Virus record (IMG/VR): IMGVR_UViG_3300029310_000003
Reading direction: 5' to 3' (one strand)
From: a virus
Length of the DNA stretch: 64,000 bases
Shown here: in pieces, positions 1 through 64,000 of the stretch
Numbering within the stretch: position 1 is the first letter of the stretch
How the letters are laid out: every line of letters begins with the position of its first letter
Position numbers and translations under genes: made by a program
The notes under the pieces: model-generated
Told to the model about the DNA's origin: nothing
Databases searched by the model: none
Seen by the model: the letters and a program-made list of their open reading frames with translations, nothing else

Positions 1-395
1 TTCGAGTTCTGAGGCGCTGCCTGGGGTCGTTTCCCTTGTCCGTTGCTATGGCAACAAAACGGGTCAGACAAGCCGGAACCGCTGAACACGGCGGAGCCGT
101 GAACACTTTCCCCGCCCTGGCCTTGTGTTCCTGTATGCGCTGGCAATGGCTGGCGTGAGAGTGGCCGGAAGTTTGCCGGGCTGAGATGTGCCGCGCTTGC
201 ATAGGTGGGAGTAAATGAAACGGGAGTAAACTATACTTTAACCGTGGGCGTGTAAAACGTGTGCGCACATACGCGCACGGGCGCATACACGCGCGACGCG
301 CGCGCACGCACGCAATATTAATTGTATGTAGATACAGTTAAGCCGCCTCGACGTTTAGCCGGGGCGGCGTGGTGGATGTATGGCGGGGCGTTGCT

Positions 396-1112
396 TTAGG
401 CTTGGGCGCGGTAGCGGCTGCGGATGGAGTTGATGCGGCGTTGAACTGCTGATTTGCTCATGCCGAGCGCAGAGGCAATAGCGCGGACGGTGAGACCGAC
501 TGCAAGCGCCTGTATGATCTGTCGATCGGTGTTGTCGGCGGCTGTTGCCTCGATGGCGGCGCGGATGATGGCGGCATCTTCTGGGCTGCTGGCGGGGGCG
601 GCTGTGACGCTTGGGAGTGCGTCTAGTGCGGTTTGATCGGCTGTGTCTCCGTCCGCGTCGCTGGCTATGATTCGGCAGCAGTTGGAGGTGTGGCGATACT
701 CTGCGCGGGCTATGGTGTGTACGGCCTGCGTGCAGGCGGCGAAGAGAATGAATGCGAGCATGTGCGGTTCTTCGGCCTGCTCGTTGCGGGCCAGGGCCGG
801 AGCTACGCGGGGCCAGGCTTCGGCGGCGACGGTCTGCGCGTCGTCGGCTGTGCGCATCCATGCCGTGTCAGCGCTGCGGCCTGTAGCTTCGGCGCGGCCT
901 TTGACGGTCCACGCCATTCTCTGCAATGCGGTATACTGTTCCTCACCGCTCATATTCTCCCACTCACGGCGGACGCTCTGCGCGGCTCTGGCGGCCTCGT
1001 GGGCGGCTTTCAGGCATAATGCGAACTGGGCGCGGCTGCGCGTCTCTGGGAACTCTGCGACGGTGGCGCGGTAGAGGCTCCACGCCTTGCGCATGATCTG
1101 GCTTTTGTTCAT
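396..1112 (-). CDS. sigma-70 family (ECF-like) sigma factor-like protein with N-terminal extension
   Basis: 238-aa ORF. The C-terminal 'LTVRAIASALGMSKSAVQRRINSIRSRY' looks like a sigma region-4/LuxR-type HTH. 'AEAWPRV...HMLAFILFAACTQAVHTIARAEYRH' resembles region 2. The first ~90 aa are unassigned. Confidence 0.55.
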   Translation of the reverse strand: MNKSQIMRKAWSLYRATVAEFPETRSRAQFALCLKAAHEAARAAQSVRREWENMSGEEQYTALQRMAWTVKGRAEATGRSADTAWMRTADDAQTVAAEAWPRVAPALARNEQAEEPHMLAFILFAACTQAVHTIARAEYRHTSNCCRIIASDADGDTADQTALDALPSVTAAPASSPEDAAIIRAAIEATAADNTDRQIIQALAVGLTVRAIASALGMSKSAVQRRINSIRSRYRAQA

Positions 1113-1208
1113 GGTGACGGTCTCCTTTTTCGTTTCATTTGATGGGGGCGGGGCCGCTTTGGTGCCCGGTGCGGCTCTGCTAGGGTGTCCGGGGTGGGGG
1201 CTGTGCCC

Positions 1209-1385
1209 TCAGAAGCTCGGCTGTAGCTTGATCTCCCAACGGCCACAAATGTCGCCTGCGGCGTTTTTCTCGGCCTTTTTCAGGGCCTTTTCGATTGCTG
1301 CCGCTTTGTTGGGTGCGCTCACGGTAAATGCTTGGTGCTTGCCGCCATTATCCACGCAGCGGAATGCGAACTTGTAGCTGCTCAT
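1209..1385 (-). CDS. hypothetical small protein (58 aa)
   Basis: Internal ATG (MSSYKF...) of track ORF 1209..1574. It overlaps the upstream gene's stop by 4 nt (ATGA). Confidence 0.45.
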   Translation of the reverse strand: MSSYKFAFRCVDNGGKHQAFTVSAPNKAAAIEKALKKAEKNAAGDICGRWEIKLQPSF

Positions 1386-1612
1386 GCTCTCACCTCCCCG
1401 ACGGTGAATTCTCCGGCCCATGCCTGCAAGATGCTGCCGTGCTCCATGACGGCGGTGATCCAGCCGCTGACGTTCGCGGCCTTGCGGCAGCGGATGATCT
1501 GCCCGCGTCCGGCGTTGTAGTCGATTCGCAGGCCCTCGGCGGATGCGGCGCGGATCTCTTCGGGCGTGTGCCACTGCGGGCGGTCCGTGGGACTAATGTT
1601 GATCTTCTGCAT
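1382..1612 (-). CDS. hypothetical protein (76 aa)
   Basis: ORF track entry. Tightly packed and co-oriented with its neighbours. Confidence 0.5.
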   Translation of the reverse strand: MQKINISPTDRPQWHTPEEIRAASAEGLRIDYNAGRGQIIRCRKAANVSGWITAVMEHGSILQAWAGEFTVGEVRA

Positions 1613-1668
1613 GGTGTATGCTCCTTTCAGGTTGTCCCGGCGGCGTGTGCCGCCGGGGTGGTTAGTAT

Positions 1669-2427
1669 TCAGATGATGTACAGTGTGCCGTTGATCTCGG
1701 CGCTGATTGCTTCCTGCTGCATCTCGTCTTTGATCTGCTGGGCCAGTGTCAGAACGTCCGGCAGGCGTTCGCGGAGCTGGTCGGCGGTGCAGGCGGCGTA
1801 TACGATGGTCACGGCCTCACGGATCAGCCTGGCGGACTCGCTGAGCCAATAGCCAGCGCTTTGCTGGGCGGTTGCGCCGCCGAACCAACCGCAAAACTCG
1901 CGCGCGACGCGTTCGACCTGCGCGGCGTTGTCGGTGGCGTGGTTGATGTCCTGCGTGCCGGGTACGTAGAGCGCGACGCGCTGCGGGAGAGTCACGGCTC
2001 CGGCCTGCTGCATGATCTCGGTGGTGTCCTGCACTTCCTGCGCGGGTGCTTCCTGCTCCTGCGGCGCGGGCGGCGCGTACTTGCTCATAGCCTGCGCAAG
2101 CTGGTTGATGTGCGCGGGGTGGATTTCTGCGGGTTGGTAGATGCTCTTTGCTTCCAGCTCGTCACGGGTCGCGGCGGTCTCGATGGTGGCGGCCCACTCG
2201 CGGGAGCTGGGCCAGATTCTGCCGTCCCACTCGCCGACGGTGTTCACGATTTCAGCGATTGCTTCGCGGGCGGTATCGTATCCGATCTGCTCCACGATAG
2301 CGGCGACGGTCTCGGCGGGGGTCCGGTCGCTGGTTTCGCAGTAGATGTTTACCACGGTTTTGATGTTCGCGCGGGTGGTCTTGATCTGCTCGCGGCGGGC
2401 GGTGATCTCGGTTGCATTCATTTTCAT
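1669..2427 (-). CDS. hypothetical protein (252 aa)
   Basis: ORF track entry with non-biased composition. First gene of the minus-strand unit that diverges from the repeat-rich 2.43-2.73 kb spacer. Confidence 0.6.
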   Translation of the reverse strand: MKMNATEITARREQIKTTRANIKTVVNIYCETSDRTPAETVAAIVEQIGYDTAREAIAEIVNTVGEWDGRIWPSSREWAATIETAATRDELEAKSIYQPAEIHPAHINQLAQAMSKYAPPAPQEQEAPAQEVQDTTEIMQQAGAVTLPQRVALYVPGTQDINHATDNAAQVERVAREFCGWFGGATAQQSAGYWLSESARLIREAVTIVYAACTADQLRERLPDVLTLAQQIKDEMQQEAISAEINGTLYII

Positions 2428-2488
2428 ATTGGTTTCTCCTTTCCCTTGCGGGGCGTTCGTTGTTTCATTTGATGGCTTTATTATATAT

Positions 2489-2657
2489 ATGATTAATCAT
2501 ATTGTCAAAACAGCGTTTTAGTTATGATTAATCGTATTTTACTATATGATTAACCGCATTGTATCCTTGAATAGTTCGGGATTTCCATCTTTTCGTGGAT
2601 TTTTCGTGTTAATCATACATTTTGCGAAAAGTTCACCAAATGTTAATCGCATATTTT
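2489..2657. repeat. five direct copies of a ~16-nt motif RTG(A)TTAAYCRYATWTT (iteron/operator-like)
   Basis: Copies at 2489-2504, 2524-2540, 2546-2561, 2606-2623 and 2640-2657, in an AT-rich divergent intergenic region. Confidence 0.6.
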
Positions 2658-2672
2658 GTTCAATTCGACAGT

Positions 2673-2700
2673 GGTACATAAAGTCAAAACCCGGTAGAAT
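2673..2700 (+). promoter_or_regulatory. cassette promoter-like motif, variant copy (GGTACA-N16-TAGAAT)
   Basis: GGTACA 2673-2678, 16-nt spacer ending CCCGG, TAGAAT 2695-2700. The motif ends 35 nt before ATG 2736. Confidence 0.5.
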
Positions 2701-2735
2701 AAAAAATAAAATCACCCAGATCGGGGGCATACAAT

Positions 2736-3035
2736 ATGAGCATCAAAAACCCAAACAGTGCGAAGACGGACGCGGAGCGTCGCGCACAAAATAAGTGGGA
2801 GCAGGCAAACCGCGTGACGCTGGGCGTGCGCCTGAGCAAGGCAGACGGCGAAGCGTTCCGGGCGTGGTGCGCGGCGCGTGGTCAGACGGTCAACGCGGCG
2901 CTTTCGTCCTACGTCGCGGACTGTCTGCGGGGGTCCGCTTTCCCGGATCAGGCCGCGCCGGAAAATTCCCCAGCTTCGCAAAAAACCGGAGCCGCCGAAG
3001 CTCCGAAAATTCCGGCCGAAGATTCCGGGGACTGA
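2736..3035 (+). CDS. ribbon-helix-helix (CopG/Arc-like) DNA-binding protein
   Basis: 'VTLGVRLSKADGEAFRAWCAARGQTVNAALSSYVADCL' fits a beta-strand/helix/helix RHH pattern. The C-terminal tail is low complexity. Confidence 0.55.
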   Translation: MSIKNPNSAKTDAERRAQNKWEQANRVTLGVRLSKADGEAFRAWCAARGQTVNAALSSYVADCLRGSAFPDQAAPENSPASQKTGAAEAPKIPAEDSGD

Positions 3036-3107
3036 ACAGCCGCTTTCCAAAAACTCCGGGGCCTGACGGCCTGAACAGCGCTGCCGGAAAATCCGGGGAA
3101 AATACAG

Positions 3108-3142
3108 AACAGCGTCCGAGAAAAACTCGGGCGCTGTTTTTT
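3108..3142 (+). terminator. rho-independent terminator
   Basis: aacagcgtccgag/ctcgggcgctgtt stem followed by a T6 run. Confidence 0.65.
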
Positions 3143-3152
3143 GCGCTTGAGC

Positions 3153-3180
3153 GGGACAAAAGCAGAAAACGGAGCAGAGT
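3153..3180 (+). promoter_or_regulatory. cassette promoter-like motif (GGGACA-N16-CAGAGT)
   Basis: GGGACA 3153-3158, 16-nt spacer, CAGAGT 3175-3180. The motif ends 42 nt before ATG 3223. Confidence 0.5.
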
Positions 3181-3222
3181 ATAAATCAGAAACAAAATCA
3201 CACCGAACGGAGGAACTTCAAA

Positions 3223-3714
3223 ATGACGAATAAAGAGCTTGGCAGCGCGATCCGCGCGACACTGAAAACGGCAGGCTATGCACCGCGTGATATATCGGTC
3301 CGTGTCCGGGACTGCGGCTACAGCACGAGCGCGAGCGTGACGATCAAGAACCCGGAAATCCGCCGGGAAAGCGTGGAGCGCCTGCTTTCCAAATTTGAGA
3401 GCATCGACCGCGACTATGCGACGGGCGAAATTCTGGCAGGCGGCAACTGCTACTTATTCGTAGACTACGCGGACGGAATTTTCGACGTACCGGCGCAGGA
3501 GATGGCAACGACGGCAGCGGGCATTCTCCGGGAAAAACGGGAATGCATCCGCATTTTCGACGGTCTTTACCTCTGCAACATCCACGGGCGCACGGAGCTT
3601 CGCCAGCAGAACGGCAGCGGAAGCTTTTCACGTCAGATCGGCGGCTTTTCGCTTCTGAATGAGCTGTGCATTGCCATGTATAAGTATGCAAAATTCGGGA
3701 CCATAGCGCCCTGA
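3223..3714 (+). CDS. hypothetical protein (163 aa)
   Basis: GGAGG RBS 8 nt upstream. The cassette has its own promoter-like motif and its own terminator. Confidence 0.65.
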   Translation: MTNKELGSAIRATLKTAGYAPRDISVRVRDCGYSTSASVTIKNPEIRRESVERLLSKFESIDRDYATGEILAGGNCYLFVDYADGIFDVPAQEMATTAAGILREKRECIRIFDGLYLCNIHGRTELRQQNGSGSFSRQIGGFSLLNELCIAMYKYAKFGTIAP

Positions 3715-3789
3715 CGGTGCGGCATGCGAACCAAAAAAACCAGAAAAACCAAGGAAAACGCAGAATCCGGCAAAACCAGAAAAAGCAGA

Positions 3790-3817
3790 AAGCCGTCCCA
3801 TTCGGGGCGGCTTTTTT
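3790..3817 (+). terminator. rho-independent terminator
   Basis: aagccgtccc/ggggcggctt stem plus T6. Confidence 0.65.
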
Positions 3818-3905
3818 GCGTCCGGATGTACAAAAAACCACTTACACGGCCTGCTATGCTGGGATCATGGGGCCCCGCAAAAAATGAAAAAAGTCCGAAA
3901 TCGGC

Positions 3906-3933
3906 GGGACAAATCCGGATTTCCGTGCAGAAC
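3906..3933 (+). promoter_or_regulatory. cassette promoter-like motif (GGGACA-N16-CAGAAC)
   Basis: GGGACA 3906-3911, CAGAAC 3928-3933. The leader 'cagaacaaaaactgtaaa' is nearly identical to the copy at 12387. Confidence 0.55.
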
Positions 3934-3972
3934 AAAAACTGTAAAGAAATCACCCAAAAAGGAGACAAAACC

Positions 3973-4074
3973 ATGAAGCCTGAAACTTTCAAAACGATCA
4001 TTCGCGGATTTCTGCTGACCGTTCTTTTCATCGTGATCTTCAGCGCGGACGCGCTGATCGAGTACATTTTCTGA
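3973..4074 (+). CDS. small single-pass membrane peptide (33 aa)
   Basis: AAGGAG RBS. 'FLLTVLFIVIFSADALI' is a hydrophobic span. Below the 60-aa cut-off of the ORF track. Confidence 0.45.
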   Translation: MKPETFKTIIRGFLLTVLFIVIFSADALIEYIF

Positions 4075-4148
4075 GGGAGGAAAAAATCATGACCGTCTAT
4101 TCCTGGGAAATTTCCGAGCAGGAGATCGAATAAAAATCTGAAATTTCC

Positions 4149-4176
4149 GGGACAAATCCGAAAAACCCGGCAGAAC
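4149..4176 (+). promoter_or_regulatory. cassette promoter-like motif (GGGACA-N16-CAGAAC)
   Basis: GGGACA 4149-4154, CAGAAC 4171-4176. The motif ends 33 nt before ATG 4210. Confidence 0.55.
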
Positions 4177-4209
4177 AGTCCATAGAACAGAAACAGGAGG
4201 AACCCCCCA

Positions 4210-4854
4210 ATGAAAAATTTCGAGACCATCGCCAAAACCATTGAAAACCAGCTGAATTCCGGAAATTCCCGTATGACCATCTGTACGCAGAACGAATTCG
4301 GCGGCGTGTATTTTCTGCACGTCACCATGACGGGCGCAAAGATCGAGCCGTATGCGCAGTACAAGGAAAGTCTCCTGCTTCTGTTCAAGAAGCGCGGAGG
4401 CCGCACGGTGTACGGGATGCGCATCTACGGCGAGAAGCCCATCGCGATTTTCAGCGGCTGGCCGGAAACGACCTACGAGCAGCCGAAAAGCTTCTGGTGC
4501 TTTGATAAAAATCTGTTTTACGGCCTTGTGGACGGATTCCCGCAGGAGCTGAAGCTTGCGGAGGAATCGGAGCGCGTCCACCTCGCAGAAATTCAGGCGA
4601 AGGGCAAGGTCTACCGCGTCATCACGATGAACGAAGCCCGGCGCATGACCATCGCAGAATTCCAAACCGCCGACGAATTGAAAGCCGCCTTTGAATCCAC
4701 GGGAGAATTCCACAGCGTATCCTGCCGGGCCGAGCTGCAAGGCGCACCGAAGCTAAAGAATTTCTGCGGGCCGATGTACGACGGAACGGACGAAGCCGGA
4801 AATTCGGTCATCCGCTACGAATCGCGCGAGGTGTACGAAATTCTGAGCGCATAA
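4210..4854 (+). CDS. hypothetical protein (214 aa)
   Basis: AGGAGG RBS; ORF track entry. Confidence 0.65.
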   Translation: MKNFETIAKTIENQLNSGNSRMTICTQNEFGGVYFLHVTMTGAKIEPYAQYKESLLLLFKKRGGRTVYGMRIYGEKPIAIFSGWPETTYEQPKSFWCFDKNLFYGLVDGFPQELKLAEESERVHLAEIQAKGKVYRVITMNEARRMTIAEFQTADELKAAFESTGEFHSVSCRAELQGAPKLKNFCGPMYDGTDEAGNSVIRYESREVYEILSA

Positions 4855-4878
4855 AATTGAAAGAATTCACGGGAAAGC

Positions 4879-4906
4879 GGGACAAACCCCGCTTTTTCTG
4901 TAGAAC
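4879..4906 (+). promoter_or_regulatory. cassette promoter-like motif (GGGACA-N16-TAGAAC)
   Basis: GGGACA 4879-4884, TAGAAC 4901-4906. The motif ends 35 nt before ATG 4942. Confidence 0.55.
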
Positions 4907-4941
4907 AGAAACCAGAAAAACCAAACAAGGAGGCATTTCAA

Positions 4942-6141
4942 ATGTATTACATCATCAACCGCGAGACGGAAAAGCTCGAGCTTCACTTTTCCAAAGAGGA
5001 ATATCAGGCGCTTCCGGAAGCGGACAAGGCAAAAATCAAAAGCAACTTTCTGTTTTCCAAGCGAGGCGGCTGCTGGGTGAGCCGTGCGAAGCGTCCGAAT
5101 CTCTACTACGCCGAAAAAACGGCGAAGGAGCTGGGCGCGGAGGATCGCGGAAAGACCGGGGAGCTTCTGACCTTCGAGGAAAAAATGGCGCGACAGGCGG
5201 AGCGGGCCGCAGAGCGGGCCGACCGCATGGAGGCGCGTTCGGAGAACGCCAGAGAACGGGCGCAGGCGCTGCAAGCGCCCATCAACGCCATGCACGGAGA
5301 CATCGCGTTTTTCACGCAGCCGAACATCAACACGTCATCTGGCCGTGCCTTTACGCGGCAGCGGGAAAGAATGTTTGCAGCCTTCGACCGTGGCTTTGAG
5401 GAATTCAAAAAATCCGAGTACTACGCAGAGCGCGCAGAAATCGCCCGCAGAACAGCGGACCAGAAAAACGCCGGGGATAAAGCCTTCTGTGACCGCCGCG
5501 TAAAGGACGCAGAAAAGGCCATCAAAAAGCTTCGGGAAAATCTGGACCATTACCATGTCATGCTGGAATGCGACGCGATGGGAGAAGCCCAGACGCGCTG
5601 GGACGGTACAAAAATCGAGCGTTCGGAGATCGAGAACTGGATCGACGATACGGAGGACCGTCTGGAATCGGAAATTTCGAAGCTCTGTTATTATCAGTCG
5701 TGCATTGACGCATTGGGCGGCGTGCAGTTCAGCAAAGAGAACATCAAGCCGGGCTATGTCGTGAAGATCAAGCATTACAACGACTGCACCGTCCTGCGGA
5801 CAGGCCCGAAGAACTTCACCTATCGCACGCCGAGCGGCTTTGACCTGACAGCAGCCTACGCCGAAATTCTGGAGATCGTCAAGGCGGAGGAAGCGAAAAA
5901 ACCGGTACAGCCCTTCAAGCCCGGAGAAATTTTCACCGTTCGCAGACTTCCGGCAGGCGCATGGACTCCGGAGCAGTGGGAGATCGTCAAGGCGACCGCA
6001 ACGACCGTCACGCTGAAAAACCAGGCGACCGGTGAGATCATCCGCAGAACGCCGAAGATCCGCTCGACGTGTGGGGGCGACAAGTGGGTCCTTTCGCTCG
6101 ATGATTACAGTGAAACCGTTTACCGCAATATTGGAGAATAA
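4942..6141 (+). CDS. hypothetical protein with Arg/Glu-rich coiled-coil core (possibly DUF3560-like)
   Basis: AAGGAGG RBS. 'ARQAERAAERADRMEARSENARERAQAL...HGDIAFFTQP' resembles DUF3560 proteins of mobile elements. That assignment is from memory and has not been searched. Confidence 0.6.
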   Translation: MYYIINRETEKLELHFSKEEYQALPEADKAKIKSNFLFSKRGGCWVSRAKRPNLYYAEKTAKELGAEDRGKTGELLTFEEKMARQAERAAERADRMEARSENARERAQALQAPINAMHGDIAFFTQPNINTSSGRAFTRQRERMFAAFDRGFEEFKKSEYYAERAEIARRTADQKNAGDKAFCDRRVKDAEKAIKKLRENLDHYHVMLECDAMGEAQTRWDGTKIERSEIENWIDDTEDRLESEISKLCYYQSCIDALGGVQFSKENIKPGYVVKIKHYNDCTVLRTGPKNFTYRTPSGFDLTAAYAEILEIVKAEEAKKPVQPFKPGEIFTVRRLPAGAWTPEQWEIVKATATTVTLKNQATGEIIRRTPKIRSTCGGDKWVLSLDDYSETVYRNIGE

Positions 6142-6159
6142 AAAATACCTGCCGGGAAC

Positions 6160-6187
6160 GGGACAAAGCTCCCCTTCCCGGCAGAAT
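6160..6187 (+). promoter_or_regulatory. cassette promoter-like motif (GGGACA-N16-CAGAAT)
   Basis: GGGACA 6160-6165, CAGAAT 6182-6187; upstream of ATG 6239. Confidence 0.5.
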
Positions 6188-6238
6188 CCGAGCTGTGTGA
6201 AAAACCAAGAAAACCAAAACCATCGGGAGGTCATTTCC

Positions 6239-6430
6239 ATGAAAGTAAATGCCAACATCGGCGGAAAAATCTATCCGCGCAAGATTCACAAAACGACCGT
6301 CGAATATTCGGACGGGACGCGGCAGCGTTTCAATTGCATTTCGGTTTCGAGCCGGGAATACGTCGTGCAGACCTGCAACGGGATTCCGGTCAGCGTCTAT
6401 CCGCTGATCTCATTTCTTCTGCTTCCGTAA
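6239..6430 (+). CDS. hypothetical small protein (63 aa)
   Basis: Internal ATG of track ORF 6032..6430, preceded by a GGGAGG RBS. Confidence 0.45.
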   Translation: MKVNANIGGKIYPRKIHKTTVEYSDGTRQRFNCISVSSREYVVQTCNGIPVSVYPLISFLLLP

Positions 6431-6610
6431 AAAATTTCCACGGCATCTGGAAAACCGGAAAAGGCTGTGCTATGATGGAAAAACAGGGGCGGCAGGATTC
6501 CAACAATCGGAGCCGCCCGAATCACAGAACAGAACATTTTCGTGACCTCACGAAAATGCTGCAAAACCAAGAAAAATAATGAATTCCAAGAAAGGGTGGG
6601 AGGACAGAAC

Positions 6611-7360
6611 GTGGCGGAACTGACTTTGATCTTTTGTGTAGTTGTCGTTGTGATTATTTTCGCAATATGTTCCGGAGCCGATCAGGCGAAGGAAAAACTG
6701 GCCATCATGGAAGCAAGCAATCAGAAAATCGAAGCAAGCAAGAAGGAGCTTGTATCGGCAGGTTTTCAGATTGAAAAAGAGGCCAAGGAACCAAGCGGAA
6801 ATTTCTATCTCGCCATCGACCCGAAAAACAAGCGCTGGGTGCTGGTCATACCGAATCTGCCGCATCCATACGTCTATAAGTTCAAAGAATTGATCTCCTA
6901 TGAGCTGGTAGACGACGGAGAAACGACGTATTCGAGCAATACGGGAAAAGCACTCGTCGGCGGACTTCTCTTCGGAGCCGCAGGCGCGGTCGTTGGAGCA
7001 GCCGGCAAGAAAAAAGTAAAAACGACCTGCAAGGATATGCATATCGACTTGAATATAAACGTCATAAAAAGCCCCATGCAGGTCTTGCAGATCAACGACG
7101 CGGAAATCTCGCGGGATTCCGAGCTGTATAAGCAGAACCTGGCATTCGCAAAAAACGTCATGGCCATGCTTGCATACATCAAAGAAAACGCGGAGCTTTC
7201 GGAGCCGGAGAAACCCCATCCGGAGCAAAAGCAGCTCGAAAGCCAGCAGAGAACGGGCGATATCTACGCAGAGATTGAAAAGCTCCACACTCTGAAGGAA
7301 AAGGGCATCATCACCGAAGAGGAGTTCCAGAAAAAGAAGCGTTCCCTTCTCGGCATATAA
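6611..7360 (+). CDS. membrane protein with C-terminal SHOCT domain
   Basis: GTG start after a GGGTGGGAGGA RBS. N-terminal TM 'LTLIFCVVVVVIIFAI'. The C-terminal 'IEKLHTLKEKGIITEEEFQKKKRSLL' matches the SHOCT pattern. Confidence 0.7.
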   Translation: MAELTLIFCVVVVVIIFAICSGADQAKEKLAIMEASNQKIEASKKELVSAGFQIEKEAKEPSGNFYLAIDPKNKRWVLVIPNLPHPYVYKFKELISYELVDDGETTYSSNTGKALVGGLLFGAAGAVVGAAGKKKVKTTCKDMHIDLNINVIKSPMQVLQINDAEISRDSELYKQNLAFAKNVMAMLAYIKENAELSEPEKPHPEQKQLESQQRTGDIYAEIEKLHTLKEKGIITEEEFQKKKRSLLGI

Positions 7361-7363
7361 CAA

Positions 7364-7387
7364 AAGCCGCCCAACCGGGCGGCTTTC
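7364..7387 (+). terminator. hairpin aagccgccc-aacc-gggcggctt (copy 1 of a perfect 24-nt direct repeat)
   Basis: Lies directly after the stop of the SHOCT gene. The identical 24-mer recurs at 7728-7751. Confidence 0.5.
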
Positions 7388-7389
7388 CG

Positions 7390-7418
7390 TTGACAAGGCG
7401 AAATTTCGACGATAAAAT
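7390..7418 (+). promoter_or_regulatory. sigma-A-type promoter of toxin mRNA 1
   Basis: TTGACA 7390-7395, 17-nt spacer, TAAAAT 7413-7418. Confidence 0.55.
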
Positions 7419-7495
7419 AAAAAAGCCCCATTGGGGCGGGGCGCTGCCAAGGAGGCGGCAGGCGGTCGGCACTTCCTGAAAAGGAGGTGTTGCTT

Positions 7496-7582
7496 ATGGT
7501 GACATATTCCGATCTGATTCAGATTGGTATTTTGATCGTAGGCATTTGCTCTCTGGTTTTCCAGATAAGCAAAAAGAAATGA
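7496..7582 (+). CDS. 28-aa holin-like toxin peptide (type I toxin-like), copy 1
   Basis: MVTYSDLIQIGILIVGICSLVFQISKKK: one TM span plus a KKK tail, typical of the 'putative holin-like toxin' peptides of Firmicutes. The AGGAGG RBS sits inside an 8-bp hairpin (cacttcct-GAAA-aggaggtg, 7470-7489). Confidence 0.7.
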   Translation: MVTYSDLIQIGILIVGICSLVFQISKKK

Positions 7583-7665
7583 CCGTCCCAAGTTAGCCGC
7601 TCGGACGGTCATTCTTTGTAAAATGATCTTTAACTACGGCTGACTGCCTGCGGCAGCGCCCTTGT
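7570..7665 (-). ncRNA. candidate antisense (antitoxin) sRNA of TA-like module 1
   Basis: Minus-strand TTGACT (7693-7698) followed by TAATATAAT (about 7668-7676). The transcript would run convergently into the shared terminator. Its 5' segment gggcgctgccgcaggcagtcagcc is conserved in copy 2. Confidence 0.4.
7578..7613. terminator. bidirectional terminator hairpin shared by toxin mRNA 1 and its antisense RNA
   Basis: 11-bp stem aatgaccgtcc/ggacggtcatt. A T-run follows on the minus strand; the plus-strand T-run is weaker. Confidence 0.6.
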
Positions 7666-7727
7666 TTATTATATTAACAGCTTGCACAAAAAAGTCAAGC
7701 GAAAAGAGGAAAACAATAAACACTGAG

Positions 7728-7751
7728 AAGCCGCCCAACCGGGCGGCTTTC
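7728..7751 (+). repeat. copy 2 of the perfect 24-nt direct repeat aagccgcccaaccgggcggctttc
   Basis: Identical to 7364-7387. The two copies bracket TA-like module 1 with a 364-bp period. Confidence 0.8.
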
Positions 7752-8217
7752 GCCATCTATCAAGCCTCGCAGGATGCGAAAACCAGCGCAGCTTGAGATC
7801 GAGTCGAATGCGCGGATGCATCTGGCGTGCCGTAGGAAGCCATAGAAGCAGAGAACAAGGTGTTATGAGTATCCTATCATTATTTCATCAAGTTCGCGGC
7901 TTGTAGAGCCTCTGAGGGCGCGAGGCTTGCTGGGAAAACGCCACGAAAAAGGCAGCAAGTCGGAAAAACAAGAACAGTCTCGAAAATCTCACCCTGAACT
8001 CCACCGTAAAGGTGAGCAGACACGGCGAAGAAATCCTGCTGCAAAAAGCGACCATCGCAGGCCGAAAGCGTCCCGTTTGGGTATCGTGGTCTGACCGCAT
8101 CTACTACACCACCGCGCAGGTGAAAAACCGAGGATATAAGCTTCACACAGTCGCTTGAAATCCCGAAAAATCCTGCTATACTGAAATAAAACGGAAAAAG
8201 GAGGAAGCAAAACGCGA

Positions 8218-8445
8218 ATGTTTTATAAACCCGGCGAATACGAGATCAATGGCGGAGAATTTTTCTCCGCCAAAACCGGCGAACCTCTGAACAGCGGCGA
8301 TCTGGCGGGTCTGGTGGCTTACTGCGAACCGAACGACATCTCCCCTGTCGAAACCTACGGCAAAGAAGTTGTGTCCATGCACCGTGAAGTAGTGACCTTG
8401 GACGGCAAGAAGATTCTGTACAAAGGCGCTGTCGTGAGAATTTGA
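8218..8445 (+). CDS. hypothetical protein (75 aa)
   Basis: AAGGAGGA RBS. A TTGAAA-N16-TATACT promoter-like sequence lies at about 8155-8182. Confidence 0.5.
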   Translation: MFYKPGEYEINGGEFFSAKTGEPLNSGDLAGLVAYCEPNDISPVETYGKEVVSMHREVVTLDGKKILYKGAVVRI

Positions 8446-8479
8446 ATTTTGTAAACAGAAAGAGAACGGAGGAGAACAC

Positions 8480-9193
8480 ATGGCAATCATAAAATGCCCC
8501 GAGTGCGGGCACGACGTAAGCACCATGGCGACCGCCTGCCCAAACTGCGGCTATCCGATCAGCAGCATGAATCTGAAAGCGCCTGAACAGCCGGAACACA
8601 CAGAACTGATGGAAGAACCGAAACCGCAAAACGACGCATTGGACGAATTTGACATGATCGATAGCGAGCTGGAACAGCAGCAGAAAGAATCATCCGAAGA
8701 AAAAACGGGAGCCTCAAAAACTGCGCTTGCGTGGACAGCGGTAACGTGTATTATCTCCTTTGCTGTTATCGCATTTGTAATATCGATCGGTTCAAAATCA
8801 TCCAATTCTCATAGCAAAGCGAAATCAAACGATAATACATCGTCATCATATTCTTCAGGATCGTCGTATTCTTCCGGAACCAACGGATACGATTACGCCG
8901 AAGAATATAAAATTTTATATCTTGAACTGGAAGATCTGGAATTAAAATCAAGCGATTATAAAATGTACATGATTCTTTCCGGTGCGGTTAGGAACACCGG
9001 AACAAAAACGTGCTATTTTGTGAAGGTCAAGACAACATTCTATGACGAAAACGGAATATCGATTGATATTGGAGATACCTATGCCTGTGGTGCGGAAGGA
9101 ATAGCGCCGGGTGAAAGCTCGAAATTTGAGATTCGCGTTGATTATGACGAAAGGATTGAAACATCCAGAACAAAAATATACGATTGCGATTAA
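8480..9193 (+). CDS. zinc-ribbon / TM / FxLYD-like domain membrane protein
   Basis: N-terminal 'KCPECGHDV...CPNCGYPI' zinc ribbon, TM 'AWTAVTCIISFAVIAFVI', Ser-rich linker, and a C-terminal beta-rich domain '...VKTTFYDENG...GESSKFE'. Confidence 0.7.
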   Translation: MAIIKCPECGHDVSTMATACPNCGYPISSMNLKAPEQPEHTELMEEPKPQNDALDEFDMIDSELEQQQKESSEEKTGASKTALAWTAVTCIISFAVIAFVISIGSKSSNSHSKAKSNDNTSSSYSSGSSYSSGTNGYDYAEEYKILYLELEDLELKSSDYKMYMILSGAVRNTGTKTCYFVKVKTTFYDENGISIDIGDTYACGAEGIAPGESSKFEIRVDYDERIETSRTKIYDCD

Positions 9194-9260
9194 ACAGAAA
9201 ATCCGCCCATCTGGACGGCTTTTCTCATGCTTCCGAAATCACAAATTTTATGTACTTCGC

Positions 9261-9288
9261 GGGACAAATCACATATTTCGTGTAGATA
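9261..9288 (+). promoter_or_regulatory. cassette promoter-like motif (GGGACA-N16-TAGATA)
   Basis: GGGACA 9261-9266, TAGATA 9283-9288; upstream of ATG 9377. Confidence 0.4.
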
Positions 9289-9376
9289 AGAAAACAGAAA
9301 ATTTCTCCAATTCCGCGAAATAAGTATTGACAGTTATATAACTATTATGGTATAGTGATATCGAAAGGAGGGCAGC

Positions 9377-9535
9377 ATGGAACAGAACGATAAGGCATTG
9401 AGCATGAAGTTGCCGCAATCCCTGTATGATCGTCTGAAAGTGCAAGCGGACAGGATGAATATATCAGTCGCATCCGTTGTACGTATCGCTTGCACAGAGT
9501 ACCTTTCAAAAACAGAGGAAAGCAAAAATAAATAG
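9377..9535 (+). CDS. ribbon-helix-helix (CopG-like) protein, 52 aa
   Basis: GGAGGG RBS. 'LSMKLPQSLYDRLKVQADRMNISVASVVRIACTEYL' fits the RHH pattern. Below the ORF-track cut-off. Confidence 0.6.
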   Translation: MEQNDKALSMKLPQSLYDRLKVQADRMNISVASVVRIACTEYLSKTEESKNK

Positions 9536-9538
9536 AAT

Positions 9539-9580
9539 AAACGCTGCGTCCCTTCCGACCAAAGACTGAACGCAGCGTTT
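9539..9580 (+). terminator. hairpin aaacgctgcg/cgcagcgttt
   Basis: 10-bp stem directly after the stop codon; the T-run is short. Confidence 0.45.
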
Positions 9581-9713
9581 ACCGACAATCACGCAATTTC
9601 TCGCGCAATCTCTGTATATATTTATACAAGACACGCCGCGAAATTGCAAGTGTTACTTTTGCTTTTCGCGGAATTTTTGTACCCATTTTTAAGTGACAGG
9701 AGGAATTTTGAAC

Positions 9714-10487
9714 ATGAATTTACAGGTCATCAATGTCAGTGGAATTGACGGATATGAGAAAGACGGCGTGGTTTATCTCAAACTGGAAACCGTAGCGCGT
9801 GGTCTCGGCTTTGTAGATACAAGGGACGGCGTTGAGTATGTCAGATGGGCAAGAGTTGACAAATATCTTGCAGAACTGAATTTCGCCACTTGTGGCGAAA
9901 GACCGGAGTACATCCCCGAAAACGTATTCTACCGTCTGGCAATGAAAGCAAAGAACGAAGCGGCAGAAGCGTTTCAGGCGAAAATCGCAGATGAAGTGAT
10001 TCCGTCCATCCGTAAGACCGGCGGCTATCAGGCAAAACCCATGACCGCCGCGCAGATGTTTGCAATGCAGGCGCAGGTCAATTTGGAGCAGGAGCAGCGC
10101 CTTTCCGCTCTGGAATCCGGGCAGAAGCAGATCCACTCCGCCATGCAGAGCGCAATTTCGGCGCTTTCCATGCCGACCGTGAGCCGCGACCATTGGCAGG
10201 ACGCGACGCGCAGTAAGATCCGTCAGCTGTGCATGGAATTCTCGCTGAATTTCCAGACGGAAACCGGCTCGCTTTATCGGAAGCTGGAAGAAACGGCGGG
10301 CTGCAACCTCGATGTGCGATTGAAGCATCTCCGGGAGCGCATGAGAGCGGGCGGCGCAAAATACTCCGAATGTCAGGCCGCGAATAAATTGACGGTCGTC
10401 GCGCAGGACCAGCGCCTCCGGGAAATCTTCTCCGGCATCGTCCAGCGACGGAGCGCCCAGCTCATGGCATCCAAACTCTCCGCATGA
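9714..10487 (+). CDS. phage antirepressor, Bro-N-like N-terminus + ORF6C-like C-terminus
   Basis: ATG after an AGGAGG RBS. 'AFQAKIADEVIPSIRKTGGY' is the typical end of a Bro-N domain. The C-terminal coiled 'MQAQVNLEQEQRLSALE' is ORF6C-like. Confidence 0.75.
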   Translation: MNLQVINVSGIDGYEKDGVVYLKLETVARGLGFVDTRDGVEYVRWARVDKYLAELNFATCGERPEYIPENVFYRLAMKAKNEAAEAFQAKIADEVIPSIRKTGGYQAKPMTAAQMFAMQAQVNLEQEQRLSALESGQKQIHSAMQSAISALSMPTVSRDHWQDATRSKIRQLCMEFSLNFQTETGSLYRKLEETAGCNLDVRLKHLRERMRAGGAKYSECQAANKLTVVAQDQRLREIFSGIVQRRSAQLMASKLSA

Positions 10488-10581
10488 GAACGGAGAGATC
10501 GAAAAACCGCCGAAATTCCAACGAATCCAAATTTGGTTCGGTTGATTTCTTCATCCCTCCAGCGTTTCATTGTTGACATAA

Positions 10582-10606
10582 AAATGTACAAAAAACATTT
10601 GCCGCT
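10582..10606 (+). promoter_or_regulatory. operator-like palindrome AAATGT-N7-ACATTT + GCCGC (copy 1)
   Basis: AAATGTACAAAAAACATTTGCCGC lies 5 nt upstream of TGTTATGCT (extended -10, 10609-10617). A near-identical 25-mer is at 13484-13508. Confidence 0.55.
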
Positions 10607-10657
10607 TCTGTTATGCTGAAAGTAGAGAACACCAAGCGAAACAGAAAGGAGAAATTC

Positions 10658-11467
10658 ATGGAACTACAAAAAATCAACAACACAGACATCACCATCAAGG
10701 AATACAGCGGTCAGCGCGTAGTGACCTTCAAGGACATCGACGCAGTCCACGGCAGACCAGACGGAACGGCAAAGCGAAACTTCCGTTCTAACCGAGAGCA
10801 CTTTATCGAGGGCGAAGATTTCTTCATGCTTGACCAACCGGACGAAATTCGTTCCCTTGGTATTCAGCGTCCGCAGGGTGGCACACCGGATAGCGTAATT
10901 CTCATCACGGAATCCGGCTATCTCATGCTGGTAAAATCATTCACGGATGATTTGGCGTGGAAAGTCCAACGCGAACTCATTAAAGGATATTTCCGTGCGA
11001 AAGAAGCCGCGCAGCTCTCCCCTGCCGAGCAGCTGCTTGCGCAGGCACAATTTCTGGTCGAGCAGGAGCGCCGTCTTAAGGCTTTGGAAGCCAGCAGCGC
11101 CGAAACCTCGCAGAAAATGGATACCGTCCGGGATGCGCTGGGTACCATGGTCGCATCGTCCATAACGGCGGAGAACTGGCAATCGCAGCTGAACCGCAGC
11201 GTCCGTGCATTTTGTATGCAGACGGGATTCGACTTCCATAAAACCTTCCAGCAGCTCTACAAGGAGACCGAAACGACCGCAGGCGTAAAGCTGGACGTCC
11301 GCGTCAAGTTCGCCAAACAGCGTCTGCAAGCAAACGGCGCGACGCAGGCCGAGATCACCGCCGTTTCCAAACTCAGCATCATTGCCAAGGACAAAAAGCT
11401 TCGTGAGATCTTCGGGAATCTTTTCAACCGCATGGTCGCACGATATAAACTCAGCGGAGAAATTTGA
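10658..11467 (+). CDS. phage antirepressor, ORF6N (KilA-N-like) + ORF6C
   Basis: AAAGGAG RBS. 'IKEYSGQRVVTFKDIDAVHGRPDGTAKRNFRSNREHFIEGEDFF' fits the ORF6N pattern. 'LLAQAQFLVEQERRLKALE' is ORF6C-like. Confidence 0.75.
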   Translation: MELQKINNTDITIKEYSGQRVVTFKDIDAVHGRPDGTAKRNFRSNREHFIEGEDFFMLDQPDEIRSLGIQRPQGGTPDSVILITESGYLMLVKSFTDDLAWKVQRELIKGYFRAKEAAQLSPAEQLLAQAQFLVEQERRLKALEASSAETSQKMDTVRDALGTMVASSITAENWQSQLNRSVRAFCMQTGFDFHKTFQQLYKETETTAGVKLDVRVKFAKQRLQANGATQAEITAVSKLSIIAKDKKLREIFGNLFNRMVARYKLSGEI

Positions 11468-11501
11468 GGAAGCACACCAAGTGCCAGAAAGGAAAATCAC
11501 C

Positions 11502-11666
11502 ATGGAAAAAGAACTTATCAAAATGATCGAAAAAACCAAGAATCAGGAAGCATTTCTGAACTTCCTGAAATTCTGCCTCCCGCGCGTGGAATCGGGTCTG
11601 ACGGTCGAAGAGATCTGGAACGAATGGCAGATCATCCGGAGCCACAGCGAGGAGCCACGCGTATGA
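11502..11666 (+). CDS. hypothetical small protein (54 aa), paralog of 19043..19216
   Basis: Internal ATG with an AAAGGA RBS. Shares the pattern KNQ..F..F..FC..R......TVE.IWN.W with the minus-strand 57-aa protein. Confidence 0.5.
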   Translation: MEKELIKMIEKTKNQEAFLNFLKFCLPRVESGLTVEEIWNEWQIIRSHSEEPRV

Positions 11667-12085
11667 CCGCACAGAAGATGGACGCGCTGGACATTGAAAT
11701 TTACCAGCTGATGAAGGAACTGGGCATTCCGGCCAGCATGACGGGCTATGACTACCTCCGCAGCGCCATCCGCCGCAGCGCAGAAAACGGCTGTCCCAAA
11801 ATTTCGACCATGAGCGCGGACGGGATCTATCCGAGGATCGCCGAAGAATTCGGCGTCAGCTCAAACAGCGTGGAGCGTGCGATCCGGAAGTCCATCGGAG
11901 TCGGAGTCGAGCGCGCCGGGGGCAGCAAATTTTATAAGGTGTTCGGCTTGAGCATGGACGCGGACAAAGCCCGTCCGACGAATGCGCAGTTCATCCGGCA
12001 GGCGGCGTTGGAGGCTCTCTGCCGGGAATCTGAAAAAAATCTGAAAACAGCGGGACAAAAGCGTGAAACGTGGCAGATTGGATAA
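11663..12085 (+). CDS. Spo0A C-terminal (DNA-binding) domain protein lacking a receiver domain
   Basis: 'GIPASMTGYDYLRSAI', 'IYPRIAEEFGVSSNSVERAIRKSI' and 'ARPTNAQFI' parallel Spo0A 'GVPAHIKGYLYLREAI', '[24 protein letters not shown]' and 'KPTNSEFI'. The start overlaps the upstream stop. Confidence 0.75.
   Translation: MTAQKMDALDIEIYQLMKELGIPASMTGYDYLRSAIRRSAENGCPKISTMSADGIYPRIAEEFGVSSNSVERAIRKSIGVGVERAGGSKFYKVFGLSMDADKARPTNAQFIRQAALEALCRESEKNLKTAGQKRETWQIG
12052..12079 (+). promoter_or_regulatory. cassette promoter-like motif (GGGACA-N16-CAGATT)
   Basis: GGGACA 12052-12057, CAGATT 12074-12079. Lies in the 3' end of the preceding CDS, 47 nt before ATG 12127. Confidence 0.45.
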
Positions 12086-12126
12086 CTGGAAAGCAAAAAC
12101 CACAGAAAACCGAAAGGAGAAGAAAA

Positions 12127-12348
12127 ATGTGTGAAAGCAAAAATCTGGTCCCCCTCCCCATGACGGGGCCTGAGAATCTTTTTGAGAACGTCGTCAATCG
12201 ACACCACGACGAGGTGAAAGCGGAAGTCCGTGCGGAGGCGCGCCACAAGCGGGAAAAATTCATCACCCGCTGGCTGATCGCGGCGCTGCTTGCCGGAATG
12301 GCCGCGTCTGCCTACGCAGGCTTTCTGATCGGCGCATCCATCGTCTGA
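12127..12348 (+). CDS. C-terminally membrane-anchored small protein (73 aa)
   Basis: AAAGGAGAAG RBS. C-terminal TM 'WLIAALLAGMAASAYAGFLIGASIV'. Confidence 0.5.
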   Translation: MCESKNLVPLPMTGPENLFENVVNRHHDEVKAEVRAEARHKREKFITRWLIAALLAGMAASAYAGFLIGASIV

Positions 12349-12364
12349 AAAATTTCAAGAAACC

Positions 12365-12392
12365 GGGACAACCCCGAAAAACCCGGCAGAAC
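12365..12392 (+). promoter_or_regulatory. cassette promoter-like motif (GGGACA-N16-CAGAAC)
   Basis: GGGACA 12365-12370, CAGAAC 12387-12392; upstream of ATG 12440. Confidence 0.55.
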
Positions 12393-12439
12393 AAAAACTG
12401 TAAACACAAAAACAAAATCACAAATGGAGGTAATTCAAA

Positions 12440-13135
12440 ATGGCAAAGGAAAACAAGGATATCAAGCGGTACATCAAGCTCACGTTTATCGAGCCGGTAC
12501 TTGGCACATGGCCCAGCAATGAAAATGTCGCACGCGACTTCATCGCGTCCAAGTCCCCGGACGCGGCCACCATTGAAGAGGAGATCGCCGCCATCGGCGC
12601 AGAGAACTATTCCGACAAGGCGATGACGGTATTCCCGCGCGTCGATGGAAAGCCCGTTTTCTACGACTACCAGATCAAGGGCTTTTTCAAGGATACCTGT
12701 GGCGCACTCTCCCGCGCAAAGCACACAAAGTCCAGTGCCCTGAAGGCGTACAAAAAGGTGATCGACGGCATGATCTTTCCATTCCCGAGAACCATCGCCA
12801 TTCAGGTAAACGGCGAGATCGGCGAATGCCAGCGTCCACTTCGTGCGCAGACCGCGCAGGGCGAACGTGTGAGCCTAGCAAATTCCGAGGAAATTCCGGC
12901 GGGCAGCACGATCCGTTTCGGCGTCAAGCTCAACGATCCGGCGCACGAGGCTCTTTTGAAGGAATGGCTCGATAACGGCATCGACCGTGGCCTCGGCCAG
13001 TGGAGAAATTCTGGAAAGGGCCGATTCATCTATAAGATGCTGGACGAGGAAGGAAATAGCCTCGGAGGAACGGCAGAGGACTACGAAGCGCGGAAGTTGG
13101 AGGAAAGCTTCTTCCCGGAGGAAAAGGCGGTCTGA
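12440..13135 (+). CDS. hypothetical protein (231 aa) with C-terminal G-rich loop 'GLGQWRNSGKGRF'
   Basis: GGAGG RBS; ORF track entry. No confident family assignment. Confidence 0.65.
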   Translation: MAKENKDIKRYIKLTFIEPVLGTWPSNENVARDFIASKSPDAATIEEEIAAIGAENYSDKAMTVFPRVDGKPVFYDYQIKGFFKDTCGALSRAKHTKSSALKAYKKVIDGMIFPFPRTIAIQVNGEIGECQRPLRAQTAQGERVSLANSEEIPAGSTIRFGVKLNDPAHEALLKEWLDNGIDRGLGQWRNSGKGRFIYKMLDEEGNSLGGTAEDYEARKLEESFFPEEKAV

Positions 13136-13323
13136 TAGGCCCGCCGAACGGGGCAACGGAACTGCTTGGCCGGGCAATGCGCAGCAAGGGCATTGCGATG
13201 CGAAGATTAGGCAAGCAAAGGATTGGCAGCGAACAGAAGTGGGACGCAAAGCAGAGCAAAGGCAAAGCAAAGTACTGTGGCGCGGGGCAAAGGCAATGCT
13301 AGGACAAGCTGGGCAGAGCAAAG

Positions 13324-13363
13324 GCAGAGTTGCGCAGAGTCACGCAGAGTTGCGCAGAGTTGT
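13324..13363 (+). repeat. 4 tandem 10-bp repeats GCAGAGTYRY
   Basis: gcagagttgc|gcagagtcac|gcagagttgc|gcagagttgt. Embedded in a purine-rich about 350-nt tract (13140-13480) that also carries at least 6 GCAAAGG motifs. Confidence 0.8.
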
Positions 13364-13483
13364 GAACAGCAAAGGATACGCATGGCCGTGCGCGGATACG
13401 ATCAGCAAAGCAACGACAAAGCGGCGCATAGTAAGGCAAAGGCAAAAATCAAAAGACAGCAGAAACCATTCCGGAACGCATCC

Positions 13484-13508
13484 AAATGTGCAAAAAACAT
13501 TTGCGGCG
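13484..13508 (+). promoter_or_regulatory. operator-like palindrome AAATGT-N7-ACATTT + GCGGC (copy 2)
   Basis: AAATGTGCAAAAAACATTTGCGGC lies 5 nt upstream of TGGTACAAT (extended -10, 13511-13519), about 25 nt before the integrase ATG. Confidence 0.55.
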
Positions 13509-13542
13509 TTTGGTACAATAAAATCAGAAAGGACGGAAACAG

Positions 13543-14628
13543 ATGAGCTTCCCCAAAGCGTATGAAAAATTTCGGTCGGCCATGATCGCCTACGAAGATA
13601 ACCTCCGGGCGTTGGGACGTTCCGGAGTCACGATCAAAAATCAGGAACAGATCTTCAAAAATTTCTCCGGCTTCCTTCTGGAAAACAAATTGTGGGATCA
13701 TGAGGAGGGCTTTCCGGAGATCCTCGCATGGCGCGACCAGATGCGCCGGGACGGCAAAAAACCGTCCACCATCAAGCAGTATCTGACCGTCCTTTCTGCC
13801 ATGTACAATTTCGCCAGCTCCGAAGAACTCGGCGAAAACCGCTGGTACGACCGGAATCCCGTCGCAAAGCTCCTCATGCCGGATACGCGAAAGCTCGACA
13901 AGCGACCGTATGAGCAATTTTTGACCGACGAACAGGTCATGCTTCTCTGGCGAAATAACCCTCCCGCGAAAACCGTGGAAAGCCCGAAATTCTGGCCGCG
14001 AAATTACGCCATCGTCATTTTGCTTCTGACAACGGAGCTTCGCAACAGTGAGCTTCTGGCGCTGACGCCTGCGGATCTCGACTGGGAAAATTCCGAGCTG
14101 TACGTCGAGCACGGCAAGGGCGATAAATTCCGTCCGGTCGAATTCCCGCCGCTTGCGCAGACCGCCGTCCGGCTGTATCTTCGCAGCGGACTGCGTCCGG
14201 CGGCCGCAGGCGACCATGACCCGCTTTTTGGCACGGAGGCAACCAAGGAATTCAAGGGAACCAATCGGGGCGCAGAATGGCACGCAGGCACACGTCAGTG
14301 GCTTTCGGACGTCGTGAAGCGCCATGTAAAAACCGTGACCGGCGTGGATATGATCCGTTCGCACGATTTGCGGCACGTCGGCGCACGGCTCGATCTCAAC
14401 AGCGGCATGAGCTTTGAGGAGCTTCAGGCAAAACTCGGCCATGAATCCGTAGCGACCACGCAGATCTATTCCGGCAAGCTGACCAGCCGGAAAAACCGCC
14501 GTATGACGAAGATCGTGCAGGAGGAGAAGGAACGGCAGGCGCAGCGGAACGTCCTGCGTCTGGAAGAGTCGGGAGATGATTTTTTCGAACAGCTCCGGCT
14601 GAAACAGCCCCGGCCGGAGATCGCCTGA
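13543..14628 (+). CDS. int: tyrosine recombinase / phage integrase
   Basis: 361 aa. N-terminal SAM-like core-binding region. C-terminal 'HDLRHVGARL...LGHESVATTQIYSG' carries the HxxR...H...Y catalytic signature. Confidence 0.9.
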   Translation: MSFPKAYEKFRSAMIAYEDNLRALGRSGVTIKNQEQIFKNFSGFLLENKLWDHEEGFPEILAWRDQMRRDGKKPSTIKQYLTVLSAMYNFASSEELGENRWYDRNPVAKLLMPDTRKLDKRPYEQFLTDEQVMLLWRNNPPAKTVESPKFWPRNYAIVILLLTTELRNSELLALTPADLDWENSELYVEHGKGDKFRPVEFPPLAQTAVRLYLRSGLRPAAAGDHDPLFGTEATKEFKGTNRGAEWHAGTRQWLSDVVKRHVKTVTGVDMIRSHDLRHVGARLDLNSGMSFEELQAKLGHESVATTQIYSGKLTSRKNRRMTKIVQEEKERQAQRNVLRLEESGDDFFEQLRLKQPRPEIA

Positions 14629-14680
14629 ACAAACCAGAAAAACAGAAATGATCCGGGTTTCGTCGTAAGCCCGGAGGCAC

Positions 14681-14748
14681 GGCGGAGGCAGGTGCGTCGT
14701 GGGGATAACCCACACCCCGCGATTTCGGTTCAAATCCGGATTCCGCCG
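14681..14748 (+). other. tRNA-like fragment (good acceptor + T-arm, defective D/anticodon region); possible att core
   Basis: ggcggag...ttcgg-ttcaaat-ccgga-ttccgcc-g. Only 36 nt separate the acceptor 5' arm from the T-stem, and no canonical anticodon loop can be drawn. Confidence 0.3.
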
Positions 14749-14941
14749 CAATGCTGTGAGTTTGGGCATGGCTCACAGCTGGTCATAACTGACCTCCTTT
14801 CTGTGAAGAAAAGCGTCACCCATGTAAGCGAAGGCGCTCACCGGAACATTTCAGAGATTCCGGTGCTCCAGGCTGGGAAGCCTGGCCATGGGTTTTCGGG
14901 AAGAACGCTCCCGCACCGGAGTAAAACGGGGAGCCATTTAT

Positions 14942-15015
14942 GTGCGTGTAGTTTAATGGCAGAACATCAGACTTCCAATCTGATGGTGGGAGTTCGATTC
15001 TCCTCACGCACTCCA
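14942..15015 (+). tRNA. tRNA-Gly (anticodon UCC), CCA encoded
   Basis: Manual cloverleaf: acceptor gtgcgtg/cacgcac, D-stem gttt/gaac, anticodon stem tcaga/tctga with loop cTTCCaa, T-arm gggag-ttcgatt-ctcct, then tCCA. Confidence 0.85.
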
Positions 15016-15382
15016 CATGGGTATTGCGGCGGACTCAGGGAAAGTTTTGAGGTTCCAAAGGCTTGGTGAAACGATATATCCGGCCATCCGCTCAATCTGT
15101 AGGTAGTGCAAGTACGACAGATTGCGAATTTAATTAGCTGGCTCCGGCTTAATGTGTGAAAAAACGGATGCGACCGATGCACCGGCGCAGGGCTGAAAAG
15201 TTCCGTGGCTTACCCTCCCGGCCTTCCGACAGTCTGCTGTGAGGCGTAAAGGATGGAAGAAAAACCGGCGTGGCGACGCAGACCAACTTCTGCACGGAAG
15301 CGTCTAGGCGTCGAGTAACGGCGGCTCCGGAGCCGGGAGGCAGGCTGTAAAAACCAAGAAAAAAAGGCAAGGAGGAAAACAA

Positions 15383-15706
15383 ATGAGCTTGGAAATTCGC
15401 TATCTCACCAACGGCACGAAAAATGTCTACGTCGTCGCAGAGAAGGACGTGGCGCCGGTCGCGGTCCATTTCTACAGCGAACGGGACGAAATCCCCTATC
15501 AGATCCGTAACTACGCACCGAAAGGAAAGCCAATGTTTGTCGGGCCGGATTCGGCAAGAAACCTTTTTGCAATGAAAGCCCTGTATCCGGAGCTGATCCA
15601 CGAATTCTGCGACAAGCAGGAGTACGCCGGATCACCCTGCATCTTCGAGTCGTGCAGCCTCGCGGACTGGAAAACCTGCAAATACCGCTGTACCGCAAAA
15701 ATCTGA
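15383..15706 (+). CDS. hypothetical protein (107 aa)
   Basis: Strong AAGGAGGA RBS 7 nt upstream; unbiased composition. It sits between the two tRNAs. Confidence 0.6.
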   Translation: MSLEIRYLTNGTKNVYVVAEKDVAPVAVHFYSERDEIPYQIRNYAPKGKPMFVGPDSARNLFAMKALYPELIHEFCDKQEYAGSPCIFESCSLADWKTCKYRCTAKI

Positions 15707-16025
15707 ATGAAATCATGCGGCATTTGGCAAAGGGCAGTTACGAGCAGCTGTCCCAAGGCCGTTCGATTCGGTCACGCCGCACCATCGTAAAAATCGTGTG
15801 ACTAAGGTTTTCGTAGAACGCCGCGCATTTTCAAGATGCAAATCGTTCAGCTTGCCGGAGAAAGCCAACGCGTGGCAGATCCGGATGAAGTCACTTGAGA
15901 AGCCGAACTGACAAAACCGGCCGCACCGGAATCCGGTGTGAAGCGGAAACGGCAGGATGCCGCAAAGAACTGCCCGTTGGCCAGCGCGCATGGCCTCGCG
16001 TCCGGTACGTCAAGCCGGAAACGAC

Positions 16026-16101
16026 GGGCCGTTATCTCAAAGGCTAGAGCAACTCGCTCATAACGGGTAAAATCTCGGTTCGACTCCGGGACGGCCCACC
16101 A
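16026..16101 (+). tRNA. tRNA with CAU anticodon (elongator Met or Ile2), CCA encoded
   Basis: Acceptor gggccgt/acggccc, anticodon stem actcg/cgggt with loop ctCATaa, T-arm ctcgg-ttcgact-ccggg, then aCCA. Lacks the three G-C pairs of an initiator anticodon stem. Confidence 0.8.
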
Positions 16102-16129
16102 TGAAATTTTCGGGAAAGGAGGAAAAACC

Positions 16130-16402
16130 ATGAACAAGGAAGCACTTGCACAGGCCGTAGCCAATCGCACGAATATGCCGAAGGGCGCAGCGCTGGAATC
16201 CATCGACGCGGTTTTCGAAAGCATCCGTGAAGCGCTGATCTCGCACGAGACGGTGAACATTCCGGGCTTCGGAAAATTCGAAGCGCCGTATAAGGCGTCC
16301 AGAGTCGCAAGAAACCCGGCGACCGGCGGAACCATTTCGGTTCCTGCGCATCACGGCGTGAAATTCGCGCCCGCGAAGGCGCTGAAGGATGCCGTACATT
16401 AA
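16130..16402 (+). CDS. HU/IHF-family DNA-binding protein
   Basis: 90 aa. 'MNKEALAQAVA...ESIREALISHETVNIPGFGKFEAPYKASRVARNPATGGTISVPAHHGVKFAPAKALKDAV' is a canonical HU sequence. AAGGAGGA RBS. Confidence 0.9.
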   Translation: MNKEALAQAVANRTNMPKGAALESIDAVFESIREALISHETVNIPGFGKFEAPYKASRVARNPATGGTISVPAHHGVKFAPAKALKDAVH

Positions 16403-16471
16403 GGAACCTCTGAATAAATCCGGGCGAAAGCCCGGAGTACATAAACGCCAGAAAAATGAAAGGAGCAGCCC

Positions 16472-17017
16472 ATGGAACAGGAAATTCATCGCGGAGACGT
16501 ATTCTGGATCGCGGATGCACAAACGGCGGTCGGCTCCGAGTACACAAAAACCCGGCCGGCCGTGATCGTGTCCAACGAAGCAAATAACCGATACTCCGCA
16601 AATCTGGAGATCGTCTGGCTCACAACGGCCAATAAAAAGCCGCTTCCGACGCACGTCACGCTCTATTCCGCACCGCGCGTATCCGTCGCGCTTTGCGAGT
16701 GCGTCACAACGATCTCCAAGGAGCGTCTCCGGGAATATTATTGCACGCTCACGTCGGAGGAAATGGCGCATATCGACCGTGCCATCCGCATTTCGCTGGG
16801 GCTTCCGGAGCCTGCCGAAAAACCGGAAAAAACCGCATCGTCCGAAAAAACGCCGGATGATCTCCAGCTTTCCAACCTCCGCAGCGACTATCAGCTCCTG
16901 CTGAAAAAGCACGACGCTCTGCTTGCGCAGCAGGCCGTCTATGAGAAGATCTGCATGGCCTTCATTCCAAACTGGACGCCGCAGGCCAAAGCCGCAGAGA
17001 ACGGGAGCCGCGTATGA
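16472..17017 (+). CDS. MazF/PemK-family endoribonuclease toxin with ~65-aa C-terminal extension
   Basis: 'RGDVFWIADAQTAVGSEYTKTRPAVIVSNE...LEIVWLTTANKKPLPTHV...TISKERL' matches the PemK/MazF core. Residues from about 115 to 181 are an extra Pro/Glu-rich plus helical tail. Confidence 0.8.
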   Translation: MEQEIHRGDVFWIADAQTAVGSEYTKTRPAVIVSNEANNRYSANLEIVWLTTANKKPLPTHVTLYSAPRVSVALCECVTTISKERLREYYCTLTSEEMAHIDRAIRISLGLPEPAEKPEKTASSEKTPDDLQLSNLRSDYQLLLKKHDALLAQQAVYEKICMAFIPNWTPQAKAAENGSRV

Positions 17018-18123
17018 TCTACCTCGACCACGCAGCGACCTCTCCCCTTCTGGCCACCGCCCGCCGGGAATTTTACCGGGCCTCGCAATTCAGCTGGGGC
17101 AACCCAAATTCCGTCCATTCCTTCGGGATCGCAGCCGCGCGGGAGCTGGAAAGAGCGCAGAGGATCGTCGCCTATTGCCTTTCATGCAAGCCGGAACAGG
17201 TGATCTTCACCTCCTCCGCCACGGAAAGCTGCCGATTTGCCATGAACGCCATGATGTACGAATGCGGCAGCGTCCATATTTCCAGCTTTGAGCATAAGGC
17301 CGTTTCTGCCGGATGGGAAGACAGTTTCCGCTTTTTCGGGATCAACCGCAGCACCTCCGGCTTCGCACATATCCATACCGGCAACGAAACGGGCGAAATT
17401 TATGACCTCGCAAAAGCATTCGAGCCGTACACCGTCTGTTTTTCGGACTGCACGGCAGCCATGGGAAAAGCGCCCCTCGACTTCCGGCATGGAAAATGGT
17501 CGTACATCGCGGGCGGCGGACATAAATTCGGCGCACCCATCGGCATCGGCGTCCTGATCGCCAGAAAACCGGAGGTGATCCGAGAGCTTTTCCATCCGGC
17601 AACGCCCGCCGTTCCTCTGGCCGCAGCCCTCGCGCAGGCGCTTTTCTTCCGCACGGAGCATATCGCAGAATTTGCGGATACCGCCGGATACTTGCATGAC
17701 CGCCTGATCGATGGTATCATGGAGGAAATTCCAGACGCGCAGCTGAACGGCACGAAATATCGTGGAAACGAAAAAACACAGTCGCCCTATATCACGAGCA
17801 TTTCTTTCCCAAACATCGAAAATCATGCGCTTGTTCTGCGGATGTCCGCCGACGGCCTGATGGCGTCCTCCGGAGCCGCCTGTTCCAGCGGAGAAAACGA
17901 GCCGTCTCCGGTGCTTCTGGAATCCGGCTATCCCGCCGCCCGCGCAAGGAGCGCCGTCCGCTTTTCTCTGGACTATAAGCTCGACCCCTGCGCTTACGAA
18001 TTTTCGCACGATCTTGGCATCGACCGCCGCCGGGACGAAGCCATCATCGACCACGCCGTCAAAATCGTCGCGCAGAACGTCCGGGAGCTGAAAAAATTAT
18101 CTCCCGCGCGGGACAAAGCGTAA
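17014..18123 (+). CDS. class V aminotransferase / cysteine desulfurase (NifS/IscS-like)
   Basis: 'IYLDHAATSP', 'NPNSVHSFG', 'FTSSATES', 'HTGNETG', the PLP-Lys motif 'GGHKFGAPIGIGVL' and the catalytic Cys 'SSGAACSSG'. Its ATG overlaps the MazF stop (ATGA). Confidence 0.8.
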   Translation: MIYLDHAATSPLLATARREFYRASQFSWGNPNSVHSFGIAAARELERAQRIVAYCLSCKPEQVIFTSSATESCRFAMNAMMYECGSVHISSFEHKAVSAGWEDSFRFFGINRSTSGFAHIHTGNETGEIYDLAKAFEPYTVCFSDCTAAMGKAPLDFRHGKWSYIAGGGHKFGAPIGIGVLIARKPEVIRELFHPATPAVPLAAALAQALFFRTEHIAEFADTAGYLHDRLIDGIMEEIPDAQLNGTKYRGNEKTQSPYITSISFPNIENHALVLRMSADGLMASSGAACSSGENEPSPVLLESGYPAARARSAVRFSLDYKLDPCAYEFSHDLGIDRRRDEAIIDHAVKIVAQNVRELKKLSPARDKA

Positions 18124-18137
18124 AATACCCGTAGAAT
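18110..18137 (+). promoter_or_regulatory. cassette promoter-like motif (GGGACA-N16-TAGAAT)
   Basis: GGGACA 18110-18115, TAGAAT 18132-18137. The motif ends 43 nt before ATG 18181. Confidence 0.5.
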
Positions 18138-18180
18138 CCAAACCAAGCCCAACCGGGCAAAAAATAAAAGGAGAACAGAT

Positions 18181-18522
18181 ATGGATATTCAGGATATGGC
18201 CGCCGCAATGGCGCAGAAAAATGAAAACTTCCACGGAACGGTGCAGAACGAGGAAAAGGCGGAGATCTTCCACACCGTCCACGAGCACGCCGCCGCCGTC
18301 GCAAAAGCGCTCCGCACGCCGATGCACACCGAAGGCTTGGAGCTGCACGCGCAGTGCGCGTCCGTCTCCGTCGATTTTCCGCTTCCAACGGGAATTCTGA
18401 ACGAGAACATCCGCCGCAGGATCTCGGAAATGACCAAGCTCTGCGACATGGTGACGTATGCGGACGTGAACTGCCGTCTGCGCATGACCTTCACCGTCGC
18501 AAACGTCTGGAAGGAGGAATGA
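18181..18522 (+). CDS. hypothetical protein (113 aa)
   Basis: AAAGGAGAA RBS; ORF track entry. Confidence 0.55.
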   Translation: MDIQDMAAAMAQKNENFHGTVQNEEKAEIFHTVHEHAAAVAKALRTPMHTEGLELHAQCASVSVDFPLPTGILNENIRRRISEMTKLCDMVTYADVNCRLRMTFTVANVWKEE

Positions 18523-18526
18523 ATAT

Positions 18527-18721
18527 TTGGAAAAGCCAAAGCTCCGCACGAACGTCATAAGCCATGGATACACATTTCTCGTGACGTTTCACGGCCGAAA
18601 AAGCAAGGAGATTCGAGTGGAAGCAGAAAGCATCGACGCGGCAATTTTGAAGCTTCCCGCTGACCGTATGTGCGCCAGACTTCTCCGTGAAGATACATGG
18701 GAGGTCGCAGAAAATGAATAA
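18527..18721 (+). CDS. hypothetical protein (64 aa), TTG start
   Basis: TTG preceded by AAGGAGGA at about 10 nt; co-linear with its neighbours. Confidence 0.4.
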   Translation: MEKPKLRTNVISHGYTFLVTFHGRKSKEIRVEAESIDAAILKLPADRMCARLLREDTWEVAENE

Positions 18722-19004
18722 CGATCAGGAAATGAAGCAATTCGCCGACCGCTTGTGGGAATATTTTCTTCCGAAGGTCGAAGTGCTGACGCGCGCGAAC
18801 GTCTGGTATTTCCGCGCGCAGGTGACAAAGGCCGCAGAAAACGGGCGTATCACCGTCCAACGCCCCTTCGATAAAGAAATCGCCCTTCCCTATGTGACCA
18901 GCATGGCAGCCGCATCCATAGGCTCACAGGTCACGGTTTTCGTCCTCGGCAGCAGCCTCACGAACGCCGTCATCATCGGCGACGGCACGCTTTCCAATTT
19001 ATAA
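18714..19004 (+). CDS. hypothetical protein (96 aa), possibly OB-fold/spike-like
   Basis: ATG overlaps the upstream stop; GGGAGG RBS. 'GRITVQRPFDKEIALPYV...GSQVTVFVLGSSLTNAVIIGDG' is reminiscent of gpV-type small spike domains. This is a weak call. Confidence 0.5.
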   Translation: MNNDQEMKQFADRLWEYFLPKVEVLTRANVWYFRAQVTKAAENGRITVQRPFDKEIALPYVTSMAAASIGSQVTVFVLGSSLTNAVIIGDGTLSNL

Positions 19005-19034
19005 GAAAAAACCGGGAGGCGTAAAACCTCCCGG
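19004..19034 (-). terminator. rho-independent terminator of the convergent minus-strand unit
   Basis: ccgggagg/cctcccgg stem, with a T7 run on the minus strand. Confidence 0.6.
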
Positions 19035-19042
19035 AATCCCAT

Positions 19043-19216
19043 TCAGCTCTGGCTTTCGCACCATGCGTTCCAGATGTTCTCCACAGTCTCGCTTTCATCG
19101 TCCTTCAGGCGCTCCATGCAAAAAAGCATGAAGTCTGCAAATCGTTTTTGATTCTTCACCTGACGGGAAATTTCGAGCAACTCTTCCTGTTCAAACAAAA
19201 TCGTGCTGCAACTCAT
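19043..19216 (-). CDS. hypothetical small protein (57 aa), paralog of 11502..11666
   Basis: Internal ATG (MSCSTILF...) about 11 nt after GGAGG. Conserved KNQ/FC/TVENIWN.W pattern. Confidence 0.5.
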   Translation of the reverse strand: MSCSTILFEQEELLEISRQVKNQKRFADFMLFCMERLKDDESETVENIWNAWCESQS

Positions 19217-19233
19217 GTTTTTCATACCTCCAT

Positions 19234-19995
19234 TCACATCTGCGCATCCGAAATCAAACTGGCGGCTTTCCGGCGGATAATTGCTTCGAACGCCGGTCGA
19301 AGCTTCCGGTCTCGGGAAATGACCTGCAAAATCGAAACCTGTTTGCATTCCGTTTCCGTTGCGCCGTTTTTCCGCATTCGGTTGCGCAGACGTGTCTGGC
19401 GGCATTTTAAGTCAACGCCGGTTTCCGATTCCAACTCAGCGTAGCGGTCGCTGCGGAACTTTCTGTGATTTCCGCCGTACTGCTCCACAAGCGTGTTGAT
19501 CTGGTGATTCATCGCCGAAGTCCAATCGTCCGGGCTGACCGCCGGGGCGGAGAAAATGTCCAGCGTTTTCTGCATGGTCTGTTCCGTGCGTTCTGCGCGG
19601 TTTTCCAGAGCCTTGAGACGGCGTTCCTGCTCCACCATGAGCTGTGCTTGTGCAAGAAGCTGTTCCGCCGGAGACAACTGCGGATTTTTGATTTGCGCTT
19701 CCATACGGTTGAATGCGTCGATGTACTTGAGTTTCCATTCGAGCGCAGACTTTCCAGTGAAGCCCATGACCAGCAGTGAGAAACCATCACGATTCATGAG
19801 GTACGCGCGCTGCGGTCTGCCGTAGCTGTCCGGAATTTCGACCGAGAAAAACATCTGCTCAAAATTGAGCACATCTTTTCTGAGGTCATCAATGTCACGA
19901 AGAACATTCCGATGCTCTTTTTCGAAGTGTTCGGCGATATCCCGGCTGCTTGCGACGGGTTGACCGTTCTGGTTAATGGTGATTAAATCTTTCAT
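19234..19995 (-). CDS. phage regulatory protein Rha-like N-terminus + ORF6C C-terminus (antirepressor)
   Basis: 'VASSRDIAEHFEKEHRNVLRDIDDL...YLMNRDGFSLLVMGFTGKSALEWKLKYIDAFN' fits the Rha pattern. 'LLAQAQLMVEQERRLKALE' is nearly identical to the ORF6C of 10658..11467. Confidence 0.75.
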   Translation of the reverse strand: MKDLITINQNGQPVASSRDIAEHFEKEHRNVLRDIDDLRKDVLNFEQMFFSVEIPDSYGRPQRAYLMNRDGFSLLVMGFTGKSALEWKLKYIDAFNRMEAQIKNPQLSPAEQLLAQAQLMVEQERRLKALENRAERTEQTMQKTLDIFSAPAVSPDDWTSAMNHQINTLVEQYGGNHRKFRSDRYAELESETGVDLKCRQTRLRNRMRKNGATETECKQVSILQVISRDRKLRPAFEAIIRRKAASLISDAQM

Positions 19996-20114
19996 ATCAA
20001 AATCCTTTCTTGACGCGTCCGAAAGAACCTGATAGAATAAATTTATCAAAGTTTCTTTTGGACTTTGGTGGTTAGAGCCGTCCGTGATCTTTGCAGGAGC
20101 AACGGGCGGTTCTT

Positions 20115-20291
20115 TTATTTTTTGACCGTGGCTTTCACCATCTGAATTCCCAAACGAATCACATCGCTCTTTGTCTTACTGAGTTTTTCACAGCAATACT
20201 CCAAATCCGACATTGTATCTCGATCTGCCAAAAATTTCACCTGTGTATCTTTCGGGTTTTCAGATTTCGGTCTGCCTGTACGGGGCGACAT
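20115..20291 (-). CDS. ribbon-helix-helix transcriptional regulator (58 aa)
   Basis: ATG 6 nt after AGGTGA. 'GRPKSENPKDTQVKFLADRDTMSDLEYCCEKLSKTKSDVIRLGIQMV' fits the RHH pattern. Confidence 0.6.
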   Translation of the reverse strand: MSPRTGRPKSENPKDTQVKFLADRDTMSDLEYCCEKLSKTKSDVIRLGIQMVKATVKK

Positions 20292-20321
20292 TTGTATCAC
20301 CTACTTTCTATGTACATGTTT

Positions 20322-20350
20322 ATTATATTTATATGTACCTAAAAAGTCAA
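20322..20350 (-). promoter_or_regulatory. consensus sigma-A promoter (TTGACT-17-TATAAT) flanked by TGTAC(A/C) half-sites
   Basis: Minus-strand TTGACT 20345-20350 and TATAAT 20322-20327. TGTACA at 20311-20316 and TGTACC at 20333-20338 flank the -10. Confidence 0.6.
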
Positions 20351-20469
20351 CCCCATTTCAGAAAAAATTTTCAAATCAGCGGGACAAATCAAAAACCGGC
20401 GCTTTCGCACCGGCTTTCCATTCCCATTTCTATTGACATTTTCAAATAACCTGTTAATATAATAGACAA

Positions 20470-20557
20470 GGGCGCTGCCGCAGGCAGTCAGCCGAAGTGA
20501 ATCATCTCAAAAAAAGAAATGACCGTACCGGGCTGGGTAAGCGGTCATTTCTTTTTG
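20470..20557 (+). ncRNA. candidate antisense (antitoxin) sRNA of TA-like module 2
   Basis: TTGACA 20433-20438 and TATAAT 20458-20463 on the plus strand. Conserved 5' gggcgctgccgcaggcagtcagcc. Ends at hairpin 20518-20550 plus a T-run. Confidence 0.4.
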
Positions 20558-20631
20558 CAAATCTGAACGATCAGACCAGCAAAGCCGATGAGTACGAGCG
20601 AAAAGGTAAAAACCTCATTCCATGTAACCAT
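20545..20631 (-). CDS. 28-aa holin-like toxin peptide (type I toxin-like), copy 2
   Basis: MVTWNEVFTFSLVLIGFAGLIVQICKKK. Has the same SD-sequestering hairpin and a 5' UTR about 90% identical to copy 1, although the coding sequence is diverged. Confidence 0.7.
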   Translation of the reverse strand: MVTWNEVFTFSLVLIGFAGLIVQICKKK

Positions 20632-20708
20632 CCGCATCACCTCCTTTTCAGGAAGTGCCGACCGCCTGCCACCTCCGTGGCAGCGCCCCGCCCCATTGGG
20701 GCTTTTTC

Positions 20709-20737
20709 ATTCTAGCATCCATGTCAAAACGTGTCAA
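20709..20737 (-). promoter_or_regulatory. sigma-A-type promoter of toxin mRNA 2
   Basis: Minus-strand TTGACA 20732-20737, 17-nt spacer, TAGAAT 20709-20714. Confidence 0.55.
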
Positions 20738-20740
20738 TAT

Positions 20741-20771
20741 AAGAAAAAACCGGAGGACTTCCGTCCTCCGG
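20741..20771 (-). terminator. terminator of the lysis/late operon
   Basis: ccggaggac/gtcctccgg stem, with T-runs on both strands. Confidence 0.7.
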
Positions 20772-20783
20772 CTCTTTTTATCC

Positions 20784-22286
20784 CTACGTCCTTTTCACAT
20801 ACTGCTTGGAAACGTAGCCTTCCTTACCGCCTGCCGTCCGTACATAATACCAGTTCTCTGTCTGATATCCGTACCATGTGACGACCTCGCCGAATTTCAG
20901 CACCGTTTTGACCGCCGTCGAGATCCCGGCTCCCGCCCGGAGATTCAGCGCGCTTGCCGTTACCTTCAGCCGCACACCCTTCGCGGCGGACTTGTCCGTC
21001 TCCGCCCAGCTTTCGGTTTTCGCAGGCTTCGAGGGCTTGACCGGCCCTACGGACCTGCTGAGATAGTTCCCGCTTCCGCCCTTGAGCCAAATTCCGACGA
21101 ACCCGCGAAGCTTGTTCGCTCTGGCCCATGCCTTGGAGGGGATGGCGTATCCGCTGGAGCTTCCGCCGTCGAGATTGATGGCGAAATCGTAGCCCTCGGA
21201 AACGAACTTGTTCGCCACGACCTCCAGATTCACGGGATTCTGCGTCACGAGGATTCCGAGTACATCGCCCTTGAGGCCCATCGCCGTGCGGTAGCGGTTT
21301 CCCTCAAGCCCCTTGGGAACCGTGAAGGACTTTTCACCGCCGAGAACGAGCGCGGGGTAGCCCCCGACCGCATCGGGCGAGGAAACGGCGCTGTAGCCCT
21401 CCTGAATGGGCGTCCGGTAATTCGAGAAGCCGATAAACGGCTGCCACCCGCGATATTCCATCTCTCCATGATGCACCACGCCGGAAGCCGGCGTGTAATT
21501 GGAATAATTGAAAAGCTCCGCGTTTATGACGATATCCGGCGCACGCCCGTTCCATTTTGCGCGAACGGCCGCGCTTGTGAGATATTCGCCTCTTGCGCCA
21601 TCCATGCGGATGTGTTCCATCCGTTCGATGCAGGAAAACGGGACTTCGGCAAAAATTCCTCCCTGGAAGGAGCCGTACCGAACGCTTTTCAGCTCCGTCC
21701 GCTCCGGGATACCGGAAATTTTGGAGACTACGTCCCACTTGGGCCGTCCGATCCCGCCGATGGCCGCAGAATTCCGATAGTACCACTTCTTGAAAACGCC
21801 GCCTCCGTTCGGGATCACCGTGTTTTCTCCGGAGCCGGTGTTTCCTTCGATGGTGTAAATTTTCGCGCTGTCCACCTTATAGACAATTCCCGTGTGCGTC
21901 ATGTTTCCGGGAGAACCGAAGAAGATCTGATCTCCCTCCTGAACCTTGGAGACCGGAACGCTCTGGCCTGCATCCCGGAAATAATTGTAGGACATCGTGC
22001 ATCCGGCTCCGTAGAGGCCCTTCGGCTGGCACGTCATCTCCATTCCGGCGGAAAACCCGAACGCCGTGATAAAGCACCAGTCCACGAACATATCGCACCA
22101 TGCGTAGCCCTGCTTGGAGGCATTGTAGGTCCCCCATTTTGCATGATCCCGCGCATATTTCGTGTAATTGTTCCGTCCGGCGTTGGCCGTTTTGTCGTCG
22201 AGCTGGGCGTTCGTAGCCTTTTCGAGATAACCGACCTCGTTTTCGGCCACGGAAAGCAGCTTTCTGATTGCCTCGGAGACCGTCAT
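20784..22286 (-). CDS. endolysin: CHAP + phosphodiester-glycosidase (NAGPA/DUF2233-like) + SH3b
   Basis: CHAP Cys/His context ('GYAWCDMFVDW', 'HTGIVY'); middle 'INAELFN...AINLDGGSSSGY'; C-terminal 'LNLRAGAGISTAV...WYYVRTAGGKEGYVSKQYV' SH3-like. Confidence 0.85.
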   Translation of the reverse strand: MTVSEAIRKLLSVAENEVGYLEKATNAQLDDKTANAGRNNYTKYARDHAKWGTYNASKQGYAWCDMFVDWCFITAFGFSAGMEMTCQPKGLYGAGCTMSYNYFRDAGQSVPVSKVQEGDQIFFGSPGNMTHTGIVYKVDSAKIYTIEGNTGSGENTVIPNGGGVFKKWYYRNSAAIGGIGRPKWDVVSKISGIPERTELKSVRYGSFQGGIFAEVPFSCIERMEHIRMDGARGEYLTSAAVRAKWNGRAPDIVINAELFNYSNYTPASGVVHHGEMEYRGWQPFIGFSNYRTPIQEGYSAVSSPDAVGGYPALVLGGEKSFTVPKGLEGNRYRTAMGLKGDVLGILVTQNPVNLEVVANKFVSEGYDFAINLDGGSSSGYAIPSKAWARANKLRGFVGIWLKGGSGNYLSRSVGPVKPSKPAKTESWAETDKSAAKGVRLKVTASALNLRAGAGISTAVKTVLKFGEVVTWYGYQTENWYYVRTAGGKEGYVSKQYVKRT

Positions 22287-22591
22287 CCTTCCCCACCTCC
22301 GTAAAGCTCGTGGTGGAGCGTCAGCACCGCAGACTCGATCATTTTGTCCACGGTCGCATCGTCAAACCGAATGCCCTTCGAGGCCAGATATTGCAGAACA
22401 TACGCCTTTTTCTCCTGACCCTGATCGGATCTATAGAGCTGCTCTGCCGCCCGAACGGCGATCTCCACCACCGACTGCCACTTTTTCAGCTTTTCCGAAC
22501 CGATCTTCTCCTTCAGCCACGGAACGAGAAACGCCGAGACCAGCGCCGAAATCAGCGCAAGGAACGTTGTAATGATCTTTGTGTAATCCAT
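22283..22591 (-). CDS. holin, LL-H family-like
   Basis: N-terminal TM 'IITTFLALISALVSAFLVPWL' followed by a helical 'AVRAAEQLY...GQEKKAYVLQYL' tail. Directly upstream of the endolysin with a 4-nt overlap. Confidence 0.7.
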   Translation of the reverse strand: MDYTKIITTFLALISALVSAFLVPWLKEKIGSEKLKKWQSVVEIAVRAAEQLYRSDQGQEKKAYVLQYLASKGIRFDDATVDKMIESAVLTLHHELYGGGEG

Positions 22592-22604
22592 GATATTTCT
22601 CCCT

Positions 22605-22877
22605 TCAATCCTTCAAAACCGTTTCGAGAATTCTGCTCGTGCTTTCAATTCCGTACCGGTCCGCCAGCTTTTCCACGAATTTCAGCGCGTACTTGCTCCG
22701 GTTTTCATTTTTGGCCTTCCAGAAATAAAAGCCGGTCGCAGCACCGCACTCCGCGATCCACGCGCAGAGCACCGCCGCAGCGGAGCTTTTGTCCGACTCC
22801 GCCAGAAAAACGAAGATCAGCACCGCCAGCACGAAATACGAAAAAACGAGAATTTTCTTGCTCCATTCCATTCTCAT
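22605..22877 (-). CDS. two-TM membrane protein of the lysis cassette (90 aa)
   Basis: ATG overlaps the upstream stop (ATGA). TMs 'ILVFSYFVLAVLIFVFL' and 'AAVLCAWIAECGAATGFYFW'. Confidence 0.55.
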   Translation of the reverse strand: MRMEWSKKILVFSYFVLAVLIFVFLAESDKSSAAAVLCAWIAECGAATGFYFWKAKNENRSKYALKFVEKLADRYGIESTSRILETVLKD

Positions 22878-23179
22878 GACACCACTTCCCATTCGTCCAC
22901 TTCCCTCTTGATCTTGTCGATGAAGGAATTTCCGTGGAGCGCCTTGTATGCGTCGTACTCGTACTGGAAATTTTCCGACTCATACTGCCGAATTTTCTGT
23001 TTTTCCTTGTTTTTGTAGTAGGTGTGCAGCATATCGGCGCGAAGCTGACATTTCATCCCATCCTTGATGGCTTTTGAGCCAAGCACACGCTCCCGCAGCG
23101 GCCGGACGAGCGCGACCAGCAAAACGCCGATGGTCGTAATTCCTCCGCAGACCGATACCACGTCCTTGAAAACTTCCAT
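22874..23179 (-). CDS. single-TM membrane protein (101 aa)
   Basis: Internal ATG (MEVFKDVV...) 7 nt after GGAG. TM 'VCGGITTIGVLLVALV'. Confidence 0.5.
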   Translation of the reverse strand: MEVFKDVVSVCGGITTIGVLLVALVRPLRERVLGSKAIKDGMKCQLRADMLHTYYKNKEKQKIRQYESENFQYEYDAYKALHGNSFIDKIKREVDEWEVVS

Positions 23180-23307
23180 TCCATTTCTCCTATCGTCATT
23201 TTTTATAAAGCTTCCGGATTCCCGCAACAGGGGGAGGAATCCAGTTTCTCCCGAAAAAGTGCGCGCACGCGCGAATTCCAAAGACCGTATCTCTCCAAAA
23301 CCGCCCG

Positions 23308-23487
23308 TTACTGCGCATCCTTTTTCTCCTTTCTGTCCGCTGGAATTTTCCGAACCTCTGCGATCTCCGGATTGCTCTTCCGGAACTGCCGTCCCTCGCA
23401 GTAGAAGAATTTTCCGTCCTCGGAAAGCACCGGGATTTTTTCACCGCTCGCAAAAACCAGAACCTTTCCGTATTTCCTTGCGCTCAA
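23308..23487 (-). CDS. hypothetical small protein (59 aa), TTG start
   Basis: TTG 6 nt after GGGAGG. The track's longer start would overlap the upstream gene. Confidence 0.35.
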   Translation of the reverse strand: MSARKYGKVLVFASGEKIPVLSEDGKFFYCEGRQFRKSNPEIAEVRKIPADRKEKKDAQ

Positions 23488-23506
23488 AGCCGTACCTCCC
23501 TTCTGC

Positions 23507-24772
23507 CTATGCCGGCCAGTTTGTGACGGTCGCAATGGGAAAATCATTGACCGATACCGCCGAGATCGTCATGCTTCCGTTTCCGGTCAGAGGCCGGGAA
23601 TAGCCCTGAATGAGATGGCGCTCCACGGGCGCACCCGGCTTGTCCGTTCTGCATATCGAGCATAGGTTATTTTCAAAAATGTGCATGATCTGTGAGCACG
23701 AGATGGAGACCGCCTTCTGCAAAACCGCCGACCGCTTGAGCTTCCACACCGCCAGATCCTCGCACTGCTTTTTCGTGTAATACCCGGAGGCCGATTCCCG
23801 GAGCGTTTTCCGGCCGATTGCAAAAACGTTCGTGTCCGACGCCGGGTCAAGATTCTGCGCACGACCGGCCGCCTGCGGGTTTCCGTCCTCCTGTTCTCCC
23901 AGAATAATGTAATCGTTGTAGACATCGTTGTTTTTGACCGTGTACGTCGCGCCAAGCAGCGAAGCCTCATCCGTCGAAAACTGCCACAAAACGGGCTTGT
24001 TCACGTCCAGAATATCGTCCTGCGAAGGCTCGACACGCAGCGCACCGTTCGGGTCATACCCGACGAGAGCGCCGAGCATTTCCGAAAGTCCCAGAACCAC
24101 GTCCGCATAGCTCCCATCGTCGGAATCCACGCGGAACGTATACGGCGTGCTCGTCAGCAGGACTGTTCCGCCTCCGGGAAGCACCTGCGTTTTTCCGTTG
24201 TAATACTCCGTAAAAACCGGAGCCACCGGATCGACCTTGTATCCATTTCCACGGTCGAGCGCCAGAATCGCAGAAATTGGATTGAACACATAAGTCCCGA
24301 TGGGGACCTCATACGTCGCCTCGAGCTTTCCGAAAAGCGTCCCGTCCAGATACGCCCATTTGTCCACTAAGGGAAATTCCATCGTCCTCTGGCCGGGCTG
24401 CAAGGTCTCCACCGGCTCGGAAACGTAGAAAACGCCCTGCTGGATGTAAAAATCGGAGCCGTCCGAAAGCACCAGACCCTCGTCAATGGCGATCTGCTGA
24501 CCAAACCAGATGTTGTTGACGTTGTAGTCATACTCCGCGTCCAGATTCGACAGCAGAACGTTCGCCGTCCGTCTCTGGCCGTTCTGGAGATTTCCGGAGA
24601 TGGTCCCCTCCGCCAGAAAAGCGCCGCTTCTCCGATTGAGTGGATTGTTGTCCAGCGCAAAGGCCGTGGAGCCGTCCGGCTGCAAAAAGCGCAGCCGGCA
24701 CAGCTTCGTAAACGGCGTTCTAAGCTGCCGCAGATAATCGTTCATTTTTTCCGCGTAGGTCGTAAAAGCCAT
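23507..24772 (-). CDS. tail-tip/baseplate-associated structural protein (421 aa)
   Basis: Second gene downstream of the tape measure gene, last large gene before the lysis cassette. The call is positional. Confidence 0.55.
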   Translation of the reverse strand: MAFTTYAEKMNDYLRQLRTPFTKLCRLRFLQPDGSTAFALDNNPLNRRSGAFLAEGTISGNLQNGQRRTANVLLSNLDAEYDYNVNNIWFGQQIAIDEGLVLSDGSDFYIQQGVFYVSEPVETLQPGQRTMEFPLVDKWAYLDGTLFGKLEATYEVPIGTYVFNPISAILALDRGNGYKVDPVAPVFTEYYNGKTQVLPGGGTVLLTSTPYTFRVDSDDGSYADVVLGLSEMLGALVGYDPNGALRVEPSQDDILDVNKPVLWQFSTDEASLLGATYTVKNNDVYNDYIILGEQEDGNPQAAGRAQNLDPASDTNVFAIGRKTLRESASGYYTKKQCEDLAVWKLKRSAVLQKAVSISCSQIMHIFENNLCSICRTDKPGAPVERHLIQGYSRPLTGNGSMTISAVSVNDFPIATVTNWPA

Positions 24773-24785
24773 TTTTCAGCCTCCC

Positions 24786-27700
24786 TCAATACGGCCATGC
24801 ATCGTCCTGCTGTGTCAGCACGATCTGCACATTTTCCGCGCTTCCGACCTCCGCCCATGGAAGGCTGACGGTCTGGGCCTGACAAACGGCGTCGTCCATC
24901 GTCTCCATTGTGACCGGCCCGGAAATGCGGATCTTCATGAGTTCTCCCTTGCGGTTTTTGAGGAACAGCGTCCTCTGCGTCACGGAAAGCCCGTAGACGG
25001 CTTTTTTTAGCTCCGGGGTGTCGGAATACGTTCCTTCCGTGATCGTCCCGATGAGGCTTTGCAGCGTACCGCTCCGGTAATTCTGCGGAGCCGCCTGAAT
25101 CGTGGGATACGGCGTAAAGTTCTGCAAAACCTGCGGCGCGTTGTTGTTCGAGACCGCTCCGGAAACCAGATTTTTTCCGAACCGGAAAATTTCCTGCGCG
25201 TGATAAATTCCCTTCGCATCCTGTGTGCAGGAGAGAATGGTCCAATCCCAGAAACACGGCGTGATTTCGTTGGAAATGAGCGCCGAGGAGGAATATTTGT
25301 CTCCGCCGATGCCGTAGGCGTAGTAGGTGTAATTTTTTCCGGTCGCCGCACCGCAGTCAAACAGCACGTCTCCGTAGGCCGAATCCGTGTCCAGCACATG
25401 CTCCAGAACGGCGCTTCCTTCGGTCTTGCGGTAAATCGCGAAGGAGAAAATTTTCGTGTCTCCGACGCCGCCGCCGTTTGCCGAGCCGTCGAAGTCCGCA
25501 AAGAACCGCGATGCCAGATCGTTCGGGTGATAGCTCCCGTCTGTAAGGATCTTGTTGATGGTCTCCTCGGAAAGCTTCCCGTTCGAGACAAACAGATAGT
25601 CACAGCTCTGCACGCCGTCCAGCTCCAGCGCCGTGATGTACTCCCACGGGATCGGCACGGAAACCGAATCCGCCGCACCGCCGCCGCAGAAGAAAATGCT
25701 CGTCCCATCGCTCACAATGGAAAGGAAATTTCCGTCCGGGACCGGCTTTGTCTGCGTGATCGTGTCGTTCAGCTTGAATTTCAGCGTCCCTTCCGCACTT
25801 TCCGGTATCACAGCGCCGGTGTTTCCGTTGAACGGAAGCGCCAGAAATTCGCTGTTCCCGTAGCATACCGCGTTAAAAACCGCGCCGCCGGGTCCGTCCA
25901 CATAGGCCCACGAAATTCCGTCGCTCGAAAGCAGAACGCGCGGAGCGACGCACGTCGCCAGGAACCTCCCGTTTCCGAACGCCACGCGGTTGGCAGGGAC
26001 GGAGAAGCTGTTCTTTGTCCACGTGACTGCGTCCGCCGAATAGGCAAACGCACTGTTCCCGACCGCAACGAACTTCCCGTTTCCATAGCAGATATCCGTC
26101 ACTTGGAAGCCAAGCTCCGCCTTCGTCCAGCTGATACCGTCCGCCGAAGAAATGCAGTAGCCCCCGGCAACCGCCGCAAATTTTCCGCCTCCGTAGCAAA
26201 CGGAAAGTGCCAGCACGCCGGAGGGCGGCGTACCGCCCAGCGTCCACGTTTTTCCGTCCGTGGAAATGGCGCATTCGTAAAAACCGATGGCGAGGAATTT
26301 TCCGTTTCCGTAGCAAATGTCCTGCCATGCCGCCGTTTTCGGCAGATCGTAATATGCCCAGTTGACCCCGTCCGCAGAAAGCGCAGATTTGATTCCGCTG
26401 CTTCCCGCCTCAATCGCCACAAATTTTCCGTCTCCAAAGCAGATTCTTTGCCAGTGGTACGATGCGTCCAGACCGGAATTCGTCCACGTTTTCCCATCTG
26501 CCGAATACGCGCCCGTGCTGTTCCGAAGAACGGCGACGTATTTTCCGTTCCCGTAGCAGACATCATCCCAGTATCCAGAAGCCGGCATCGTCATCGTCTC
26601 ATAGAGCGTGTTCGATTCCGCCGTGACCGTAAGCGTGCAGTCCGAAAGTCCGCCGCTTTCCGTCACAACGGCCATTTTCTGTGCGCTGTCGGCGACCGCC
26701 GCAAAGCCTTCTCCGCCATAGCATACCGCGTTCCAGTTTGCAGCCATCGGCATCGTGTCCGCCGTCCATACCGCGCCGTCCTGCGATTTTGCGCAGACCG
26801 TCCCGCCGGAAGAAACGGCAAAAAACCGTCCGTCTCCGTAGGCGACCGCCGTCCAGTCCGCATCCTGCGGCATGTTCCGGCTGTACCACGTCACGCCGTC
26901 CGAGGAATACGCGCAGATCTTTCCGGTCTGTACTGCCACAAAAATGCCGTCTCCGCAGCATACCGCGTTCCAGCATCCGAATTCCGGCAGAGAGCAGCGC
27001 GTCCACGAAAGGCCGTCCGAGGAGATCGCCGCATCCGCGCTGGAATTTGCGACCGCCACGAACATCCCGGCTCCGTAGCAAACGGAATACCATGTACCGG
27101 GAAAACTGACCGCGCCGGAGCTTCCGGCGTTTACGAGCGTGACGTTTCCATCTCCGTCGTCGCTTGCATAGACCGCTCCGCCGTCCGCTTCCATCGTGAT
27201 CTCGCCGTTTCCGCCGTCGGTGCAGGTCCCGGAAAACTGCGTGATGTCGAGATTTCCGCTTCCGTCGTCCGTCACGCTCATGCCGGAGTTTCCGCCAGAG
27301 CCGCCCCAGTGGATGCCGTCCTCCGACCGTGCAAAATAATCATGCGCAGCGGCAACGAAATATCCGCCTCCGTAGCAGACCGAATTCCAGTAGGCCGATA
27401 CCGGCAGATTCGCCTTCGTCCATGTCTTTCCGTCCGCCGAATAGGCCGCAATGGCGCTGTCGCACGCAACGGCCACGAATTTGCCGCCGCCGTAGCAGAC
27501 GGAAAACCAGCCCGCACCCTCTGCGGGCGATTCCGCCGCCGTCCACGTCTCCCCTTCATCGGTCGAATAGGCCATCTCTCCGGAGGCCGCGACCGCCACA
27601 TACACCCCGTTTCCGTAGGCAATGCCGTCCCAGCAGGCCGCCGCCGGCAGCGTCTGAATTTCCGCCGAGGTGCGCATTTTTCCGGAGACCTTCAAAAGCG

Positions 27701-28622
27701 TGCCGTTTGCGTTCGGCATCCCGCGCCATACAATGTCCAGCGGCGCGTCCAGCCGCATGTCCGCGCTGTTGACCTTGTTCCAGACCGCCTTCGCGCCTGC
27801 GGGAAGATTCAGAAAGCTTCCGGACATCGTTGTGTTTCCGGTCAGTTTCGCCGGAATGTCCCGCGTCGCAGGGAAATTGAGCTTGACGCCGCTCACGCCG
27901 TTCACCGGACACGCGCGGAGCGTCCCAAGGAACGGCTGTGTCTGATACGATACTGAAAACGCCACAAAACCCGTGGAGGCCTCGATTCCATTCTGCGTCT
28001 GTACCGTGCAGCGCACGGCGTACCGCCTCCCGGAGAAAAATCCGTCGTAGTCGAACCGGAGCTGGGCCGTTCCGTAAATTCTCCCGGTGTCACGGAGAAT
28101 GTCATACTCCGTCCCGTCCACAAGCGCCAGCTCCCAGCGCACCCAGTTCAGATTGTCACCCTGTGCCTGCGTATACTCCGCAGAGAACGAGGCGCTCTTG
28201 GCCGCGACCGGGGACGGGATCGTCCCCATCGTGACCACCGGCGCAGCCCTTGTGATGAAAACGCTTGCGCTCGACTGCGTGACAAAGTCCGACGCGCTCC
28301 ACCACTGCGTAATGAGAATTTTGTATTCGTTTCCGTTTGTGATCTTGGCCGTCTGGAGCGCGGACGCGGAAATGGTGTAGCTGAAAAACTGCACATTTCC
28401 TGCGTAGTCCACGCCGTAGAACGGGCATCCCGTGCTGATCTTGCCCGTCGAATAGACCTGATCGGAGGTCGAATTGTTCTTGCAGATGACGATCTGATAG
28501 CTCACCATCGCAGAATTTCCGTTGACCTGCCAGCTCACGGTGAGATCCTTCGAGGCGTCCACAACGCCGTTTCCAAGTCCTCCCGTCATGCTCGGATAAA
28601 TATTGGTCGGCTGATAAAGCAT
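24786..28622 (-). CDS. large tail protein with 14 BNR/Asp-box beta-propeller blades (putative receptor-binding protein)
   Basis: ATG 6 nt after GGGAGGA. 14 repeats of 'W..VCYG.GKFVAV...S.DG..W'. Immediately downstream of the tape measure gene. Confidence 0.75.
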   Translation of the reverse strand: MLYQPTNIYPSMTGGLGNGVVDASKDLTVSWQVNGNSAMVSYQIVICKNNSTSDQVYSTGKISTGCPFYGVDYAGNVQFFSYTISASALQTAKITNGNEYKILITQWWSASDFVTQSSASVFITRAAPVVTMGTIPSPVAAKSASFSAEYTQAQGDNLNWVRWELALVDGTEYDILRDTGRIYGTAQLRFDYDGFFSGRRYAVRCTVQTQNGIEASTGFVAFSVSYQTQPFLGTLRACPVNGVSGVKLNFPATRDIPAKLTGNTTMSGSFLNLPAGAKAVWNKVNSADMRLDAPLDIVWRGMPNANGTLLKVSGKMRTSAEIQTLPAAACWDGIAYGNGVYVAVAASGEMAYSTDEGETWTAAESPAEGAGWFSVCYGGGKFVAVACDSAIAAYSADGKTWTKANLPVSAYWNSVCYGGGYFVAAAHDYFARSEDGIHWGGSGGNSGMSVTDDGSGNLDITQFSGTCTDGGNGEITMEADGGAVYASDDGDGNVTLVNAGSSGAVSFPGTWYSVCYGAGMFVAVANSSADAAISSDGLSWTRCSLPEFGCWNAVCCGDGIFVAVQTGKICAYSSDGVTWYSRNMPQDADWTAVAYGDGRFFAVSSGGTVCAKSQDGAVWTADTMPMAANWNAVCYGGEGFAAVADSAQKMAVVTESGGLSDCTLTVTAESNTLYETMTMPASGYWDDVCYGNGKYVAVLRNSTGAYSADGKTWTNSGLDASYHWQRICFGDGKFVAIEAGSSGIKSALSADGVNWAYYDLPKTAAWQDICYGNGKFLAIGFYECAISTDGKTWTLGGTPPSGVLALSVCYGGGKFAAVAGGYCISSADGISWTKAELGFQVTDICYGNGKFVAVGNSAFAYSADAVTWTKNSFSVPANRVAFGNGRFLATCVAPRVLLSSDGISWAYVDGPGGAVFNAVCYGNSEFLALPFNGNTGAVIPESAEGTLKFKLNDTITQTKPVPDGNFLSIVSDGTSIFFCGGGAADSVSVPIPWEYITALELDGVQSCDYLFVSNGKLSEETINKILTDGSYHPNDLASRFFADFDGSANGGGVGDTKIFSFAIYRKTEGSAVLEHVLDTDSAYGDVLFDCGAATGKNYTYYAYGIGGDKYSSSALISNEITPCFWDWTILSCTQDAKGIYHAQEIFRFGKNLVSGAVSNNNAPQVLQNFTPYPTIQAAPQNYRSGTLQSLIGTITEGTYSDTPELKKAVYGLSVTQRTLFLKNRKGELMKIRISGPVTMETMDDAVCQAQTVSLPWAEVGSAENVQIVLTQQDDAWPY

Positions 28623-28638
28623 CGCGTTTCCTCCCGCC

Positions 28639-31600
28639 TCACATATTTTTCTGGATCGCCAGCGTCGCCGCAGACCGCGCGAAATCCGCCACACTCATGC
28701 CTCGTGCGCGTCCCTCGGAGATCGTCACCCCTCCGAAGCTGTAAAAGCTGCATCCGTTCTGCTGTGTACCGACGTGGTGATCGTCATACGTCGAGCCTGC
28801 GAAAACGTTGGAATTCCGCAGATCTCCGCAGAGCGCCGCGCGCATCCGGTCCATCCCGCGCTCAAACCGCGCGTCCGCCTGCGGGACCAGAAGCATATTC
28901 TGGATGGCCCTTGTGATGTCCGGCGGCAGCACCATTTCCGGCTCCGCCGTAGCCTTGATCCCGCCGATCCCTTCGAGGATTCCGCCCCGGTCGTATACCG
29001 TGTAGACCTTTCCGTCCTTCTTCGTGATGGAGGTCGTCCCGTCGTAGTTTTTCAGCCACGACGTGCCGTCTCCGCCGGTCATTCTGGCTCCCGCCGCCTC
29101 GTAATTGAGGAAATCCAGACCCTTCTTGGAGCTGATGGTGTACCGGGAGCCGTCCTGCGCGTAGGCGTAGACCGTCCCGCTGTATTTCAGTCCGCTTCCG
29201 GAGCCGCCGGAGCCGCCGGAGCCTCCGGAGGAATCCCCACCCGGCGGCGCGTCGTACTGTCCGCCGTAATTGTAGGTGGTCTGATTTTTGTCCACCAGCT
29301 GAGACTGATACGTTCCGTCCGGATTGACGCCGATAATTTCATAAGTGCCGCCGCCTGTGACCACGCGGTCGCCCACGGAAAGCCCGGAGGGCGCTTTTCC
29401 GTCCGCGCCGACCTTCACGATGCGGTTTGCCGTTTCGTTCACCGCATCGGAGAGCTTCGACACGTCCACGCCGAACTGCCGGAAAATGTCCGCGTTTTCG
29501 AGAATGATCTTTTTCAGCTCCGGCGTCGCATTTTTCCAGATGTCCTGCAGGATCTCCCCGATCCCGCGCGTCTTGGCCTTGAGCGAATCGAGGAAATTGT
29601 TGTACTGCCGTTCCAGCGCGTCATACTGCGCGTTGATGGCGTCCTTCCGCGCCTCAATTTCCGCCACAGCCGCGTTGTACGCCAGATCGTCCTGAAAATC
29701 CTTGAGGTCCTTTTCAGCCTTTTCCAGAGAATCCTTCGCAGACTTGACGTTTCCCTCGTCCGCGACCCATTCCCACTGTCCCGTCGAAGCGTTCCACTGC
29801 CGGACCGTCCGCTCGTTCTGAGCGTTCGCAAGGTCCGCCTGTGCCTTCTGAACTGCGAGAATTTTTTCCTCCAGCGTCAGCTGGTCGTCCTTTGTCTCCT
29901 TCTGCCGTTTGAGCGCGTCGAGCTGCGCGTCCAGCGCGGCCAGCTCCGCATCCCTCGCATCCTGCTGGGAGCTGAGAGAATCCTGCATCGCATCCTTCAG
30001 CTCCGAAAGCAGGTCGTCCATGCTCTTCGTCTGCTCTTTGATCTTTTTCTGCCAGTCGTACCATTCCGAGGAAAGGTCGTTGATGTCGGCCTGACTGGCT
30101 CCGATGGAGCGCATATAATCCGCCTGTGCGGAAAGCGCGTCCTGAATTTCGCGCATTTTGGCCTTCTGCGCGTCCTCGCTGGCTCCCTGCTTTTCCAGCA
30201 GCGTCAGCTCGGATTTCAGCAGCGTCACGCGTTCCTTGTGCGCTGTCAGCGTCGCATCCGACGAGCTTCCGCCACCACCGGAGCCGGAACCCTTGGAACC
30301 GGAGCTGCCGGACTTGTTCCACGAACTTTCGCTGTAATCAAAGGAATCGTAAATCCCCTGAAGAAGCTTCTGTTCGCCCTCTTCATAGCTTCCTACCTGT
30401 CCGGTTTGAATCCATCCCTTGATGGTCCTGTCCGCGTCGGAGGATTTGATCCCGCTGATCGATGCAATGGAAGCCGCCGTTGCACCCGCCGCGCGTCCAA
30501 GCGCAACGACCTGCGCGATCTGCGCGGAAAGGTCAAGTCCCGTCTCGTTGAGCTTGATGATCTCCAGCGCCAGATCGTAAAGCGCTTTTCCGGAGTATCC
30601 GGCATTTTCCGCAACATCGAGCAGGGAAGAAACGAATTTCGCTGCCGCCTCGTCCGCGCTGGACGAAGCGCCGATCTGCTGCTGTGTCGCGTCCACATCC
30701 TCGAGGATCGCACTTGCCACCGCCTTGAGCGATTCTTCCGTGATCCGAAGCTGTCCGTCCTCGTCGGTCAGCATCTCCACATATTTATCACTCAGCCCGA
30801 TCAGGCTCTGCAGCGTGGAGGCGGAGATATTTCCGTTGATGCGGTATTCACCGAGCGCCGCCGATACCGCCGCAAGGTCGCTTTGCTGTGTTTTCAGCGC
30901 CTTGCCGTATTCCTGAATTTTCGAGACCTTTTCAGAAGTTTTCTGATTGTTCTCATCTGTGAGCTGATTGTTCTCCTCCAGCAGCTCATTTTCGCGCCCG
31001 TAACTGTCCAGAGTCCCGTCGCGCACCGCCTGAAGCTTGTTTTCCAGCTCCGTCTGATTCGCAATGGCTGTGTTATAATCCTCGACTGCCGACTTGACGC
31101 CGTTTATGAGCTTTTCATTGCTGGAATACTGGTTTTCGCCGAAAATTTTCGTTGCGTCCTGTTTTCCTGCATCGATTAGTTCCTTGCGGGCTTCCAGATT
31201 TTTCTGATAGTCCTTGATAACGGCTTCTGCACTGTCCAGTTCCAGCGCACCTGCCATCTGCGAACCGTAGGTGTCCTCCGCTGCGGCAATGAGCGCCTTT
31301 TCCGCCGCGATCGTCGCAGCCTTTGCGTCGTAAAGAGCCGCCTCGAGGGCCGATTCCGTAGAGGCCCGAATTGCCTCGTCCAGACTTCCGTATTTTGCCG
31401 TCAGATCGTCTACGCTTTCCTTTTCGTATCCGAGTTTTTTCAGCAGCCGGTCCGTCGCGTCCTCGAAGTCCTTTTTGGAGCCGGCACCGGTCTCATAGGA
31501 GCTTTTCAGATCGGAATAGGTCTGGTAGAGAGACTGAATTTCCTCGGCCTCCCGAGCCGCAGCCTTTCCGGCTTCCAGCGCTTTTTGCCGTGCTTCCTCC

Positions 31601-33546
31601 TGTGCGCTTTTTATTTTGTTGACCGCAAAAATGAGAATCCCAATTGCGGCTGTAACAGCGCCGATGGCCAGCTGCGTCGCAGAAAGGGAGATATTCAGCG
31701 ACTGCATGACCGCGCTGAACGACGATGCACTCACGCCCGCCGTCTTAAAGATCGTCACAAGTCCAGAAACGGCGCTTCCGATTTTTACAAACGTCGCAAC
31801 GACGCTGTTCCATTTCGCGGCAAGCAGGAAACCGCTGACGATCAGGAGCACATTTCCAAGATTGTCAAACCCGTCGATCAGCCACGTCAGCGCGTCCACA
31901 AGCCCCTTGATCCAGCTCGTGTCGATGGTTTTCGCAATAAATTCCGTCCATGTGTTTTTCAGCTGATTTGTCTTGGCTTCCCAGCTCGTCAGCATAATGC
32001 CGACTTCCTTATCCGCGCTTCCTGCCGCCGAAGCCACCTTATCGAGCATTTCGGCGTACATGTCGTAATTTTTAATGAGCGCGTCGAGCTGGTTCGTTCG
32101 AAGCTTGCCTCCAAGCTTTGTCTCGATCTCGGCCAGCTGTGCCTGCGTCAGAACGCCGTCCTTATACGCCTCTGCCAGCGCCGCAACGGCCTTCATCGGA
32201 TCGACGATCTTTCCCGCCGCATCCGCAGCCTTCATCGCGTCCTCCGCATAGATCCAGAGAACGTCGTTCAGCCCCTCGATCTCCTCCTTTGTCCACGTCA
32301 CGCCGTCCTCGATCTCGGTCTCGGTATCGCCGATGATGTTGAGGATCAGCGCGCGGAGCGCCGTCGCCGCCTTCGAGCCGGATTCCTGCGTGACCGCCGT
32401 GATCGTGCCGAGCGCCGCCATTGTCTCATCAATGGACATATTCGCCATCGACGCCACATTCGCAACGATTGGGAAGCCTTCGGCCAGCTTCTGAATGGAG
32501 GTCGCGTATTTATTTTCAATTTCGTTGGCCCTGTCGAGAACGCCGGAAAGCTCCTCGACATTGCCCTTCATCTTATAGGCCGCGTCCGCAGAAAGCAGGA
32601 ACTGATTCGCGGTCGCGGAGTTCACATCGCCGACGAGCTGCGTCTTGGTCGCCAGCTCCGCCATGTCCTCCGACATTTCTTTGTAACCGGCCTTCGCAAA
32701 CGTTCCCACGGATTCCAGATAATCCGCCACAGCCACGCCATACTGCGACGCGACCTCGTATGCGTGTTCGCTGAGACTGGCCATTTCCGCGTCGGTGTTG
32801 TTCGTCACCTTCTGGATCGCAACCAGCTCCGTGTCCACTTCCTTCATCGTCGCCAGCGCTTCCTTGAAGGAACGAATAACCGTGGCCACCGTTGCATTGA
32901 ACACCTGCCACGCAGCGACCTTTTTCAGGATGTTTCCAAGACTGTCTCCAAGGACGTTTGTTGATTTTTGCAGCTTTTCGGTGTCTGCCTTGGTCTGTGA
33001 AAATTCTGAACGCAGGCCAGCCAGCCCAGATTTCGCATCCTCCACGCTGTTCATCAACGTGTAGAATCCGCTGCTTCCGTCCTTCACGCCGTTTGCCAGC
33101 GCGTCCAGCTCCGTTCTGGCCTGTGCGACTCTTTCGGAAAGCCCGTCAAACGTACCTTTCGGATATTTCGCAGACGCGGCCGCTATGGAGTTTGCAAGAT
33201 CCGCATACTGCTTTTGGAGCGCCGGAATGCTGTTTTTTGCGTTCGTGAACCGCTGCTGCTCCGCCTTGTATGCGCGCTGTGACGCCTTTTCCGCCGCAGC
33301 CGCCGCTTTTCCCGCAGCTTTCTCCGTCTGTTCATAGTGCTGCGTAAACTTCCCGCGCAGACTATCTACGTTCTGCACCATCGTCTGCACAGAACGATTG
33401 AATTGGTTGATCGCCTCCATTCCGGAAGAATCCACCGTGACCTTGATTTTCTGCTCCTTCAAGCTGTTTACGTCCTTGATGAGCGTATCGAGCTGTGTCC
33501 GAACGACCTCTACTTGAAGCTGGACCTTATCCACATTTCCGGCCAT
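28639..33546 (-). CDS. tail tape measure protein
   Basis: 1635 aa, coiled-coil rich. Core 'IQKLAEGFPIVANVASMANMSIDETMAALGTITAVTQESGSKAATALRALILNI' is typical of TP901-type TMPs, with TM-like segments in the middle. Confidence 0.9.
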   Translation of the reverse strand: MAGNVDKVQLQVEVVRTQLDTLIKDVNSLKEQKIKVTVDSSGMEAINQFNRSVQTMVQNVDSLRGKFTQHYEQTEKAAGKAAAAAEKASQRAYKAEQQRFTNAKNSIPALQKQYADLANSIAAASAKYPKGTFDGLSERVAQARTELDALANGVKDGSSGFYTLMNSVEDAKSGLAGLRSEFSQTKADTEKLQKSTNVLGDSLGNILKKVAAWQVFNATVATVIRSFKEALATMKEVDTELVAIQKVTNNTDAEMASLSEHAYEVASQYGVAVADYLESVGTFAKAGYKEMSEDMAELATKTQLVGDVNSATANQFLLSADAAYKMKGNVEELSGVLDRANEIENKYATSIQKLAEGFPIVANVASMANMSIDETMAALGTITAVTQESGSKAATALRALILNIIGDTETEIEDGVTWTKEEIEGLNDVLWIYAEDAMKAADAAGKIVDPMKAVAALAEAYKDGVLTQAQLAEIETKLGGKLRTNQLDALIKNYDMYAEMLDKVASAAGSADKEVGIMLTSWEAKTNQLKNTWTEFIAKTIDTSWIKGLVDALTWLIDGFDNLGNVLLIVSGFLLAAKWNSVVATFVKIGSAVSGLVTIFKTAGVSASSFSAVMQSLNISLSATQLAIGAVTAAIGILIFAVNKIKSAQEEARQKALEAGKAAAREAEEIQSLYQTYSDLKSSYETGAGSKKDFEDATDRLLKKLGYEKESVDDLTAKYGSLDEAIRASTESALEAALYDAKAATIAAEKALIAAAEDTYGSQMAGALELDSAEAVIKDYQKNLEARKELIDAGKQDATKIFGENQYSSNEKLINGVKSAVEDYNTAIANQTELENKLQAVRDGTLDSYGRENELLEENNQLTDENNQKTSEKVSKIQEYGKALKTQQSDLAAVSAALGEYRINGNISASTLQSLIGLSDKYVEMLTDEDGQLRITEESLKAVASAILEDVDATQQQIGASSSADEAAAKFVSSLLDVAENAGYSGKALYDLALEIIKLNETGLDLSAQIAQVVALGRAAGATAASIASISGIKSSDADRTIKGWIQTGQVGSYEEGEQKLLQGIYDSFDYSESSWNKSGSSGSKGSGSGGGGSSSDATLTAHKERVTLLKSELTLLEKQGASEDAQKAKMREIQDALSAQADYMRSIGASQADINDLSSEWYDWQKKIKEQTKSMDDLLSELKDAMQDSLSSQQDARDAELAALDAQLDALKRQKETKDDQLTLEEKILAVQKAQADLANAQNERTVRQWNASTGQWEWVADEGNVKSAKDSLEKAEKDLKDFQDDLAYNAAVAEIEARKDAINAQYDALERQYNNFLDSLKAKTRGIGEILQDIWKNATPELKKIILENADIFRQFGVDVSKLSDAVNETANRIVKVGADGKAPSGLSVGDRVVTGGGTYEIIGVNPDGTYQSQLVDKNQTTYNYGGQYDAPPGGDSSGGSGGSGGSGSGLKYSGTVYAYAQDGSRYTISSKKGLDFLNYEAAGARMTGGDGTSWLKNYDGTTSITKKDGKVYTVYDRGGILEGIGGIKATAEPEMVLPPDITRAIQNMLLVPQADARFERGMDRMRAALCGDLRNSNVFAGSTYDDHHVGTQQNGCSFYSFGGVTISEGRARGMSVADFARSAATLAIQKNM

Positions 33547-33560
33547 GTTTCATCCTCCCG

Positions 33561-34100
33561 TCATTTGACATCGAAGCCTGCGGCTTTCAGCCCGGCTTGC
33601 AGCGCACCTTCAAACCATCCGGATTCCACAACGATTTCCTGCGCTCTTTTATGGAACGGTCTCGGCCTCTGCCCATCCCACGGAAACCGGTAGCCCTCAC
33701 CGCTTTCCACGACCGGCGCGACCAGCCTTCCGGTTTTTTCGTCTCGGCTCATGTCCTGAACCTCGAGGGTCCTTGTCTGCGGGTCATAGGTCGCCTCCAT
33801 GTTGTCCGGACTCTGATCCTGCAAACCGCCGTCCATCGGTCCGCGCCGGATATACATGTGCGGATCGTAAGCGTCGTAGACCTCCGTCTCGACCGCCTCC
33901 GCCAGCGATACCCGGACCGCCGAAGCCACATCGTTTTCCATCGCGTACTGAATGGCTCTGTCCAGCTCCGCACTGAACTGCGCCGCAAAATCCTCGATCG
34001 CCATAAGCTCCTCCGAATTTCCCAAAACGCGCCAATCCGGCATTTCCTGCCGTCCTCGCGCGTTTCCCGGAAGGGATTTCTCCCCTCCGGGATTTTTCAA
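33561..34100 (-). CDS. hypothetical tail-module protein (start uncertain)
   Basis: The only ORF between the Ig-domain protein and the TMP. Alternative starts are MPDWRV and MAIEDF. May be a tail-assembly chaperone by position. Confidence 0.45.
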   Translation of the reverse strand: MKNPGGEKSLPGNARGRQEMPDWRVLGNSEELMAIEDFAAQFSAELDRAIQYAMENDVASAVRVSLAEAVETEVYDAYDPHMYIRRGPMDGGLQDQSPDNMEATYDPQTRTLEVQDMSRDEKTGRLVAPVVESGEGYRFPWDGQRPRPFHKRAQEIVVESGWFEGALQAGLKAAGFDVK

Positions 34101-34105
34101 ATGCC

Positions 34106-35230
34106 TTACGCCGTCACGGAAACGTCGCAGGTGTCCTTGAACGTGGACTCGCCTGCGGTGTAGCTCACCTCGACGGTGAAATCACCTGCGGTCGCGCCTG
34201 CGGTAATGAGACCGCCCGCTGCAACGGTCGTTCCGGTCGGAGCGCCGGTCGCGCTGTAGGTGAAAACGGCCGGGTCGCCCTTGACCAGCTCGCCGTTTTT
34301 CATCACGATGCGCGGCTGCATCTGATAGGTGCTGGACTTCGCCACGGAAATGCTGCCGATGGAGGCAACAATGCCCTCCACATCGTCCGCAGAGCTGTCG
34401 CACGGCTGATAGATGTAGTAGCAGAGATCGGAACCGGCTCCGCTGCAATCGTCGCAGCCGTCGGAAATGACGTCCGGGTCATACTGCACGGCCTGACCGG
34501 AAAGCGACGTGGTGTCGTTGTTGGTCTGATCGCCGGTCAGTCCGCCGTTTGCGCCGAACTTCAGAGAAGGAACGATCACGAACAGCGTGCCGACGCGCGT
34601 ACCCTCGTTCTGAGCCGAACCCGCGTCGTTGCAGAAAACGGCCAGCGTCGCAGTGAAGTGAACGACCATCGGGTCCATTGCCGTGGTCATGGTGGCGATC
34701 TGGGCGCCCGCCTTGTTCACGAAATAGAACACCTTGTACTTCTTGCCGTTTTCGGCCGTGAAACCGGAGATCGCGCCGGTGTCGGGATTGAGCGCATACG
34801 CAACACCGCCCGTTGCAACCTCGGAGGGCGCACCGACCTCCTGCACATAGCAGAAAATCTTCGAGAAGCCCTTCTGCGCGACCGGCGTACCCTCTGCCTT
34901 GTTGATGGAAAGCGAGGTTCCCGTTGCAGTCACGGTCGTGCAGGTCATGACGGTCGCGTTGTAGCTGAGAACTGCGCCCTGCTGGGCTGCCTTTGCCCAC
35001 ATGGAGAAATCGGCGGCGTTGAATTCCACGGTGATACCGGCGTTCGACGGAATCATGGCCGCAATGGCGTTTCCGAGGCCCGCGCGAATTTCGCCGTTAT
35101 CGACGTTCGGGGTCACGTTGCCGGTCTGGAACTTGTTCGACCAGTACCGGATATTACCCGTTACCTTGTCGGTACACATGGCCTCGCCGATTCCCTTCAC
35201 ATAAAGTCTTTTGTCAGTAAAACGAATCAT
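34106..35230 (-). CDS. putative major tail protein with C-terminal Ig-like (Big_2-type) domain
   Basis: ATG 8 nt after AAGGAG. Position upstream of the TMP. C-terminal 'FTYSATGAPTGTTVAAGGLITAGATAGDFTVEVSY...DVSVTA'. Confidence 0.55.
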   Translation of the reverse strand: MIRFTDKRLYVKGIGEAMCTDKVTGNIRYWSNKFQTGNVTPNVDNGEIRAGLGNAIAAMIPSNAGITVEFNAADFSMWAKAAQQGAVLSYNATVMTCTTVTATGTSLSINKAEGTPVAQKGFSKIFCYVQEVGAPSEVATGGVAYALNPDTGAISGFTAENGKKYKVFYFVNKAGAQIATMTTAMDPMVVHFTATLAVFCNDAGSAQNEGTRVGTLFVIVPSLKFGANGGLTGDQTNNDTTSLSGQAVQYDPDVISDGCDDCSGAGSDLCYYIYQPCDSSADDVEGIVASIGSISVAKSSTYQMQPRIVMKNGELVKGDPAVFTYSATGAPTGTTVAAGGLITAGATAGDFTVEVSYTAGESTFKDTCDVSVTA

Positions 35231-35265
35231 TCTTTTCACTCCTTATCGTCTTTTTGAGATTTTTG

Positions 35266-36105
35266 TCATGTCGTCTTGTTTCCTGCGTTCTGGTATGCCC
35301 GCATACCGCCGCCTCCGGCGAAGCTTTCCAGCGAGATCACGCCGCCGCTCGACTCCCGAATACGGTCGAAAAGCGGGCTTGGATACGGATTCCCGTCCTT
35401 CCATTTGGCTCCCTGCGCTTCGGCAGCGCCGCAAAGCAGGTATCCAAGCATCCTTTGCAGCGCCTCCCTTTGCCGCAGAAAGCGCAGGATTGGCCATTCG
35501 TCCATGTCCTCCTCGGGAACGCCGGAAACGAGAGAAATACTTGCCTTTACGGATTCGAGAGAAAAATCCAGCTCCGGCGCGTTCAGCTCCGCAAGGTCGC
35601 GTTCTGCCTGCACAAGCTCCGGATTGGCATTTTCCGAAACCATTTCAATGCCGTTCTGAGCCGCGAGAATGGGCCGAATTCTCTGAAACTGTGCAGGAGT
35701 TACGCTTTTTTCTCCGTCCTCCGTCCGGAAAACGATCCTTTCGAGCCTTTTCGGGTCGTCCGCGTTCGGAACGATCTGCACAAGCTGCATCCTCTGCTCC
35801 ATTTCCATTCCGTCTCCGATCCGGAGCGCCAGCAGGAGCGCAAGCACGCACTTGAAGATCATCCCTTCGCTTTTTTCGCCATGTTCCGCCGCGTCCAATT
35901 CCATCCGATAGAATGCCTGCAGGATCGGCTTGGAGATCAGTGTCACAGGGAGGCACTGCTGCATGAAGTCGATCACCGGCCGCACAATCGAAAATTCCTC
36001 GAACTCGCGTACACGGATCGGATATAAGGTCAGTCCTTCGGCCTCCACAGGCTCATACCTCCGGATTTTTCTGACCATGCCTTGAGAAAGGTTGTTATAA
36101 TGCAT
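35266..36105 (-). CDS. hypothetical structural-module protein (279 aa)
   Basis: Internal ATG (MHYNNLSQ) after GAAAGGGAAAC. The longer track start would read through the terminator element. Confidence 0.6.
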   Translation of the reverse strand: MHYNNLSQGMVRKIRRYEPVEAEGLTLYPIRVREFEEFSIVRPVIDFMQQCLPVTLISKPILQAFYRMELDAAEHGEKSEGMIFKCVLALLLALRIGDGMEMEQRMQLVQIVPNADDPKRLERIVFRTEDGEKSVTPAQFQRIRPILAAQNGIEMVSENANPELVQAERDLAELNAPELDFSLESVKASISLVSGVPEEDMDEWPILRFLRQREALQRMLGYLLCGAAEAQGAKWKDGNPYPSPLFDRIRESSGGVISLESFAGGGGMRAYQNAGNKTT

Positions 36106-36126
36106 TGTTTCCCTTTCCTTCTGCCA

Positions 36127-36209
36127 AAACAAAAAGAGCCGCTGCATATGGAAAATCCATACGCATCAGCTCTATCCAGCCCTTTTGCGGCACTATCCTG
36201 CCGCAAGCA
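36127..36209 (-). promoter_or_regulatory. conserved intergenic RNA element copy A (GGAUAG-loop hairpin + GGCUGGAUAG + intrinsic terminator)
   Basis: Minus sense: ttgcggca-GGATAG-tgccgcaa, aagggctGGATAG, then a long imperfect stem agagc...gctct followed by TTTTTGTTTT. Homologous to 50393-50470. Confidence 0.6.
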
Positions 36210-36214
36210 AATTA

Positions 36215-36910
36215 TCAGATTGTGCCGCTGTCCGGCGCATCCTCGTGCGAATCGCACCATTCCAAGCTCAGATGCGGCATTCTCAGCACATGCACGCCGT
36301 AGTCAAAGCCGCCCTTGCTTCCGTTGTCCGGATGCGCGTAGCGGTTGAAATCGAAAACGCCAACACCCGTCATGTTCACACCATGCAGTGCCTCAATGAT
36401 GCACTGCTCGATGTCGTAGCTTCTCGCGTAAGCGTCCGTCCTCGTTGTGTTTTCCATATTGACGTTTACGAGAATTTCGAACTGCAATCCCAAAACCGTG
36501 TGAAGGCTGTCCTTCGCAATGGTCCTCCCGAGATACAGCTTCAAAAGGACGCCCGCTTCTGTGTCGCTCTGACCCCATACTCTTTGGGGGAAAACGCGGT
36601 ATCCCTTCGGATGTCTTGCTTTCTCCTCCGCCGTGTTGAGAACGGGATGCTCTCCGTCAAAGAGCATCGAGAGCTTTTCCTCCGCCGTCGGCAGCGGATT
36701 TTCCAGAGGCCTTGCGCCGTCGTACCAGAGATATTTCGCCAGCCGTACCCTTGCACGCTCGTTGTCGTCCTTCGGGAGGTATCCCGGCAGCGGCAGATCG
36801 AGCAGATACCGAAGCACCTTCATTGGGATCTCTTCGGTCCCGCGCAGCCGGTTGTATCCCGGAAAAACGCGGCTGTAAGGATACGTCGGGGAATCGACCG
36901 ATACCGTCAT
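36215..36910 (-). CDS. hypothetical structural-module protein (231 aa)
   Basis: ORF track entry; 4-nt overlap with the upstream gene. Confidence 0.6.
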   Translation of the reverse strand: MTVSVDSPTYPYSRVFPGYNRLRGTEEIPMKVLRYLLDLPLPGYLPKDDNERARVRLAKYLWYDGARPLENPLPTAEEKLSMLFDGEHPVLNTAEEKARHPKGYRVFPQRVWGQSDTEAGVLLKLYLGRTIAKDSLHTVLGLQFEILVNVNMENTTRTDAYARSYDIEQCIIEALHGVNMTGVGVFDFNRYAHPDNGSKGGFDYGVHVLRMPHLSLEWCDSHEDAPDSGTI

Positions 36911-37530
36911 TTTTTCAGCACCGCCTTCTCGCGTTCTTTCTTATAGGCTTCCATTTCCTTCTGCACGTTTTCCAGCTCCTTCTGCAATCCCTGCATGACC
37001 TCCGGCGTCGTCTGGAGCTGCATTGCCATGAGAATGCGGCTGACCGGCTCGTTCATGACCATGAGCTTTCCGGAAATTTCCGCGTTCAGCATTTTTTCGG
37101 TCGTCCGCCAATCCGCCAGAATGTCGAATGCGCGGTCGCGCACCTCACCGTATTCGGATTTCAGCCGCTCGAGCTGGTTAAAAATGTGGCTTCCGGCATA
37201 AAGGTCATACGCCTCCTGCGTCATGAGCCACGGGCAGACCTCTCGCTTTATGGGCTTTCCGTCCGCATCCTCGGAGGCTTCCGTTTCCGTCTCAAACTCC
37301 ATCCCGAGATACATTTTCACAAATCCGCCCATGAGCATCCGGAGCTTAAACTCCGTGTTTTCCTTGTACATCGGCGGCATCGGCAAACTGTCCGGTCCGC
37401 CCGAAAGCTTCAGATTCAGCCGGTCGAAGCAGAAATTCGCCGCCTCCTGCGCATAGTGCGTCTTGAGCGCCACCGGCACATAATCTTTCGCCTTCAAAAG
37501 CTGTTCCGCCGTGATTGTGATTTTTTCCAT
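36907..37530 (-). CDS. hypothetical structural-module protein (207 aa)
   Basis: Internal ATG (MEKITITAEQ) after a GAGAGGAG RBS. Confidence 0.6.
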   Translation of the reverse strand: MEKITITAEQLLKAKDYVPVALKTHYAQEAANFCFDRLNLKLSGGPDSLPMPPMYKENTEFKLRMLMGGFVKMYLGMEFETETEASEDADGKPIKREVCPWLMTQEAYDLYAGSHIFNQLERLKSEYGEVRDRAFDILADWRTTEKMLNAEISGKLMVMNEPVSRILMAMQLQTTPEVMQGLQKELENVQKEMEAYKKEREKAVLKK

Positions 37531-37734
37531 GCTTTTCAAACTCCTCTCAGATCTTCCATGGTTTTCTCCGCACCGCACAGTCCGCCGAAGCGCACCGGCG
37601 CGCCCATGCGGTGCTTTCCCTACGATTTTTCTCTGTGGGCATTTTTCAGGATCTCGCATTCACACGCGCCGTCCGAAACCTCCCACATCTTTGTCCTCTT
37701 GCACAGGTACTGATGTGCGCACCAGTCCCGCCGA

Positions 37735-37908
37735 TTATCCTTTCCGCTCAGAAGATCGCAGTGCAGGCTTGCATCCGCATTCTTCCGGAACGCATGCTGG
37801 CATTTTCCCATACGCCATCAACCTTTCTTCCGCCTCAATCTCGCACTCCGGACAGACCATCCTGCCCTCCGGCACGGCCCGTCCACAGCATATGCAAGTA
37901 TCCATCAT
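37735..37908 (-). CDS. small zinc-ribbon protein (57 aa)
   Basis: ATG 6 nt after GAGGAG. 'CICCGRAVPEGRMVCPECE' is a CxxC...CxxC motif. Confidence 0.4.
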   Translation of the reverse strand: MMDTCICCGRAVPEGRMVCPECEIEAEERLMAYGKMPACVPEECGCKPALRSSERKG

Positions 37909-37918
37909 TCCGGACTCC

Positions 37919-39643
37919 TCACGCATTCGCGCTTCCATACACGCTATCGTTTGCATCGGTAACGCGCACGGTCTCAATCTGGCGCAGGCCGCAGACAGAA
38001 ATGATCTGTCGAATTTTATCGATCATGGATTCCGCCACGCATTTGTGCGCATTCCCGGTGATATGCACATCGTCAATAAAGAACTTGCTGCGTAAATCTG
38101 TATCGTCGTAATTGAGGAACCACTTGTCGAACAGATCCAGAACCCAGCATCGCGTATGCATCTGGCAGAGGATCTTCAACGCGATCAGATAATCTACCAT
38201 CTTGACCGTGCTGGTTTTCCAGTTCTGATTTTTGAACGGCAGCAGCCACATAATCTGCGCGTGTGGGAACGTATCCTCCAGCAGCGTCAGCGTCTTTTCG
38301 ACCGCACCGTAGAAGTTCGTATCCTCTGTCAGATCGGTCGCAACGCCCAGCGCCGCCTGATCCCAGTGATCGTTCGTTCCAAGCTCGACGACCACAATAT
38401 CGACCGCATTCGCCCACATTTTGAGAGACAGATTCGTTTTGTACTCCGCAAGCTTTTGCGCCAGCCCGGAATAGCCCGACATCGCCGCGTCGTATGCTGT
38501 ATCGGTATTCTTCTTCCCATTCCAATCGTAGCTTCCGCTGCCTGTCGTGGCCGACACACCGCTTTGACACAGCGCCATAGTCTCTGCCCGCAGATTCATG
38601 GGCACATATTTGCGGAATGCATTCTGCAATCCAGCGTTGGATGCTGCATAAGTGATGGAGTCGCCTATGAACTGGATGCTCAGCGTGCGGTCGCGCGGAA
38701 CGTCTCTGGACATGGCCGCATACGCGCGTTCATTTTCTGCGGTTGCCGTTTTGGATGCGAAAATCTGCTGCAAATATCCTCTATCTCTTGCGTAGCCGTT
38801 TCCAAGATCCTTTTTGTAAACGCCCCAGCTCTCCCCATTTGTCTCCCCGATATCACTCATTCCCGCCAGAACTTCTGCCACGAAGTAATTGTTGATGCGC
38901 TTGCCGGCATCCGGCTTAACGCTTGCCCGGAGTAGATACCAGTCCTGTTTTACCGTGAAATAATCGGGAACACCGGCCAGCGTTTGACCAGTGATTGCAG
39001 GCTCAATGTAGCCGTCACTGACTGCTTTCTGCATGATCGTGTTAATGATACCCAACGAGAATTGGCCATAGAGTCTGTCCCTTCCTGCCGCAAGATTCGC
39101 GGCCACATCCGGAAGCGCCGAATAAGATCGATACCAACCAAAATTGCTGACATCAGGATCTGTCACAAATTCATTCGTATTTACCGGATACGGAATTCCC
39201 AGTAGGCAGTATGTTTTCCCGACCTCGAACTTTACCGCGTAAACTGCGCAGTCGGCGTCCTCCTGTGTGTTTGCGGCAATCGTTTTGTATCCGTCCAAAA
39301 ACAGCTCCCACGGAATGTCTCTGCGTTCCATGCTGTAGCCCGCCAGTTTCTGTGCGGAAATACTGCCATCCTGTACGGTCGTGGTTGCCTCCGGATGCTC
39401 CGTCAGCCATGTGTCTACTGCCGAGGAGACCTGCGCGTCCGTCGGGCCGGATTCCGGCATTTCCACCGCCTCCCACGCTGTCGGCTTTCCGACCGCATCA
39501 ACCGCCTTGATTTTTGGGATTTTCCCAGCCACCGCGCCGGTAATGCCGAGCGATTCATCCGACCCGCCGCCTCCGCTCGCTGGAATCTCATAGGTATCCG
39601 GAAGCCCCGGAAATTTGATCGATTTGAGGTCTTTTGTCGCCAT
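37919..39643 (-). CDS. tail fibre/spike protein with SGNH (GDSL-like) esterase domain
   Basis: 'FIGDSITYA' (block I), 'VVVELGTNDHW' (block III) and 'FFIDDVHIT' (block V DxxH). The N-terminal Gly-rich attachment region is shared in style with fibre proteins. Confidence 0.8.
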   Translation of the reverse strand: MATKDLKSIKFPGLPDTYEIPASGGGGSDESLGITGAVAGKIPKIKAVDAVGKPTAWEAVEMPESGPTDAQVSSAVDTWLTEHPEATTTVQDGSISAQKLAGYSMERRDIPWELFLDGYKTIAANTQEDADCAVYAVKFEVGKTYCLLGIPYPVNTNEFVTDPDVSNFGWYRSYSALPDVAANLAAGRDRLYGQFSLGIINTIMQKAVSDGYIEPAITGQTLAGVPDYFTVKQDWYLLRASVKPDAGKRINNYFVAEVLAGMSDIGETNGESWGVYKKDLGNGYARDRGYLQQIFASKTATAENERAYAAMSRDVPRDRTLSIQFIGDSITYAASNAGLQNAFRKYVPMNLRAETMALCQSGVSATTGSGSYDWNGKKNTDTAYDAAMSGYSGLAQKLAEYKTNLSLKMWANAVDIVVVELGTNDHWDQAALGVATDLTEDTNFYGAVEKTLTLLEDTFPHAQIMWLLPFKNQNWKTSTVKMVDYLIALKILCQMHTRCWVLDLFDKWFLNYDDTDLRSKFFIDDVHITGNAHKCVAESMIDKIRQIISVCGLRQIETVRVTDANDSVYGSANA

Positions 39644-39658
39644 CTTCGTTCTCCTTCC

Positions 39659-41392
39659 TTATGCTGTTTCCGTGGGGGTGCCGATCTTCTTCCCATCCAC
39701 AAACACGTTCCCATTATCGTCCACCGTAAGCTTGTGCAGTCCGTTCGGAGATGCAAGCAGCAGATGCGGAGCCACCGTATACGGTGCAAGCACATATTTC
39801 TGGTAGTCTTTCGTTTGTGCTGGAACAGTCTTGTACGTGAGCGTCAAATTGGTCAGCGCTCTTGTGGTCGTCAGCGTATAAGCATCCGTGCATGCATTGT
39901 ATGCAAGATTCACCTGCCAATAATTTCCGCCACCGGAAAAATTGACAGTTTCCGCCCCGCCCCACACTATCGTAACAGGCGTAGCCGGCGTGTAATCGTC
40001 AAATCCCAGCGTGATTTCTGCGCCGATCGGAATATCAAGCCCAGATGCCACAAACGGCGTATCGGGTGATACATTGCCGCACGCAACCGTTTTTTCGTCG
40101 CCATCGGTCAGTTCCCCAAGAAATTGTATGGACGTTCTATCTGGGTGACTATGGTCGCTTCTCGCCACACGGTCACTGTCTCCCTGTTTGCCAGTCAAAG
40201 TAGACGGCATTGGTTTGTCATAGGAGAATTCAATAGAGCCATCGATTTTCTCCCATATATGTCCACTCTTCCATCGGAAACGTGCAAGGCTCATAAGGGT
40301 ACTGCCACTTAGGGAAATATCGTTCACCTCATAGAAGCTCACAGACATATCATCCACATATTTCCCATATCCGTCCACCAGTCCGACGTTGTTCGATTCG
40401 CCAAATGCAGAGGCCACTGCCGCAACGAGCTTTCCGTTGTCTATCGCGGCCTTGATATCTGCATATTCGGCATAAGTTCCGTCAAGTTTTTTGGAAAAAT
40501 ACGTTTGGGTCTTTTGATCGAATTCAAACTTGATCCAGTAAACATCCTTTACGTTCTCAAGCTCAAGGAATTTTTCCGGGATTTTAACAACCTGTCGAAT
40601 TGCAGCCTCGAACACTGCGCTCTGCCCCGTGTAAGTTCCGGCTGTCTGCGCGACCCATTGGGACTCCTGATAGTAGCAAAGCACATAATTCGTAGCTGTG
40701 CCGCCTACAATGTCCTCAACAGGAACAGTCGCAAAGTATATAAGGCCCTTATAATAGCCAACCGTACAGTCGATGCTTTCCGTCCCAACCTTGACCGTGA
40801 CAACATCCCCGAGCGTCGGCACATAGTCCATTTGAATGTTTGCTGATTCCGGAAGTATCCCATTGTATATCTCGGTTGCGACTGGATCAGACATATACGC
40901 GCCCGGACGATTCTTCACGAAATCCGCCGCCTGCGCATCGTTCTGGCTCCAGTCCGCCTGAACGCTTCCGCCGCTCATCTGAACGCCGGCCGCGCCAACG
41001 ACCACGGAAACATTTCCCGCGTCGTTTCCGACCTCAATGATGCTCCGCGAAAGCAGCTTTCCATCCGTGATCTTCGCCCCGCCCAGAATTCCGCGATTGA
41101 CGGCCGGCAGTACGGAAACCGGCGCGCCGTTTCCGCCGAAAACGCTTCCGTCCTGAAAAAGCACCCGCGCCTGTATCGGCAGCATTCCCTTCATTCCGAA
41201 GGTCTGCGCCTGACTGAGCGGAAACAGCCATTTCCCGTCCGCGTAGGTGATATCGTCGGGATACTGCCTTGAGAGATTTCCAATGCTGAGAACGAGCGCC
41301 GTCACCATCTCCGGCGTAATCAGCGTCCCGTCGAGCGTGCGCAGTGTGAACGGCTTCTGATAGCTGTCTCCCTGCATGATCGAAATTCCCAT
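39659..41392 (-). CDS. tail fibre protein
   Basis: 'QADWSQNDAQAADFVKNRP' is a motif common in phage fibre proteins. 577 aa, beta-rich. Confidence 0.65.
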   Translation of the reverse strand: MGISIMQGDSYQKPFTLRTLDGTLITPEMVTALVLSIGNLSRQYPDDITYADGKWLFPLSQAQTFGMKGMLPIQARVLFQDGSVFGGNGAPVSVLPAVNRGILGGAKITDGKLLSRSIIEVGNDAGNVSVVVGAAGVQMSGGSVQADWSQNDAQAADFVKNRPGAYMSDPVATEIYNGILPESANIQMDYVPTLGDVVTVKVGTESIDCTVGYYKGLIYFATVPVEDIVGGTATNYVLCYYQESQWVAQTAGTYTGQSAVFEAAIRQVVKIPEKFLELENVKDVYWIKFEFDQKTQTYFSKKLDGTYAEYADIKAAIDNGKLVAAVASAFGESNNVGLVDGYGKYVDDMSVSFYEVNDISLSGSTLMSLARFRWKSGHIWEKIDGSIEFSYDKPMPSTLTGKQGDSDRVARSDHSHPDRTSIQFLGELTDGDEKTVACGNVSPDTPFVASGLDIPIGAEITLGFDDYTPATPVTIVWGGAETVNFSGGGNYWQVNLAYNACTDAYTLTTTRALTNLTLTYKTVPAQTKDYQKYVLAPYTVAPHLLLASPNGLHKLTVDDNGNVFVDGKKIGTPTETA

Positions 41393-41394
41393 CC

Positions 41395-42714
41395 TCAGAT
41401 TCCCTCCAATCCGATCCTCGCCTCCGCGAAAATTTCACCGTTTGCCGCCGTGATCTTAAGTGCCTGTGCGCTGGCATGCCAGCAGGTAACGGAAATTTTG
41501 TTTCCGTCGATTTTCGCCGTATAGGCCGATTCCTCCGCGCCGGAGCATGTGAACGTGATTGCTTCGTCCGTCTCTGCCCCATTTTCAAATACCGCCGCTT
41601 CCAGCGTCAGCGTCTCATACGCCCGGAGCAAATCCGGAACGTTCCCAAGGAACGCAATTTCCTTTTCTCCGTCCGCCGGAACGACCGTGATCTCCATTGT
41701 CTGAAAAACCTCTCTGTTCTGTACCAGTCTGCACCGCAGCATGCAGTTTCCATCCTTAACGGCAGATACAACCCCGTCCGGGCTGACCTCTGCCACACTT
41801 TCATCCGAGCTTTCCCATTCGTAGAAGATCGGATGCTCCATGGAGTTTTCGACCGTCTCCCCCATCCGGAGGCTTTCCGCCGCAAAACTCTGCGTCCGAC
41901 CCGTCTTGATAACGGGGTTTCCCTTGATACGAATTTCCCACGAAAACGTCTTTCCGCCGGCAACGTGCCGCTTCATGTCGTCGATCTCCGGATTTACAGG
42001 CTCATACCGCGCCGTAAATTCCATCAGCCGTACCGAATCATAGTCTCCTGTGAATTCCTGCGACCAGTCACCGAAGCCCGTGATCCGATACGCGCCGGAG
42101 CCGAGAATGATCCGGCTGTTCGTGTTGAGCTGCCGCGTTTCCGCGTTGCACTGGCACACGATGTTCACATAGCCCTTCGTAATCAGCGCATATTCCTGCA
42201 TATCGCTTTCGTTCGCGGTCAGAATGGCTTTTTCCGCGCAGATTGGCTCCGAAAGCAGATTTCCGTACCAATCCAGATGATTCCAGACCGTCCGGCATCT
42301 CTGGATAATTCCTCCGCCAATGTCGTTTGAAATGTTCGTGGGATTCACAACGAGCCATGTGCTTCCCATCGTCTCGATCTTCGACCCCTCCGGCACATAT
42401 TCAATGCGTTGGTCCGCAAAAAGCACGATTTTGTAATCGTCCTGCTTTCGGAGCGTCGAAGCGGAATCCGGCGCAATGTCCGCTATGCGAATCCGCGTTT
42501 CCGTCCAGCACTCGCGGTCGTTCGGATCAAGTCCCTGCACACGCGCTTTCACGAAATTGGACGCATACTTGGAAATTTTCTCCGTAAACCGCGCAGAAGG
42601 ATTTGAAAGGTACTGCTTCTCCCGGTTTCTGTACTGCGCCGGTGTGTTTTTCACGGAGCCGGAAATTCTGCCGCCCGCACAAAGCCCGCTTGCAATGTTT
42701 TTTTCAATGGACAC
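41395..42714 (-). CDS. structural protein with C-terminal Ig-like (Big_2-type) domains
   Basis: GTG start chosen to avoid overlapping the upstream gene. 'WESSDESVAEVSPDGVVSAVKDGNCMLRC' is Big_2-like. Confidence 0.6.
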   Translation of the reverse strand: MSIEKNIASGLCAGGRISGSVKNTPAQYRNREKQYLSNPSARFTEKISKYASNFVKARVQGLDPNDRECWTETRIRIADIAPDSASTLRKQDDYKIVLFADQRIEYVPEGSKIETMGSTWLVVNPTNISNDIGGGIIQRCRTVWNHLDWYGNLLSEPICAEKAILTANESDMQEYALITKGYVNIVCQCNAETRQLNTNSRIILGSGAYRITGFGDWSQEFTGDYDSVRLMEFTARYEPVNPEIDDMKRHVAGGKTFSWEIRIKGNPVIKTGRTQSFAAESLRMGETVENSMEHPIFYEWESSDESVAEVSPDGVVSAVKDGNCMLRCRLVQNREVFQTMEITVVPADGEKEIAFLGNVPDLLRAYETLTLEAAVFENGAETDEAITFTCSGAEESAYTAKIDGNKISVTCWHASAQALKITAANGEIFAEARIGLEGI

Positions 42715-42734
42715 TCTCCCGGCCCCCTTTTCTG

Positions 42735-43511
42735 TTAAGTTCCGTAAATGCAGACGTTGTAGTCCGCATACGGGAAAGCATTCGGTACGGCTACCTGCAC
42801 CCGTATATTTCCGCTCACAAGCGAAACGCCGACGGCCGTCGGAAGAAGCGCGGAAATTCCACTGCCCGTGGTTTTGACCATCGCTCCGTTTGTTGCGTTC
42901 GCATCCTTGAAATATGCCGCCGAATAGATCTGCTTGTCCGACAGCAGCGCATAGCTGATCGACGCGCATACATACACGGCGAGAATGTCCGAGATTCCGG
43001 CCGTGTTGGAAATGTCCAGATAATTCTTCGCATCTCCGGCTACCGTCGCTGTGATTTTCTTGACCGTCTGTCCGCTCGGAGGATTGATAAGCACCTGACT
43101 CAGGCCCGTGTAGCCGCTGTCCGGCGTCACCGTCTGCTGCACCGTTCCGGCCGTGACCGTCTTGCTCTGCAATTTGACGCCGCCGACAACGACCTGAGAA
43201 AGCCCGTTATAGCCCGCGTCCGGCTTGACGGTCTGCTGGCTTGCGGACGGGATCACGACCTTTCCCTGAAGCTTGATCGCGCCAACCGTCACCTTGCTCA
43301 GTCCCGTAAAGCCGCTGTCCGGCGTAAAGATCTGCTGGCTCGTGGACGGCGTAACGGATTTTTCCTGAAGCTTCACCTGCGCCACGGAAACCTGATCGAG
43401 TCCCGTATAGCCAGCGTCCGGCTTCACCACGACCGGCGCGGTCGTGGACGCGCTCACGCTCTTGCTCTGCATTTTCACAACGCCGCCTCTGCGGCTGAAT
43501 TCGCAAGCCAT
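42735..43511 (-). CDS. fibre-like protein with 4 tandem 33-aa repeats
   Basis: GGGAGGA RBS. Repeats 'KLQ.K.V.PS.SQQ.V.PD.GY.GLSQV.V' at aa 13-145. Confidence 0.65.
   Translation of the reverse strand: MACEFSRRGGVVKMQSKSVSASTTAPVVVKPDAGYTGLDQVSVAQVKLQEKSVTPSTSQQIFTPDSGFTGLSKVTVGAIKLQGKVVIPSASQQTVKPDAGYNGLSQVVVGGVKLQSKTVTAGTVQQTVTPDSGYTGLSQVLINPPSGQTVKKITATVAGDAKNYLDISNTAGISDILAVYVCASISYALLSDKQIYSAAYFKDANATNGAMVKTTGSGISALLPTAVGVSLVSGNIRVQVAVPNAFPYADYNVCIYGT
43077..43475 (-). repeat. 4 x ~99-bp in-frame tandem repeats
   Basis: Derived from the 33-34-aa periodicity in CDS 42735..43511. Confidence 0.75.
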
Positions 43512-43531
43512 ATTCTGTCCTCCCTGAAAAT

Positions 43532-44245
43532 TCAGAGCATCGTGAATACCCGCCGCAGCGGATTGACTCTCTGCATATATGCGCAGCTCTGCTCATATGC
43601 CCGCAGCTCCGAATAAAAGAGCTGTAAATTTTCCTTGAACCGAGCCGTGGATTCCTTCATCGTCGTGTTTTCGTTCGGTGGATTGAAATTCTTGTCGTGG
43701 ATTTTCGGCTGGATGTTCAGCCATTCGCGGTTGAACCGGTTGTCCCACACGACCGATACCGCCAACCCCAGAAGCCGTTTCTGCCGCATCGTCAGCTCAT
43801 GTGAAAACCGACCGTCCGTGTAAAAATCCAGCCTGTATTCGGTCCCGGCGTTGTCCTGCCTTGGGAACGTCACGTTTCCCGTCTCCTTGTCGTATGTAAA
43901 ATCCGTATACGGGAAAAATACCGCCTCGTCCATCCCGGCGCTTCCAACCATCACGCAGGAGCACAGCTCGTACCCGATCTTTCCGGTCGCAACGACCGTT
44001 TCCTGCGTCGTGCTGGTCTGGTCGCTGACCCATTCCGCGTCATCGTACTGTGCTTTTTCAAGGCCCTCCGCCAGATAAAGCGCAAGCTCCGGCGGCTGCG
44101 TAAGCATTGGGATAGCCATTTCCATCCATGCGCTCATACGCCGGAAAAAAAGCGCCGCATCCTGTTGAAGATCCTCCGTCATCCGTTCGTCCGAGATCAG
44201 GACCATTGCGTGCTTTGTAATGATCTCGCTCCAGCTCGTACCCAT
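43532..44245 (-). CDS. hypothetical structural-module protein (237 aa)
   Basis: ATG (MGTSWSE) overlapping the upstream stop by 1 nt (TGATG); the track lists a TTG three codons earlier. Confidence 0.55.
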   Translation of the reverse strand: MGTSWSEIITKHAMVLISDERMTEDLQQDAALFFRRMSAWMEMAIPMLTQPPELALYLAEGLEKAQYDDAEWVSDQTSTTQETVVATGKIGYELCSCVMVGSAGMDEAVFFPYTDFTYDKETGNVTFPRQDNAGTEYRLDFYTDGRFSHELTMRQKRLLGLAVSVVWDNRFNREWLNIQPKIHDKNFNPPNENTTMKESTARFKENLQLFYSELRAYEQSCAYMQRVNPLRRVFTML

Positions 44246-44394
44246 CAGTCCCAATCCTCCTTTTCGTAGGAATCCACGTTCCGGATCTTCTGCATATCCT
44301 CCCGGATACAGTCTGCGGCGGTCTCATCCTCGATCAGAGCCAGAAGAGATTCAATGATGCCGCAAAGCGCCTCGATTTTTTCCTGGCTGTCCAT
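44245..44394 (-). CDS. hypothetical acidic small protein (49 aa)
   Basis: ORF MDSQEKIEALCGIIESLL...EDWD fills the gap between two genes; below the track cut-off. Confidence 0.4.
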   Translation of the reverse strand: MDSQEKIEALCGIIESLLALIEDETAADCIREDMQKIRNVDSYEKEDWD

Positions 44395-44416
44395 GAAACC
44401 GCCGCCTTTCCTCTAT

Positions 44417-45469
44417 TTAAGCCGTGACCGTAACGGTGCATTCCGCCGTTCCGGCCAGATGATTTTTATCTTCTTCCTGCTGGATCTCCAAAACGCACTC
44501 CCCAGCTGCGATTGCCGTTACTGTGATCTTATTGCTTTCGGCTCCAACCGAAAGTTCTACCACGTCCGGCGTCCGCGCTTCGATGTCGATCTTTCCGTCG
44601 GAATTCGTGCTGATCGTGATCGTGTCGCTTCCGCTGACGGACATTTCGATGGCTTCCGGCGATACGCTGAGACCGGCCGCCGCTTTCGCAATGGTCCACG
44701 GCGCAATGATCGTCCCCGCATAATTTCCGATTCCGTCGATGCGCAGAGAATAATTTCCTGCGTCTGTTCCCTTGTCACCGCTGACCGTGTAATCCGTGTT
44801 TTCCGTCAGTTTGACGTCGCCGAGCGTCACGCTCGTCACGGCCTTTTCCTGCTCGTTTCCGGTGTAGGTCAGCGCCGCGCCCAATACGACCGCCGCGCTT
44901 TCAATGCTTGTCCGCACCGTGAGCGCATTTTCAAGGTTATAGAAAAAACCGGTCGTCACGCCGTTTGCCGTCAGAAAATATCCGCCGATGCAAAGCTCAT
45001 ATTTGCCGCCGGCCGCCGCCGGGACCTCAAAGCCACCGCGCGTCAGCTTCGCGCCGGAGACCGACGTGATCTGCGCCACGGCGTGGGTCTTGTTTTGCAT
45101 CGCCCAGCGAATATGCACGTTCGTCAGCGTTGCCGCCGCGCTGAAAACCACATATTCCACGGGTCCCCGATACCGCACGGCATAGCCGGAGCCGCCATTA
45201 CTGAGCGTGATATTTCCGCTTCCATCGTCGGTCGCGCTCATACCGGCAGACTTTGCCGTGAGCTGTGTCTCCCGGTTGAGCTTCGCGGTAAATTCCGCCG
45301 CCGACTGCATCTCGATCTCCAGAATTTCCGCCTCGGAGCCGCGCCAGTCGAGCGCCGGGAAGGCGTTTTTGATAGCCTCCCGCAGCTCCGGCAGGATGTT
45401 GATGTTGGCCGCGTATGCGGACGCAGGCACAAAGGAAAATTCGCTGTATACAGGACTGCTCATATTCAA
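44417..45469 (-). CDS. Ig-like repeat surface protein (head or neck decoration?)
   Basis: 'TYTGNEQEKAVTSVTLGDVKLTENTDYTVSGDKGTDAGNYSLRIDGIGNYAGTI' (MBG/Ig-like) and a C-terminal Big_2-like '...ITVTAIAAGECVLEI'. Confidence 0.6.
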   Translation of the reverse strand: MNMSSPVYSEFSFVPASAYAANINILPELREAIKNAFPALDWRGSEAEILEIEMQSAAEFTAKLNRETQLTAKSAGMSATDDGSGNITLSNGGSGYAVRYRGPVEYVVFSAAATLTNVHIRWAMQNKTHAVAQITSVSGAKLTRGGFEVPAAAGGKYELCIGGYFLTANGVTTGFFYNLENALTVRTSIESAAVVLGAALTYTGNEQEKAVTSVTLGDVKLTENTDYTVSGDKGTDAGNYSLRIDGIGNYAGTIIAPWTIAKAAAGLSVSPEAIEMSVSGSDTITISTNSDGKIDIEARTPDVVELSVGAESNKITVTAIAAGECVLEIQQEEDKNHLAGTAECTVTVTA

Positions 45470-45503
45470 TACCTCATTCCCGCGCCCACATGCGGCGCTT
45501 TTC

Positions 45504-46412
45504 TCAGAGCGCTTCGCGCTCGTTCATTCTCTCGATGATATGGACAAAATCGCCTCTCGGCTTTTCTGCCGTCTTGCTCATTTCGTTGAGCTGCACGACG
45601 ATCTCCCGCGTCACATGCGTATCACCGTTTTCATACGCCTCCATATATCCCTGTGCGACCATTTTCTTGTGGCCGTCGCAGAGCCTTGGATAGATCTCCA
45701 GCATTTCTTCGCCGAATTCCACGATTCTTGTAAAGACCTTACGGTCGAGGATCTCCCCCTCCCGGTAATTGACGCCCAGCGCCTCGCGTTCGTCCTCATT
45801 GAGTCCGGACACCACGATCAGCCAGCGCCTTGCCATGAATACGCGGTTGACCTCCGTCAGCACGCGCGAAAGATCGCGCTTCGGCACATAGAAGCTTCCC
45901 GTCTTTCCGACGATCTGTCCGTAAATACCGCCCTCTCCAAAGAAAACGATGTTGTCGTCCGCGACCGGAGCCATCCACAGGAAATGCACCATTTCCGTGT
46001 CATTGGAAACCTGAATCACCTGCGGAGTCTGCTGTGCGGGAACGCTTGCCATCGCGCGCGCGACCGCATCCGCGATCATCTTCTGCACATCCGACTTCTT
46101 GAACGTCTCTTCCTTCGGGGCTTCTGCCTTTTCCTCCACAACGGATTCCCTAGGAACTTCCACTTCCTGTCCCTTCAGCTCCGGTTCCAGCTCCGTCAGC
46201 GGTGTCTGTTCACCGTCGTAGCCGGCACCCTTGACATCGTCCGCCATCACCGTCAGCACATTTTCTTCCCCGATCTGCGCCTTTTCAGCGGTGTTTTCCG
46301 TCGCGATTTCTTCCGGGACGTTGAAGAAAACGTCCTTTTCTTCCGAAGCTTCCGCTTCCGGATTTTTTCTCGGTCTGCCGGGCTTTCTGCCCGCGTTCTT
46401 GTTCTCAGCCAT
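45504..46412 (-). CDS. hypothetical protein (302 aa) with acidic disordered N-terminus
   Basis: ATG 8 nt after AAAGGAG; directly downstream of the capsid gene. Confidence 0.6.
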   Translation of the reverse strand: MAENKNAGRKPGRPRKNPEAEASEEKDVFFNVPEEIATENTAEKAQIGEENVLTVMADDVKGAGYDGEQTPLTELEPELKGQEVEVPRESVVEEKAEAPKEETFKKSDVQKMIADAVARAMASVPAQQTPQVIQVSNDTEMVHFLWMAPVADDNIVFFGEGGIYGQIVGKTGSFYVPKRDLSRVLTEVNRVFMARRWLIVVSGLNEDEREALGVNYREGEILDRKVFTRIVEFGEEMLEIYPRLCDGHKKMVAQGYMEAYENGDTHVTREIVVQLNEMSKTAEKPRGDFVHIIERMNEREAL

Positions 46413-46575
46413 TTTCAAAAACTCCTTTCAGATCTATGGCGTTTTTCGTGTCGGCCCCCGCCGGAATTGAACCGGCGTCTGTGCGCCAGCGGAGCCATAT
46501 GGCGCTGGGAGGGAGGAGGTTTACCCTCCCAGCGTTTGACGCACGCGGGCCTGCCCGTGACCCGCGCGGCCTTGC

Positions 46576-47805
46576 TTAGACAGTAACGTGTCCGACCTTG
46601 TTCGAGAAAACGGCGACCATATCCAGCGCAATGGTCAGATTGATGCCGATCTCGAAATCTGCCGTGCGCGTCGGGTCCATCTCAATGGTGATGGGCGTCT
46701 CGGCGTTGTAAGCGATGGTCATGGGCTTTCTGCCGGAGGAAGAGAGCATCCATACATCGTTTGCAGACAGGAGCGTGGTCGGTGCGCTGTTGATGTTGAC
46801 GGGGCTTACCGCGTCACGCAGCGGCATCAGGCGAACGCCAAGGAATTCGCCGAGCATACCGTTGCTGTTGTACTGCTGACCCAGCAGCATCGCCAGCGCG
46901 GAATCCATGCTTGCGTTGGTGGAGCCGGTGGCCTGCGTCGGCAGGACCTTTGCCAGCGCAACGGGAGAACCGGCCGCGATGATGTTTCGAACGCCGGTGT
47001 TGTTGAGCGCGGCCAGCTTGTTTGCCAGCGAGATCCAGTTCTGGTTGGTGAACGTCTGGTTGAGGTTGCTCGGAATGAGCGTGGTGTCGGCTGCCGCAAG
47101 GGTCATCGCCTGATTCCACATGCCCATGGTCTTTGCATACATGCCCGCAACGAGATTCGCAAAGAACTGACCGAAGTCCTGATTGTTGCCGACCAGCTGA
47201 TACCACTTGGCCGTAATCATTGCGGTCTTGGGCTGCGGGTTGAGCGTGTAGTCCTTCGTGTAGAAGCGGTTGCGCGGCACGCTTCTGGAGGCGCCCCAGC
47301 TGGAATCCTGGAAAATGGGGATGTCATTGGAGCCGACAGAGATCATAGCCGTCTCGCCAAAGCCGACCTCCAGCGTGTCCGCGAAGAAATCCACGGCCTC
47401 GGAGTAGACGTTGGCAATGATGGGAATGACGATCTCCTGATAGATGCCCTGAAGCACTCTGTAGAACGCAGCGTTTCCGTAGAAGCGCATACCGTTGCGC
47501 TTGAGTTCCTCAAAGCTTGCCGGAGGCGTTTCGCCGGTCTGTGCGCAGGCGACCTTCGCGGCATACATCAGGTGTTCTCTCTGGAACTTTTCATTCAGCT
47601 CCTTGTAGCCCTTGCCACTCAGCATGTGCTGAATGTTGGCAGTCTGCATACCGTTTGCCGCCAGAATGGCGGATTTGCCGTTTGCGGCGTGCTCATAGAA
47701 AAGCACACGGCCCTTGGAAACGATGTCACCGCGTTCTGCTTCATTGCCGGAAGCATTCACGCGGAAAACAGCGGTAGGGATGCTGTTCAGATTGATTTTC
47801 GGCAT
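46576..47805 (-). CDS. putative major capsid protein
   Basis: 409 aa. Positioned after the scaffold-like and decoration-like genes. Followed by a 157-nt hairpin-dense spacer, typical of highly expressed capsid genes. No family was searched. Confidence 0.65.
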   Translation of the reverse strand: MPKINLNSIPTAVFRVNASGNEAERGDIVSKGRVLFYEHAANGKSAILAANGMQTANIQHMLSGKGYKELNEKFQREHLMYAAKVACAQTGETPPASFEELKRNGMRFYGNAAFYRVLQGIYQEIVIPIIANVYSEAVDFFADTLEVGFGETAMISVGSNDIPIFQDSSWGASRSVPRNRFYTKDYTLNPQPKTAMITAKWYQLVGNNQDFGQFFANLVAGMYAKTMGMWNQAMTLAAADTTLIPSNLNQTFTNQNWISLANKLAALNNTGVRNIIAAGSPVALAKVLPTQATGSTNASMDSALAMLLGQQYNSNGMLGEFLGVRLMPLRDAVSPVNINSAPTTLLSANDVWMLSSSGRKPMTIAYNAETPITIEMDPTRTADFEIGINLTIALDMVAVFSNKVGHVTV

Positions 47806-47822
47806 TTTCTCTCACTCCTTCC

Positions 47823-48407
47823 TTATGCGTAGACGCGGCAAGCCTGCACGTCGATGTAGTCAAAGCTCTCCGTCGTACCCTCGGTGAATTTTCCGGTCTG
47901 CGGAAGCACCTTGAAGTACAGTGCGCCGTTCGCTGTCGGAGCGGCAGCGGCGGGCTTGAGCTGACCGGCGTCGATGGTCAGGAACGTGTTGGCTCCAACG
48001 GCGGCATTCACATTGCCGATACCGAAGCGGTATGCGTGATCGCCGTCGAAAACGATCTTCGTGAACGTGCCGTCGCGGCCTGCCGGAATGCCGAGGCCGA
48101 GCGTCTCCGTGCCGACGGCATAGCGCTGGCCGTTTTTGCCCGCAAGCAGCGAGACTTCGTAGGTATTCGCGGCATAAACGACATCGCCTGCCTTCGTGGC
48201 GGAAGTGGCGTCCACCATGATCCATGCGTTTTCATTCTTGATGTTCGGGAAGCCTGCGCACGGCAGCTGCGTGGTGCGCACGACCAGACGGCCCGCGTCG
48301 CAGTCCGCGTCCGCGCTGGACGCCTGATATCTGCCGGTCACATTGATGAGGTCATCGCGGAAATCGTTCGTCACGCGCGGCTCAAATGCGGTTTTTGCAG
48401 TAAACAT
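47823..48407 (-). CDS. putative head decoration/accessory protein (positional)
   Basis: 194 aa, beta-rich, lying between the scaffold-like gene and the capsid gene. Confidence 0.4.
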   Translation of the reverse strand: MFTAKTAFEPRVTNDFRDDLINVTGRYQASSADADCDAGRLVVRTTQLPCAGFPNIKNENAWIMVDATSATKAGDVVYAANTYEVSLLAGKNGQRYAVGTETLGLGIPAGRDGTFTKIVFDGDHAYRFGIGNVNAAVGANTFLTIDAGQLKPAAAAPTANGALYFKVLPQTGKFTEGTTESFDYIDVQACRVYA

Positions 48408-48424
48408 TCTTTTTCACTCCTCTC

Positions 48425-49840
48425 TTATTCCTCGGAAGCGGCTTCGACGCCCCACTTGTCCAGCAGGCCGGCAATGGAGCCGTCGTCCTTTTCGCTGTTC
48501 TTTCCGAGCTTGTCCCATACATAGGTGGTTTTCTTCTTCGCGGCGGCTTCGGCATCCATCTTCTCGACGGCCTCTCCGCATACGGCATAAACGGCCTTTG
48601 CGACCTCTGCCTCGCCGGTCCAGTTCTTGTCTTTGTCGCAGCTGTTGGTGTAAAGTCCCGCCTCAATGTCGGTCAGAATGCCGGAAATTTCGCTGTCCGC
48701 GACCTTCTGCTCCCGGTTGAGGTTAAACCTCCGCAGCGTTTCTTCCGCCTTCGCCTTCGCGGCGTTCAGACGGCGCTTGCTTTCAAACTCCTGCATTGCC
48801 GCGACCTGCGCGTTCGCGCTGTTCAGCTGCTGAGTCAGCGCTTCCACGTTTTTCTCCGCCGCGTTCAGTTTTGTGTTCGTTTCTCCGCAGATCACATCCA
48901 CAAAATCCGCCGCGTCCGTGGTCAGCTGTTCTTCGCCAAACTGCGCGACTGCATTGATGGAAAGCGTCTGGAAGCGTTCCGGCACGATGGTCTCGGCGGC
49001 GTTTTCCAGAATGTAGGACTTATACGCGCCGTCCTTCGTCATCAGGCAGACATAGATCTTTCCGTCCTTTTCACCTGCCGCCAGAACCTTATAACCGTCG
49101 AAGCGCGCGGAAAGCTCCTTGAGCTGTCTCTTGCTGTAAGGTTTCAATGTTTTCACTCCTTCGTGTTGTAAATTCCCGTTTTCGGGTCCGTTTTCTCCGT
49201 CCGGGGCCTTCTGTAAAGATGCCGCCTTGAGCTTCAATGTCTTAAACTCTTCTCCCAGCGCGGCAAGCCGAGCGATGTTGGCCCCCGGAATTGCCGGAGC
49301 AACGCCCGCACCCAGAATCGTGACGCCAAGTCCCCGCCAGACCTCCTCAATCTCAATGTCTCCGTCCATGCGGTTTTCCTCGATCAGAGTTTCCACGGAT
49401 ACGTCCATGCGCCCTGTTCGCACGATCTCATCCACGGCCTCCTTTGCGTAGAAAGCGAAAAGCTTTCCCCTTGCCACAATCCAGGTCTGACCATCCCTCT
49501 TCTTGAGGGAAAAATCACGTTCATCATCCGACAGCGTTCCGACAATGCGTTCCGCCGTCCCATCCATGTAGGAATAGTATTTTTCGCCCGTTCTCGGGTC
49601 CGTCCGGAGCTGGCTGTTGTGTCCGTCTCCGACCTTTCCCAGAACGTAGGCGATCAAAATCGGCTGCCCTACAAACGTCTTGTAGAACTTTTCCAGATTC
49701 CGATAATCCCATTTGTTCCGATTCACGCCCTCGCGCATCAGCCACAGCTCCACGCCGAATTCGTAGGGATTCAGCCTTTGCAGTACGCGAAGCTGTCCCG
49801 TCGCAAGCGCGTTGGTGTTTTTTGTCAGCGGCATTTTCAC
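48425..49840 (-). CDS. putative prohead protease/scaffolding fusion protein
   Basis: The C-terminal half is an Ala/Glu/Lys coiled coil ('NAAEKNVEALTQQLNSANAQVAAMQEFESKRRLNAAKAKAEE'). The N-terminal ~200 aa are globular. Position is after the portal gene. Confidence 0.5.
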   Translation of the reverse strand: MKMPLTKNTNALATGQLRVLQRLNPYEFGVELWLMREGVNRNKWDYRNLEKFYKTFVGQPILIAYVLGKVGDGHNSQLRTDPRTGEKYYSYMDGTAERIVGTLSDDERDFSLKKRDGQTWIVARGKLFAFYAKEAVDEIVRTGRMDVSVETLIEENRMDGDIEIEEVWRGLGVTILGAGVAPAIPGANIARLAALGEEFKTLKLKAASLQKAPDGENGPENGNLQHEGVKTLKPYSKRQLKELSARFDGYKVLAAGEKDGKIYVCLMTKDGAYKSYILENAAETIVPERFQTLSINAVAQFGEEQLTTDAADFVDVICGETNTKLNAAEKNVEALTQQLNSANAQVAAMQEFESKRRLNAAKAKAEETLRRFNLNREQKVADSEISGILTDIEAGLYTNSCDKDKNWTGEAEVAKAVYAVCGEAVEKMDAEAAAKKKTTYVWDKLGKNSEKDDGSIAGLLDKWGVEAASEE

Positions 49841-50370
49841 TCACCGTCCTGTCTGTAAAGTCCCTCGATCCATCCTTCGAAGCTGGTCGCGCTCATTTCG
49901 TGCTCGGAATACATCTGCCACGCATACAGGAGCTTTTCGTAGCTCTGACTGTTCTCCATCTGCAAATTTTCAAACCCGCGTCCGAGCGGATACATCCCGT
50001 TTCCGTCGCAAACCTCCACGCATTTCCGGAGCGCATCTTCGATCCTTTGCAGCATTTCAATGGCCGCTTCAAAGACCTCGTCGAGGTTTTCCGGCCGGTC
50101 CGCGTATTCTGCGGTCGCCGGGTAGATCTGTAAGATGTGCCTCTGGTGGAGCAGATCACCCACCCCGTCAAAGCGCTGCGGCTGCAAATGCGCCAGCCTG
50201 TGCAGAACGTCCGCCGTTTTCGGCATCCCCAGCTCGATCAAGACCAGCTCCTTGAGTGTGTCCAGCCCTCTTGCCGCATCCTGATAGGCGCCTGTCACAT
50301 CCCGCGCTGCATCGCGCACGGCCGCAAGTGCGCCGTTTTCAAAATCAAACCGTTCTTTCAGCCGAGCCAT
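49837..50370 (-). CDS. hypothetical helical protein (177 aa)
   Basis: Internal ATG (MARLKERF) after a GGGAGAAGAG RBS. Confidence 0.55.
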   Translation of the reverse strand: MARLKERFDFENGALAAVRDAARDVTGAYQDAARGLDTLKELVLIELGMPKTADVLHRLAHLQPQRFDGVGDLLHQRHILQIYPATAEYADRPENLDEVFEAAIEMLQRIEDALRKCVEVCDGNGMYPLGRGFENLQMENSQSYEKLLYAWQMYSEHEMSATSFEGWIEGLYRQDGE

Positions 50371-50392
50371 GTTCTCTTCTCCCTTCCGCAAA

Positions 50393-50470
50393 AAACAAAA
50401 AGAGCCAACGGCACGTTTCCGTGTCGTTGACTCTATCCAGCCCCTTTGCGGTACTATCCTACCGCAAGCA
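50393..50470 (-). promoter_or_regulatory. conserved intergenic RNA element copy B (GGAUAG-loop hairpin + GGCUGGAUAG + intrinsic terminator)
   Basis: Minus sense: ttgcggta-GGATAG-taccgcaa (a C-G to U-A compensatory change relative to copy A), aggggctGGATAG, stem agagtcaacgacacg-GAAA-cgtgccgttggctct, then TTTTTGTTTTTT. Confidence 0.6.
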
Positions 50471-50483
50471 CTCTATTTTCTTT

Positions 50484-50636
50484 TCAGCTCCGCGCGATTT
50501 CCTTCTTCTCGATTACCCTCGCGCTGATCTCCACCACGCGGATCAGATCTTTCGTCCGCTGAATTTCAACGTTTTTCCAGTCGTTCAGCGCCTTGTTAAT
50601 CGCCGGAAGATCTTTTTCCGTCAGAAATTCAATCAT
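50484..50636 (-). CDS. hypothetical small protein (50 aa)
   Basis: GGAGG RBS. MIEFLTEKDLPAINKALNDWKNVEIQRTKDLIRVVEISARVIEKKEIARS. Overlaps the portal stop by 8 nt. Confidence 0.4.
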   Translation of the reverse strand: MIEFLTEKDLPAINKALNDWKNVEIQRTKDLIRVVEISARVIEKKEIARS

Positions 50637-52380
50637 TCGTACCTCCGTACTGGTCGATCATCGTCTCGCTTCCGTCCGCCGTCACGGTTCCGTCGCCCTT
50701 CGGCCGTCCGGGAGACTGCGGCGGCAGTCCCGAGGAATCCTGCTTCATGTTGTATGCCGTCACCAGCGGCAGCCGCTTGTCGAGGATACCGCTGTTGTAG
50801 ACCGCATCCGACAAACACAGATCGTCCAGCATCGACCGGTCAAGCAGCGCGTTATAAAGAATGGTGTCCGGCAGAATTCCGTGTTCCATCCCATTCATGC
50901 ACCGTTCGAGCGTTTTTTCATCCTCCGCAATATCTCCAAACATGACGAATTTCCAGTCGTATTTGAGGTTGAGCTTTTTGATAATGGCATTCATCATCCG
51001 CTCAAAATCGCGGTAGACCGTCTGCATGAACTTACTTTCGATCTGAAGCGAGATCTGTGCCGTTCCTGCCTTCGGATCGTCTCCCAGTGGAATGATCGCG
51101 CCCATACCCGCCTGACTCATCGTGTCGCTGTAGCCCTGCTTCACAATATCCATTGCCGACGGAGCTTCCGACAGGCTTTCCAGTTTCATATTTTCAAACG
51201 GAGCCGCATACAGGCCGATTCCGCTTGTACTGTTCATCTGCAGCATGTCGTACCAGATTGCTTCAAACAGAAGCCGTCCGGCGTTACTGAGTTTGTATTG
51301 ATCCTCAGATGACGCTGCTTTGTCGTCCCGATAGGGAATTTCTCCGTGCAGGAGGCTCACAAGCGGATTCTGGATCAATTCCAGCTGGATCTGTTCCATC
51401 TGCGCCAGCTGGATCATGTTCAGGAAGAGTCCCGCGAACGGCGAGATTGCCGTCCGGCTCACATCGTCCGCTTCAAACGGGAAAACCGAATCGACCGGCA
51501 GATAGACCCAGTAATACCATCGTCCGTTCTGATAATAGACGTCCGGTGTCCCCGGTATATCGCCCATCGCCTGAATCCGCTGGAATTTTTGCATGTCAAT
51601 GCGCGTTTTCTGCGCAAAAACAACGCTTGTTCCCGTTCCTTCCGGCTTCTGCACCACGCTTCCAAAGTCGTACAGATACGGCAGAAACAGCTCTCCGAAC
51701 TGTTCCGGCACGCATCCCGGCTGCAGGAAGTACATCATGTTGAAGGCGACCGTATATTTGGAAACGTTATTATATCCCGTGATCTTCGTCCAGTCGCTGG
51801 GCAGCTGCTGCATGAATGCGTAGTTCACCTTGTTGTGGCTCTTGTCCACGCTGTAGCGCGGGTAGTAGAAAACCTTGCCTTCTACCCCGACCTGCCCGAC
51901 GATCTGGTGCGCGTTTTCCTTGGGCTTGAATTCCTCCCGGAGCTTTTCCGTCAGCTTCCATTCCCGCAGGAAATCGTCCTTTTTCGTATCCTCTCCGGAT
52001 ACCATTCTCGGCATCACATAGCTGTGATAGGTCAGCAGATTCTGGTACGTTTTCCGGATGTGAAACAGTGGATATGCCGTGTATTCCAGAATGTGCGATA
52101 CCTGCCGGAGCGGCTGCTCGCTGTCATACGGAGCCGTGAGCATCTCGCCGACCTTGTCTTTCGTGAAATTGACCGGCAGAGAGGATATCTGCTTGACGCG
52201 GCGATTTTGAATGTAGGGATTTGCCATCCCGTAGCGGCCGGCATTGATCCCGGCAAATGCCGTCGAGATCGCGCTCATCGGCATCCCCTGATTTTCTGCC
52301 GCCATCGTCCGGAGCTTTTCAAAGATCTGCGGGAATGCGGCGTATTGGAGCTTATTCAGTTCACTTGTCTCTATCGCCAT
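50629..52380 (-). CDS. putative portal protein
   Basis: 583 aa, between the terminase large subunit and the scaffold-like gene. Start MAIETS lies 8 nt after GGAGGA. Confidence 0.65.
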   Translation of the reverse strand: MAIETSELNKLQYAAFPQIFEKLRTMAAENQGMPMSAISTAFAGINAGRYGMANPYIQNRRVKQISSLPVNFTKDKVGEMLTAPYDSEQPLRQVSHILEYTAYPLFHIRKTYQNLLTYHSYVMPRMVSGEDTKKDDFLREWKLTEKLREEFKPKENAHQIVGQVGVEGKVFYYPRYSVDKSHNKVNYAFMQQLPSDWTKITGYNNVSKYTVAFNMMYFLQPGCVPEQFGELFLPYLYDFGSVVQKPEGTGTSVVFAQKTRIDMQKFQRIQAMGDIPGTPDVYYQNGRWYYWVYLPVDSVFPFEADDVSRTAISPFAGLFLNMIQLAQMEQIQLELIQNPLVSLLHGEIPYRDDKAASSEDQYKLSNAGRLLFEAIWYDMLQMNSTSGIGLYAAPFENMKLESLSEAPSAMDIVKQGYSDTMSQAGMGAIIPLGDDPKAGTAQISLQIESKFMQTVYRDFERMMNAIIKKLNLKYDWKFVMFGDIAEDEKTLERCMNGMEHGILPDTILYNALLDRSMLDDLCLSDAVYNSGILDKRLPLVTAYNMKQDSSGLPPQSPGRPKGDGTVTADGSETMIDQYGGTND

Positions 52381-52732
52381 TTTCCGCATCCTCCGCCGTT
52401 CCGGCCTGCTTTCTGCGTTCTTCTGCCAGCGCGCTTGACAGCTCGTCGATCATCCGGCTCAGATTCTCCATTGTTTTCGGCTTTTCCTTTTCCAGCCGTT
52501 CCCGCAGAAGCGCCGTCGCGCAGCTCATGATCCAGTCTTCGTCTGCCTTCGTCAGCCGCTTCACGTTTTCTCCGTCGATCTCCATGCCGCCCTCTGGCCG
52601 AGCACCCGCCGTATAGATCAGGATGTATCCCGGCGCGATCCTGCTGAACCGTTCGCGCATCGCCGTTTCCACAGCCTCCTGTGTCACGCGCAGCGCATAT
52701 AGCCGGTATACCTTCGTCTGATCTTCTGTCAT
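52361..52732 (-). CDS. hypothetical protein (123 aa)
   Basis: ORF track entry, between TerL and the portal gene. Confidence 0.5.
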   Translation of the reverse strand: MTEDQTKVYRLYALRVTQEAVETAMRERFSRIAPGYILIYTAGARPEGGMEIDGENVKRLTKADEDWIMSCATALLRERLEKEKPKTMENLSRMIDELSSALAEERRKQAGTAEDAENGDRDK

Positions 52733-52733
52733 C

Positions 52734-54479
52734 TCAAAAAATCCTTCCTCCGCGTCTCTGCGTCACAAGGCGTCCCGCACCCTGCGCAGGGCCTGCGTTC
52801 CGGACGCTTTCGCGTCCCTGATACCTCTTGAGCATTTCGTCCCAATCGCTTTTCTTCCGGATCTCACTCAAAGCCAGCTCTTTTTCCAGTTTCTGCGCCA
52901 GCCGCAGTCCGTATTTGATAGCCGACCAGCTGTCTCGCTGGATCGCCCGTGAAATACGCTTTTCGCTGAAACCCGCGCCCGACGGCACGGCTTTCAGGTT
53001 CTGGATTTGGCCCGAAAGCTCCCGCGTTTTCTGATATGGCCTCGCGATCTGATAATCCAGATTGTCATCCTTGATCTTGTGAAGCCGCTTGTACGCCTCC
53101 ACGCCCTCGCGCGTGTTCATCGTCAGCAGCTGTACATTGTGGTTGTCAAACTGCGTCTGCGCATACCGGATCATTTCCACATCCGGGTCTGTCACGCCGC
53201 TTCCGCCCGCCTTGATGGGATAAATGACCGGCAGCGCCCCGTCCAGCTCCAGCGCCGTATATTCCGTGTGGTCGAGGATACAGAGCGGCGGAAGCCCATC
53301 TCCGAGATCCTTCATGAGGTCCTCAATGACCGCCTTGCCGTACTGCCATCCGTCTATCGCAATGTAGGTCGTGTTTCCGCCGTCAAAGCAGAACCGATAC
53401 CACACGTCCTTCAGCTTTCTGGCTTGCTTCATGGCGTTATCCGGAGGCGGCCAATCGTCCAGCCATACAAGCTGCTTCAAAAACCGATCCCTTTTCAGGA
53501 AATCCATCTGCTTCGTGAGCTTCCATACGCCGACGGCGCATTTCGCGTTCTTTTTCGCGTCCTCATAGGAAACGTCATAGCATACGATGTAGGTCACATC
53601 CTGCGGTTCCGTTTTGCACCCCGGATATTTGCAGCAGTGCTGCCGTTCCATCGAAAGCAGGCAGCAGCTCTCCGAAAGGCTTTCATCCGCAATGATCGGA
53701 TATTCGTCCGCGCCGGTGTACCGGCTTTCCATCTCGCGCATCCAGCGCTCCGGCGTCAGCTTCGACTTCAGCTTCTGCGCCCACGAATATGGCCGCATCT
53801 GCTGCAAAACTACGCATTCCCAGCTCATGTCGTATGCAAACGCGCTTTCTCCGCGATACATTTCCTTCAATGTGTCGCATCGGACGGGAAAGGACGGATG
53901 CTGTTTTCTTCCCGCGCTCGTAATGGAGTGGTTTTTATATGCAACGAAATTTTCATCTGGCTTTCCATCTACGTTGTGCCGCAGACGGACCGCCGGAAGA
54001 ACGATCGTCGAATACTCGGTAAAATCAAACGGAGGATTTTCTTCCTGTGCAAATTCCTCCGCCGTCACGTCGTGGATGTTGTCTCCACGGAAGGCAGAAA
54101 TATAAAATGCGCTTCCAAGGTCCGTTTCTATCTTGAAATCGTCCTTGCTCTCAGCCGTCACGCGCCATCCCTTTGCCAATGCCGGATAATCGTGTGCGAT
54201 CTGCTTGAACTGCTTGCTTCCAATCAGCGCCATCTGCTTGTAGCTTGGGCCGTAATAGGCGCTTTGCGTCCCCGGCCAAACCAATCCGTTCAGCATGGCA
54301 TACTTGAATTTTGTGCTCGTTTTCGTGATGCCGCGCGTTCCCGTGAATGCCACATCCGCGTTTCTCGCGTAGGCACGCATCATCAGCCGCTGCATGATTT
54401 CTTCGTTTGCGTAGTCCGCAAACTCATCCCGAAACAGGTCGCAGCCCTTGTCTGGATACCAGCGGATCACCCAGATCAA
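52734..54479 (-). CDS. terminase large subunit
   Basis: 581 aa. 'AFTGTRGITKTS' is Walker-A-like. Size and position fit. No in-frame ATG exists, so the start is TTG after GGTGGG. Confidence 0.75.
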   Translation of the reverse strand: MIWVIRWYPDKGCDLFRDEFADYANEEIMQRLMMRAYARNADVAFTGTRGITKTSTKFKYAMLNGLVWPGTQSAYYGPSYKQMALIGSKQFKQIAHDYPALAKGWRVTAESKDDFKIETDLGSAFYISAFRGDNIHDVTAEEFAQEENPPFDFTEYSTIVLPAVRLRHNVDGKPDENFVAYKNHSITSAGRKQHPSFPVRCDTLKEMYRGESAFAYDMSWECVVLQQMRPYSWAQKLKSKLTPERWMREMESRYTGADEYPIIADESLSESCCLLSMERQHCCKYPGCKTEPQDVTYIVCYDVSYEDAKKNAKCAVGVWKLTKQMDFLKRDRFLKQLVWLDDWPPPDNAMKQARKLKDVWYRFCFDGGNTTYIAIDGWQYGKAVIEDLMKDLGDGLPPLCILDHTEYTALELDGALPVIYPIKAGGSGVTDPDVEMIRYAQTQFDNHNVQLLTMNTREGVEAYKRLHKIKDDNLDYQIARPYQKTRELSGQIQNLKAVPSGAGFSEKRISRAIQRDSWSAIKYGLRLAQKLEKELALSEIRKKSDWDEMLKRYQGRESVRNAGPAQGAGRLVTQRRGGRIF

Positions 54480-54615
54480 AAACGCCCACCATTCTGATTC
54501 AAACGAGGTGTAATCCCGCTGTTCGACCTCGCGCTTCTGAATCCATCCGACACCCTATTCAACTAGCCGGCAGACCACACTTTTCCGTATCGTCTCGCCA
54601 ACTCTCATCACCGTC

Positions 54616-55560
54616 CTATTTCTTCGCGCCGTCTTTCAGCGGCGGCATTCTGATGAGGCCCAATTTGTCGTAAGCCTCTTTTTCGTCCTCGTTCGGCTCC
54701 GAAGCGAATTCTCCCAGTTCGTCGTGAATGCGCATCTCGTCCGGCAGTGCGGAAAGCTCCGGCATTCCGTCGTTCTGGCGCATCCGATTCTCATTGATTA
54801 GGATCATCTGGTCAACTGCGTCCGCCGTATAGGGATATCTCGGCTTTCGGCCAAAGAAATATTCAAACATCTCGTCTGGGCTGCACTGCTTTCCGTTTTT
54901 CAGCAGTCCGGCCTTTTCCAGTCTGTCCGTGATCTCGTCCAGCCGTATCACGTCCGCCGGCCGAACGTCCTTCTTGCGCAGATTTTCGCTTGCAAGGTTT
55001 TCCTGTATCATGGTGGACAGCTTCTTTGCCGCGTCGAATTTTCCGGACGCCGTCATGTCGTTCATCTGCTTCATCCAGCGCGCCACATTGCGAAGGATCA
55101 GCTGCTGCTTTGCGCTGACCGCATTCTCTCCGCCAAAATCCGAAACGAGGACTTCATAAATTCTGTCGAATTCTGCGTAATCCTCGCTGGAATAGTCGTT
55201 TCCCCAATCCTTCCGCTGCCTTACCGTTCCGGCCTTTGCCGTCTGGGCGTTTCTCTCTGCGGAAACGGCCTTGGTGAACTCGCCATCTTTCAGACCTTCT
55301 CCGAAGATCTTCGTGATGTCCGTCAGCCCGTCCAGAAAGCCATAGGGTTCTCTGGACTTGTTCACATCGAGCTTTTTGATGTGCAGATTATCGAGATACG
55401 AAAGCCACCTGTCGCGCCCGTCGTCGCGCGGCACGCAGTCGCGCGCGAACGGAACATCGTATTTGATGCAGCAGTAAAAAATTGCAAGGCTTTCGGAGGT
55501 TTTTCTGGCAAGCTGCGTGAAATATTCCTGCTGTTCCAGCTCACTGACCGACTCGCTCAT
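54616..55560 (-). CDS. putative terminase small subunit / packaging protein (positional)
   Basis: ATG (MSESVSEL) 4 nt after GGGAGGA. First gene after the late promoter and leader terminator. Confidence 0.4.
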   Translation of the reverse strand: MSESVSELEQQEYFTQLARKTSESLAIFYCCIKYDVPFARDCVPRDDGRDRWLSYLDNLHIKKLDVNKSREPYGFLDGLTDITKIFGEGLKDGEFTKAVSAERNAQTAKAGTVRQRKDWGNDYSSEDYAEFDRIYEVLVSDFGGENAVSAKQQLILRNVARWMKQMNDMTASGKFDAAKKLSTMIQENLASENLRKKDVRPADVIRLDEITDRLEKAGLLKNGKQCSPDEMFEYFFGRKPRYPYTADAVDQMILINENRMRQNDGMPELSALPDEMRIHDELGEFASEPNEDEKEAYDKLGLIRMPPLKDGAKK

Positions 55561-55573
55561 GCTTCCTCCCGTC

Positions 55574-55628
55574 CAACAAAAAAAGCCGCTTCGTTCGTCT
55601 CCAATCATGGAAACAGTCCCGAAGCGGC
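55574..55628 (-). terminator. intrinsic terminator in the leader of the packaging/structural operon
   Basis: Minus sense gccgcttcg-(26 nt)-cgaagcggc followed by TTTTTTTG, 6 nt upstream of the RBS of 54616..55560. Confidence 0.6.
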
Positions 55629-55654
55629 ACGTCATTTCTATATTCTTTTACCTG

Positions 55655-55683
55655 ATTATACCACACTTTCCCGCAAAAAGCAA
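55655..55683 (-). promoter_or_regulatory. near-consensus sigma-A promoter (TTGCTT-17-TGTGGTATAAT)
   Basis: Minus-strand TTGCTT 55678-55683, 17-nt spacer, TATAAT 55655-55660. Confidence 0.65.
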
Positions 55684-55773
55684 GAATAAATTGTGCAGTT
55701 CCTTTTTTCTTCTGATTTTTTGCCTCTTTTTACTTCTGAATGTCCGCCGTCCAAGTCCAAATCTTGGGGGAAT

Positions 55774-56133
55774 TCACTTGTTATATGTCCCCAGTACGCC
55801 GCGCTCTGCCCGGTCATCGGCGCGTTTCGCCATCCACATCAAGGCTTCCTCAATGTGCGTGATCGCGCAGGCATTTTCGCGCGTAGCGAATTCTCCCTTG
55901 TTGAACGCCGTCAGCCTATCACGCACGATTTCCAAAAGATCAGCGTCCAAAACACCACGCCGCGCGTTTGGGTCATTTCGTGCGCCTTTCTGAAACTCGA
56001 TTTGCGCTACCACCTTCGTCCCTCCTGCATCCATGACTGTGTAACTGTGGTATCCGCCACCGGGACCTTTTTCGGCGCTGCGGTAGATTGTGTTCAGGTT
56101 ATTGCGCTTTTGAATCGTCGATAGCTTTTCCAT
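55774..56133 (-). CDS. conserved phage protein of unknown function (119 aa)
   Basis: 'IEFQKGARNDPNARRGVLDADLLEIVRDRLTAFNKGEFATRENACAITHIEEALMWM' resembles a widespread phage family (FQ.G...G....LL.I..DRL..F..G.F..REN). I cannot name the family. Confidence 0.6.
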   Translation of the reverse strand: MEKLSTIQKRNNLNTIYRSAEKGPGGGYHSYTVMDAGGTKVVAQIEFQKGARNDPNARRGVLDADLLEIVRDRLTAFNKGEFATRENACAITHIEEALMWMAKRADDRAERGVLGTYNK

Positions 56134-56479
56134 ATCGTTCCTCCCATTTATCCAAAGGTTCTTTCAGAATTTCTACCGATGCAAGTTCACCGTTTACAAA
56201 CTCGCATCCGCAGTAGCTGGTTGAAATTACGATTTCAGTAATATCGGGCCGTATGCTTTTCAGTAGTCCAACGGGTTTGCCGTTAGCCGTCACAAACGGT
56301 GCGTTCTCTGGACGATAATCCCTGATTGGGGCTTCCGGCGCGGCTTTCAGTTTGCTCCTGAATCGAAGCAATTCATCGACATCTTCCGTGTCCGGTAGCT
56401 CGCCATCTTCTTTCCGCATTGAATCAAGAGCTTCATCAATGCTTGCGATCAGTTTGGTTGCGTTTACGTATCTATCCAT
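56099..56479 (-). CDS. hypothetical protein (126 aa)
   Basis: ORF track entry in the co-linear early gene string. Confidence 0.5.
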   Translation of the reverse strand: MDRYVNATKLIASIDEALDSMRKEDGELPDTEDVDELLRFRSKLKAAPEAPIRDYRPENAPFVTANGKPVGLLKSIRPDITEIVISTSYCGCEFVNGELASVEILKEPLDKWEERYGKAIDDSKAQ

Positions 56480-56877
56480 GTATTGTCAATCTCCTTCCCG
56501 TCGAATACCGCAACAAGTGAAATGGGGCCGACTTCAATTTTCTCAATTTGTAGCTTGTCAGTAACATTATCGGTTACAACAAACCTGCCGTCTTTATTTG
56601 GATCAATCGCGTTGTCATCATCCAGCATCGCAGTTACGTCAATTTTTGCTTTGTATAATCGCCCTGGTAGCCCCTGTTTGAAGCAGACACGTCCGAGTGT
56701 GTCGCTGAATGTATTGACACCGTATCGGCATTTCACTGTGAATGTCTGCCTATTTTCCGTCCGCTTGTAGTTTGACGCAATGCCCACGATGTATGGTCCA
56801 ATGCTTTCCACTGTAAAGCTGAAGTTTTCTTCTGGGGGAAATCCAGAATATAATAGGATTGCTTCGTGCAATGTCAT
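56464..56877 (-). CDS. hypothetical protein (137 aa)
   Basis: ORF track entry in the co-linear early gene string. Confidence 0.5.
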   Translation of the reverse strand: MTLHEAILLYSGFPPEENFSFTVESIGPYIVGIASNYKRTENRQTFTVKCRYGVNTFSDTLGRVCFKQGLPGRLYKAKIDVTAMLDDDNAIDPNKDGRFVVTDNVTDKLQIEKIEVGPISLVAVFDGKEIDNTWIDT

Positions 56878-56906
56878 TCAAATTCAATCCTTTCTTCCGC
56901 TTTACG

Positions 56907-57161
56907 TTAAAAATCCATCCGGTATCCGCAGTGCGGACATTTTTTCTTCAAAAGTGCCCACCTCAAAATGTCCGTATCCTCTTCATGTCCGCGCACCGTA
57001 GGCGCGTCGTGATAGCAATTCGAGCAGACAATATCAACGATGGAATTCCCATGCGCAGCCCAGAGATACTCGTCTCCGCCGTATACGTCATACGCGCGAT
57101 GTATTTTCCAGAAAGCATGACGGCGTGCCTTCTTTTTCTTACGCTTCGTCAGTCTTGACAT
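56907..57161 (-). CDS. hypothetical Cys-rich protein (84 aa)
   Basis: Start MSRLTKRKKKK chosen. C-terminal 'CSNCYH...CPHCGY' is zinc-ribbon-like. Confidence 0.4.
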   Translation of the reverse strand: MSRLTKRKKKKARRHAFWKIHRAYDVYGGDEYLWAAHGNSIVDIVCSNCYHDAPTVRGHEEDTDILRWALLKKKCPHCGYRMDF

Positions 57162-57342
57162 CTTCAACTGCATCCCTCGGGCTAAAATCCCGGCATTTCT
57201 GATACGCAAGCACCTTGTAAAACCACTCCATGTCGGAATAGGTCTTGCCCTTGTCTCTCAGGCATCTGTACGGATATAAATAGCCATCCCTGTACTCCCG
57301 ATACTTGCATAGCTCACAGGTCGCTTGTAATTTGCCCTCCAT
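57139..57342 (-). CDS. hypothetical protein (67 aa)
   Basis: GGGAGGA RBS; ORF track entry. Confidence 0.5.
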   Translation of the reverse strand: MEGKLQATCELCKYREYRDGYLYPYRCLRDKGKTYSDMEWFYKVLAYQKCRDFSPRDAVEDVKTDEA

Positions 57343-57353
57343 TTTTGTCCTCC

Positions 57354-57443
57354 CTAGACTAAGCGCAGCATCAGCGCCAGCGGCAGGAAGATCACCAGGA
57401 ACAGCGTCACCGCCGCGACGGCCTTCTGCGTTTTCTTATTCAT
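57354..57443 (-). CDS. 29-aa membrane peptide
   Basis: MNKKTQKAVAAVTLFLVIFLPLALMLRLV. The ATG is embedded in the upstream stop region. Below the track cut-off. Confidence 0.35.
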   Translation of the reverse strand: MNKKTQKAVAAVTLFLVIFLPLALMLRLV

Positions 57444-57660
57444 CGTCGCTTCCTCCGTACTTCTCTTCGTACTCCTCCTGTGAAATGACCTGAATGTCCT
57501 CCGCTGTGTATCCAGCTTCCTCAATGCAGAGAAGCCGCAGCACTTCGTCCTTATTGATGCACCTTGCCATCAGCTCATAGGGGAGTTCTTCCTTTGCCTC
57601 AAACGTCATCTGCACGCCGAATTCTCCGCGAATGCTGAAATAAAGCTTGTTTTCTACCAT
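57436..57660 (-). CDS. hypothetical protein (74 aa)
   Basis: ORF track entry. Confidence 0.5.
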   Translation of the reverse strand: MVENKLYFSIRGEFGVQMTFEAKEELPYELMARCINKDEVLRLLCIEEAGYTAEDIQVISQEEYEEKYGGSDDE

Positions 57661-57662
57661 TT

Positions 57663-57959
57663 TTACCTCCCAATCTTCAAGACATCGTGCGATTCAATTT
57701 CCGCCTCAATGCTGAAAACGTCGCTGTGCGGGTCGGCCTCTTCATCCTCGCAGACCAAAAGCGTCTGCTCCGCTGTCCCGACGTTCTCTCTTTCGATGTA
57801 CCATATGCCGAGATTTTCCTTTCCGTATCCGATGAGAATGACCGTTCCATCCGTAAACCGGAAGCGAATCTCTTTGTCATAGCAGTCGATCTCATGGTCT
57901 CCGTGTTCGCTGTGCTCTACCACGACCAGATCATCGCTGTACCCGTATATTGTCACCAT
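57663..57959 (-). CDS. hypothetical protein (98 aa)
   Basis: ORF track entry. Confidence 0.55.
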   Translation of the reverse strand: MVTIYGYSDDLVVVEHSEHGDHEIDCYDKEIRFRFTDGTVILIGYGKENLGIWYIERENVGTAEQTLLVCEDEEADPHSDVFSIEAEIESHDVLKIGR

Positions 57960-58394
57960 TTACCGTCTCTCCGTGTTCAGATAATTGATGATCTCATTGA
58001 TTTTGAGCGCAATCGTCGCGTTATCCGGAATGTCCTGAACCAGAATCCCCATCACGCCACGTTTGATGGTCTTTGTACCGTCCGCATTGTATGTCACCTC
58101 ATATCCGTTGACCTTGTCTTTTTTCATAAGTTCAAACGGCTCAATAGGCTTTTTCCCCATGCACTCTTTGAGAAACGGGTTTTCATACGTGCCAACGCGT
58201 TTGAACTGCTTCCAAAGCGCAGATTCGTCGCCTTTAAAGAATCCTCTGTTTCCTGGCATTTTCTCCGGATACAAAATATTCCAGTCAAAGGCAAATCGCT
58301 TGCCGTTTTCATTTTCCGCCGGTCTTCCAACCGTGTTGACTACGCCGACAATTCCACGCAGATCTTCTATATAATCACCGGTTTTAATGTTCAT
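57960..58394 (-). CDS. hypothetical protein (144 aa)
   Basis: ORF track entry. Confidence 0.55.
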   Translation of the reverse strand: MNIKTGDYIEDLRGIVGVVNTVGRPAENENGKRFAFDWNILYPEKMPGNRGFFKGDESALWKQFKRVGTYENPFLKECMGKKPIEPFELMKKDKVNGYEVTYNADGTKTIKRGVMGILVQDIPDNATIALKINEIINYLNTERR

Positions 58395-58632
58395 TTCGTC
58401 TCTCCCTCACATAAAGATTCGGCTCCTGCAATTTCATTTCTACCGTCTTTCCGCACCGCTCACAGACGACCTCGATCTCTGCATAGCCGGAGCGGAACGT
58501 CAGCAGCCTCCCCTTGTGCTTGACCCGGAGCGTGTCGCCTGCCTCAAACGCACCGAGAATATGCCCGTTCGGACAGCAGATGGTGCAGTTCACGTTCAGC
58601 ACGTCCGCCGGTGCTTTCACATAGTTCGTCAT
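58384..58632 (-). CDS. zinc-ribbon protein (82 aa)
   Basis: ATG after a GGGGGAG RBS. 'CTICCPNGH...VCERCGK'. Confidence 0.5.
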   Translation of the reverse strand: MTNYVKAPADVLNVNCTICCPNGHILGAFEAGDTLRVKHKGRLLTFRSGYAEIEVVCERCGKTVEMKLQEPNLYVRERRNEH

Positions 58633-59177
58633 TTCAGCTCCCCCACATACTGCCAGCTTTGCGGCGCACGCTTCAAAGGGCGCTTCCACTCGCAGTCATA
58701 ACCGTATTCTCCGTTCACGTCTGCCACCTGATCATACGGGCAGCTTCCACACCGTTCCTTTTCACAATACAACTCAGGCGGAAACCAGAACTCGTTCAGT
58801 TCTTTCGGTTGATTGTAGATTTTCAGGTCGGAGATATGCCATCCGTATAACATATTTGCGCCGTTTGCATACGTCCGAATTTCATCGGCAGTCAGGCAAG
58901 TGTGCCGGACATCATCTTCGTTTAGCCAAAAGCGGCTATTTGCGAAAATATCTGTTACGCGGTCGCAGACAAACTCCCCGACGACCGTTCCACCAACTTC
59001 TATCTTTACCCATTTCCCATTGATGATATGGGGAACGATTCCTTTTGTCCGGTAGATATAGCACCTAAACGGCGTTTCCAGCTTTGGCCGCGTCTTGCGC
59101 ACCTCAATCGTCTTTTCGCCGTCAGCAATTTTCTCGCACCATTTCGGCCGGATGCTGATAAGAACTGCCCTGCTCAT
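58629..59177 (-). CDS. ASCH (PUA-like) domain protein
   Basis: 'AVLISIRPKWCEKIADGEKTIEVRKTRP' is the typical ASCH N-terminus. Confidence 0.7.
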   Translation of the reverse strand: MSRAVLISIRPKWCEKIADGEKTIEVRKTRPKLETPFRCYIYRTKGIVPHIINGKWVKIEVGGTVVGEFVCDRVTDIFANSRFWLNEDDVRHTCLTADEIRTYANGANMLYGWHISDLKIYNQPKELNEFWFPPELYCEKERCGSCPYDQVADVNGEYGYDCEWKRPLKRAPQSWQYVGELK

Positions 59178-59362
59178 ACCGCCGCCCCCTTCTGCGCGGC
59201 CTCTACCTGCATTTTCAGCCGGTCAGCCCTTTGCAGATGCTTTTCCGCCCGCGCAATGATCCGTGAGACCGTAGACCGATTCACGTTGTATTTCAGCGCG
59301 ATCTGTCCCATCGTTTTCCCGGACATATAAAGCGTGTAATACAGCTCCTGTTTTTCCGTCAT
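59174..59362 (-). CDS. small sigma-70 region-4-like HTH protein (62 aa)
   Basis: 'LYMSGKTMGQIALKYNVNRSTVSRIIARAEKHL'. Confidence 0.55.
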   Translation of the reverse strand: MTEKQELYYTLYMSGKTMGQIALKYNVNRSTVSRIIARAEKHLQRADRLKMQVEAAQKGAAV

Positions 59363-59363
59363 G

Positions 59364-59711
59364 CTATACCTCCATGCATTCGTTCCATCGGACGTTCACC
59401 CTGTGTCCGTTCACCGTCACCACATATCCCGGCCGTTCGCTGCGGTACTGATACTTTTCCGACGAATAGACCGCGCCGACCGCCGGCTGAAACTCGGCAA
59501 ATACCGGCAGCAGCGCTGTGATCCGGATCATGATCCCGTCCCATTTTCTCGCCTTCAGGCGTTCCGGCTTTGCCGAGTCCCGTGCCTGTTCCTGCTTTTT
59601 CATGTAAGCGTGGTAGCACTCCGGCCCGCAGAAAATATGCCGGTATCCGTTCTTAAGCCGCCGCGTAATGCTTTCTCCGCAGTTCGGGCAGTTCTGCGTC
59701 ACATTAGGCAT
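59364..59711 (-). CDS. zinc-ribbon protein (115 aa)
   Basis: AAAGGAGA RBS. 'CPNCGESI...FCGPECYHAY'. Confidence 0.5.
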   Translation of the reverse strand: MPNVTQNCPNCGESITRRLKNGYRHIFCGPECYHAYMKKQEQARDSAKPERLKARKWDGIMIRITALLPVFAEFQPAVGAVYSSEKYQYRSERPGYVVTVNGHRVNVRWNECMEV

Positions 59712-60324
59712 TTTCACGTCTCCTTTGCCTGTAAAAGAGTTTATTGTACGCCTCATAGCGTTTGTCGATGTGCGTCGAGCTGATAAGCCCGCCCGATTTC
59801 TCCATCAGCACATCAAAGTAGTTCTTGCCCTTCCCGCACGGATGCATTTCCGGACATCCCCCGCGATATACGCAGTTCGGACAAAGCACATCCGCAATTT
59901 CCGGCTCGATCTCATGCAACGCCGCCTTAAAGTCCTCGGCATACTGTCGCGTCTCTGGCGAGGACTGGCGGCACAAGCGCTTGCGCATGGTGTCAATGAG
60001 CGACTGCGCATTTGCTTCGCCTGTGAAGTCAACAGGTGCGTCCTGTGGCAGTTTGTCTCGCGGTATCCCCGTCCGGTCTGAACGCTGGCTTTTGATGTAC
60101 TTCTCAAATTTGTGGCGGCTCCAATGCGTCGCCACCCAACTCTTGATGCCGTGCCATGTCCATTTTACGGAGATATCCCGGATCGGGCTGTGCTCCGCAA
60201 TGAGAATTTTCCTTTTGAAATCCACGCTCGGCTCATGGTCGAGCGGCGGCTTGCCAACCGTTGACCGGCAGTCGGAAGCGACTTCCATCCAGTCTCCCTT
60301 GATCTTCAAAATTTCCGTTTTCAT
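59704..60324 (-). CDS. ThyX-like (FAD-dependent thymidylate synthase fold) protein, degenerate motif
   Basis: 'IAEHSPIRD' and 'HWSRHKFEKYIKSQRSDR' resemble the ThyX RHR(x7)S signature, but with RHK in place of RHR. Confidence 0.5.
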   Translation of the reverse strand: MKTEILKIKGDWMEVASDCRSTVGKPPLDHEPSVDFKRKILIAEHSPIRDISVKWTWHGIKSWVATHWSRHKFEKYIKSQRSDRTGIPRDKLPQDAPVDFTGEANAQSLIDTMRKRLCRQSSPETRQYAEDFKAALHEIEPEIADVLCPNCVYRGGCPEMHPCGKGKNYFDVLMEKSGGLISSTHIDKRYEAYNKLFYRQRRRENA

Positions 60325-60596
60325 GATTTCTCCCGTTCTTTCAGAAAATCCTTCAGCCGTTCGCATTCATCCATGCAGCTTCTTGCATATGGATTTCCCC
60401 ACCCCGTCACGCAATCGTCGCACGGTGTCGGCGTTCCCATCAGTGATTCTTTCAGCCGTGCGTTTTCATTTGAAAGCTTTTCAATCAAATCAATCGTATC
60501 ATTGAAAAGCCTCTGCTTGCAGTGGACGAACGGCCTGTATCGGCATACCCCGCACCCGTTCTTTTCGTTCTCATCACAGTATCGAAGTGCTTCCAC
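60321..60596 (-). CDS. hypothetical Cys-rich protein (91 aa)
   Basis: ORF track entry. Confidence 0.5.
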   Translation of the reverse strand: MEALRYCDENEKNGCGVCRYRPFVHCKQRLFNDTIDLIEKLSNENARLKESLMGTPTPCDDCVTGWGNPYARSCMDECERLKDFLKEREKS

Positions 60597-60614
60597 GACC
60601 TTTTCTTTTTTCCA

Positions 60615-61148
60615 TTAACGTCTCCCAATTTTCAGATATTGATTTTCGTTGTGCGTGTACTCCGGGAAAAACAGAAGCAATCTCGCCGTCAATATCGCCG
60701 TCTTGGTCAGCTCCCGGTCCAGGAAAAACCATCCTCTCCAGCAAAGAGAAGCGTATACGCTCTTCTCAACAAGCGCCGCGTTCTCCCTTGCGCAGTTTTT
60801 GGGGTTCCCGTCCAGCCATACAAGATTTCCGTCTTTCCCTGGAAAATACTTTTCCTTGAAATATTTGTTTGCGGCAACATAACCGTTCTCCGTTTTCACC
60901 CTCGCCGGCTTTTTCCCATTCCATATGACCGTTCCAACGGGGTTTTTCGGTCTTAAAAGTTCTCTGCGTACATTGTGCGTTCCCTTGCGAATACCAAGCT
61001 TATGCACTCTTTTCTGCAAATTGCGAAAATCTGTCGGATGCTCCGGAAACCTCGCCACAAACAGCTCTGTCAGATCATAATAAGTCCGTGCAGTTTGTGT
61101 GTGTTCCCGAAGAAAAGCGTCCTGCTCCGCAGTAAACCTAACCGCCAT
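60615..61148 (-). CDS. HNH-endonuclease-like protein (degenerate) with Myb/SANT-like N-terminus
   Basis: 'NGYVAANKYFKEKYFPGKDGNLVWLDGNPKNCARENAALV' parallels HNH_3 'H.DGN..NN...NL', but the first His is replaced. Confidence 0.45.
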   Translation of the reverse strand: MAVRFTAEQDAFLREHTQTARTYYDLTELFVARFPEHPTDFRNLQKRVHKLGIRKGTHNVRRELLRPKNPVGTVIWNGKKPARVKTENGYVAANKYFKEKYFPGKDGNLVWLDGNPKNCARENAALVEKSVYASLCWRGWFFLDRELTKTAILTARLLLFFPEYTHNENQYLKIGRR

Positions 61149-61344
61149 TCAGTTCTCCTACAACGCTATTGATGCGCTTTCCGTCCGCTTTTGTGTATTT
61201 GTCGGCACGCATAACAACGTCGGCATTGTTTATCATCTGCTTTGCAATGCTTGCAATCGCTCTCGCGTGTTCCACGTCCGCCGTACCATTCACCATCGCA
61301 GATATCTGTTCCCCAAGAACATTTTGCAGCTCAAGTAATGTCAT
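61138..61344 (-). CDS. hypothetical protein (68 aa)
   Basis: ATG after a GGAGGTGA RBS. Confidence 0.45.
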   Translation of the reverse strand: MTLLELQNVLGEQISAMVNGTADVEHARAIASIAKQMINNADVVMRADKYTKADGKRINSVVGELNGG

Positions 61345-61374
61345 TTTTTCACCTCCATCAGACAATGTTTCACC

Positions 61375-61707
61375 CTAAAACACCCCCATTTTCTTCTTGT
61401 AGTTGTATATCGACGACCGGCTGATCCGAAGCTCCTCGCAGATCTTTTTCTGCGGCACCTTCAGCCGGAGCATTTCCTTCAGCCGCTCCACGTCGATCTT
61501 TTCTTCGACACTCGGACGGCCTTTCTTTTCGTGCGTACCGCCGCCCAGACAGTTACAGCACTCCGTATCTGCGTATGGGCAGCGTTGGAGGCAGAAATTG
61601 ATTTCCTCCTGCGTGTCGTATGTGCGTTTTTCAATGGGATCGTCCCTGTATACGCTGTTCCATGGAAGTGCCGCCAAAATCAGCACATTTTCACGTCCGG
61701 ATCTCAT
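61375..61707 (-). CDS. HTH DNA-binding protein with Cys-rich N-terminal region
   Basis: C-terminal 'QKKICEELRISRSSIYNYKKK' is a Hin/resolvase-type HTH. Start lies 7 nt after GGGAGG. Confidence 0.55.
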   Translation of the reverse strand: MRSGRENVLILAALPWNSVYRDDPIEKRTYDTQEEINFCLQRCPYADTECCNCLGGGTHEKKGRPSVEEKIDVERLKEMLRLKVPQKKICEELRISRSSIYNYKKKMGVF

Positions 61708-61723
61708 ATTTCTGCCTCCCGTT

Positions 61724-62107
61724 TCATTCGTATAATTCTGTGATCGTGATCTCTGTTCGCGGCTCGTCCTTGTCATATAAGACCCGGCTCCCGTCATGTG
61801 CCGCCGCAATGGAGCTGTTGTCGTCCGCCAGGACTCCGGCCAATACCAGAATGTCCATTGTCGCCTCGATCAGATTGCAGAGGTCAACCCGCCTGTGCGT
61901 CGGCATGTAATATACGCACTTCACGTTGACCGACACATCGACCGGCTTTGCAGGCTTTCGGATCTGCCACAGGCACGCCTGCTCATACTCCTTGTACTGC
62001 TTCGACGGAATGACCATTCTTTTCCCGGTTTTCTTGTTAAAGATGATCTGGCTGTGATTTTTCTTTGTCCTCGGCGGCATTTTTATCATGATTCTGATTT
62101 CGTCCAT
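61724..62107 (-). CDS. rusA: RusA-family Holliday junction resolvase
   Basis: 'PPRTKKNH...IPSKQYKEYE...VDLCNLIEATMDILVLAGVLADDN' matches the RusA pattern. Confidence 0.8.
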   Translation of the reverse strand: MDEIRIMIKMPPRTKKNHSQIIFNKKTGKRMVIPSKQYKEYEQACLWQIRKPAKPVDVSVNVKCVYYMPTHRRVDLCNLIEATMDILVLAGVLADDNSSIAAAHDGSRVLYDKDEPRTEITITELYE

Positions 62108-62116
62108 CGAAGCACC

Positions 62117-62689
62117 TCAAATCGTCAGCTCATAATCATCGCCAGCGGCTGAATCCCCTTCTCCGTTCTCCTGCGGTTCCTCACCCTGCATGTTCTGGCA
62201 AAGCTCCCAGAACGCATCCACAAATCCCGTGTTAAAGGCCCGCATGAATTCGCTCCGGTCGTGGATATAGCCCTTCGACATCGCGTTTGCAAACGCCGTC
62301 CAGAGGCAGTCCACCATTTCCTCCCGATAACTGTCGCTCTGAATGGCGATCTGCTCGATCCGAAGCTCCGTCCATGTTTTGTTCTCGCCCGCGCCGTTCT
62401 GATAGTCCTTGCTGGACCACTTACCGGCGATCAGAACGTGGTCGCCCTTTCTTACGCGCTGTGCGATATTCGTCTGCGGGCTTTCTCCGACGGAAATGAT
62501 GTTCATGAAGCGCTTGTCCTCGTATGCCACGCCGAATGTGACCTTTGGCATCGGAGGCCGCGTGTCGGAGCCTTTTGTGTACTCGACCTTTGCGTCCCGC
62601 GTGACCTTTCCCCAGATCACCATGGTTTCGCAGGTTTTTCTTTTTGGGTCCTTGGGGTCTGCAATGATCGCGCTGTTGATCGGCCTCAT
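62117..62689 (-). CDS. SSB-like OB-fold protein with acidic C-terminal tail
   Basis: Lies between RecT and RusA. OB-like 'VIWGKVTRDAKVEY...KGDHVLIAGKWSSKDY'. The acidic end is 'GDSAAGDDYELTI'. Confidence 0.5.
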   Translation of the reverse strand: MRPINSAIIADPKDPKRKTCETMVIWGKVTRDAKVEYTKGSDTRPPMPKVTFGVAYEDKRFMNIISVGESPQTNIAQRVRKGDHVLIAGKWSSKDYQNGAGENKTWTELRIEQIAIQSDSYREEMVDCLWTAFANAMSKGYIHDRSEFMRAFNTGFVDAFWELCQNMQGEEPQENGEGDSAAGDDYELTI

Positions 62690-63723
62690 CCTTCACCACC
62701 GCCGAAAAAGCCGTCGTCCATGGATTCCATATCGATCTTTTTGGGCTTACTTGCGGCTGCTGCTCTCGGCTGCTTTTTCACTGCTTCCTGAACTTTTTCC
62801 GGCTTGGCATCTTTCCGGCGCGTCAGTTCCTCTTCCACCGCCGCAGTTTCAAAGAACTCTTCTTCCTGCACCGCCTCGATGGCTGGAGTGTTCTCCGTTG
62901 TGCCAGTCACCTCTCCGGTAGCCTTGTCCACGTTTATGATTGGAATGTCCGGAATTACACCATCTTCGGAGTCGCTTTCCATTGCATAGCGGATTTCATT
63001 GGAAAGCGGCGCATAACCGGAGTTCAGGAGGCTGCGGAGAACGGTTTTACGGCACATCTTGTCTTGCCCATACCCAACGTCGTTCCAAGGTGAGGATTTC
63101 CGCATCTTTTCTTCCTCTTCTTTTGTCATTTCCCCAGAAGTGAACTTTTTGAACTTTTCAAGATCAAACGCTTGTGAATACCGATCTGCATGGAACAGGA
63201 GCTTGTTCATCGACCAAAATTCCGGTCGGAACATTCCATCTTTCAATTCGAAATAGGCATAGTACCCGATTACTTGTGCTGCTTCACGCTCTTCATCCGT
63301 AGAGTAAACGTTGAAGTCAAATTTTGGCTTTCCAGTGCGCGAATCGCGTCCCATGTACTCGCCTTCTCGGATATCAAGGCAATCTATATCGTGGTACTGC
63401 TTAGTCGCAAGAGCCAGCGCAATATAGCCTTTATACGAAATGATAAAATTACACATCCGCCCGAAGGGAACCAAATGGTAGTGAATGTTGAGTATCAGGC
63501 CCATTCCTTCTCCGCGCAGTGCAGCTGCTACGACGCTTCCGGGATCACATGCCTTTAACTGGTCAGAAGAATTCACCGCTTGAATCAGCGTCGATGTAAA
63601 TCTCGCCACAACTTTGGGGTCTTTCAAAGATTTTCGGATAAGCTCCTGCATCGCGTTCGACGTGATGGCGCTTGAGAACGTCTGCTTCGGCGCACTGGGC
63701 GTCAGTCTGTTTGCTGCATTCAT
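62686..63723 (-). CDS. recT: RecT-family single-strand annealing recombinase
   Basis: 'LKACDPGSVVAAALRGEGMGL...HLVPFG...ISYKGYIAL...SPW...MCRKTVLRSLL' is the typical RecT pattern. Confidence 0.85.
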   Translation of the reverse strand: MNAANRLTPSAPKQTFSSAITSNAMQELIRKSLKDPKVVARFTSTLIQAVNSSDQLKACDPGSVVAAALRGEGMGLILNIHYHLVPFGRMCNFIISYKGYIALALATKQYHDIDCLDIREGEYMGRDSRTGKPKFDFNVYSTDEEREAAQVIGYYAYFELKDGMFRPEFWSMNKLLFHADRYSQAFDLEKFKKFTSGEMTKEEEEKMRKSSPWNDVGYGQDKMCRKTVLRSLLNSGYAPLSNEIRYAMESDSEDGVIPDIPIINVDKATGEVTGTTENTPAIEAVQEEEFFETAAVEEELTRRKDAKPEKVQEAVKKQPRAAAASKPKKIDMESMDDGFFGGGEG

Positions 63724-63741
63724 CGTTCAGTTCCTCCCTTT

Positions 63742-64000
63742 TCAATCTCCAAATTTCGGCACGCGGCAGAAGCGAATCCCGTTGGCGTTCAGCCAATCCC
63801 GCAGTGCGATCATCTGTGTTCTCGTCACATAGCACCGGAAATCCAGCACCTGTTCAGTTTCCTGCGGTTCTTCCATGCGCAACGGCTCCGGAGCATTTTC
63901 CGCGTTCAGGAGCTTTTCCGCACGCTCTGCCGCCTCTGTTTCTGCTTTCTTCTGCGCCATGCGCTCCGCACGTTCCCGTTCCGCCTTTTCCTGCGCTTCC
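63742..64000 (-). CDS. hypothetical protein, probably 5'-truncated by the window edge
   Basis: The frame stays open upstream of ATG 63960 through to the window end. Confidence 0.4.
   Translation of the reverse strand, partial: EAQEKAERERAERMAQKKAETEAAERAEKLLNAENAPEPLRMEEPQETEQVLDFRCYVTRTQMIALRDWLNANGIRFCRVPKFGD

Follow-up and report, generated by a model that had tools for sequence, protein, structure and literature searches.

The DNA analysed here, a window of 64,000 nt, comes from a circular temperate siphovirus-like phage of approximately 84.2 kb with an Oscillospiraceae (Clostridia) gut host. One end of the window carries a four-gene operon on the minus strand, the last gene of which encodes a divergent sigma-like protein. 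Divergent from it, on the plus strand, runs an array of genes preceded by ten copies of a two-part motif (Table 1).

Table 1. Predicted promoters, genes and other features of the sigma operon and the divergent array. Distances run from the end of the motif to the start codon.
Feature	Position	Strand	Description
Hairpin, possible weak terminator	342..368	-	Just past the sigma stop codon; no clear T-run; read from sequence
Divergent ECF-like sigma factor	396..1112	-	238 aa; from family profile and predicted fold
Operon gene 3	1209..1385	-	58 aa
Operon gene 2	1382..1612	-	76 aa; in most close relatives
Operon gene 1	1669..2427	-	252 aa; in most close relatives
Perfect housekeeping (sigma-A type) promoter, predicted	2480..2508	-	TTGACA-N17-TATAAT; heads the sigma operon
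Five operator-like repeats	2487..2654		TGATTAATC(A/G)yAT; between the divergent promoters
Predicted promoter copy 1	2673..2700	+	GGTACA-N16-TAGAAT; 35 nt before RHH-like gene 2736..3035
Predicted promoter copy 2	3153..3180	+	GGGACA-N16-CAGAGT; 42 nt before 3223..3714 (163 aa)
Predicted promoter copy 3	3906..3933	+	39 nt before 3973..4074 (33-aa hydrophobic peptide)
Predicted promoter copy 4	4149..4176	+	33 nt before 4210..4854 (214 aa)
Predicted promoter copy 5	4879..4906	+	35 nt before 4942..6141 (399 aa, DUF3560)
Predicted promoter copy 6	6160..6187	+	51 nt before 6239..6430 (63 aa)
Predicted promoter copy 7	9261..9288	+	88 nt before RHH gene 9377..9535
Predicted promoter copy 8	12052..12079	+	47 nt before 12127..12348 (73 aa, C-terminal hydrophobic segment)
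Predicted promoter copy 9	12365..12392	+	47 nt before 12440..13135 (231 aa)
Predicted promoter copy 10	18110..18137	+	43 nt before 18181..18522 (113 aa)

The repeated motif and its placement

A pattern scan of the window with GGKACA-N16-YAGADH gave ten matches, all on the plus strand and within 2673-18137, where 0.11 are expected by chance and shuffled sequences gave at most one. Their coordinates are exactly those given in an earlier note on this DNA. With a weight matrix spanning positions -2 to +33 the ten sites score 29.9-46.1 bits; elsewhere in the 64 kb, both strands included, no site exceeds 7.1 bits. Nine of the ten plus-strand GGGACA hexamers in the window are inside complete motifs; the remaining one, at 20381, is the copy that had been described as having a -35 box only. 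The second box is absent beside all 14 minus-strand GGGACA hexamers of the window. No copy was found in a further 10 kb of the genome past window position 1, and the motif search therefore covers about 74 of the 84 kb.

The refined consensus is tGAAAAAwtT (-21..-12) .. gC-GGGACAAA-N13-G-YAGAAy-A.AAA, with an A-rich tract upstream of each copy at -12 to -21 and a G at position 22, before the second box, that is invariant in the ten copies. The first position of the -10 box is C in six copies and the last position is other than T in five (four C, one A). Each copy is followed by a plus-strand start codon with a ribosome binding site, and remeasurement gave the same distances as the earlier note, 33-51 nt in nine copies and 88 nt at 9261. 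The leader CAGAACaaaaactgtaaa shared between 3928 and 12387 is likewise present. The two boxes, a spacer of variable sequence, the A-tract and the nearby ribosome binding site and start codon together make the anatomy promoter-like.

The spacer ends in CCCGG in four of the ten copies. The claim that several cassettes have their own terminators holds only in part, since most lack one: a strong hairpin with a T-run lies immediately 5' of the 3153 copy only and weaker ones precede 9261 and 12365, while the remaining copies begin about 20 nt past the preceding stop codon. The copies at 12052 and 18110 overlap the final codons of an upstream reading frame, in the first case a Spo0A_C-like gene ending at 12085 and in the second the stop codon of 17014..18123, so these two are not strictly intergenic.

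Canonical TTGACA-N17-TATAAT sites occur in the same region as the array, and the motif sites themselves are poor housekeeping promoters; one of the ten passes a 9/12 scan. This supports a predicted promoter class distinct from the housekeeping class and, as far as sequence goes, bears out the earlier proposal of a promoter for a non-housekeeping sigma. Copy 1, which faces the promoter of the sigma operon, is the most housekeeping-like variant, and relatives keep its GGTACA form at the equivalent position. Between copy 7 and the RHH gene lies a canonical extended -10 housekeeping promoter (9327..9356).

The sigma-like protein and its operon

The previously unannotated product of 396..1112 has sigma-2-like helices to about residue 140, a disordered linker (141-174) and a sigma-4 helix-turn-helix (177-237). 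Among solved structures, a family profile built from 50 diverse homologues best matches one annotated as sigma-H (3mzy, E 5e-6); it also matches CnrH (E 2e-5), sigma-E and SigW, and the CnrH alignment runs from sigma-2 through sigma-4. TIGR02937 is matched by 39 of the 50 homologues and Pfam Sigma70_ECF by 16. The window protein itself is below the curated cut-offs of all sigma models (TIGR02937, 18.3 against 42.9 bits; PF07638, 18.5 against 21.1 bits) and does not match the sigma-H equivalog model; single-sequence searches find mainly its C-terminal helix-turn-helix (AsnC, LuxR and MarR types). The AlphaFold model has a pLDDT of 79, and ECF sigmas account for the majority of its best Foldseek matches and for all of the top 14 (probabilities 0.69-0.99). 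These matches are weak (E 0.009 at best), and their TM-scores are low, as would be expected where a flexible linker joins two domains. By family profile and fold, the sigma-like gene of the earlier note is thus a divergent ECF-like sigma, and its product is most likely the reader of the ten predicted promoters.

The operon is headed by a perfect housekeeping promoter, and relatives L010 and L038 show the same design. Operator-like repeats are located at 2487-2502, 2523-2537, 2545-2559, 2607-2620 and 2641-2654, and that at 2487-2502 is a palindrome within the promoter spacer. Because the repeats overlap the promoter, it is probably repressible. No copy of the motif was found upstream of the sigma gene or its operon in the window, that is, no autoregulation.

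Relatives, proposed cascade and alternative readings

The relatives contain 95 distinct copies of the motif, 59 with N16 and 36 with N15; a scan of other spacer lengths between GGGACA and YAGA turned up a single N14 and nothing at N12, N13 or N17-20. The spacer varies in sequence and is held in length. Of 199 motif occurrences 191 run opposite to the sigma gene, and the median distance to the start codon is 39 nt. In the distant motif-bearing elements L001-L003 and L027 the sigma is the sole common regulator among those tested. Motif and sigma gene co-occur in the relatives, a check that the earlier note had named, and the link is strengthened by covariation of the -35 box with the sigma's DNA-recognition helix.

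The covariation comprises eight lineages that are not statistically independent and some of which contribute just 1-4 sites; in these the -35 box tracks the recognition helix. The box GGGACAAA accompanies the sigma-4 helices SKSAVQRR, SRSAVQRR, SKSAAQRR and SKSAVDRR, the helix SQRAVSKR accompanies GGTTCTAA (L039, L042), and SHQALSKR and SHTAINKR accompany GGTTGCCA and GGTTTCCA (L038, L044). L035 and L037 keep GGGACAAA, and both their -10 box and their sigma-2.4 segment differ. L038, with a sigma homologue of 40% identity, has the same divergent array of small genes, with 12 copies of GGTTGCC-N16-GGCGTATA where none is expected by chance. No recognisable repeated promoter set was found in the phage MT835520, which has a 46%-identical homologue.

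A phage sigma with a cognate promoter regulon, the sigma reading the ten sites, is the preferred explanation, with a probability of about 0.7. Host RNA polymerase carrying its housekeeping sigma would initiate at TTGACA-N17-TATAAT (2508..2480, minus strand) and transcribe the four-gene operon, ending with the sigma gene at 1112..396. The phage sigma would then displace the host sigma from core polymerase, its sigma-4 helix SKSAVQRR reading GGGACAAA and its sigma-2 domain the G-YAGAAY 15-16 bp downstream, and the A-rich tract may serve as an UP element. Transcription, by the phage rather than the host sigma, would begin about 30-45 nt before the ten plus-strand genes, antisense to the lytic and structural genes and presumably early following infection or induction. 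The targets would be mostly small genes, including those for two RHH proteins, a DUF3560 protein and small hydrophobic peptides. In relative L006 they would include the integrase gene, since the copy 9 promoter is there joined to it at a distance of about 80 nt on the upstream side. A role in host takeover or counter-defence is a guess.

It is unlikely that the motif is instead read by the host transition-state sigma (sigma-H/Spo0H), the cassettes being prophage accessory genes induced in stationary phase or sporulation. The boxes are similar: G-TAGAAT is the commonest -10 form in 41 C. difficile SigH promoters, a set with a GGA plus A/T-rich -35 and a (G/A)TAGAAT -10 (PMC7438776 Table 3), and the motif -35 and sigma-H AGGAwww have GGA followed by A/T in common. 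The array has lysogeny-type genes (integrase, toxin, tRNAs), and a Spo0A_C-only gene may point to an interest in controlling sporulation. However, the stretch from the -35 GG to the -10 GAA measures 20-21 nt for 28 out of 29 SigH promoters of C. difficile, against 22-23 nt in the window and in each of the relatives' 95 distinct copies, so the ranges do not overlap and the motif is 2 bp wider than AGGAwww ... GTAGAAT. In addition, related phages of the same architecture have boxes unlike those of sigma-H (GGTTGCC...GGCGTATA, GGTTCTAA...), which track the phage sigma helix. It is also improbable that the housekeeping sigma uses TAGAAT/CAGAAC, with GGGACAAA as the site of a phage activator replacing the -35 (class II) and the 238-aa protein as an ordinary helix-turn-helix activator. 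Against this stand the C at the first -10 position of six copies and the missing T at the last position of five, a position that ranks second in importance for the housekeeping sigma. The single-sequence searches, the retention of GGGACAAA in L035 and L037 as the downstream box changes, and copies 1 (GGTACA...TAGAAT) and 10, which are near a housekeeping promoter, fit such an activator. The invariant G and strict 15-16 nt spacing fit one protein reading both boxes, the profile extends beyond the helix-turn-helix from sigma region 2 to 4 of solved ECF sigmas, the whole-length fold matches are sigmas, and the sigma-2.4 segment covaries with the downstream box.

Highly improbable is a function other than promoter, whether as sites where cassettes recombine or join (integron-attC-like, or boundary sequences) or as repressor sites silencing the array. 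Whole cassettes are gained and lost among close relatives, an integrase lies inside the array, a module of stop codon, A-tract and motif recurs as a unit, and at least one junction is found 11 nt past a motif, L006 joining 12403 to 13486. Most mosaic breakpoints are nevertheless away from the motif, seven of the copies do not surpass shuffled sequence in folding (six with |z|<1, one with z=-0.99), and the other three, which do fold well, differ in shape, with no hairpin common to all. Strict co-orientation, constant distance to the ribosome binding site and start codon, and two boxes with a fixed spacer are properties of promoters. The roles of promoter and of homology patch for recombination are mutually compatible.

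Comparison with known systems

Rows of small fast-evolving genes, in which a repeated promoter precedes every gene and gene content is reshuffled among relatives, are also found in the SPO1 host-takeover module and the T4-type PeSL elements; there it is the host housekeeping sigma that recognises the promoters. Recombination between PeSLs is mediated by stem-loops within them, whereas the ten motif copies, folded against shuffles, lack a common stem-loop.

With ECF (group 4) sigmas such as E. coli sigma-E, B. subtilis sigma-W and CnrH (PDB 1or7, 5wuq, 4cxf), the phage protein shares the two-domain build of sigma-2 and sigma-4 on a flexible linker without region 3, a family profile aligning over both domains, and promoter boxes about 16 nt apart. 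It differs in having about 45 extra residues at the N-terminus and no anti-sigma partner that could be recognised, and most ECF genes are preceded by their own motif. The ECF-like geometry proposed earlier is upheld as sigma-70-family or ECF-type, but the boxes are nearer to Firmicute sigma-H than to classical ECF GGAAC/CGT, the -35 lacking the AAC core and the -10 being YAGAA rather than CGT. The CGTATA -10 box of the L038 lineage resembles the sigma-W consensus.

SigN (ZpdN) of the B. subtilis plasmid/prophage-like element pBS32 is similarly a weakly sigma-like protein borne on a mobile element, with a regulon limited to the element and a consensus drawn from many promoters on it; its gene too is under a strong repressor-controlled housekeeping promoter, with LexA in the place of the operator-like repeats of the phage (PMC6751061). 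The SigN consensus is unrelated (e.g. TTTACGTTT...GATATAAT), and SigN, unlike the phage sigma, has a SigN-dependent autoregulatory promoter. SigN causes cell death following DNA damage.

Phage sigmas that redirect host polymerase include SPO1 gp28 and gp33/34, T4 gp55 and phiEco32 gp36 (PMC9429907, PMC12276001, PMC8948821). These are sigma-70-family proteins made from host-sigma promoters that steer core polymerase to private promoters, and the phiEco32 gp36 open complex (9m7y_F) is among the Foldseek matches of the 238-aa protein, at rank 38. They serve virulent phages, in which they drive middle or late genes (replication, structural), whereas the phage here is temperate (integrase), its structural genes lack the motif, and the regulon would be an antisense array of small accessory genes. 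The system would add a further case, with a sigma of an uncharacterised family, to a viral strategy already known, rather than a new mechanism.

Promoter-like sites and their surroundings in the phage genome

A pattern search of the 64-kb window returned ten copies of GGKACA-N16-YAGADH, all on the plus strand and at the positions listed in the earlier note (see table), where dinucleotide-preserving shuffles give a chance expectation of 0.11. Scored with a weight matrix spanning positions -2 to +33 of the aligned copies, the ten sites reach 29.9-46.1 bits and the next best site on either strand 7.1 bits; this gap makes them a discrete set rather than the upper end of a continuous distribution. 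Of the ten plus-strand GGGACA hexamers in the window, nine lie within full copies, while the tenth has the first box only, as had been described. The flank alignment gives an A-rich tract, tGAAAAAwtT, at -21 to -12, then gC abutting the first box, GGGACAAA, in which G1, G2, A4, C5 and A6 are invariant. Positions 7-8 are A in nine copies and are followed by a 13-nt stretch with weak preferences only, an invariant G at position 22, the second box YAGAAy (A24, G25 and A26 invariant) and an A-rich leader. The spacer is 16 nt in every copy.

All ten copies lie 33-88 nt upstream of a same-strand start codon with a ribosome binding site, and the leader 'CAGAACaaaaactgtaaa' is common to 3928 and 12387; both observations agree with the earlier note. 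Its statement that several cassettes (a motif copy and the gene downstream) have their own terminators proved partly right: only the copy at 3153 has a strong hairpin and T-run ahead of it, and those at 9261 and 12365 have weaker ones. At the other copies the preceding stop codon lies about 20 nt 5' of the first box and is part of the A-tract. A terminator ahead of every cassette was rejected as a general feature. No conserved hairpin was found in the copies themselves. Seven of the ten fold like shuffled sequences (six with an absolute z below 1, one with z=-0.99) and the remaining three fold well, but each into a different structure, which argues against N4-type (early) promoters and integron attC-like sites. 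As judged from sequence, the ten copies are a real and sharply defined promoter-like regulon.

The heptamer AAATCAC is found about 10-15 nt 5' of the ribosome binding site in four of the ten leaders (after 2673, 3153, 3906 and 12365) and also within the spacer of the copy at 9261. Either a second regulatory site or common descent of the leader modules may account for it.

Features of the window and of the region past its left end (for motif copies, the distance from the end of the second box to the start codon is given)
Feature	Position	Strand	Remarks
YopX, PAPS reductase, SNF2 helicase, methylase	past window position 1	-	
Sigma-like gene	396..1112	-	238 aa
Sigma-operon promoter, TTGACA-N17-TATAAT	2508..2480	-	perfect consensus
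Five operator-like repeats, TGATTAATC(A/G)yAT	2487-2654		between sigma-operon promoter and motif copy 1
Ten cassettes, Bro-N, ORF6N, Spo0A_C-only protein, integrase, two tRNAs, MazF, cysteine desulfurase	2.7-19 kb	+	
Motif copy 1	2673	+	35 nt
RHH gene	2736..3035		
Motif copy 2	3153	+	42 nt
Motif copy 3	3906	+	39 nt
Motif copy 4	4149	+	33 nt
Motif copy 5	4879	+	35 nt
Motif copy 6	6160	+	51 nt
Low-GC island	6500-11500		45-49% GC vs 53-57% elsewhere; SHOCT, zinc-ribbon, Bro-N and ORF6N genes
Motif copy 7	9261	+	88 nt
Spo0A_C-only gene	11663-12085	+	Pfam Spo0A_C, E 1e-22; without receiver domain
Motif copy 8	12052	+	47 nt
Motif copy 9	12365	+	47 nt
Integrase promoter, TGgTACAAT	13475-13542		integrase's own, extended -10 housekeeping type; ~30 nt 5' of start codon
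Integrase gene	13543..14628		
tRNA-Gly(TCC)	14942-15015	+	just 3' of integrase, within circular genome
tRNA-Met(CAT)	16026-16101	+	just 3' of integrase, within circular genome
MazF/PemK-like toxin gene and SspA/DndA-like cysteine desulfurase gene	16472-18123	+	desulfurase PADLOC E 1e-50
Motif copy 10	18110	+	43 nt
First-box-only site	20381	+	
Rha, endolysin, tape measure, tail, portal proteins, then RecT, RusA, ThyX	19-64 kb	-	

Contigs of 84,169-84,261 bp that come from different samples encode the identical sigma-like protein; since these contigs begin at different points, the phage genome is circular or circularly permuted and about 84.2 kb long. The plus-strand block with the cassettes is antisense to all the minus-strand genes that lie to its right and past window position 1. 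No motif copy was found in the 10 kb past the left end of the window, and neither a second sigma nor a late activator was found among ten proteins scanned at 54-64 kb. The cargo proteins had no informative match in PHROGs, NCBIfam or PADLOC. When 2-20 kb was compared by megablast with GenBank phages, just two patches of 46-79 nt aligned, so there is no described close relative among them, and a related-locus search of viral contigs with P0183 and P0178 found nothing. The homologues in GTDB genomes come from Oscillospiraceae MAGs and 'Firmicutes bacterium CAG:124'.

Several genes of the block have features of their own. Motif copy 8 is embedded in the last codons of the Spo0A_C-only gene; Spo0A is the master regulator of sporulation and Spo0A_C its DNA-binding C-terminal domain. 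The MazF/PemK-like gene overlaps the start of the desulfurase gene by 4 nt, and no antitoxin or other Dnd/Ssp genes were seen near the two. Canonical housekeeping promoters are present at 7390, 8155 and 9327 within the low-GC island, which is partly missing in the close relatives L004-L006, suggesting that it was acquired separately. One of the two tRNA genes may mark the attachment site.

Close relatives, with sigmas 90-96% identical to that of the window, differ by gain or loss of whole cassettes. In the relative L006 the promoter copy at 12365 is joined, 11 nt past its second box, to the integrase leader; the integrase promoter is kept there, with motif copy 9 fused just upstream. The majority of breakpoints lie away from any motif, and recombination of cassettes through the promoter modules is therefore only possible.

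The sigma-like protein and its operon

Searched alone, the 238-aa protein gave only a C-terminal helix-turn-helix and sub-threshold sigma matches. It passes no curated threshold (TIGR02937 18.3 vs 42.9, PF07638 18.5 vs 21.1 and PF08281 16.6 vs 25.7 bits) and is therefore described as a divergent ECF-like sigma and placed in no curated ECF group. Structure searches with the single sequence or a shallow alignment likewise found mainly the C-terminal helix-turn-helix, and the alignment had to be made deeper and more diverse. Among 1.84 billion representatives searched, 186 relatives were found at the 50%-identity cluster level, word-index matches to the sigma family numbered 281, and a family profile was built from 50 diverse relatives. 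Against solved structures this profile matched sigma-H (3mzy, E 5e-6) and the ECF sigma CnrH (E 2e-5), the latter with profile positions 81-222 on residues 44-183, from sigma-2 through sigma-4. Positions 76-223 correspond to about residues 40-186 of CnrH, sigma-E, AlgU and SigW (E 2e-5 to 0.03). The sigma-2 domain (regions 2.1-2.4) is recognisable by the sequence profile of the 50 homologues, of which 39 match TIGR02937 (best 1.6e-9), 16 PF07638 (Sigma70_ECF) and 12 Sigma70_r4_2. We take the segment DDAQTVAAEAW to be the region 2.2-like helix and LAFILFAACTQAVHTIARAEYRH to be region 2.3/2.4, from their likeness to ECF motifs.

In the AlphaFold model (pLDDT 79) the N-terminal domain is helical and is joined by a disordered linker (residues 141-174) to a C-terminal domain of four helices. 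The four helices, residues 177-237, correspond to sigma-4 with the region 4.2 helix-turn-helix and superpose on the isolated sigma-4 domains 3hug and 3vfz with an rmsd of 2.1-4.4 A. Among the best Foldseek matches in the PDB, ECF sigmas are in the majority and fill the first 14 places (probabilities 0.69-0.99); whole-chain matches are weak (E 0.009-0.3, TM-scores 0.2-0.36) because the two domains sit differently. Profiles and model together indicate that the product of 396..1112 is a divergent ECF-like sigma.

Residues 1-70 form an N-terminal extension that is absent from short homologues of 194-196 aa. It weakly resembles the anti-CRISPR AcrIIA3 (E 6e-4, 20 bits, far under the cut-off, in five of 50 members) and also phrog_8305; these likenesses are probably noise. 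In the relative L042 a second sigma-like gene, with a Pfam Sigma70_r4 and an RNA_pol_A_CTD match, is found at 4579-5250, a few kb 3' of the family sigma.

The sigma gene is the fourth gene of its operon, and the spacer of the operon's housekeeping promoter contains one of the operator-like repeats, a perfect palindrome. The neighbouring RHH gene is a candidate source of the operator-binding protein. The relative L010 and the distant L038 share this layout, in which a near-consensus housekeeping promoter, accompanied by operators, is divergent from the first cognate promoter. An autoregulated promoter and a co-transcribed anti-sigma are typical, though not obligatory, ECF traits. There was no sign of autoregulation in the window, as the operon promoter has the housekeeping consensus and no motif is present on the minus strand, and the genes upstream of the sigma in the operon gave no match to an anti-sigma domain. 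In L001, a GTDB locus with a sigma homologue, the sigma strand carries a motif 2.9 kb upstream of the gene, and the sigma may therefore be autoregulated in that lineage.

The sigma gene is directly followed, at about 243-306, by some 60 nt of GC-rich sequence in which purines and pyrimidines alternate (gtgcgcacatacgcgcacgggcgcatacacgcgcgacgcgcgcgcacgcacgc); the surrounding gap, non-coding and about 1 kb long, reaches past window position 1. A similar but shorter tract follows the sigma homologue of phage MT835520. The window tract could be an element prone to Z-DNA formation, or else an origin or packaging site.

Promoter boxes and sigma helices in related phages

Conservation of the motif was studied in 25 IMG/VR loci whose sigmas are 50-96% identical to that of the window. 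In 22 of these the motif and the sigma gene are on opposite strands; L007 and L014 have no copy above the matrix threshold and L027 has its copies on the sigma's own strand. Pooled with the three GTDB loci L001-L003, these loci contain 95 distinct instances, of which 59 have a spacer of 16 nt and 36 one of 15 nt, and 191 of 199 occurrences are opposite the sigma gene. A scan of spacer length between GGGACA and YAGA found one N14 and no N12, N13 or N17-20. A ribosome binding site and start codon are found within 80 nt of 80 of the distinct instances, at a median distance of 39 nt. The boxes are constant across the relatives, while the spacer sequence varies and has a weak consensus.

In L001-L003 and L027 the sigma is just 46-50% identical and the motif is still found upstream of genes, on the sigma strand. 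Of 13 proteins tested, regulator candidates included, the sigma is the only one common to these four loci. Homologues of p113 and Rha, with about 30% identity, are present in some of them; the Spo0A_C-like and RHH proteins and the sigma-operon products p252 (252 aa) and p76 (76 aa) are lacking and were rejected as partners of the motif.

More diverged sigmas are found with other boxes. In L038, where the sigma is 40% identical, the sigma gene lies behind a housekeeping promoter and is divergent from an array of 26 small genes with 12 copies of GGTTGCC-N16-GGCGTATA, all opposite the sigma gene (none expected by chance) and each with an A/T tract upstream. L039 and L042 have the -35 box GGTTCTAA, and L044 the boxes GGTTTCCA and GGCGTTAT. 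In L035 and L037 the -35 box GGGACAAA is kept and the second box is changed (TTACTA, TAACCC, TATCTA, TCACTT). In the aligned sigma-4 helices, SKSAVQRR, SRSAVQRR, SKSAAQRR and SKSAVDRR go with GGGACAAA (window, L001, L035, L037), SQRAVSKR with GGTTCTAA (L039, L042), and SHQALSKR and SHTAINKR with GGTTGCCA and GGTTTCCA (L038, L044). Three -35 types thus track three helix types in eight lineages, which are not independent, and lineages with a constant -35 but an altered -10 box differ in the sigma-2.4 segment. L041, L043 and L040 were left out of the comparison, being too short or without an upstream array. With eight lineages only, some of them with few sites, the evidence is qualitative; this covariation is the strongest argument that the phage sigma, rather than a host factor, would be the reader of the sites.

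MT835520 (L033) is the sole GenBank phage with a sigma homologue (46% identity), and its sigma-4 helix, DRSTISRR, differs. No GGGACA-type set was found in it, and no convincing promoter class emerged from counts of dyads, a relaxed scan with the matrix or a search for repeats of TTGACA...TAGAA and GAACAG. Units of GAACAG and a GC-rich hairpin are repeated between small plus-strand genes at 40.7-43.5 kb of this phage; the leaders in the window also often hold (C/T)AGAACAG.

Relation to known promoters and sigma factors

As housekeeping (sigma-A/sigma-70) promoters the window copies are poor: only copy 10 reaches 9/12 in a consensus scan, and compared with TTGACA/TATAAT the last -10 base is T in five of ten copies, and every copy begins its -35 with GG. 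The main rival reader is the sigma-H of the host, and the boxes are indeed strikingly close to those of C. difficile SigH promoters, e.g. AGAGGACAATTACCTCCAGATGTAGAAAT (PMC7438776 Table 3). The window -35, GCGGGACAA, fits 6-7 of the nine positions of the sigma-H consensus RNAGGAWWW, and at the -10, G-YAGAAY compared with RNNGAAT, five of the ten copies fit, four ending in C and one in A. The spacing is however unlike that of sigma-H: the distance between the -35 GG and the -10 GAA is 23 nt in each of the window copies and 22-23 nt among the relatives, but 28 of 29 C. difficile SigH promoters (PMC7438776) have 20-21 nt. Related phages moreover use codes that are not those of sigma-H, and recognition by host sigma-H is considered improbable. 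The window sigma itself is no sigma-H orthologue by NCBIfam. The sites are very probably served by the phage-encoded ECF-like sigma, a member of an uncharacterised family.

A broader reading, to which as a whole we give a probability of about 0.3, is that phages of gut Clostridia share a family of fast-diverging ECF-like sigmas, each lineage with a private two-box code (GGGACAAA/YAGAA, GGGACAAA/TWACY, GGTTGCCA/GGCGTATA or GGTTCTAA/...) that wires a hypervariable antisense array of single-gene cassettes. The arrays would then probably serve host takeover or counter-defence. The window code would copy the host sigma-H boxes, shifted 2 bp apart, a shift that would shield the array from host sigma-H or enable the phage sigma to compete with it, and the repeated promoter module would double as a homology patch for the exchange of cassettes between phages. 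If true, this would provide natural orthogonal sigma/promoter pairs for bacteria that resist genetic manipulation.

The sigma family is annotated merely as 'hypothetical protein' in abundant phages of human-gut Oscillospiraceae. Its pairing with a recognisable promoter code marks a variable block of small genes and gives a sequence-only route to a co-regulated gene set in uncultured phages; these genes are candidate factors of host takeover or anti-defence. In several naturally diverged pairs of sigma and promoter, the relation between recognition helix and -35 box can be tested by helix swaps, and the pairs may yield orthogonal expression parts for gut Clostridia. The presence of sigma-H-like boxes and a Spo0A_C-only gene in the same array offers a testable link to host sporulation control.

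That phages encode sigma factors with promoters of their own is a classic theme, known mostly from virulent phages of model hosts, where such sigmas drive middle or late genes. In design the window regulon can be likened to those of SigN of pBS32 and the phage sigmas of SPO1 and phiEco32 (PMC6751061, PMC9429907, PMC12276001), but its members, in a temperate gut phage, are small, variable genes of an antisense array rather than middle or late genes.

Follow-up and report, generated by a model that had tools for sequence, protein, structure and literature searches.

The binding of RatA abolishes the intramolecular helix SL4 of txpA, and the resulting duplex is an RNase III substrate (PMC3531473, PMC2887945). 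In the par toxin RNA, the stem-loop 5'-SL sequesters the SD, and the helix 5'-UH sequesters the 5' end and stabilises the RNA (PMC7472228). The full-length toxin mRNAs of hok/sok and aapA1/IsoA1 are folded end to end and are inert and stable (PMC8594479). TxpA, BsrG, YonT and the Clostridioides difficile type I systems reside in prophages (PMC6563280, PMC3531473), and for prophage systems such as bsrG/SR4, yonT/SR6 and those of C. difficile a role in retaining the element in the cell has been proposed (PMC6563280). For the founding Hol-Tox protein, complementation of a lysis-defective phage has been reported (as cited in PMC11357604).

The DNA analysed here is a 64,000-nt viral stretch (IMG/VR record IMGVR_UViG_3300029310_000003, hereafter the window) of a temperate phage that encodes an integrase and anti-repressors. 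The window contains two copies of a small module combining a gene for a short hydrophobic peptide with a predicted convergent antisense gene. Most likely, a 28-residue membrane toxin held in check by an antisense RNA forms a small cassette of this temperate gut phage. Module 1 is probably a type I toxin–antitoxin-like cassette (moron) organised like txpA/RatA.

Elements of the two modules

The initial annotation placed module 1 at 7390-7700. All the features it described are present at their positions, but the true unit is larger and extends from an upstream hairpin at 7364 to a downstream hairpin ending near 7754. The SHOCT-domain gene that precedes the module (6542-7360) is followed on the plus strand by a terminator-like hairpin (7364-7387; GCCGCCC-AACC-GGGCGGC plus TTTC). 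Comparison by blastn showed that this segment is repeated directly at 7728-7751 (24 of 24 bp identical) as an identical plus-strand hairpin (7728-7754) with a short U-tract, a candidate 3' end of the full-length toxin mRNA. Equivalent strong plus-strand terminators, read by eye, lie 10-60 nt past the antisense -35 element in the relatives. Module 1 itself belongs to the region of lysogeny and accessory genes and is separated from the lysis genes by 13 kb, and a search for an insertion site without module 1 (an empty site) found none. The features of module 1 exceed chance expectation, as indicated by the excess of promoter-like sites in the region (5 vs. 1.1 expected from shuffles), the predicted fold of the 244-nt plus-strand RNA (-122.3 kcal/mol, z = -9.9 against dinucleotide shuffles) and the recurrence of the features in a second copy and in ~20 homologous modules.

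The toxin promoter TTGACA-17-TAAAAT, recognised in the initial annotation, is present on the plus strand at 7390-7418 and matches the consensus at 11/12 positions, with a predicted transcription start near 7425; an equivalent promoter is found in the homologous modules. The predicted toxin mRNA begins with a 5'-terminal hairpin (7425-7437, GCCCC-AUU-GGGGC), which is terminator-like when read on the minus strand. A further hairpin (plus strand, 7470-7489; CACTTCCT-GAAA-AGGAGGTG, in RNA CACUUCCU-GAAA-AGGAGGUG) sequesters the SD. The 8-bp GAAA-capped stem over AGGAGG reported previously is thus present, and it is conserved with covariation: 90.6% of the alignment cells are paired, and compensatory changes occur in 3 of 7 pairs. 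An in-frame GTG at 7487, upstream of the ATG at 7496, falls inside the SD, whereas the ATG lies 8 nt past AGGAGG; the ATG is therefore taken as the real start.

The 28-aa ORF of the initial annotation is present on the plus strand at 7496-7582 (ATG 7496, TGA 7580-7582) and encodes MVTYSDLIQIGILIVGICSLVFQISKKK, a single hydrophobic helix with a KKK tail. Read directly from the sequence, the hydrophobic core extends from L7 to I24 and is followed by the lysines. The peptide has the properties of type I toxins, being shorter than 60 aa and hydrophobic, with one predicted transmembrane helix and a charged terminus. Its family is tight (27-29 aa, 486 clusters at 50% identity) and follows the pattern MVTY…Q.xKKK. 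The ORF is kept in homologous loci with mostly synonymous codon changes (synonymous to nonsynonymous 9:2, 7:1 and 8:1 between relatives), a pattern which indicates that it is under purifying selection. A Hol-Tox profile search, the check proposed for the suggested resemblance to this family, gave a divided result. Relatives match Pfam Hol_Tox (PF16935) at E ≤ 0.01 in 65 of the best 150 (top E = 4.2e-8), but both window peptides are below the Pfam cut-off: module 1 reaches 19.3 bits (E = 0.001), where 23.3 bits are required, and neither the module 2 peptide nor the peptides of the other module types match the profile. TxpA itself scores 31.3 bits on Hol_Tox, and alignment of the family profile with TxpA by hhalign gave a probability of 60% (E = 8.8e-5). 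Judged from these profiles, the peptide family is contiguous with Hol_Tox, the TxpA family. The Pfam scan of the peptide at E ≤ 10 detected nothing besides Hol_Tox and no Fst/Ldr-type toxin, and NCBIfam gave just weak ComI and PepG1 matches far under their cut-offs. No model in PHROG, PADLOC, NCBIfam or Rfam covers the peptides or RNAs of the two modules, and the public deposit lists both ORFs only as "hypothetical protein [Caudoviricetes sp.]".

The paralogous module 2 is encoded on the minus strand (20391-20774) and directly follows the endolysin gene (22286-20784). On this strand it comprises a toxin promoter (20737-20709, transcription start near 20702), an SD hairpin (20657-20638), an ORF encoding MVTWNEVFTFSLVLIGFAGLIVQICKKK (20631-20545), a post-stop hairpin (20550-20517), a Y block (20494-20470) and a terminator (20414-20391), and its antisense promoter is on the plus strand (20433-20460). 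The two modules agree at 65/71 positions in the 5' UTR and at 43/44 in the Y block but only at 51/87 in the ORF, and their peptides are only 36% identical. About 20 distinct related modules were recovered elsewhere; these are phylogenetically linked and represent roughly 10-12 independent types. They reside in phage contigs and in metagenome contigs or MAGs (e.g. Faecalibacterium, Peptococcaceae). Scanning genomes and metagenomes for exact copies of the SD-hairpin 20-mer produced few matches, several of them random, which were discarded (L006, L010, L012, L016, L019, L023, L025, L026, L030-L032 and L034). Neither DNA nor protein searches of the INPHARED phages matched the module, and the PLSDB plasmids gave no match. 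Counts of translated-UTR motifs in over-extended ORF calls were uninformative.

The predicted antisense gene and predicted pairing of the mRNA ends

A hairpin with an 11-bp stem and a 14-nt loop overlaps the stop codon (7578-7613). It had been proposed as a bidirectional terminator; the hairpin is present as described, but it appears to be mainly the terminator of the antisense RNA and at most a partial one for the toxin strand, rather than the end of the toxin mRNA. The U-tract of the antisense terminator is the complement of the KKK codons at 7566-7577. In 18/18 modules the minus strand gives the more stable fold of the hairpin region, with G·U to A·C cell counts of 29:60, and many relatives have no plus-strand U-tract past the hairpin (L008, L022, L035, L036, L045 and L050). 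Modules 1 and 2 have a usable plus-strand U-tract directly past the hairpin, and part or most of their toxin transcripts could end there, without Y.

The convergent minus-strand promoter (7698-7671, TTGACT-16-TAATAT with a TG extension, transcription start near 7663) also proved to be where it had been located. A near-consensus TTGAC(A/T/G)-16/17-TAnnnT promoter occupies the same position in 18/18 distinct modules, with the antisense start 72-89 nt past the stop codon in all 18. The promoter and terminator delimit a predicted antisense (antitoxin) RNA of about 95 nt (minus strand, 7663-7568), which reaches from the 3' UTR across the hairpin into the last 4-5 codons; the same geometry is seen in all relatives. 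The predicted fold of this RNA consists of a small 5' hairpin, a single-stranded linker and the terminator hairpin (-35.3 kcal/mol, z = -3.4). In silico, the antisense gene is cis-encoded, has its own promoter and minus-strand terminator, and is complementary to the toxin mRNA. An Rfam scan found no family at gathering score, RatA, BsrG and par RNAs included. RatA was absent from the search of 7300-7800 even at E ≤ 10, and BsrG reached only 17.7 bits against a gathering score of 55.

The two ends of the toxin transcript contain complementary arms. The 5' arm, X (plus strand, 7438-7469), consists of X1 (7438-7448) and X2 (7458-7469, abutting the SD hairpin), which are separated by an internal loop (7449-7457) holding an SD-like AAGGAGGCG. 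The 3' arm, Y (plus strand, 7637-7661), consists of Y2 (about 7638-7650) and Y1 (about 7651-7661) and also templates the first ~25 nt of the antisense RNA. The ~95-nt antisense transcript would therefore be complementary to the 3' arm of the panhandle formed by X and Y. Between the post-stop hairpin and Y lies an A/U-rich linker (plus strand, 7614-7636), unpaired in the folds of both the mRNA and the antisense RNA, which is proposed as the nucleation (toehold) site. The SD-like sequence of the internal loop was considered as a conserved switch and rejected, only the A and B types having it.

The X:Y pairing is present in both the MFE and the centroid fold of the module 1 RNA, and all five of the module types that were folded form the panhandle in their MFE structures. 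In the seven modules folded at both lengths, the panhandle brings a gain of about 30 kcal/mol over the short RNA. The SD hairpin remains closed in silico with or without the panhandle. A cognate X:Y duplex was found in 18/18 distinct modules, and RNAalifold on a plain MAFFT alignment of 23 modules independently recovered the X2:Y2 helix and the SD hairpin. In the panhandle, 93% and 90% of the cells are paired and 9 of 21 pairs show compensatory changes, compared with 36-56% pairing for slid structures and 0/500 shuffles attaining the observed covariation score. A cross-type matrix of X×Y duplex energies was too noisy for specificity, all blocks being G+C-rich and partly homologous.

The duplex is more stable on the plus strand in 18/18 modules. 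Transition mismatches in a pairing-rule-free alignment read as G·U on the plus strand in 36 cases and on the minus strand in 5, and a second count gave 60:6 in favour of the toxin strand. Because of these wobbles, the X:Y pairing is assigned to the toxin strand, and the mRNA is therefore predicted to read through the post-stop hairpin. On this strand assignment, it must extend at least to 7661 to form the conserved 5'–3' panhandle. A plus-strand sRNA carrying Y was also considered and was rejected for lack of a conserved plus-strand promoter between the hairpin and Y.

Proposed regulation and alternative explanations

The comparative evidence supports the core of the earlier proposal, a gene for a hydrophobic Hol-Tox-like peptide with a sequestered SD and a convergent antisense gene, because selection on the ORF is purifying, the relatives have an antisense promoter at the conserved position and the peptide family grades into Hol_Tox/TxpA. 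In the mechanism suggested by these elements, the sigma-A-type promoter (7390-7418) would begin the toxin mRNA near 7425, and the SD would be shut at once in the 8-bp GNRA-capped hairpin (7470-7489), leaving the nascent mRNA translationally silent. RNA polymerase would read on past the post-stop hairpin, and Y (7637-7661) would pair with X (7438-7469) in a panhandle of ~23 bp. The panhandle would bury the region beside the 5'-terminal hairpin and stack on the SD hairpin, giving a stable and inert mRNA. The strong convergent promoter (7698-7671) would produce the ~95-nt antisense RNA (about 7663 to 7568), which would stop at the same hairpin via the U-tract opposite the KKK codons and would be perfectly complementary to the last codons, the hairpin, the linker and Y of the mRNA. 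Pairing would probably start at the unstructured linker (7614-7636) and extend from there, driving X off Y, which would generate a long duplex for RNase III and expose the 5' region; the mRNA would thereby be destroyed before the 28-aa membrane peptide is made. Once the antisense supply ends, e.g. upon prophage loss, the long-lived mRNA would yield a membrane-damaging peptide.

A more specific model is offered tentatively and, taken as a whole, is doubtful. Here, the antitoxin RNA is a perfect-match mimic of X that acts at a distance by strand displacement from the 3' UTR toehold, stripping Y off the panhandle and unmasking the 5' region for decay, and the RNA chassis is reused with interchangeable toxin ORFs. 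As to the reuse, X and Y are identical in the two modules of this phage, and other genomes carry unrelated 20-26-aa ORFs. The shared X and Y also mean that the two antitoxins of this phage could cross-regulate. If true, the model would represent a Gram-positive design joining a 3' antisense RNA to a hok-like end-to-end fold, a combination of which no description was found in the cited literature.

A different function of the peptide would be a lysis-related or host-modulating one, as an accessory holin, antiholin or superinfection-exclusion factor rather than an addiction toxin, with the antisense RNA timing or gating its synthesis. The founding Hol-Tox protein, with its reported complementation of a lysis-defective phage (as cited in PMC11357604), points in this direction. 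So do the commonness of Hol_Tox genes in streptococcal and staphylococcal prophages, the position of module 2 directly downstream of the endolysin gene and that of the L035/L042 module directly upstream of an ORF read by eye as an amidase-type lysin. However, the site downstream of the lysin is the usual moron position in Firmicute prophages, and a canonical Holin_LLH gene (PF09682, 54.9 bits) at 22283-22591 already overlaps the start of the endolysin gene. A separate promoter and terminators on either side insulate each module, 13 kb separate module 1 from the lysis genes, and neither module is encoded within and co-transcribed with the holin–endolysin genes as a lysis-cassette holin would be. 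The constitutive-looking antisense repressor and the stabilised, silenced mRNA are instead hallmarks of type I toxin–antitoxin systems. A lysis-related or host-modulating role is thus considered unlikely.

The remaining alternatives concern the RNAs. The initial annotation assumed a short toxin mRNA ending at ~7615, with the antisense overlap across the hairpin only; X and Y would then be a relic of the inverted duplication of two leaders, without RNA function. The T-rich runs past the hairpin on the toxin strand of modules 1 and 2 (ATTCTTTGT and ATTTCTTTTTTT) suit this explanation, as does the likeness of X to the antisense 5' end, which an inverted duplication would leave. However, a relic would decay symmetrically, whereas the complementarity is kept by compensatory changes and the mismatches are G·U on the toxin strand (36:5 and 60:6). 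With the plus-strand duplex and the minus-strand hairpin each the more stable in all 18 modules, and with many relatives lacking a plus-strand U-tract past the hairpin, the short mRNA seems quite improbable. An element made only of two convergent small RNAs, the 28-codon ORF being untranslated, would explain why the window copies differ more in the ORF than in the untranslated parts and why, in some relatives, the same scaffold carries a short ORF of another kind (L011, L013) or one with a premature stop (L039). The tight peptide family (486 clusters), the mostly synonymous codon changes and a strong SD at the ideal 8-nt spacing, masked by an elaborate conserved device, argue against it and make it very improbable.

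Recognition of the loci as TxpA/RatA-like type I modules would bear on the annotation of many phage and prophage genomes, the peptide family having hundreds of clusters across public genomes and metagenomes. It would also draw attention to genes that are difficult to clone and may contribute to prophage stability or to abortive infection. The covariation-supported panhandle offers a compact ~330-nt model for 3'-bound antisense control of an end-paired mRNA.

Comparison with known type I systems

The bsrG/SR4, yonT/SR6 and C. difficile prophage type I systems (e.g. CD0956.2/RCd10) resemble the modules in being prophage-borne, often several per prophage, and in having a convergent antisense RNA, but their toxins are different and share no sequence relationship with the peptides described here. 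The predicted end-to-end folding of the mRNA resembles that of hok/sok and aapA1/IsoA1. Those systems, however, come from Gram-negative bacteria; their antisense RNAs pair with the 5' region or the translation initiation region, and their mRNAs are activated by 3' processing. In the modules, the antisense gene lies 3' of the ORF rather than at the 5' UTR, its RNA would target the 3' UTR, and a local hairpin masks the SD, in place of a long-distance helix such as the 5'–3' interaction of the hok/sok and AapA/IsoA type.

The architecture had initially been likened to both par/fst and txpA/ratA, but the modules do not belong with par (fst/RNA II, Enterococcus faecalis pAD1). The modules share with par the convergent promoters and the terminator hairpin common to both RNAs, as well as an SD stem-loop and a 5'-end helix, both of which covary in the modules; this is an analogy of design, not homology. 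Unlike par, they encode no Fst-type peptide and lack the direct repeats DRa and DRb that provide complementarity to the 5' region. Because X and Y are repeated in inverted rather than direct orientation, the 5' end of the antisense RNA reads in the same sense as X and would be unable to base-pair at the translation initiation region. In addition, the 5'-end helix of the modules has its 3' arm past the shared hairpin, and this arm is itself the predicted antisense target.

The part of the comparison that holds is with txpA/RatA, from the skin element of Bacillus subtilis, where the antisense RNA likewise covers the 3' end. The window peptides have 28 aa compared with 59 aa in TxpA and fall under the Pfam threshold, and the RNAs have no sequence or Rfam similarity to those of RatA/txpA. 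The module antisense RNA is about 95 nt long compared with 222 nt, probably lies wholly inside the toxin 3' UTR and has a target that includes the 3' arm of a 5'–3' panhandle, which is not reported as an antisense target for txpA in the cited literature. The likenesses are the prophage location, a small peptide that forms one helix, starts with M-x-T-Y/F-x-x-L and ends in a basic tail, and a convergent antisense RNA that covers the toxin mRNA at its 3' end together with the last part of the ORF. The TxpA-family relative EF3263 of E. faecalis, with an antisense RNA of ~110 nt, is also among the closest systems. By its sequence organisation, this unannotated module is related to toxin–antitoxin systems of the TxpA/RatA kind.

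Elements of module 1 and its paralogue

Module 1, the toxin–antitoxin-like cassette at about 7364-7757 on the plus strand, contains all the elements that the initial annotation had placed there. The toxin ORF extends from the ATG at 7496 to the TGA at 7580-7582 and encodes a 28-aa peptide (MVTYSDLIQIGILIVGICSLVFQISKKK). Its Shine-Dalgarno (SD) sequence, AGGAGG (7482-7487), lies 8 nt ahead of the ATG; a GTG at 7487 is in frame but within the SD and is not credible as a start. The toxin promoter (TTGACA-17-TAAAAT) occupies 7390-7418, the SD is covered by a hairpin with a GAAA loop (CACTTCCT-GAAA-AGGAGGTG, 7470-7489), a post-stop hairpin with an 11-bp stem and a 14-nt loop spans 7578-7613, and the antisense promoter (TTGACT-16-TAATAT with a TG extension) lies on the minus strand at 7698-7671. 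Five promoter-like sites occur here, vs. 1.1 expected from shuffles, and the plus-strand RNA 7425-7668 folds with -122.3 kcal/mol (z = -9.9). The locus is genuine and conserved, and not a product of chance.

A perfect 10-bp palindrome (CGAAATTTCG, 7399-7408) within the spacer of the toxin promoter is absent from module 2 and the other module types. Module 1 is bounded by direct repeats, two identical 24-bp hairpins (AAGCCGCCCAACCGGGCGGCTTTC; 7364-7387 and 7728-7751). A search for an empty insertion site found none, and GCCGCCC-N4-GGGCGGC-like hairpins ahead of the module also occur in unrelated contexts (L002, L022, L035, L046; L-numbers denote loci recovered in scans for related modules).

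Comparisons of module 1 with its paralogue, module 2 (about 20391-20774, minus strand), showed that the regulatory RNA parts are conserved far better than the peptide. The 5' UTRs are identical at 65/71 positions and the block 7637-7680, including the antisense -10, at 43/44, whereas the ORFs share 51/87 nucleotides and 10/28 residues (36%). Given the near-identity of the regulatory parts, the antisense RNA of each module could, on sequence grounds, cross-react with the mRNA of the other at block Y (see below). The two modules, inverted repeats 13 kb apart, could also mediate inversion. Both are also present on related 80-120 kb phage contigs (L017 with L021, L024 with L028).

A predicted panhandle in the toxin mRNA

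The main new finding on the locus is a 5'–3' panhandle, formed by block X of the 5' UTR (7438-7469) and block Y (7637-7661), which lies 3' of the post-stop hairpin directly before the antisense transcription start, both on the plus strand. X is complementary to Y in every module. RNAfold closed the panhandle in the long RNA of 5/5 module types folded, abutting the SD hairpin in most of them; in the seven modules folded at both lengths, the long RNA was the more stable by about 30 kcal/mol. RNAalifold, given 23 modules aligned unguided by MAFFT, predicted the SD hairpin and the helix between X2, the part of X abutting that hairpin, and its partner Y2, with varying pair types (e.g. CG:12, UA:7, UG:4 at one position). 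In a count on the named structures, the panhandle helices are paired in 93% and 90% of cells with compensatory changes in 9/21 pairs, and the SD hairpin in 90.6% with 3/7 pairs compensatory, vs. 36-56% paired in slid controls. The observed covariation score was matched by 0/500 shuffles. The predicted architecture of the toxin mRNA is well supported by this comparative evidence.

The strand tests assign the panhandle and the SD hairpin to the toxin mRNA. The X:Y duplex is energetically better on the plus strand than on the minus in 18/18 cases, and a pairing-rule-free alignment of X with the reverse complement of Y gave transition mismatches that are G·U on the plus strand 36 times and on the minus 5 times. 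The structure count gave G·U and A·C cells at 60:6 for the panhandle, 28:6 for the SD hairpin and 29:60 for the post-stop hairpin; these ratios are biased because the structure was derived from the plus-strand fold, a bias from which the pairing-rule-free test is free. To form the panhandle, the toxin mRNA has to extend past the post-stop hairpin and reach at least Y. Of the bidirectional terminator proposed initially, the antisense end stands; for the toxin strand the hairpin is predicted to be at most a partial terminator. When the same 64-nt region was folded for each strand, the minus strand was more stable in 18/18; its U-tract lies opposite the codons for the C-terminal lysines, and the plus-strand U-tract 3' of the hairpin is missing in many relatives. 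Judging by these results, the main role of the post-stop hairpin is to end the antisense RNA. A further plus-strand hairpin, read by eye, lies 10-60 nt past the antisense -35 in each module. That of module 1 (7730-7754), an exact copy of the hairpin at 7364-7387 with a short U-tract, is a plausible 3' end of the full-length toxin mRNA.

Opposite the 5'-terminal hairpin of the toxin mRNA, the other strand reads as a terminator-like hairpin with T6 (7425-7442, minus; 20685-20702, plus, in module 2), which could be a backstop against antisense read-through. The internal loop of the panhandle carries an SD-like sequence (AAGGAGGCG, 7449-7457), with an equivalent in module 2. It is confined to module types A and B, L036 having an alternative GGAGGG/CCCUCC hairpin, and may offer ribosomes a standby site or act as a decoy.

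In the proposed mechanism, the SD hairpin would silence the toxin mRNA from birth and the panhandle would stabilise it. The predicted antisense RNA of ~95 nt, perfectly complementary to the toxin 3' UTR, is predicted to fold with a small hairpin at its 5' end, followed by a single-stranded linker and the terminator. The A/U-rich linker (7614-7636) is unpaired in both the mRNA and antisense folds and would be the likely nucleation site, from which extending pairing would displace X from Y and form a long duplex. If two known systems, txpA/RatA and par, are a guide, the toxin mRNA would then decay: in the first, RatA binding abolishes helix SL4 and the duplex is cleaved by RNase III (PMC3531473), and in the second, a 5' upstream helix protects RNA I (PMC7472228).

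Peptide family and related modules

The initial annotation likened the peptide to the holin-like toxins. Pfam Hol_Tox scores the module 1 peptide at 19.3 bits, under the 23.3-bit cut-off, and does not match the module 2 peptide or the other types. A profile of both window peptides recovered 486 clusters at 50% identity (E ≤ 1e-3), a tight family of 27-29 aa (MVTY[SAE][DE]L[FI]…Q[IV]xKKK) whose ORFs gene callers often run too far, into translated 5' UTR. Hol_Tox is matched by 65 of the best 150 members at E ≤ 0.01 (top 4.2e-8). The family profile aligns with the N-terminus of B. subtilis TxpA (E = 8.8e-5), which matches Hol_Tox at 31.3 bits. According to Fozo et al. 2010, proteins annotated as "holin-like toxin" are the TxpA family, which has members of 27 aa; for E. 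faecalis EF3263 they reported that an antisense RNA of ~110 nt covers the 3' UTR (PMC2887945). Codon changes among A-type ORFs are mostly synonymous (synonymous:nonsynonymous 9:2, 7:1 and 8:1), indicating that the toxin ORF is translated and under selection. Both window ORFs appear in NCBI nr solely as "hypothetical protein [Caudoviricetes sp.]".

Searches with the exact SD hairpin and the back-translated peptide found ~20 distinct modules in viral contigs, metagenomes and MAGs (including Faecalibacterium, Peptococcaceae and Selenomonadaceae). All 18 distinct complete modules have a convergent near-consensus promoter (TTGACA-16/17-TATAAT-like), with the antisense start 72-89 nt 3' of the stop codon. 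The A-type peptide occurs with several differing scaffolds (L035, L036, L049). Unrelated short ORFs occupy the same RNA scaffold in L011 (4388..), L014 and L013 (contig end), which share X2, an identical SD hairpin, the hairpin, Y and the antisense promoter; they include MPITLTFHLFGLTFTLRIKR (20 aa) in a Faecalibacterium MAG and MRVIKFIVRVIIITGAILLITSGTAA… in a Selenomonadaceae MAG. L040 (match ~357-391) and L044 carry A'-type and B-type toxin ORFs head to head, with the near-palindromic SD hairpin as their junction. Promoter and block X have been lost from the A'-type copy; from sequence, this looks like a recombination product of two inverted modules. In L039 (match 1228-1262, minus) the toxin ORF is cut short at codon 18 (TGC to TGA); the promoters are intact, as are the panhandle, the hairpin and the antisense promoter.

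Phage setting and known systems

The window is a temperate tailed phage, with genes for a tape-measure protein (28639-33546), portal (50629-52389), endolysin (20784-22286), Holin_LLH (22283-22591; PF09682, 54.9 bits), RecT (62686-63723), several anti-repressors and an integrase (13543-14628) beside two tRNA genes (14942-15012 and 16026-16098; Rfam scores 71.5 and 50.8 bits). In the accessory and lysogeny region, module 1 follows a SHOCT-domain membrane-protein gene (6542-7360). Module 2 lies directly 3' of the endolysin gene; a strong terminator and the module's own promoter stand between them. The modules were rejected as the phage's holin. Just upstream of the Holin_LLH and endolysin genes, a 95-aa ORF (22605-22892, minus) with two hydrophobic segments and no Pfam match may be a second holin or antiholin.

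From its sequence, the locus is most likely a moron carried by a temperate gut phage and of the type I toxin–antitoxin-like kind. The type I reading made initially is borne out by the convergent promoters, the codon changes and the Hol_Tox matches of the family. The modules were previously unannotated; the kind of system is already known. Their RNAs match no Rfam family. The end-to-end mRNA fold resembles those of hok and aapA1 (PMC8594479), but the antisense RNAs of those systems target the 5' side and that of the modules does not. Of the two systems to which the architecture had been likened, par shares an SD stem-loop, a helix sequestering the 5' end and a shared terminator. Yet par is also defined by its Fst peptide and by DRa/DRb direct repeats, and both are absent from the modules; the par/fst likeness is one of design. 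The txpA/RatA likeness stands. The window peptides fall short of the Pfam cut-off for its family; the proposed way of working is like that of txpA/RatA, and the modules are probably its distant relatives.
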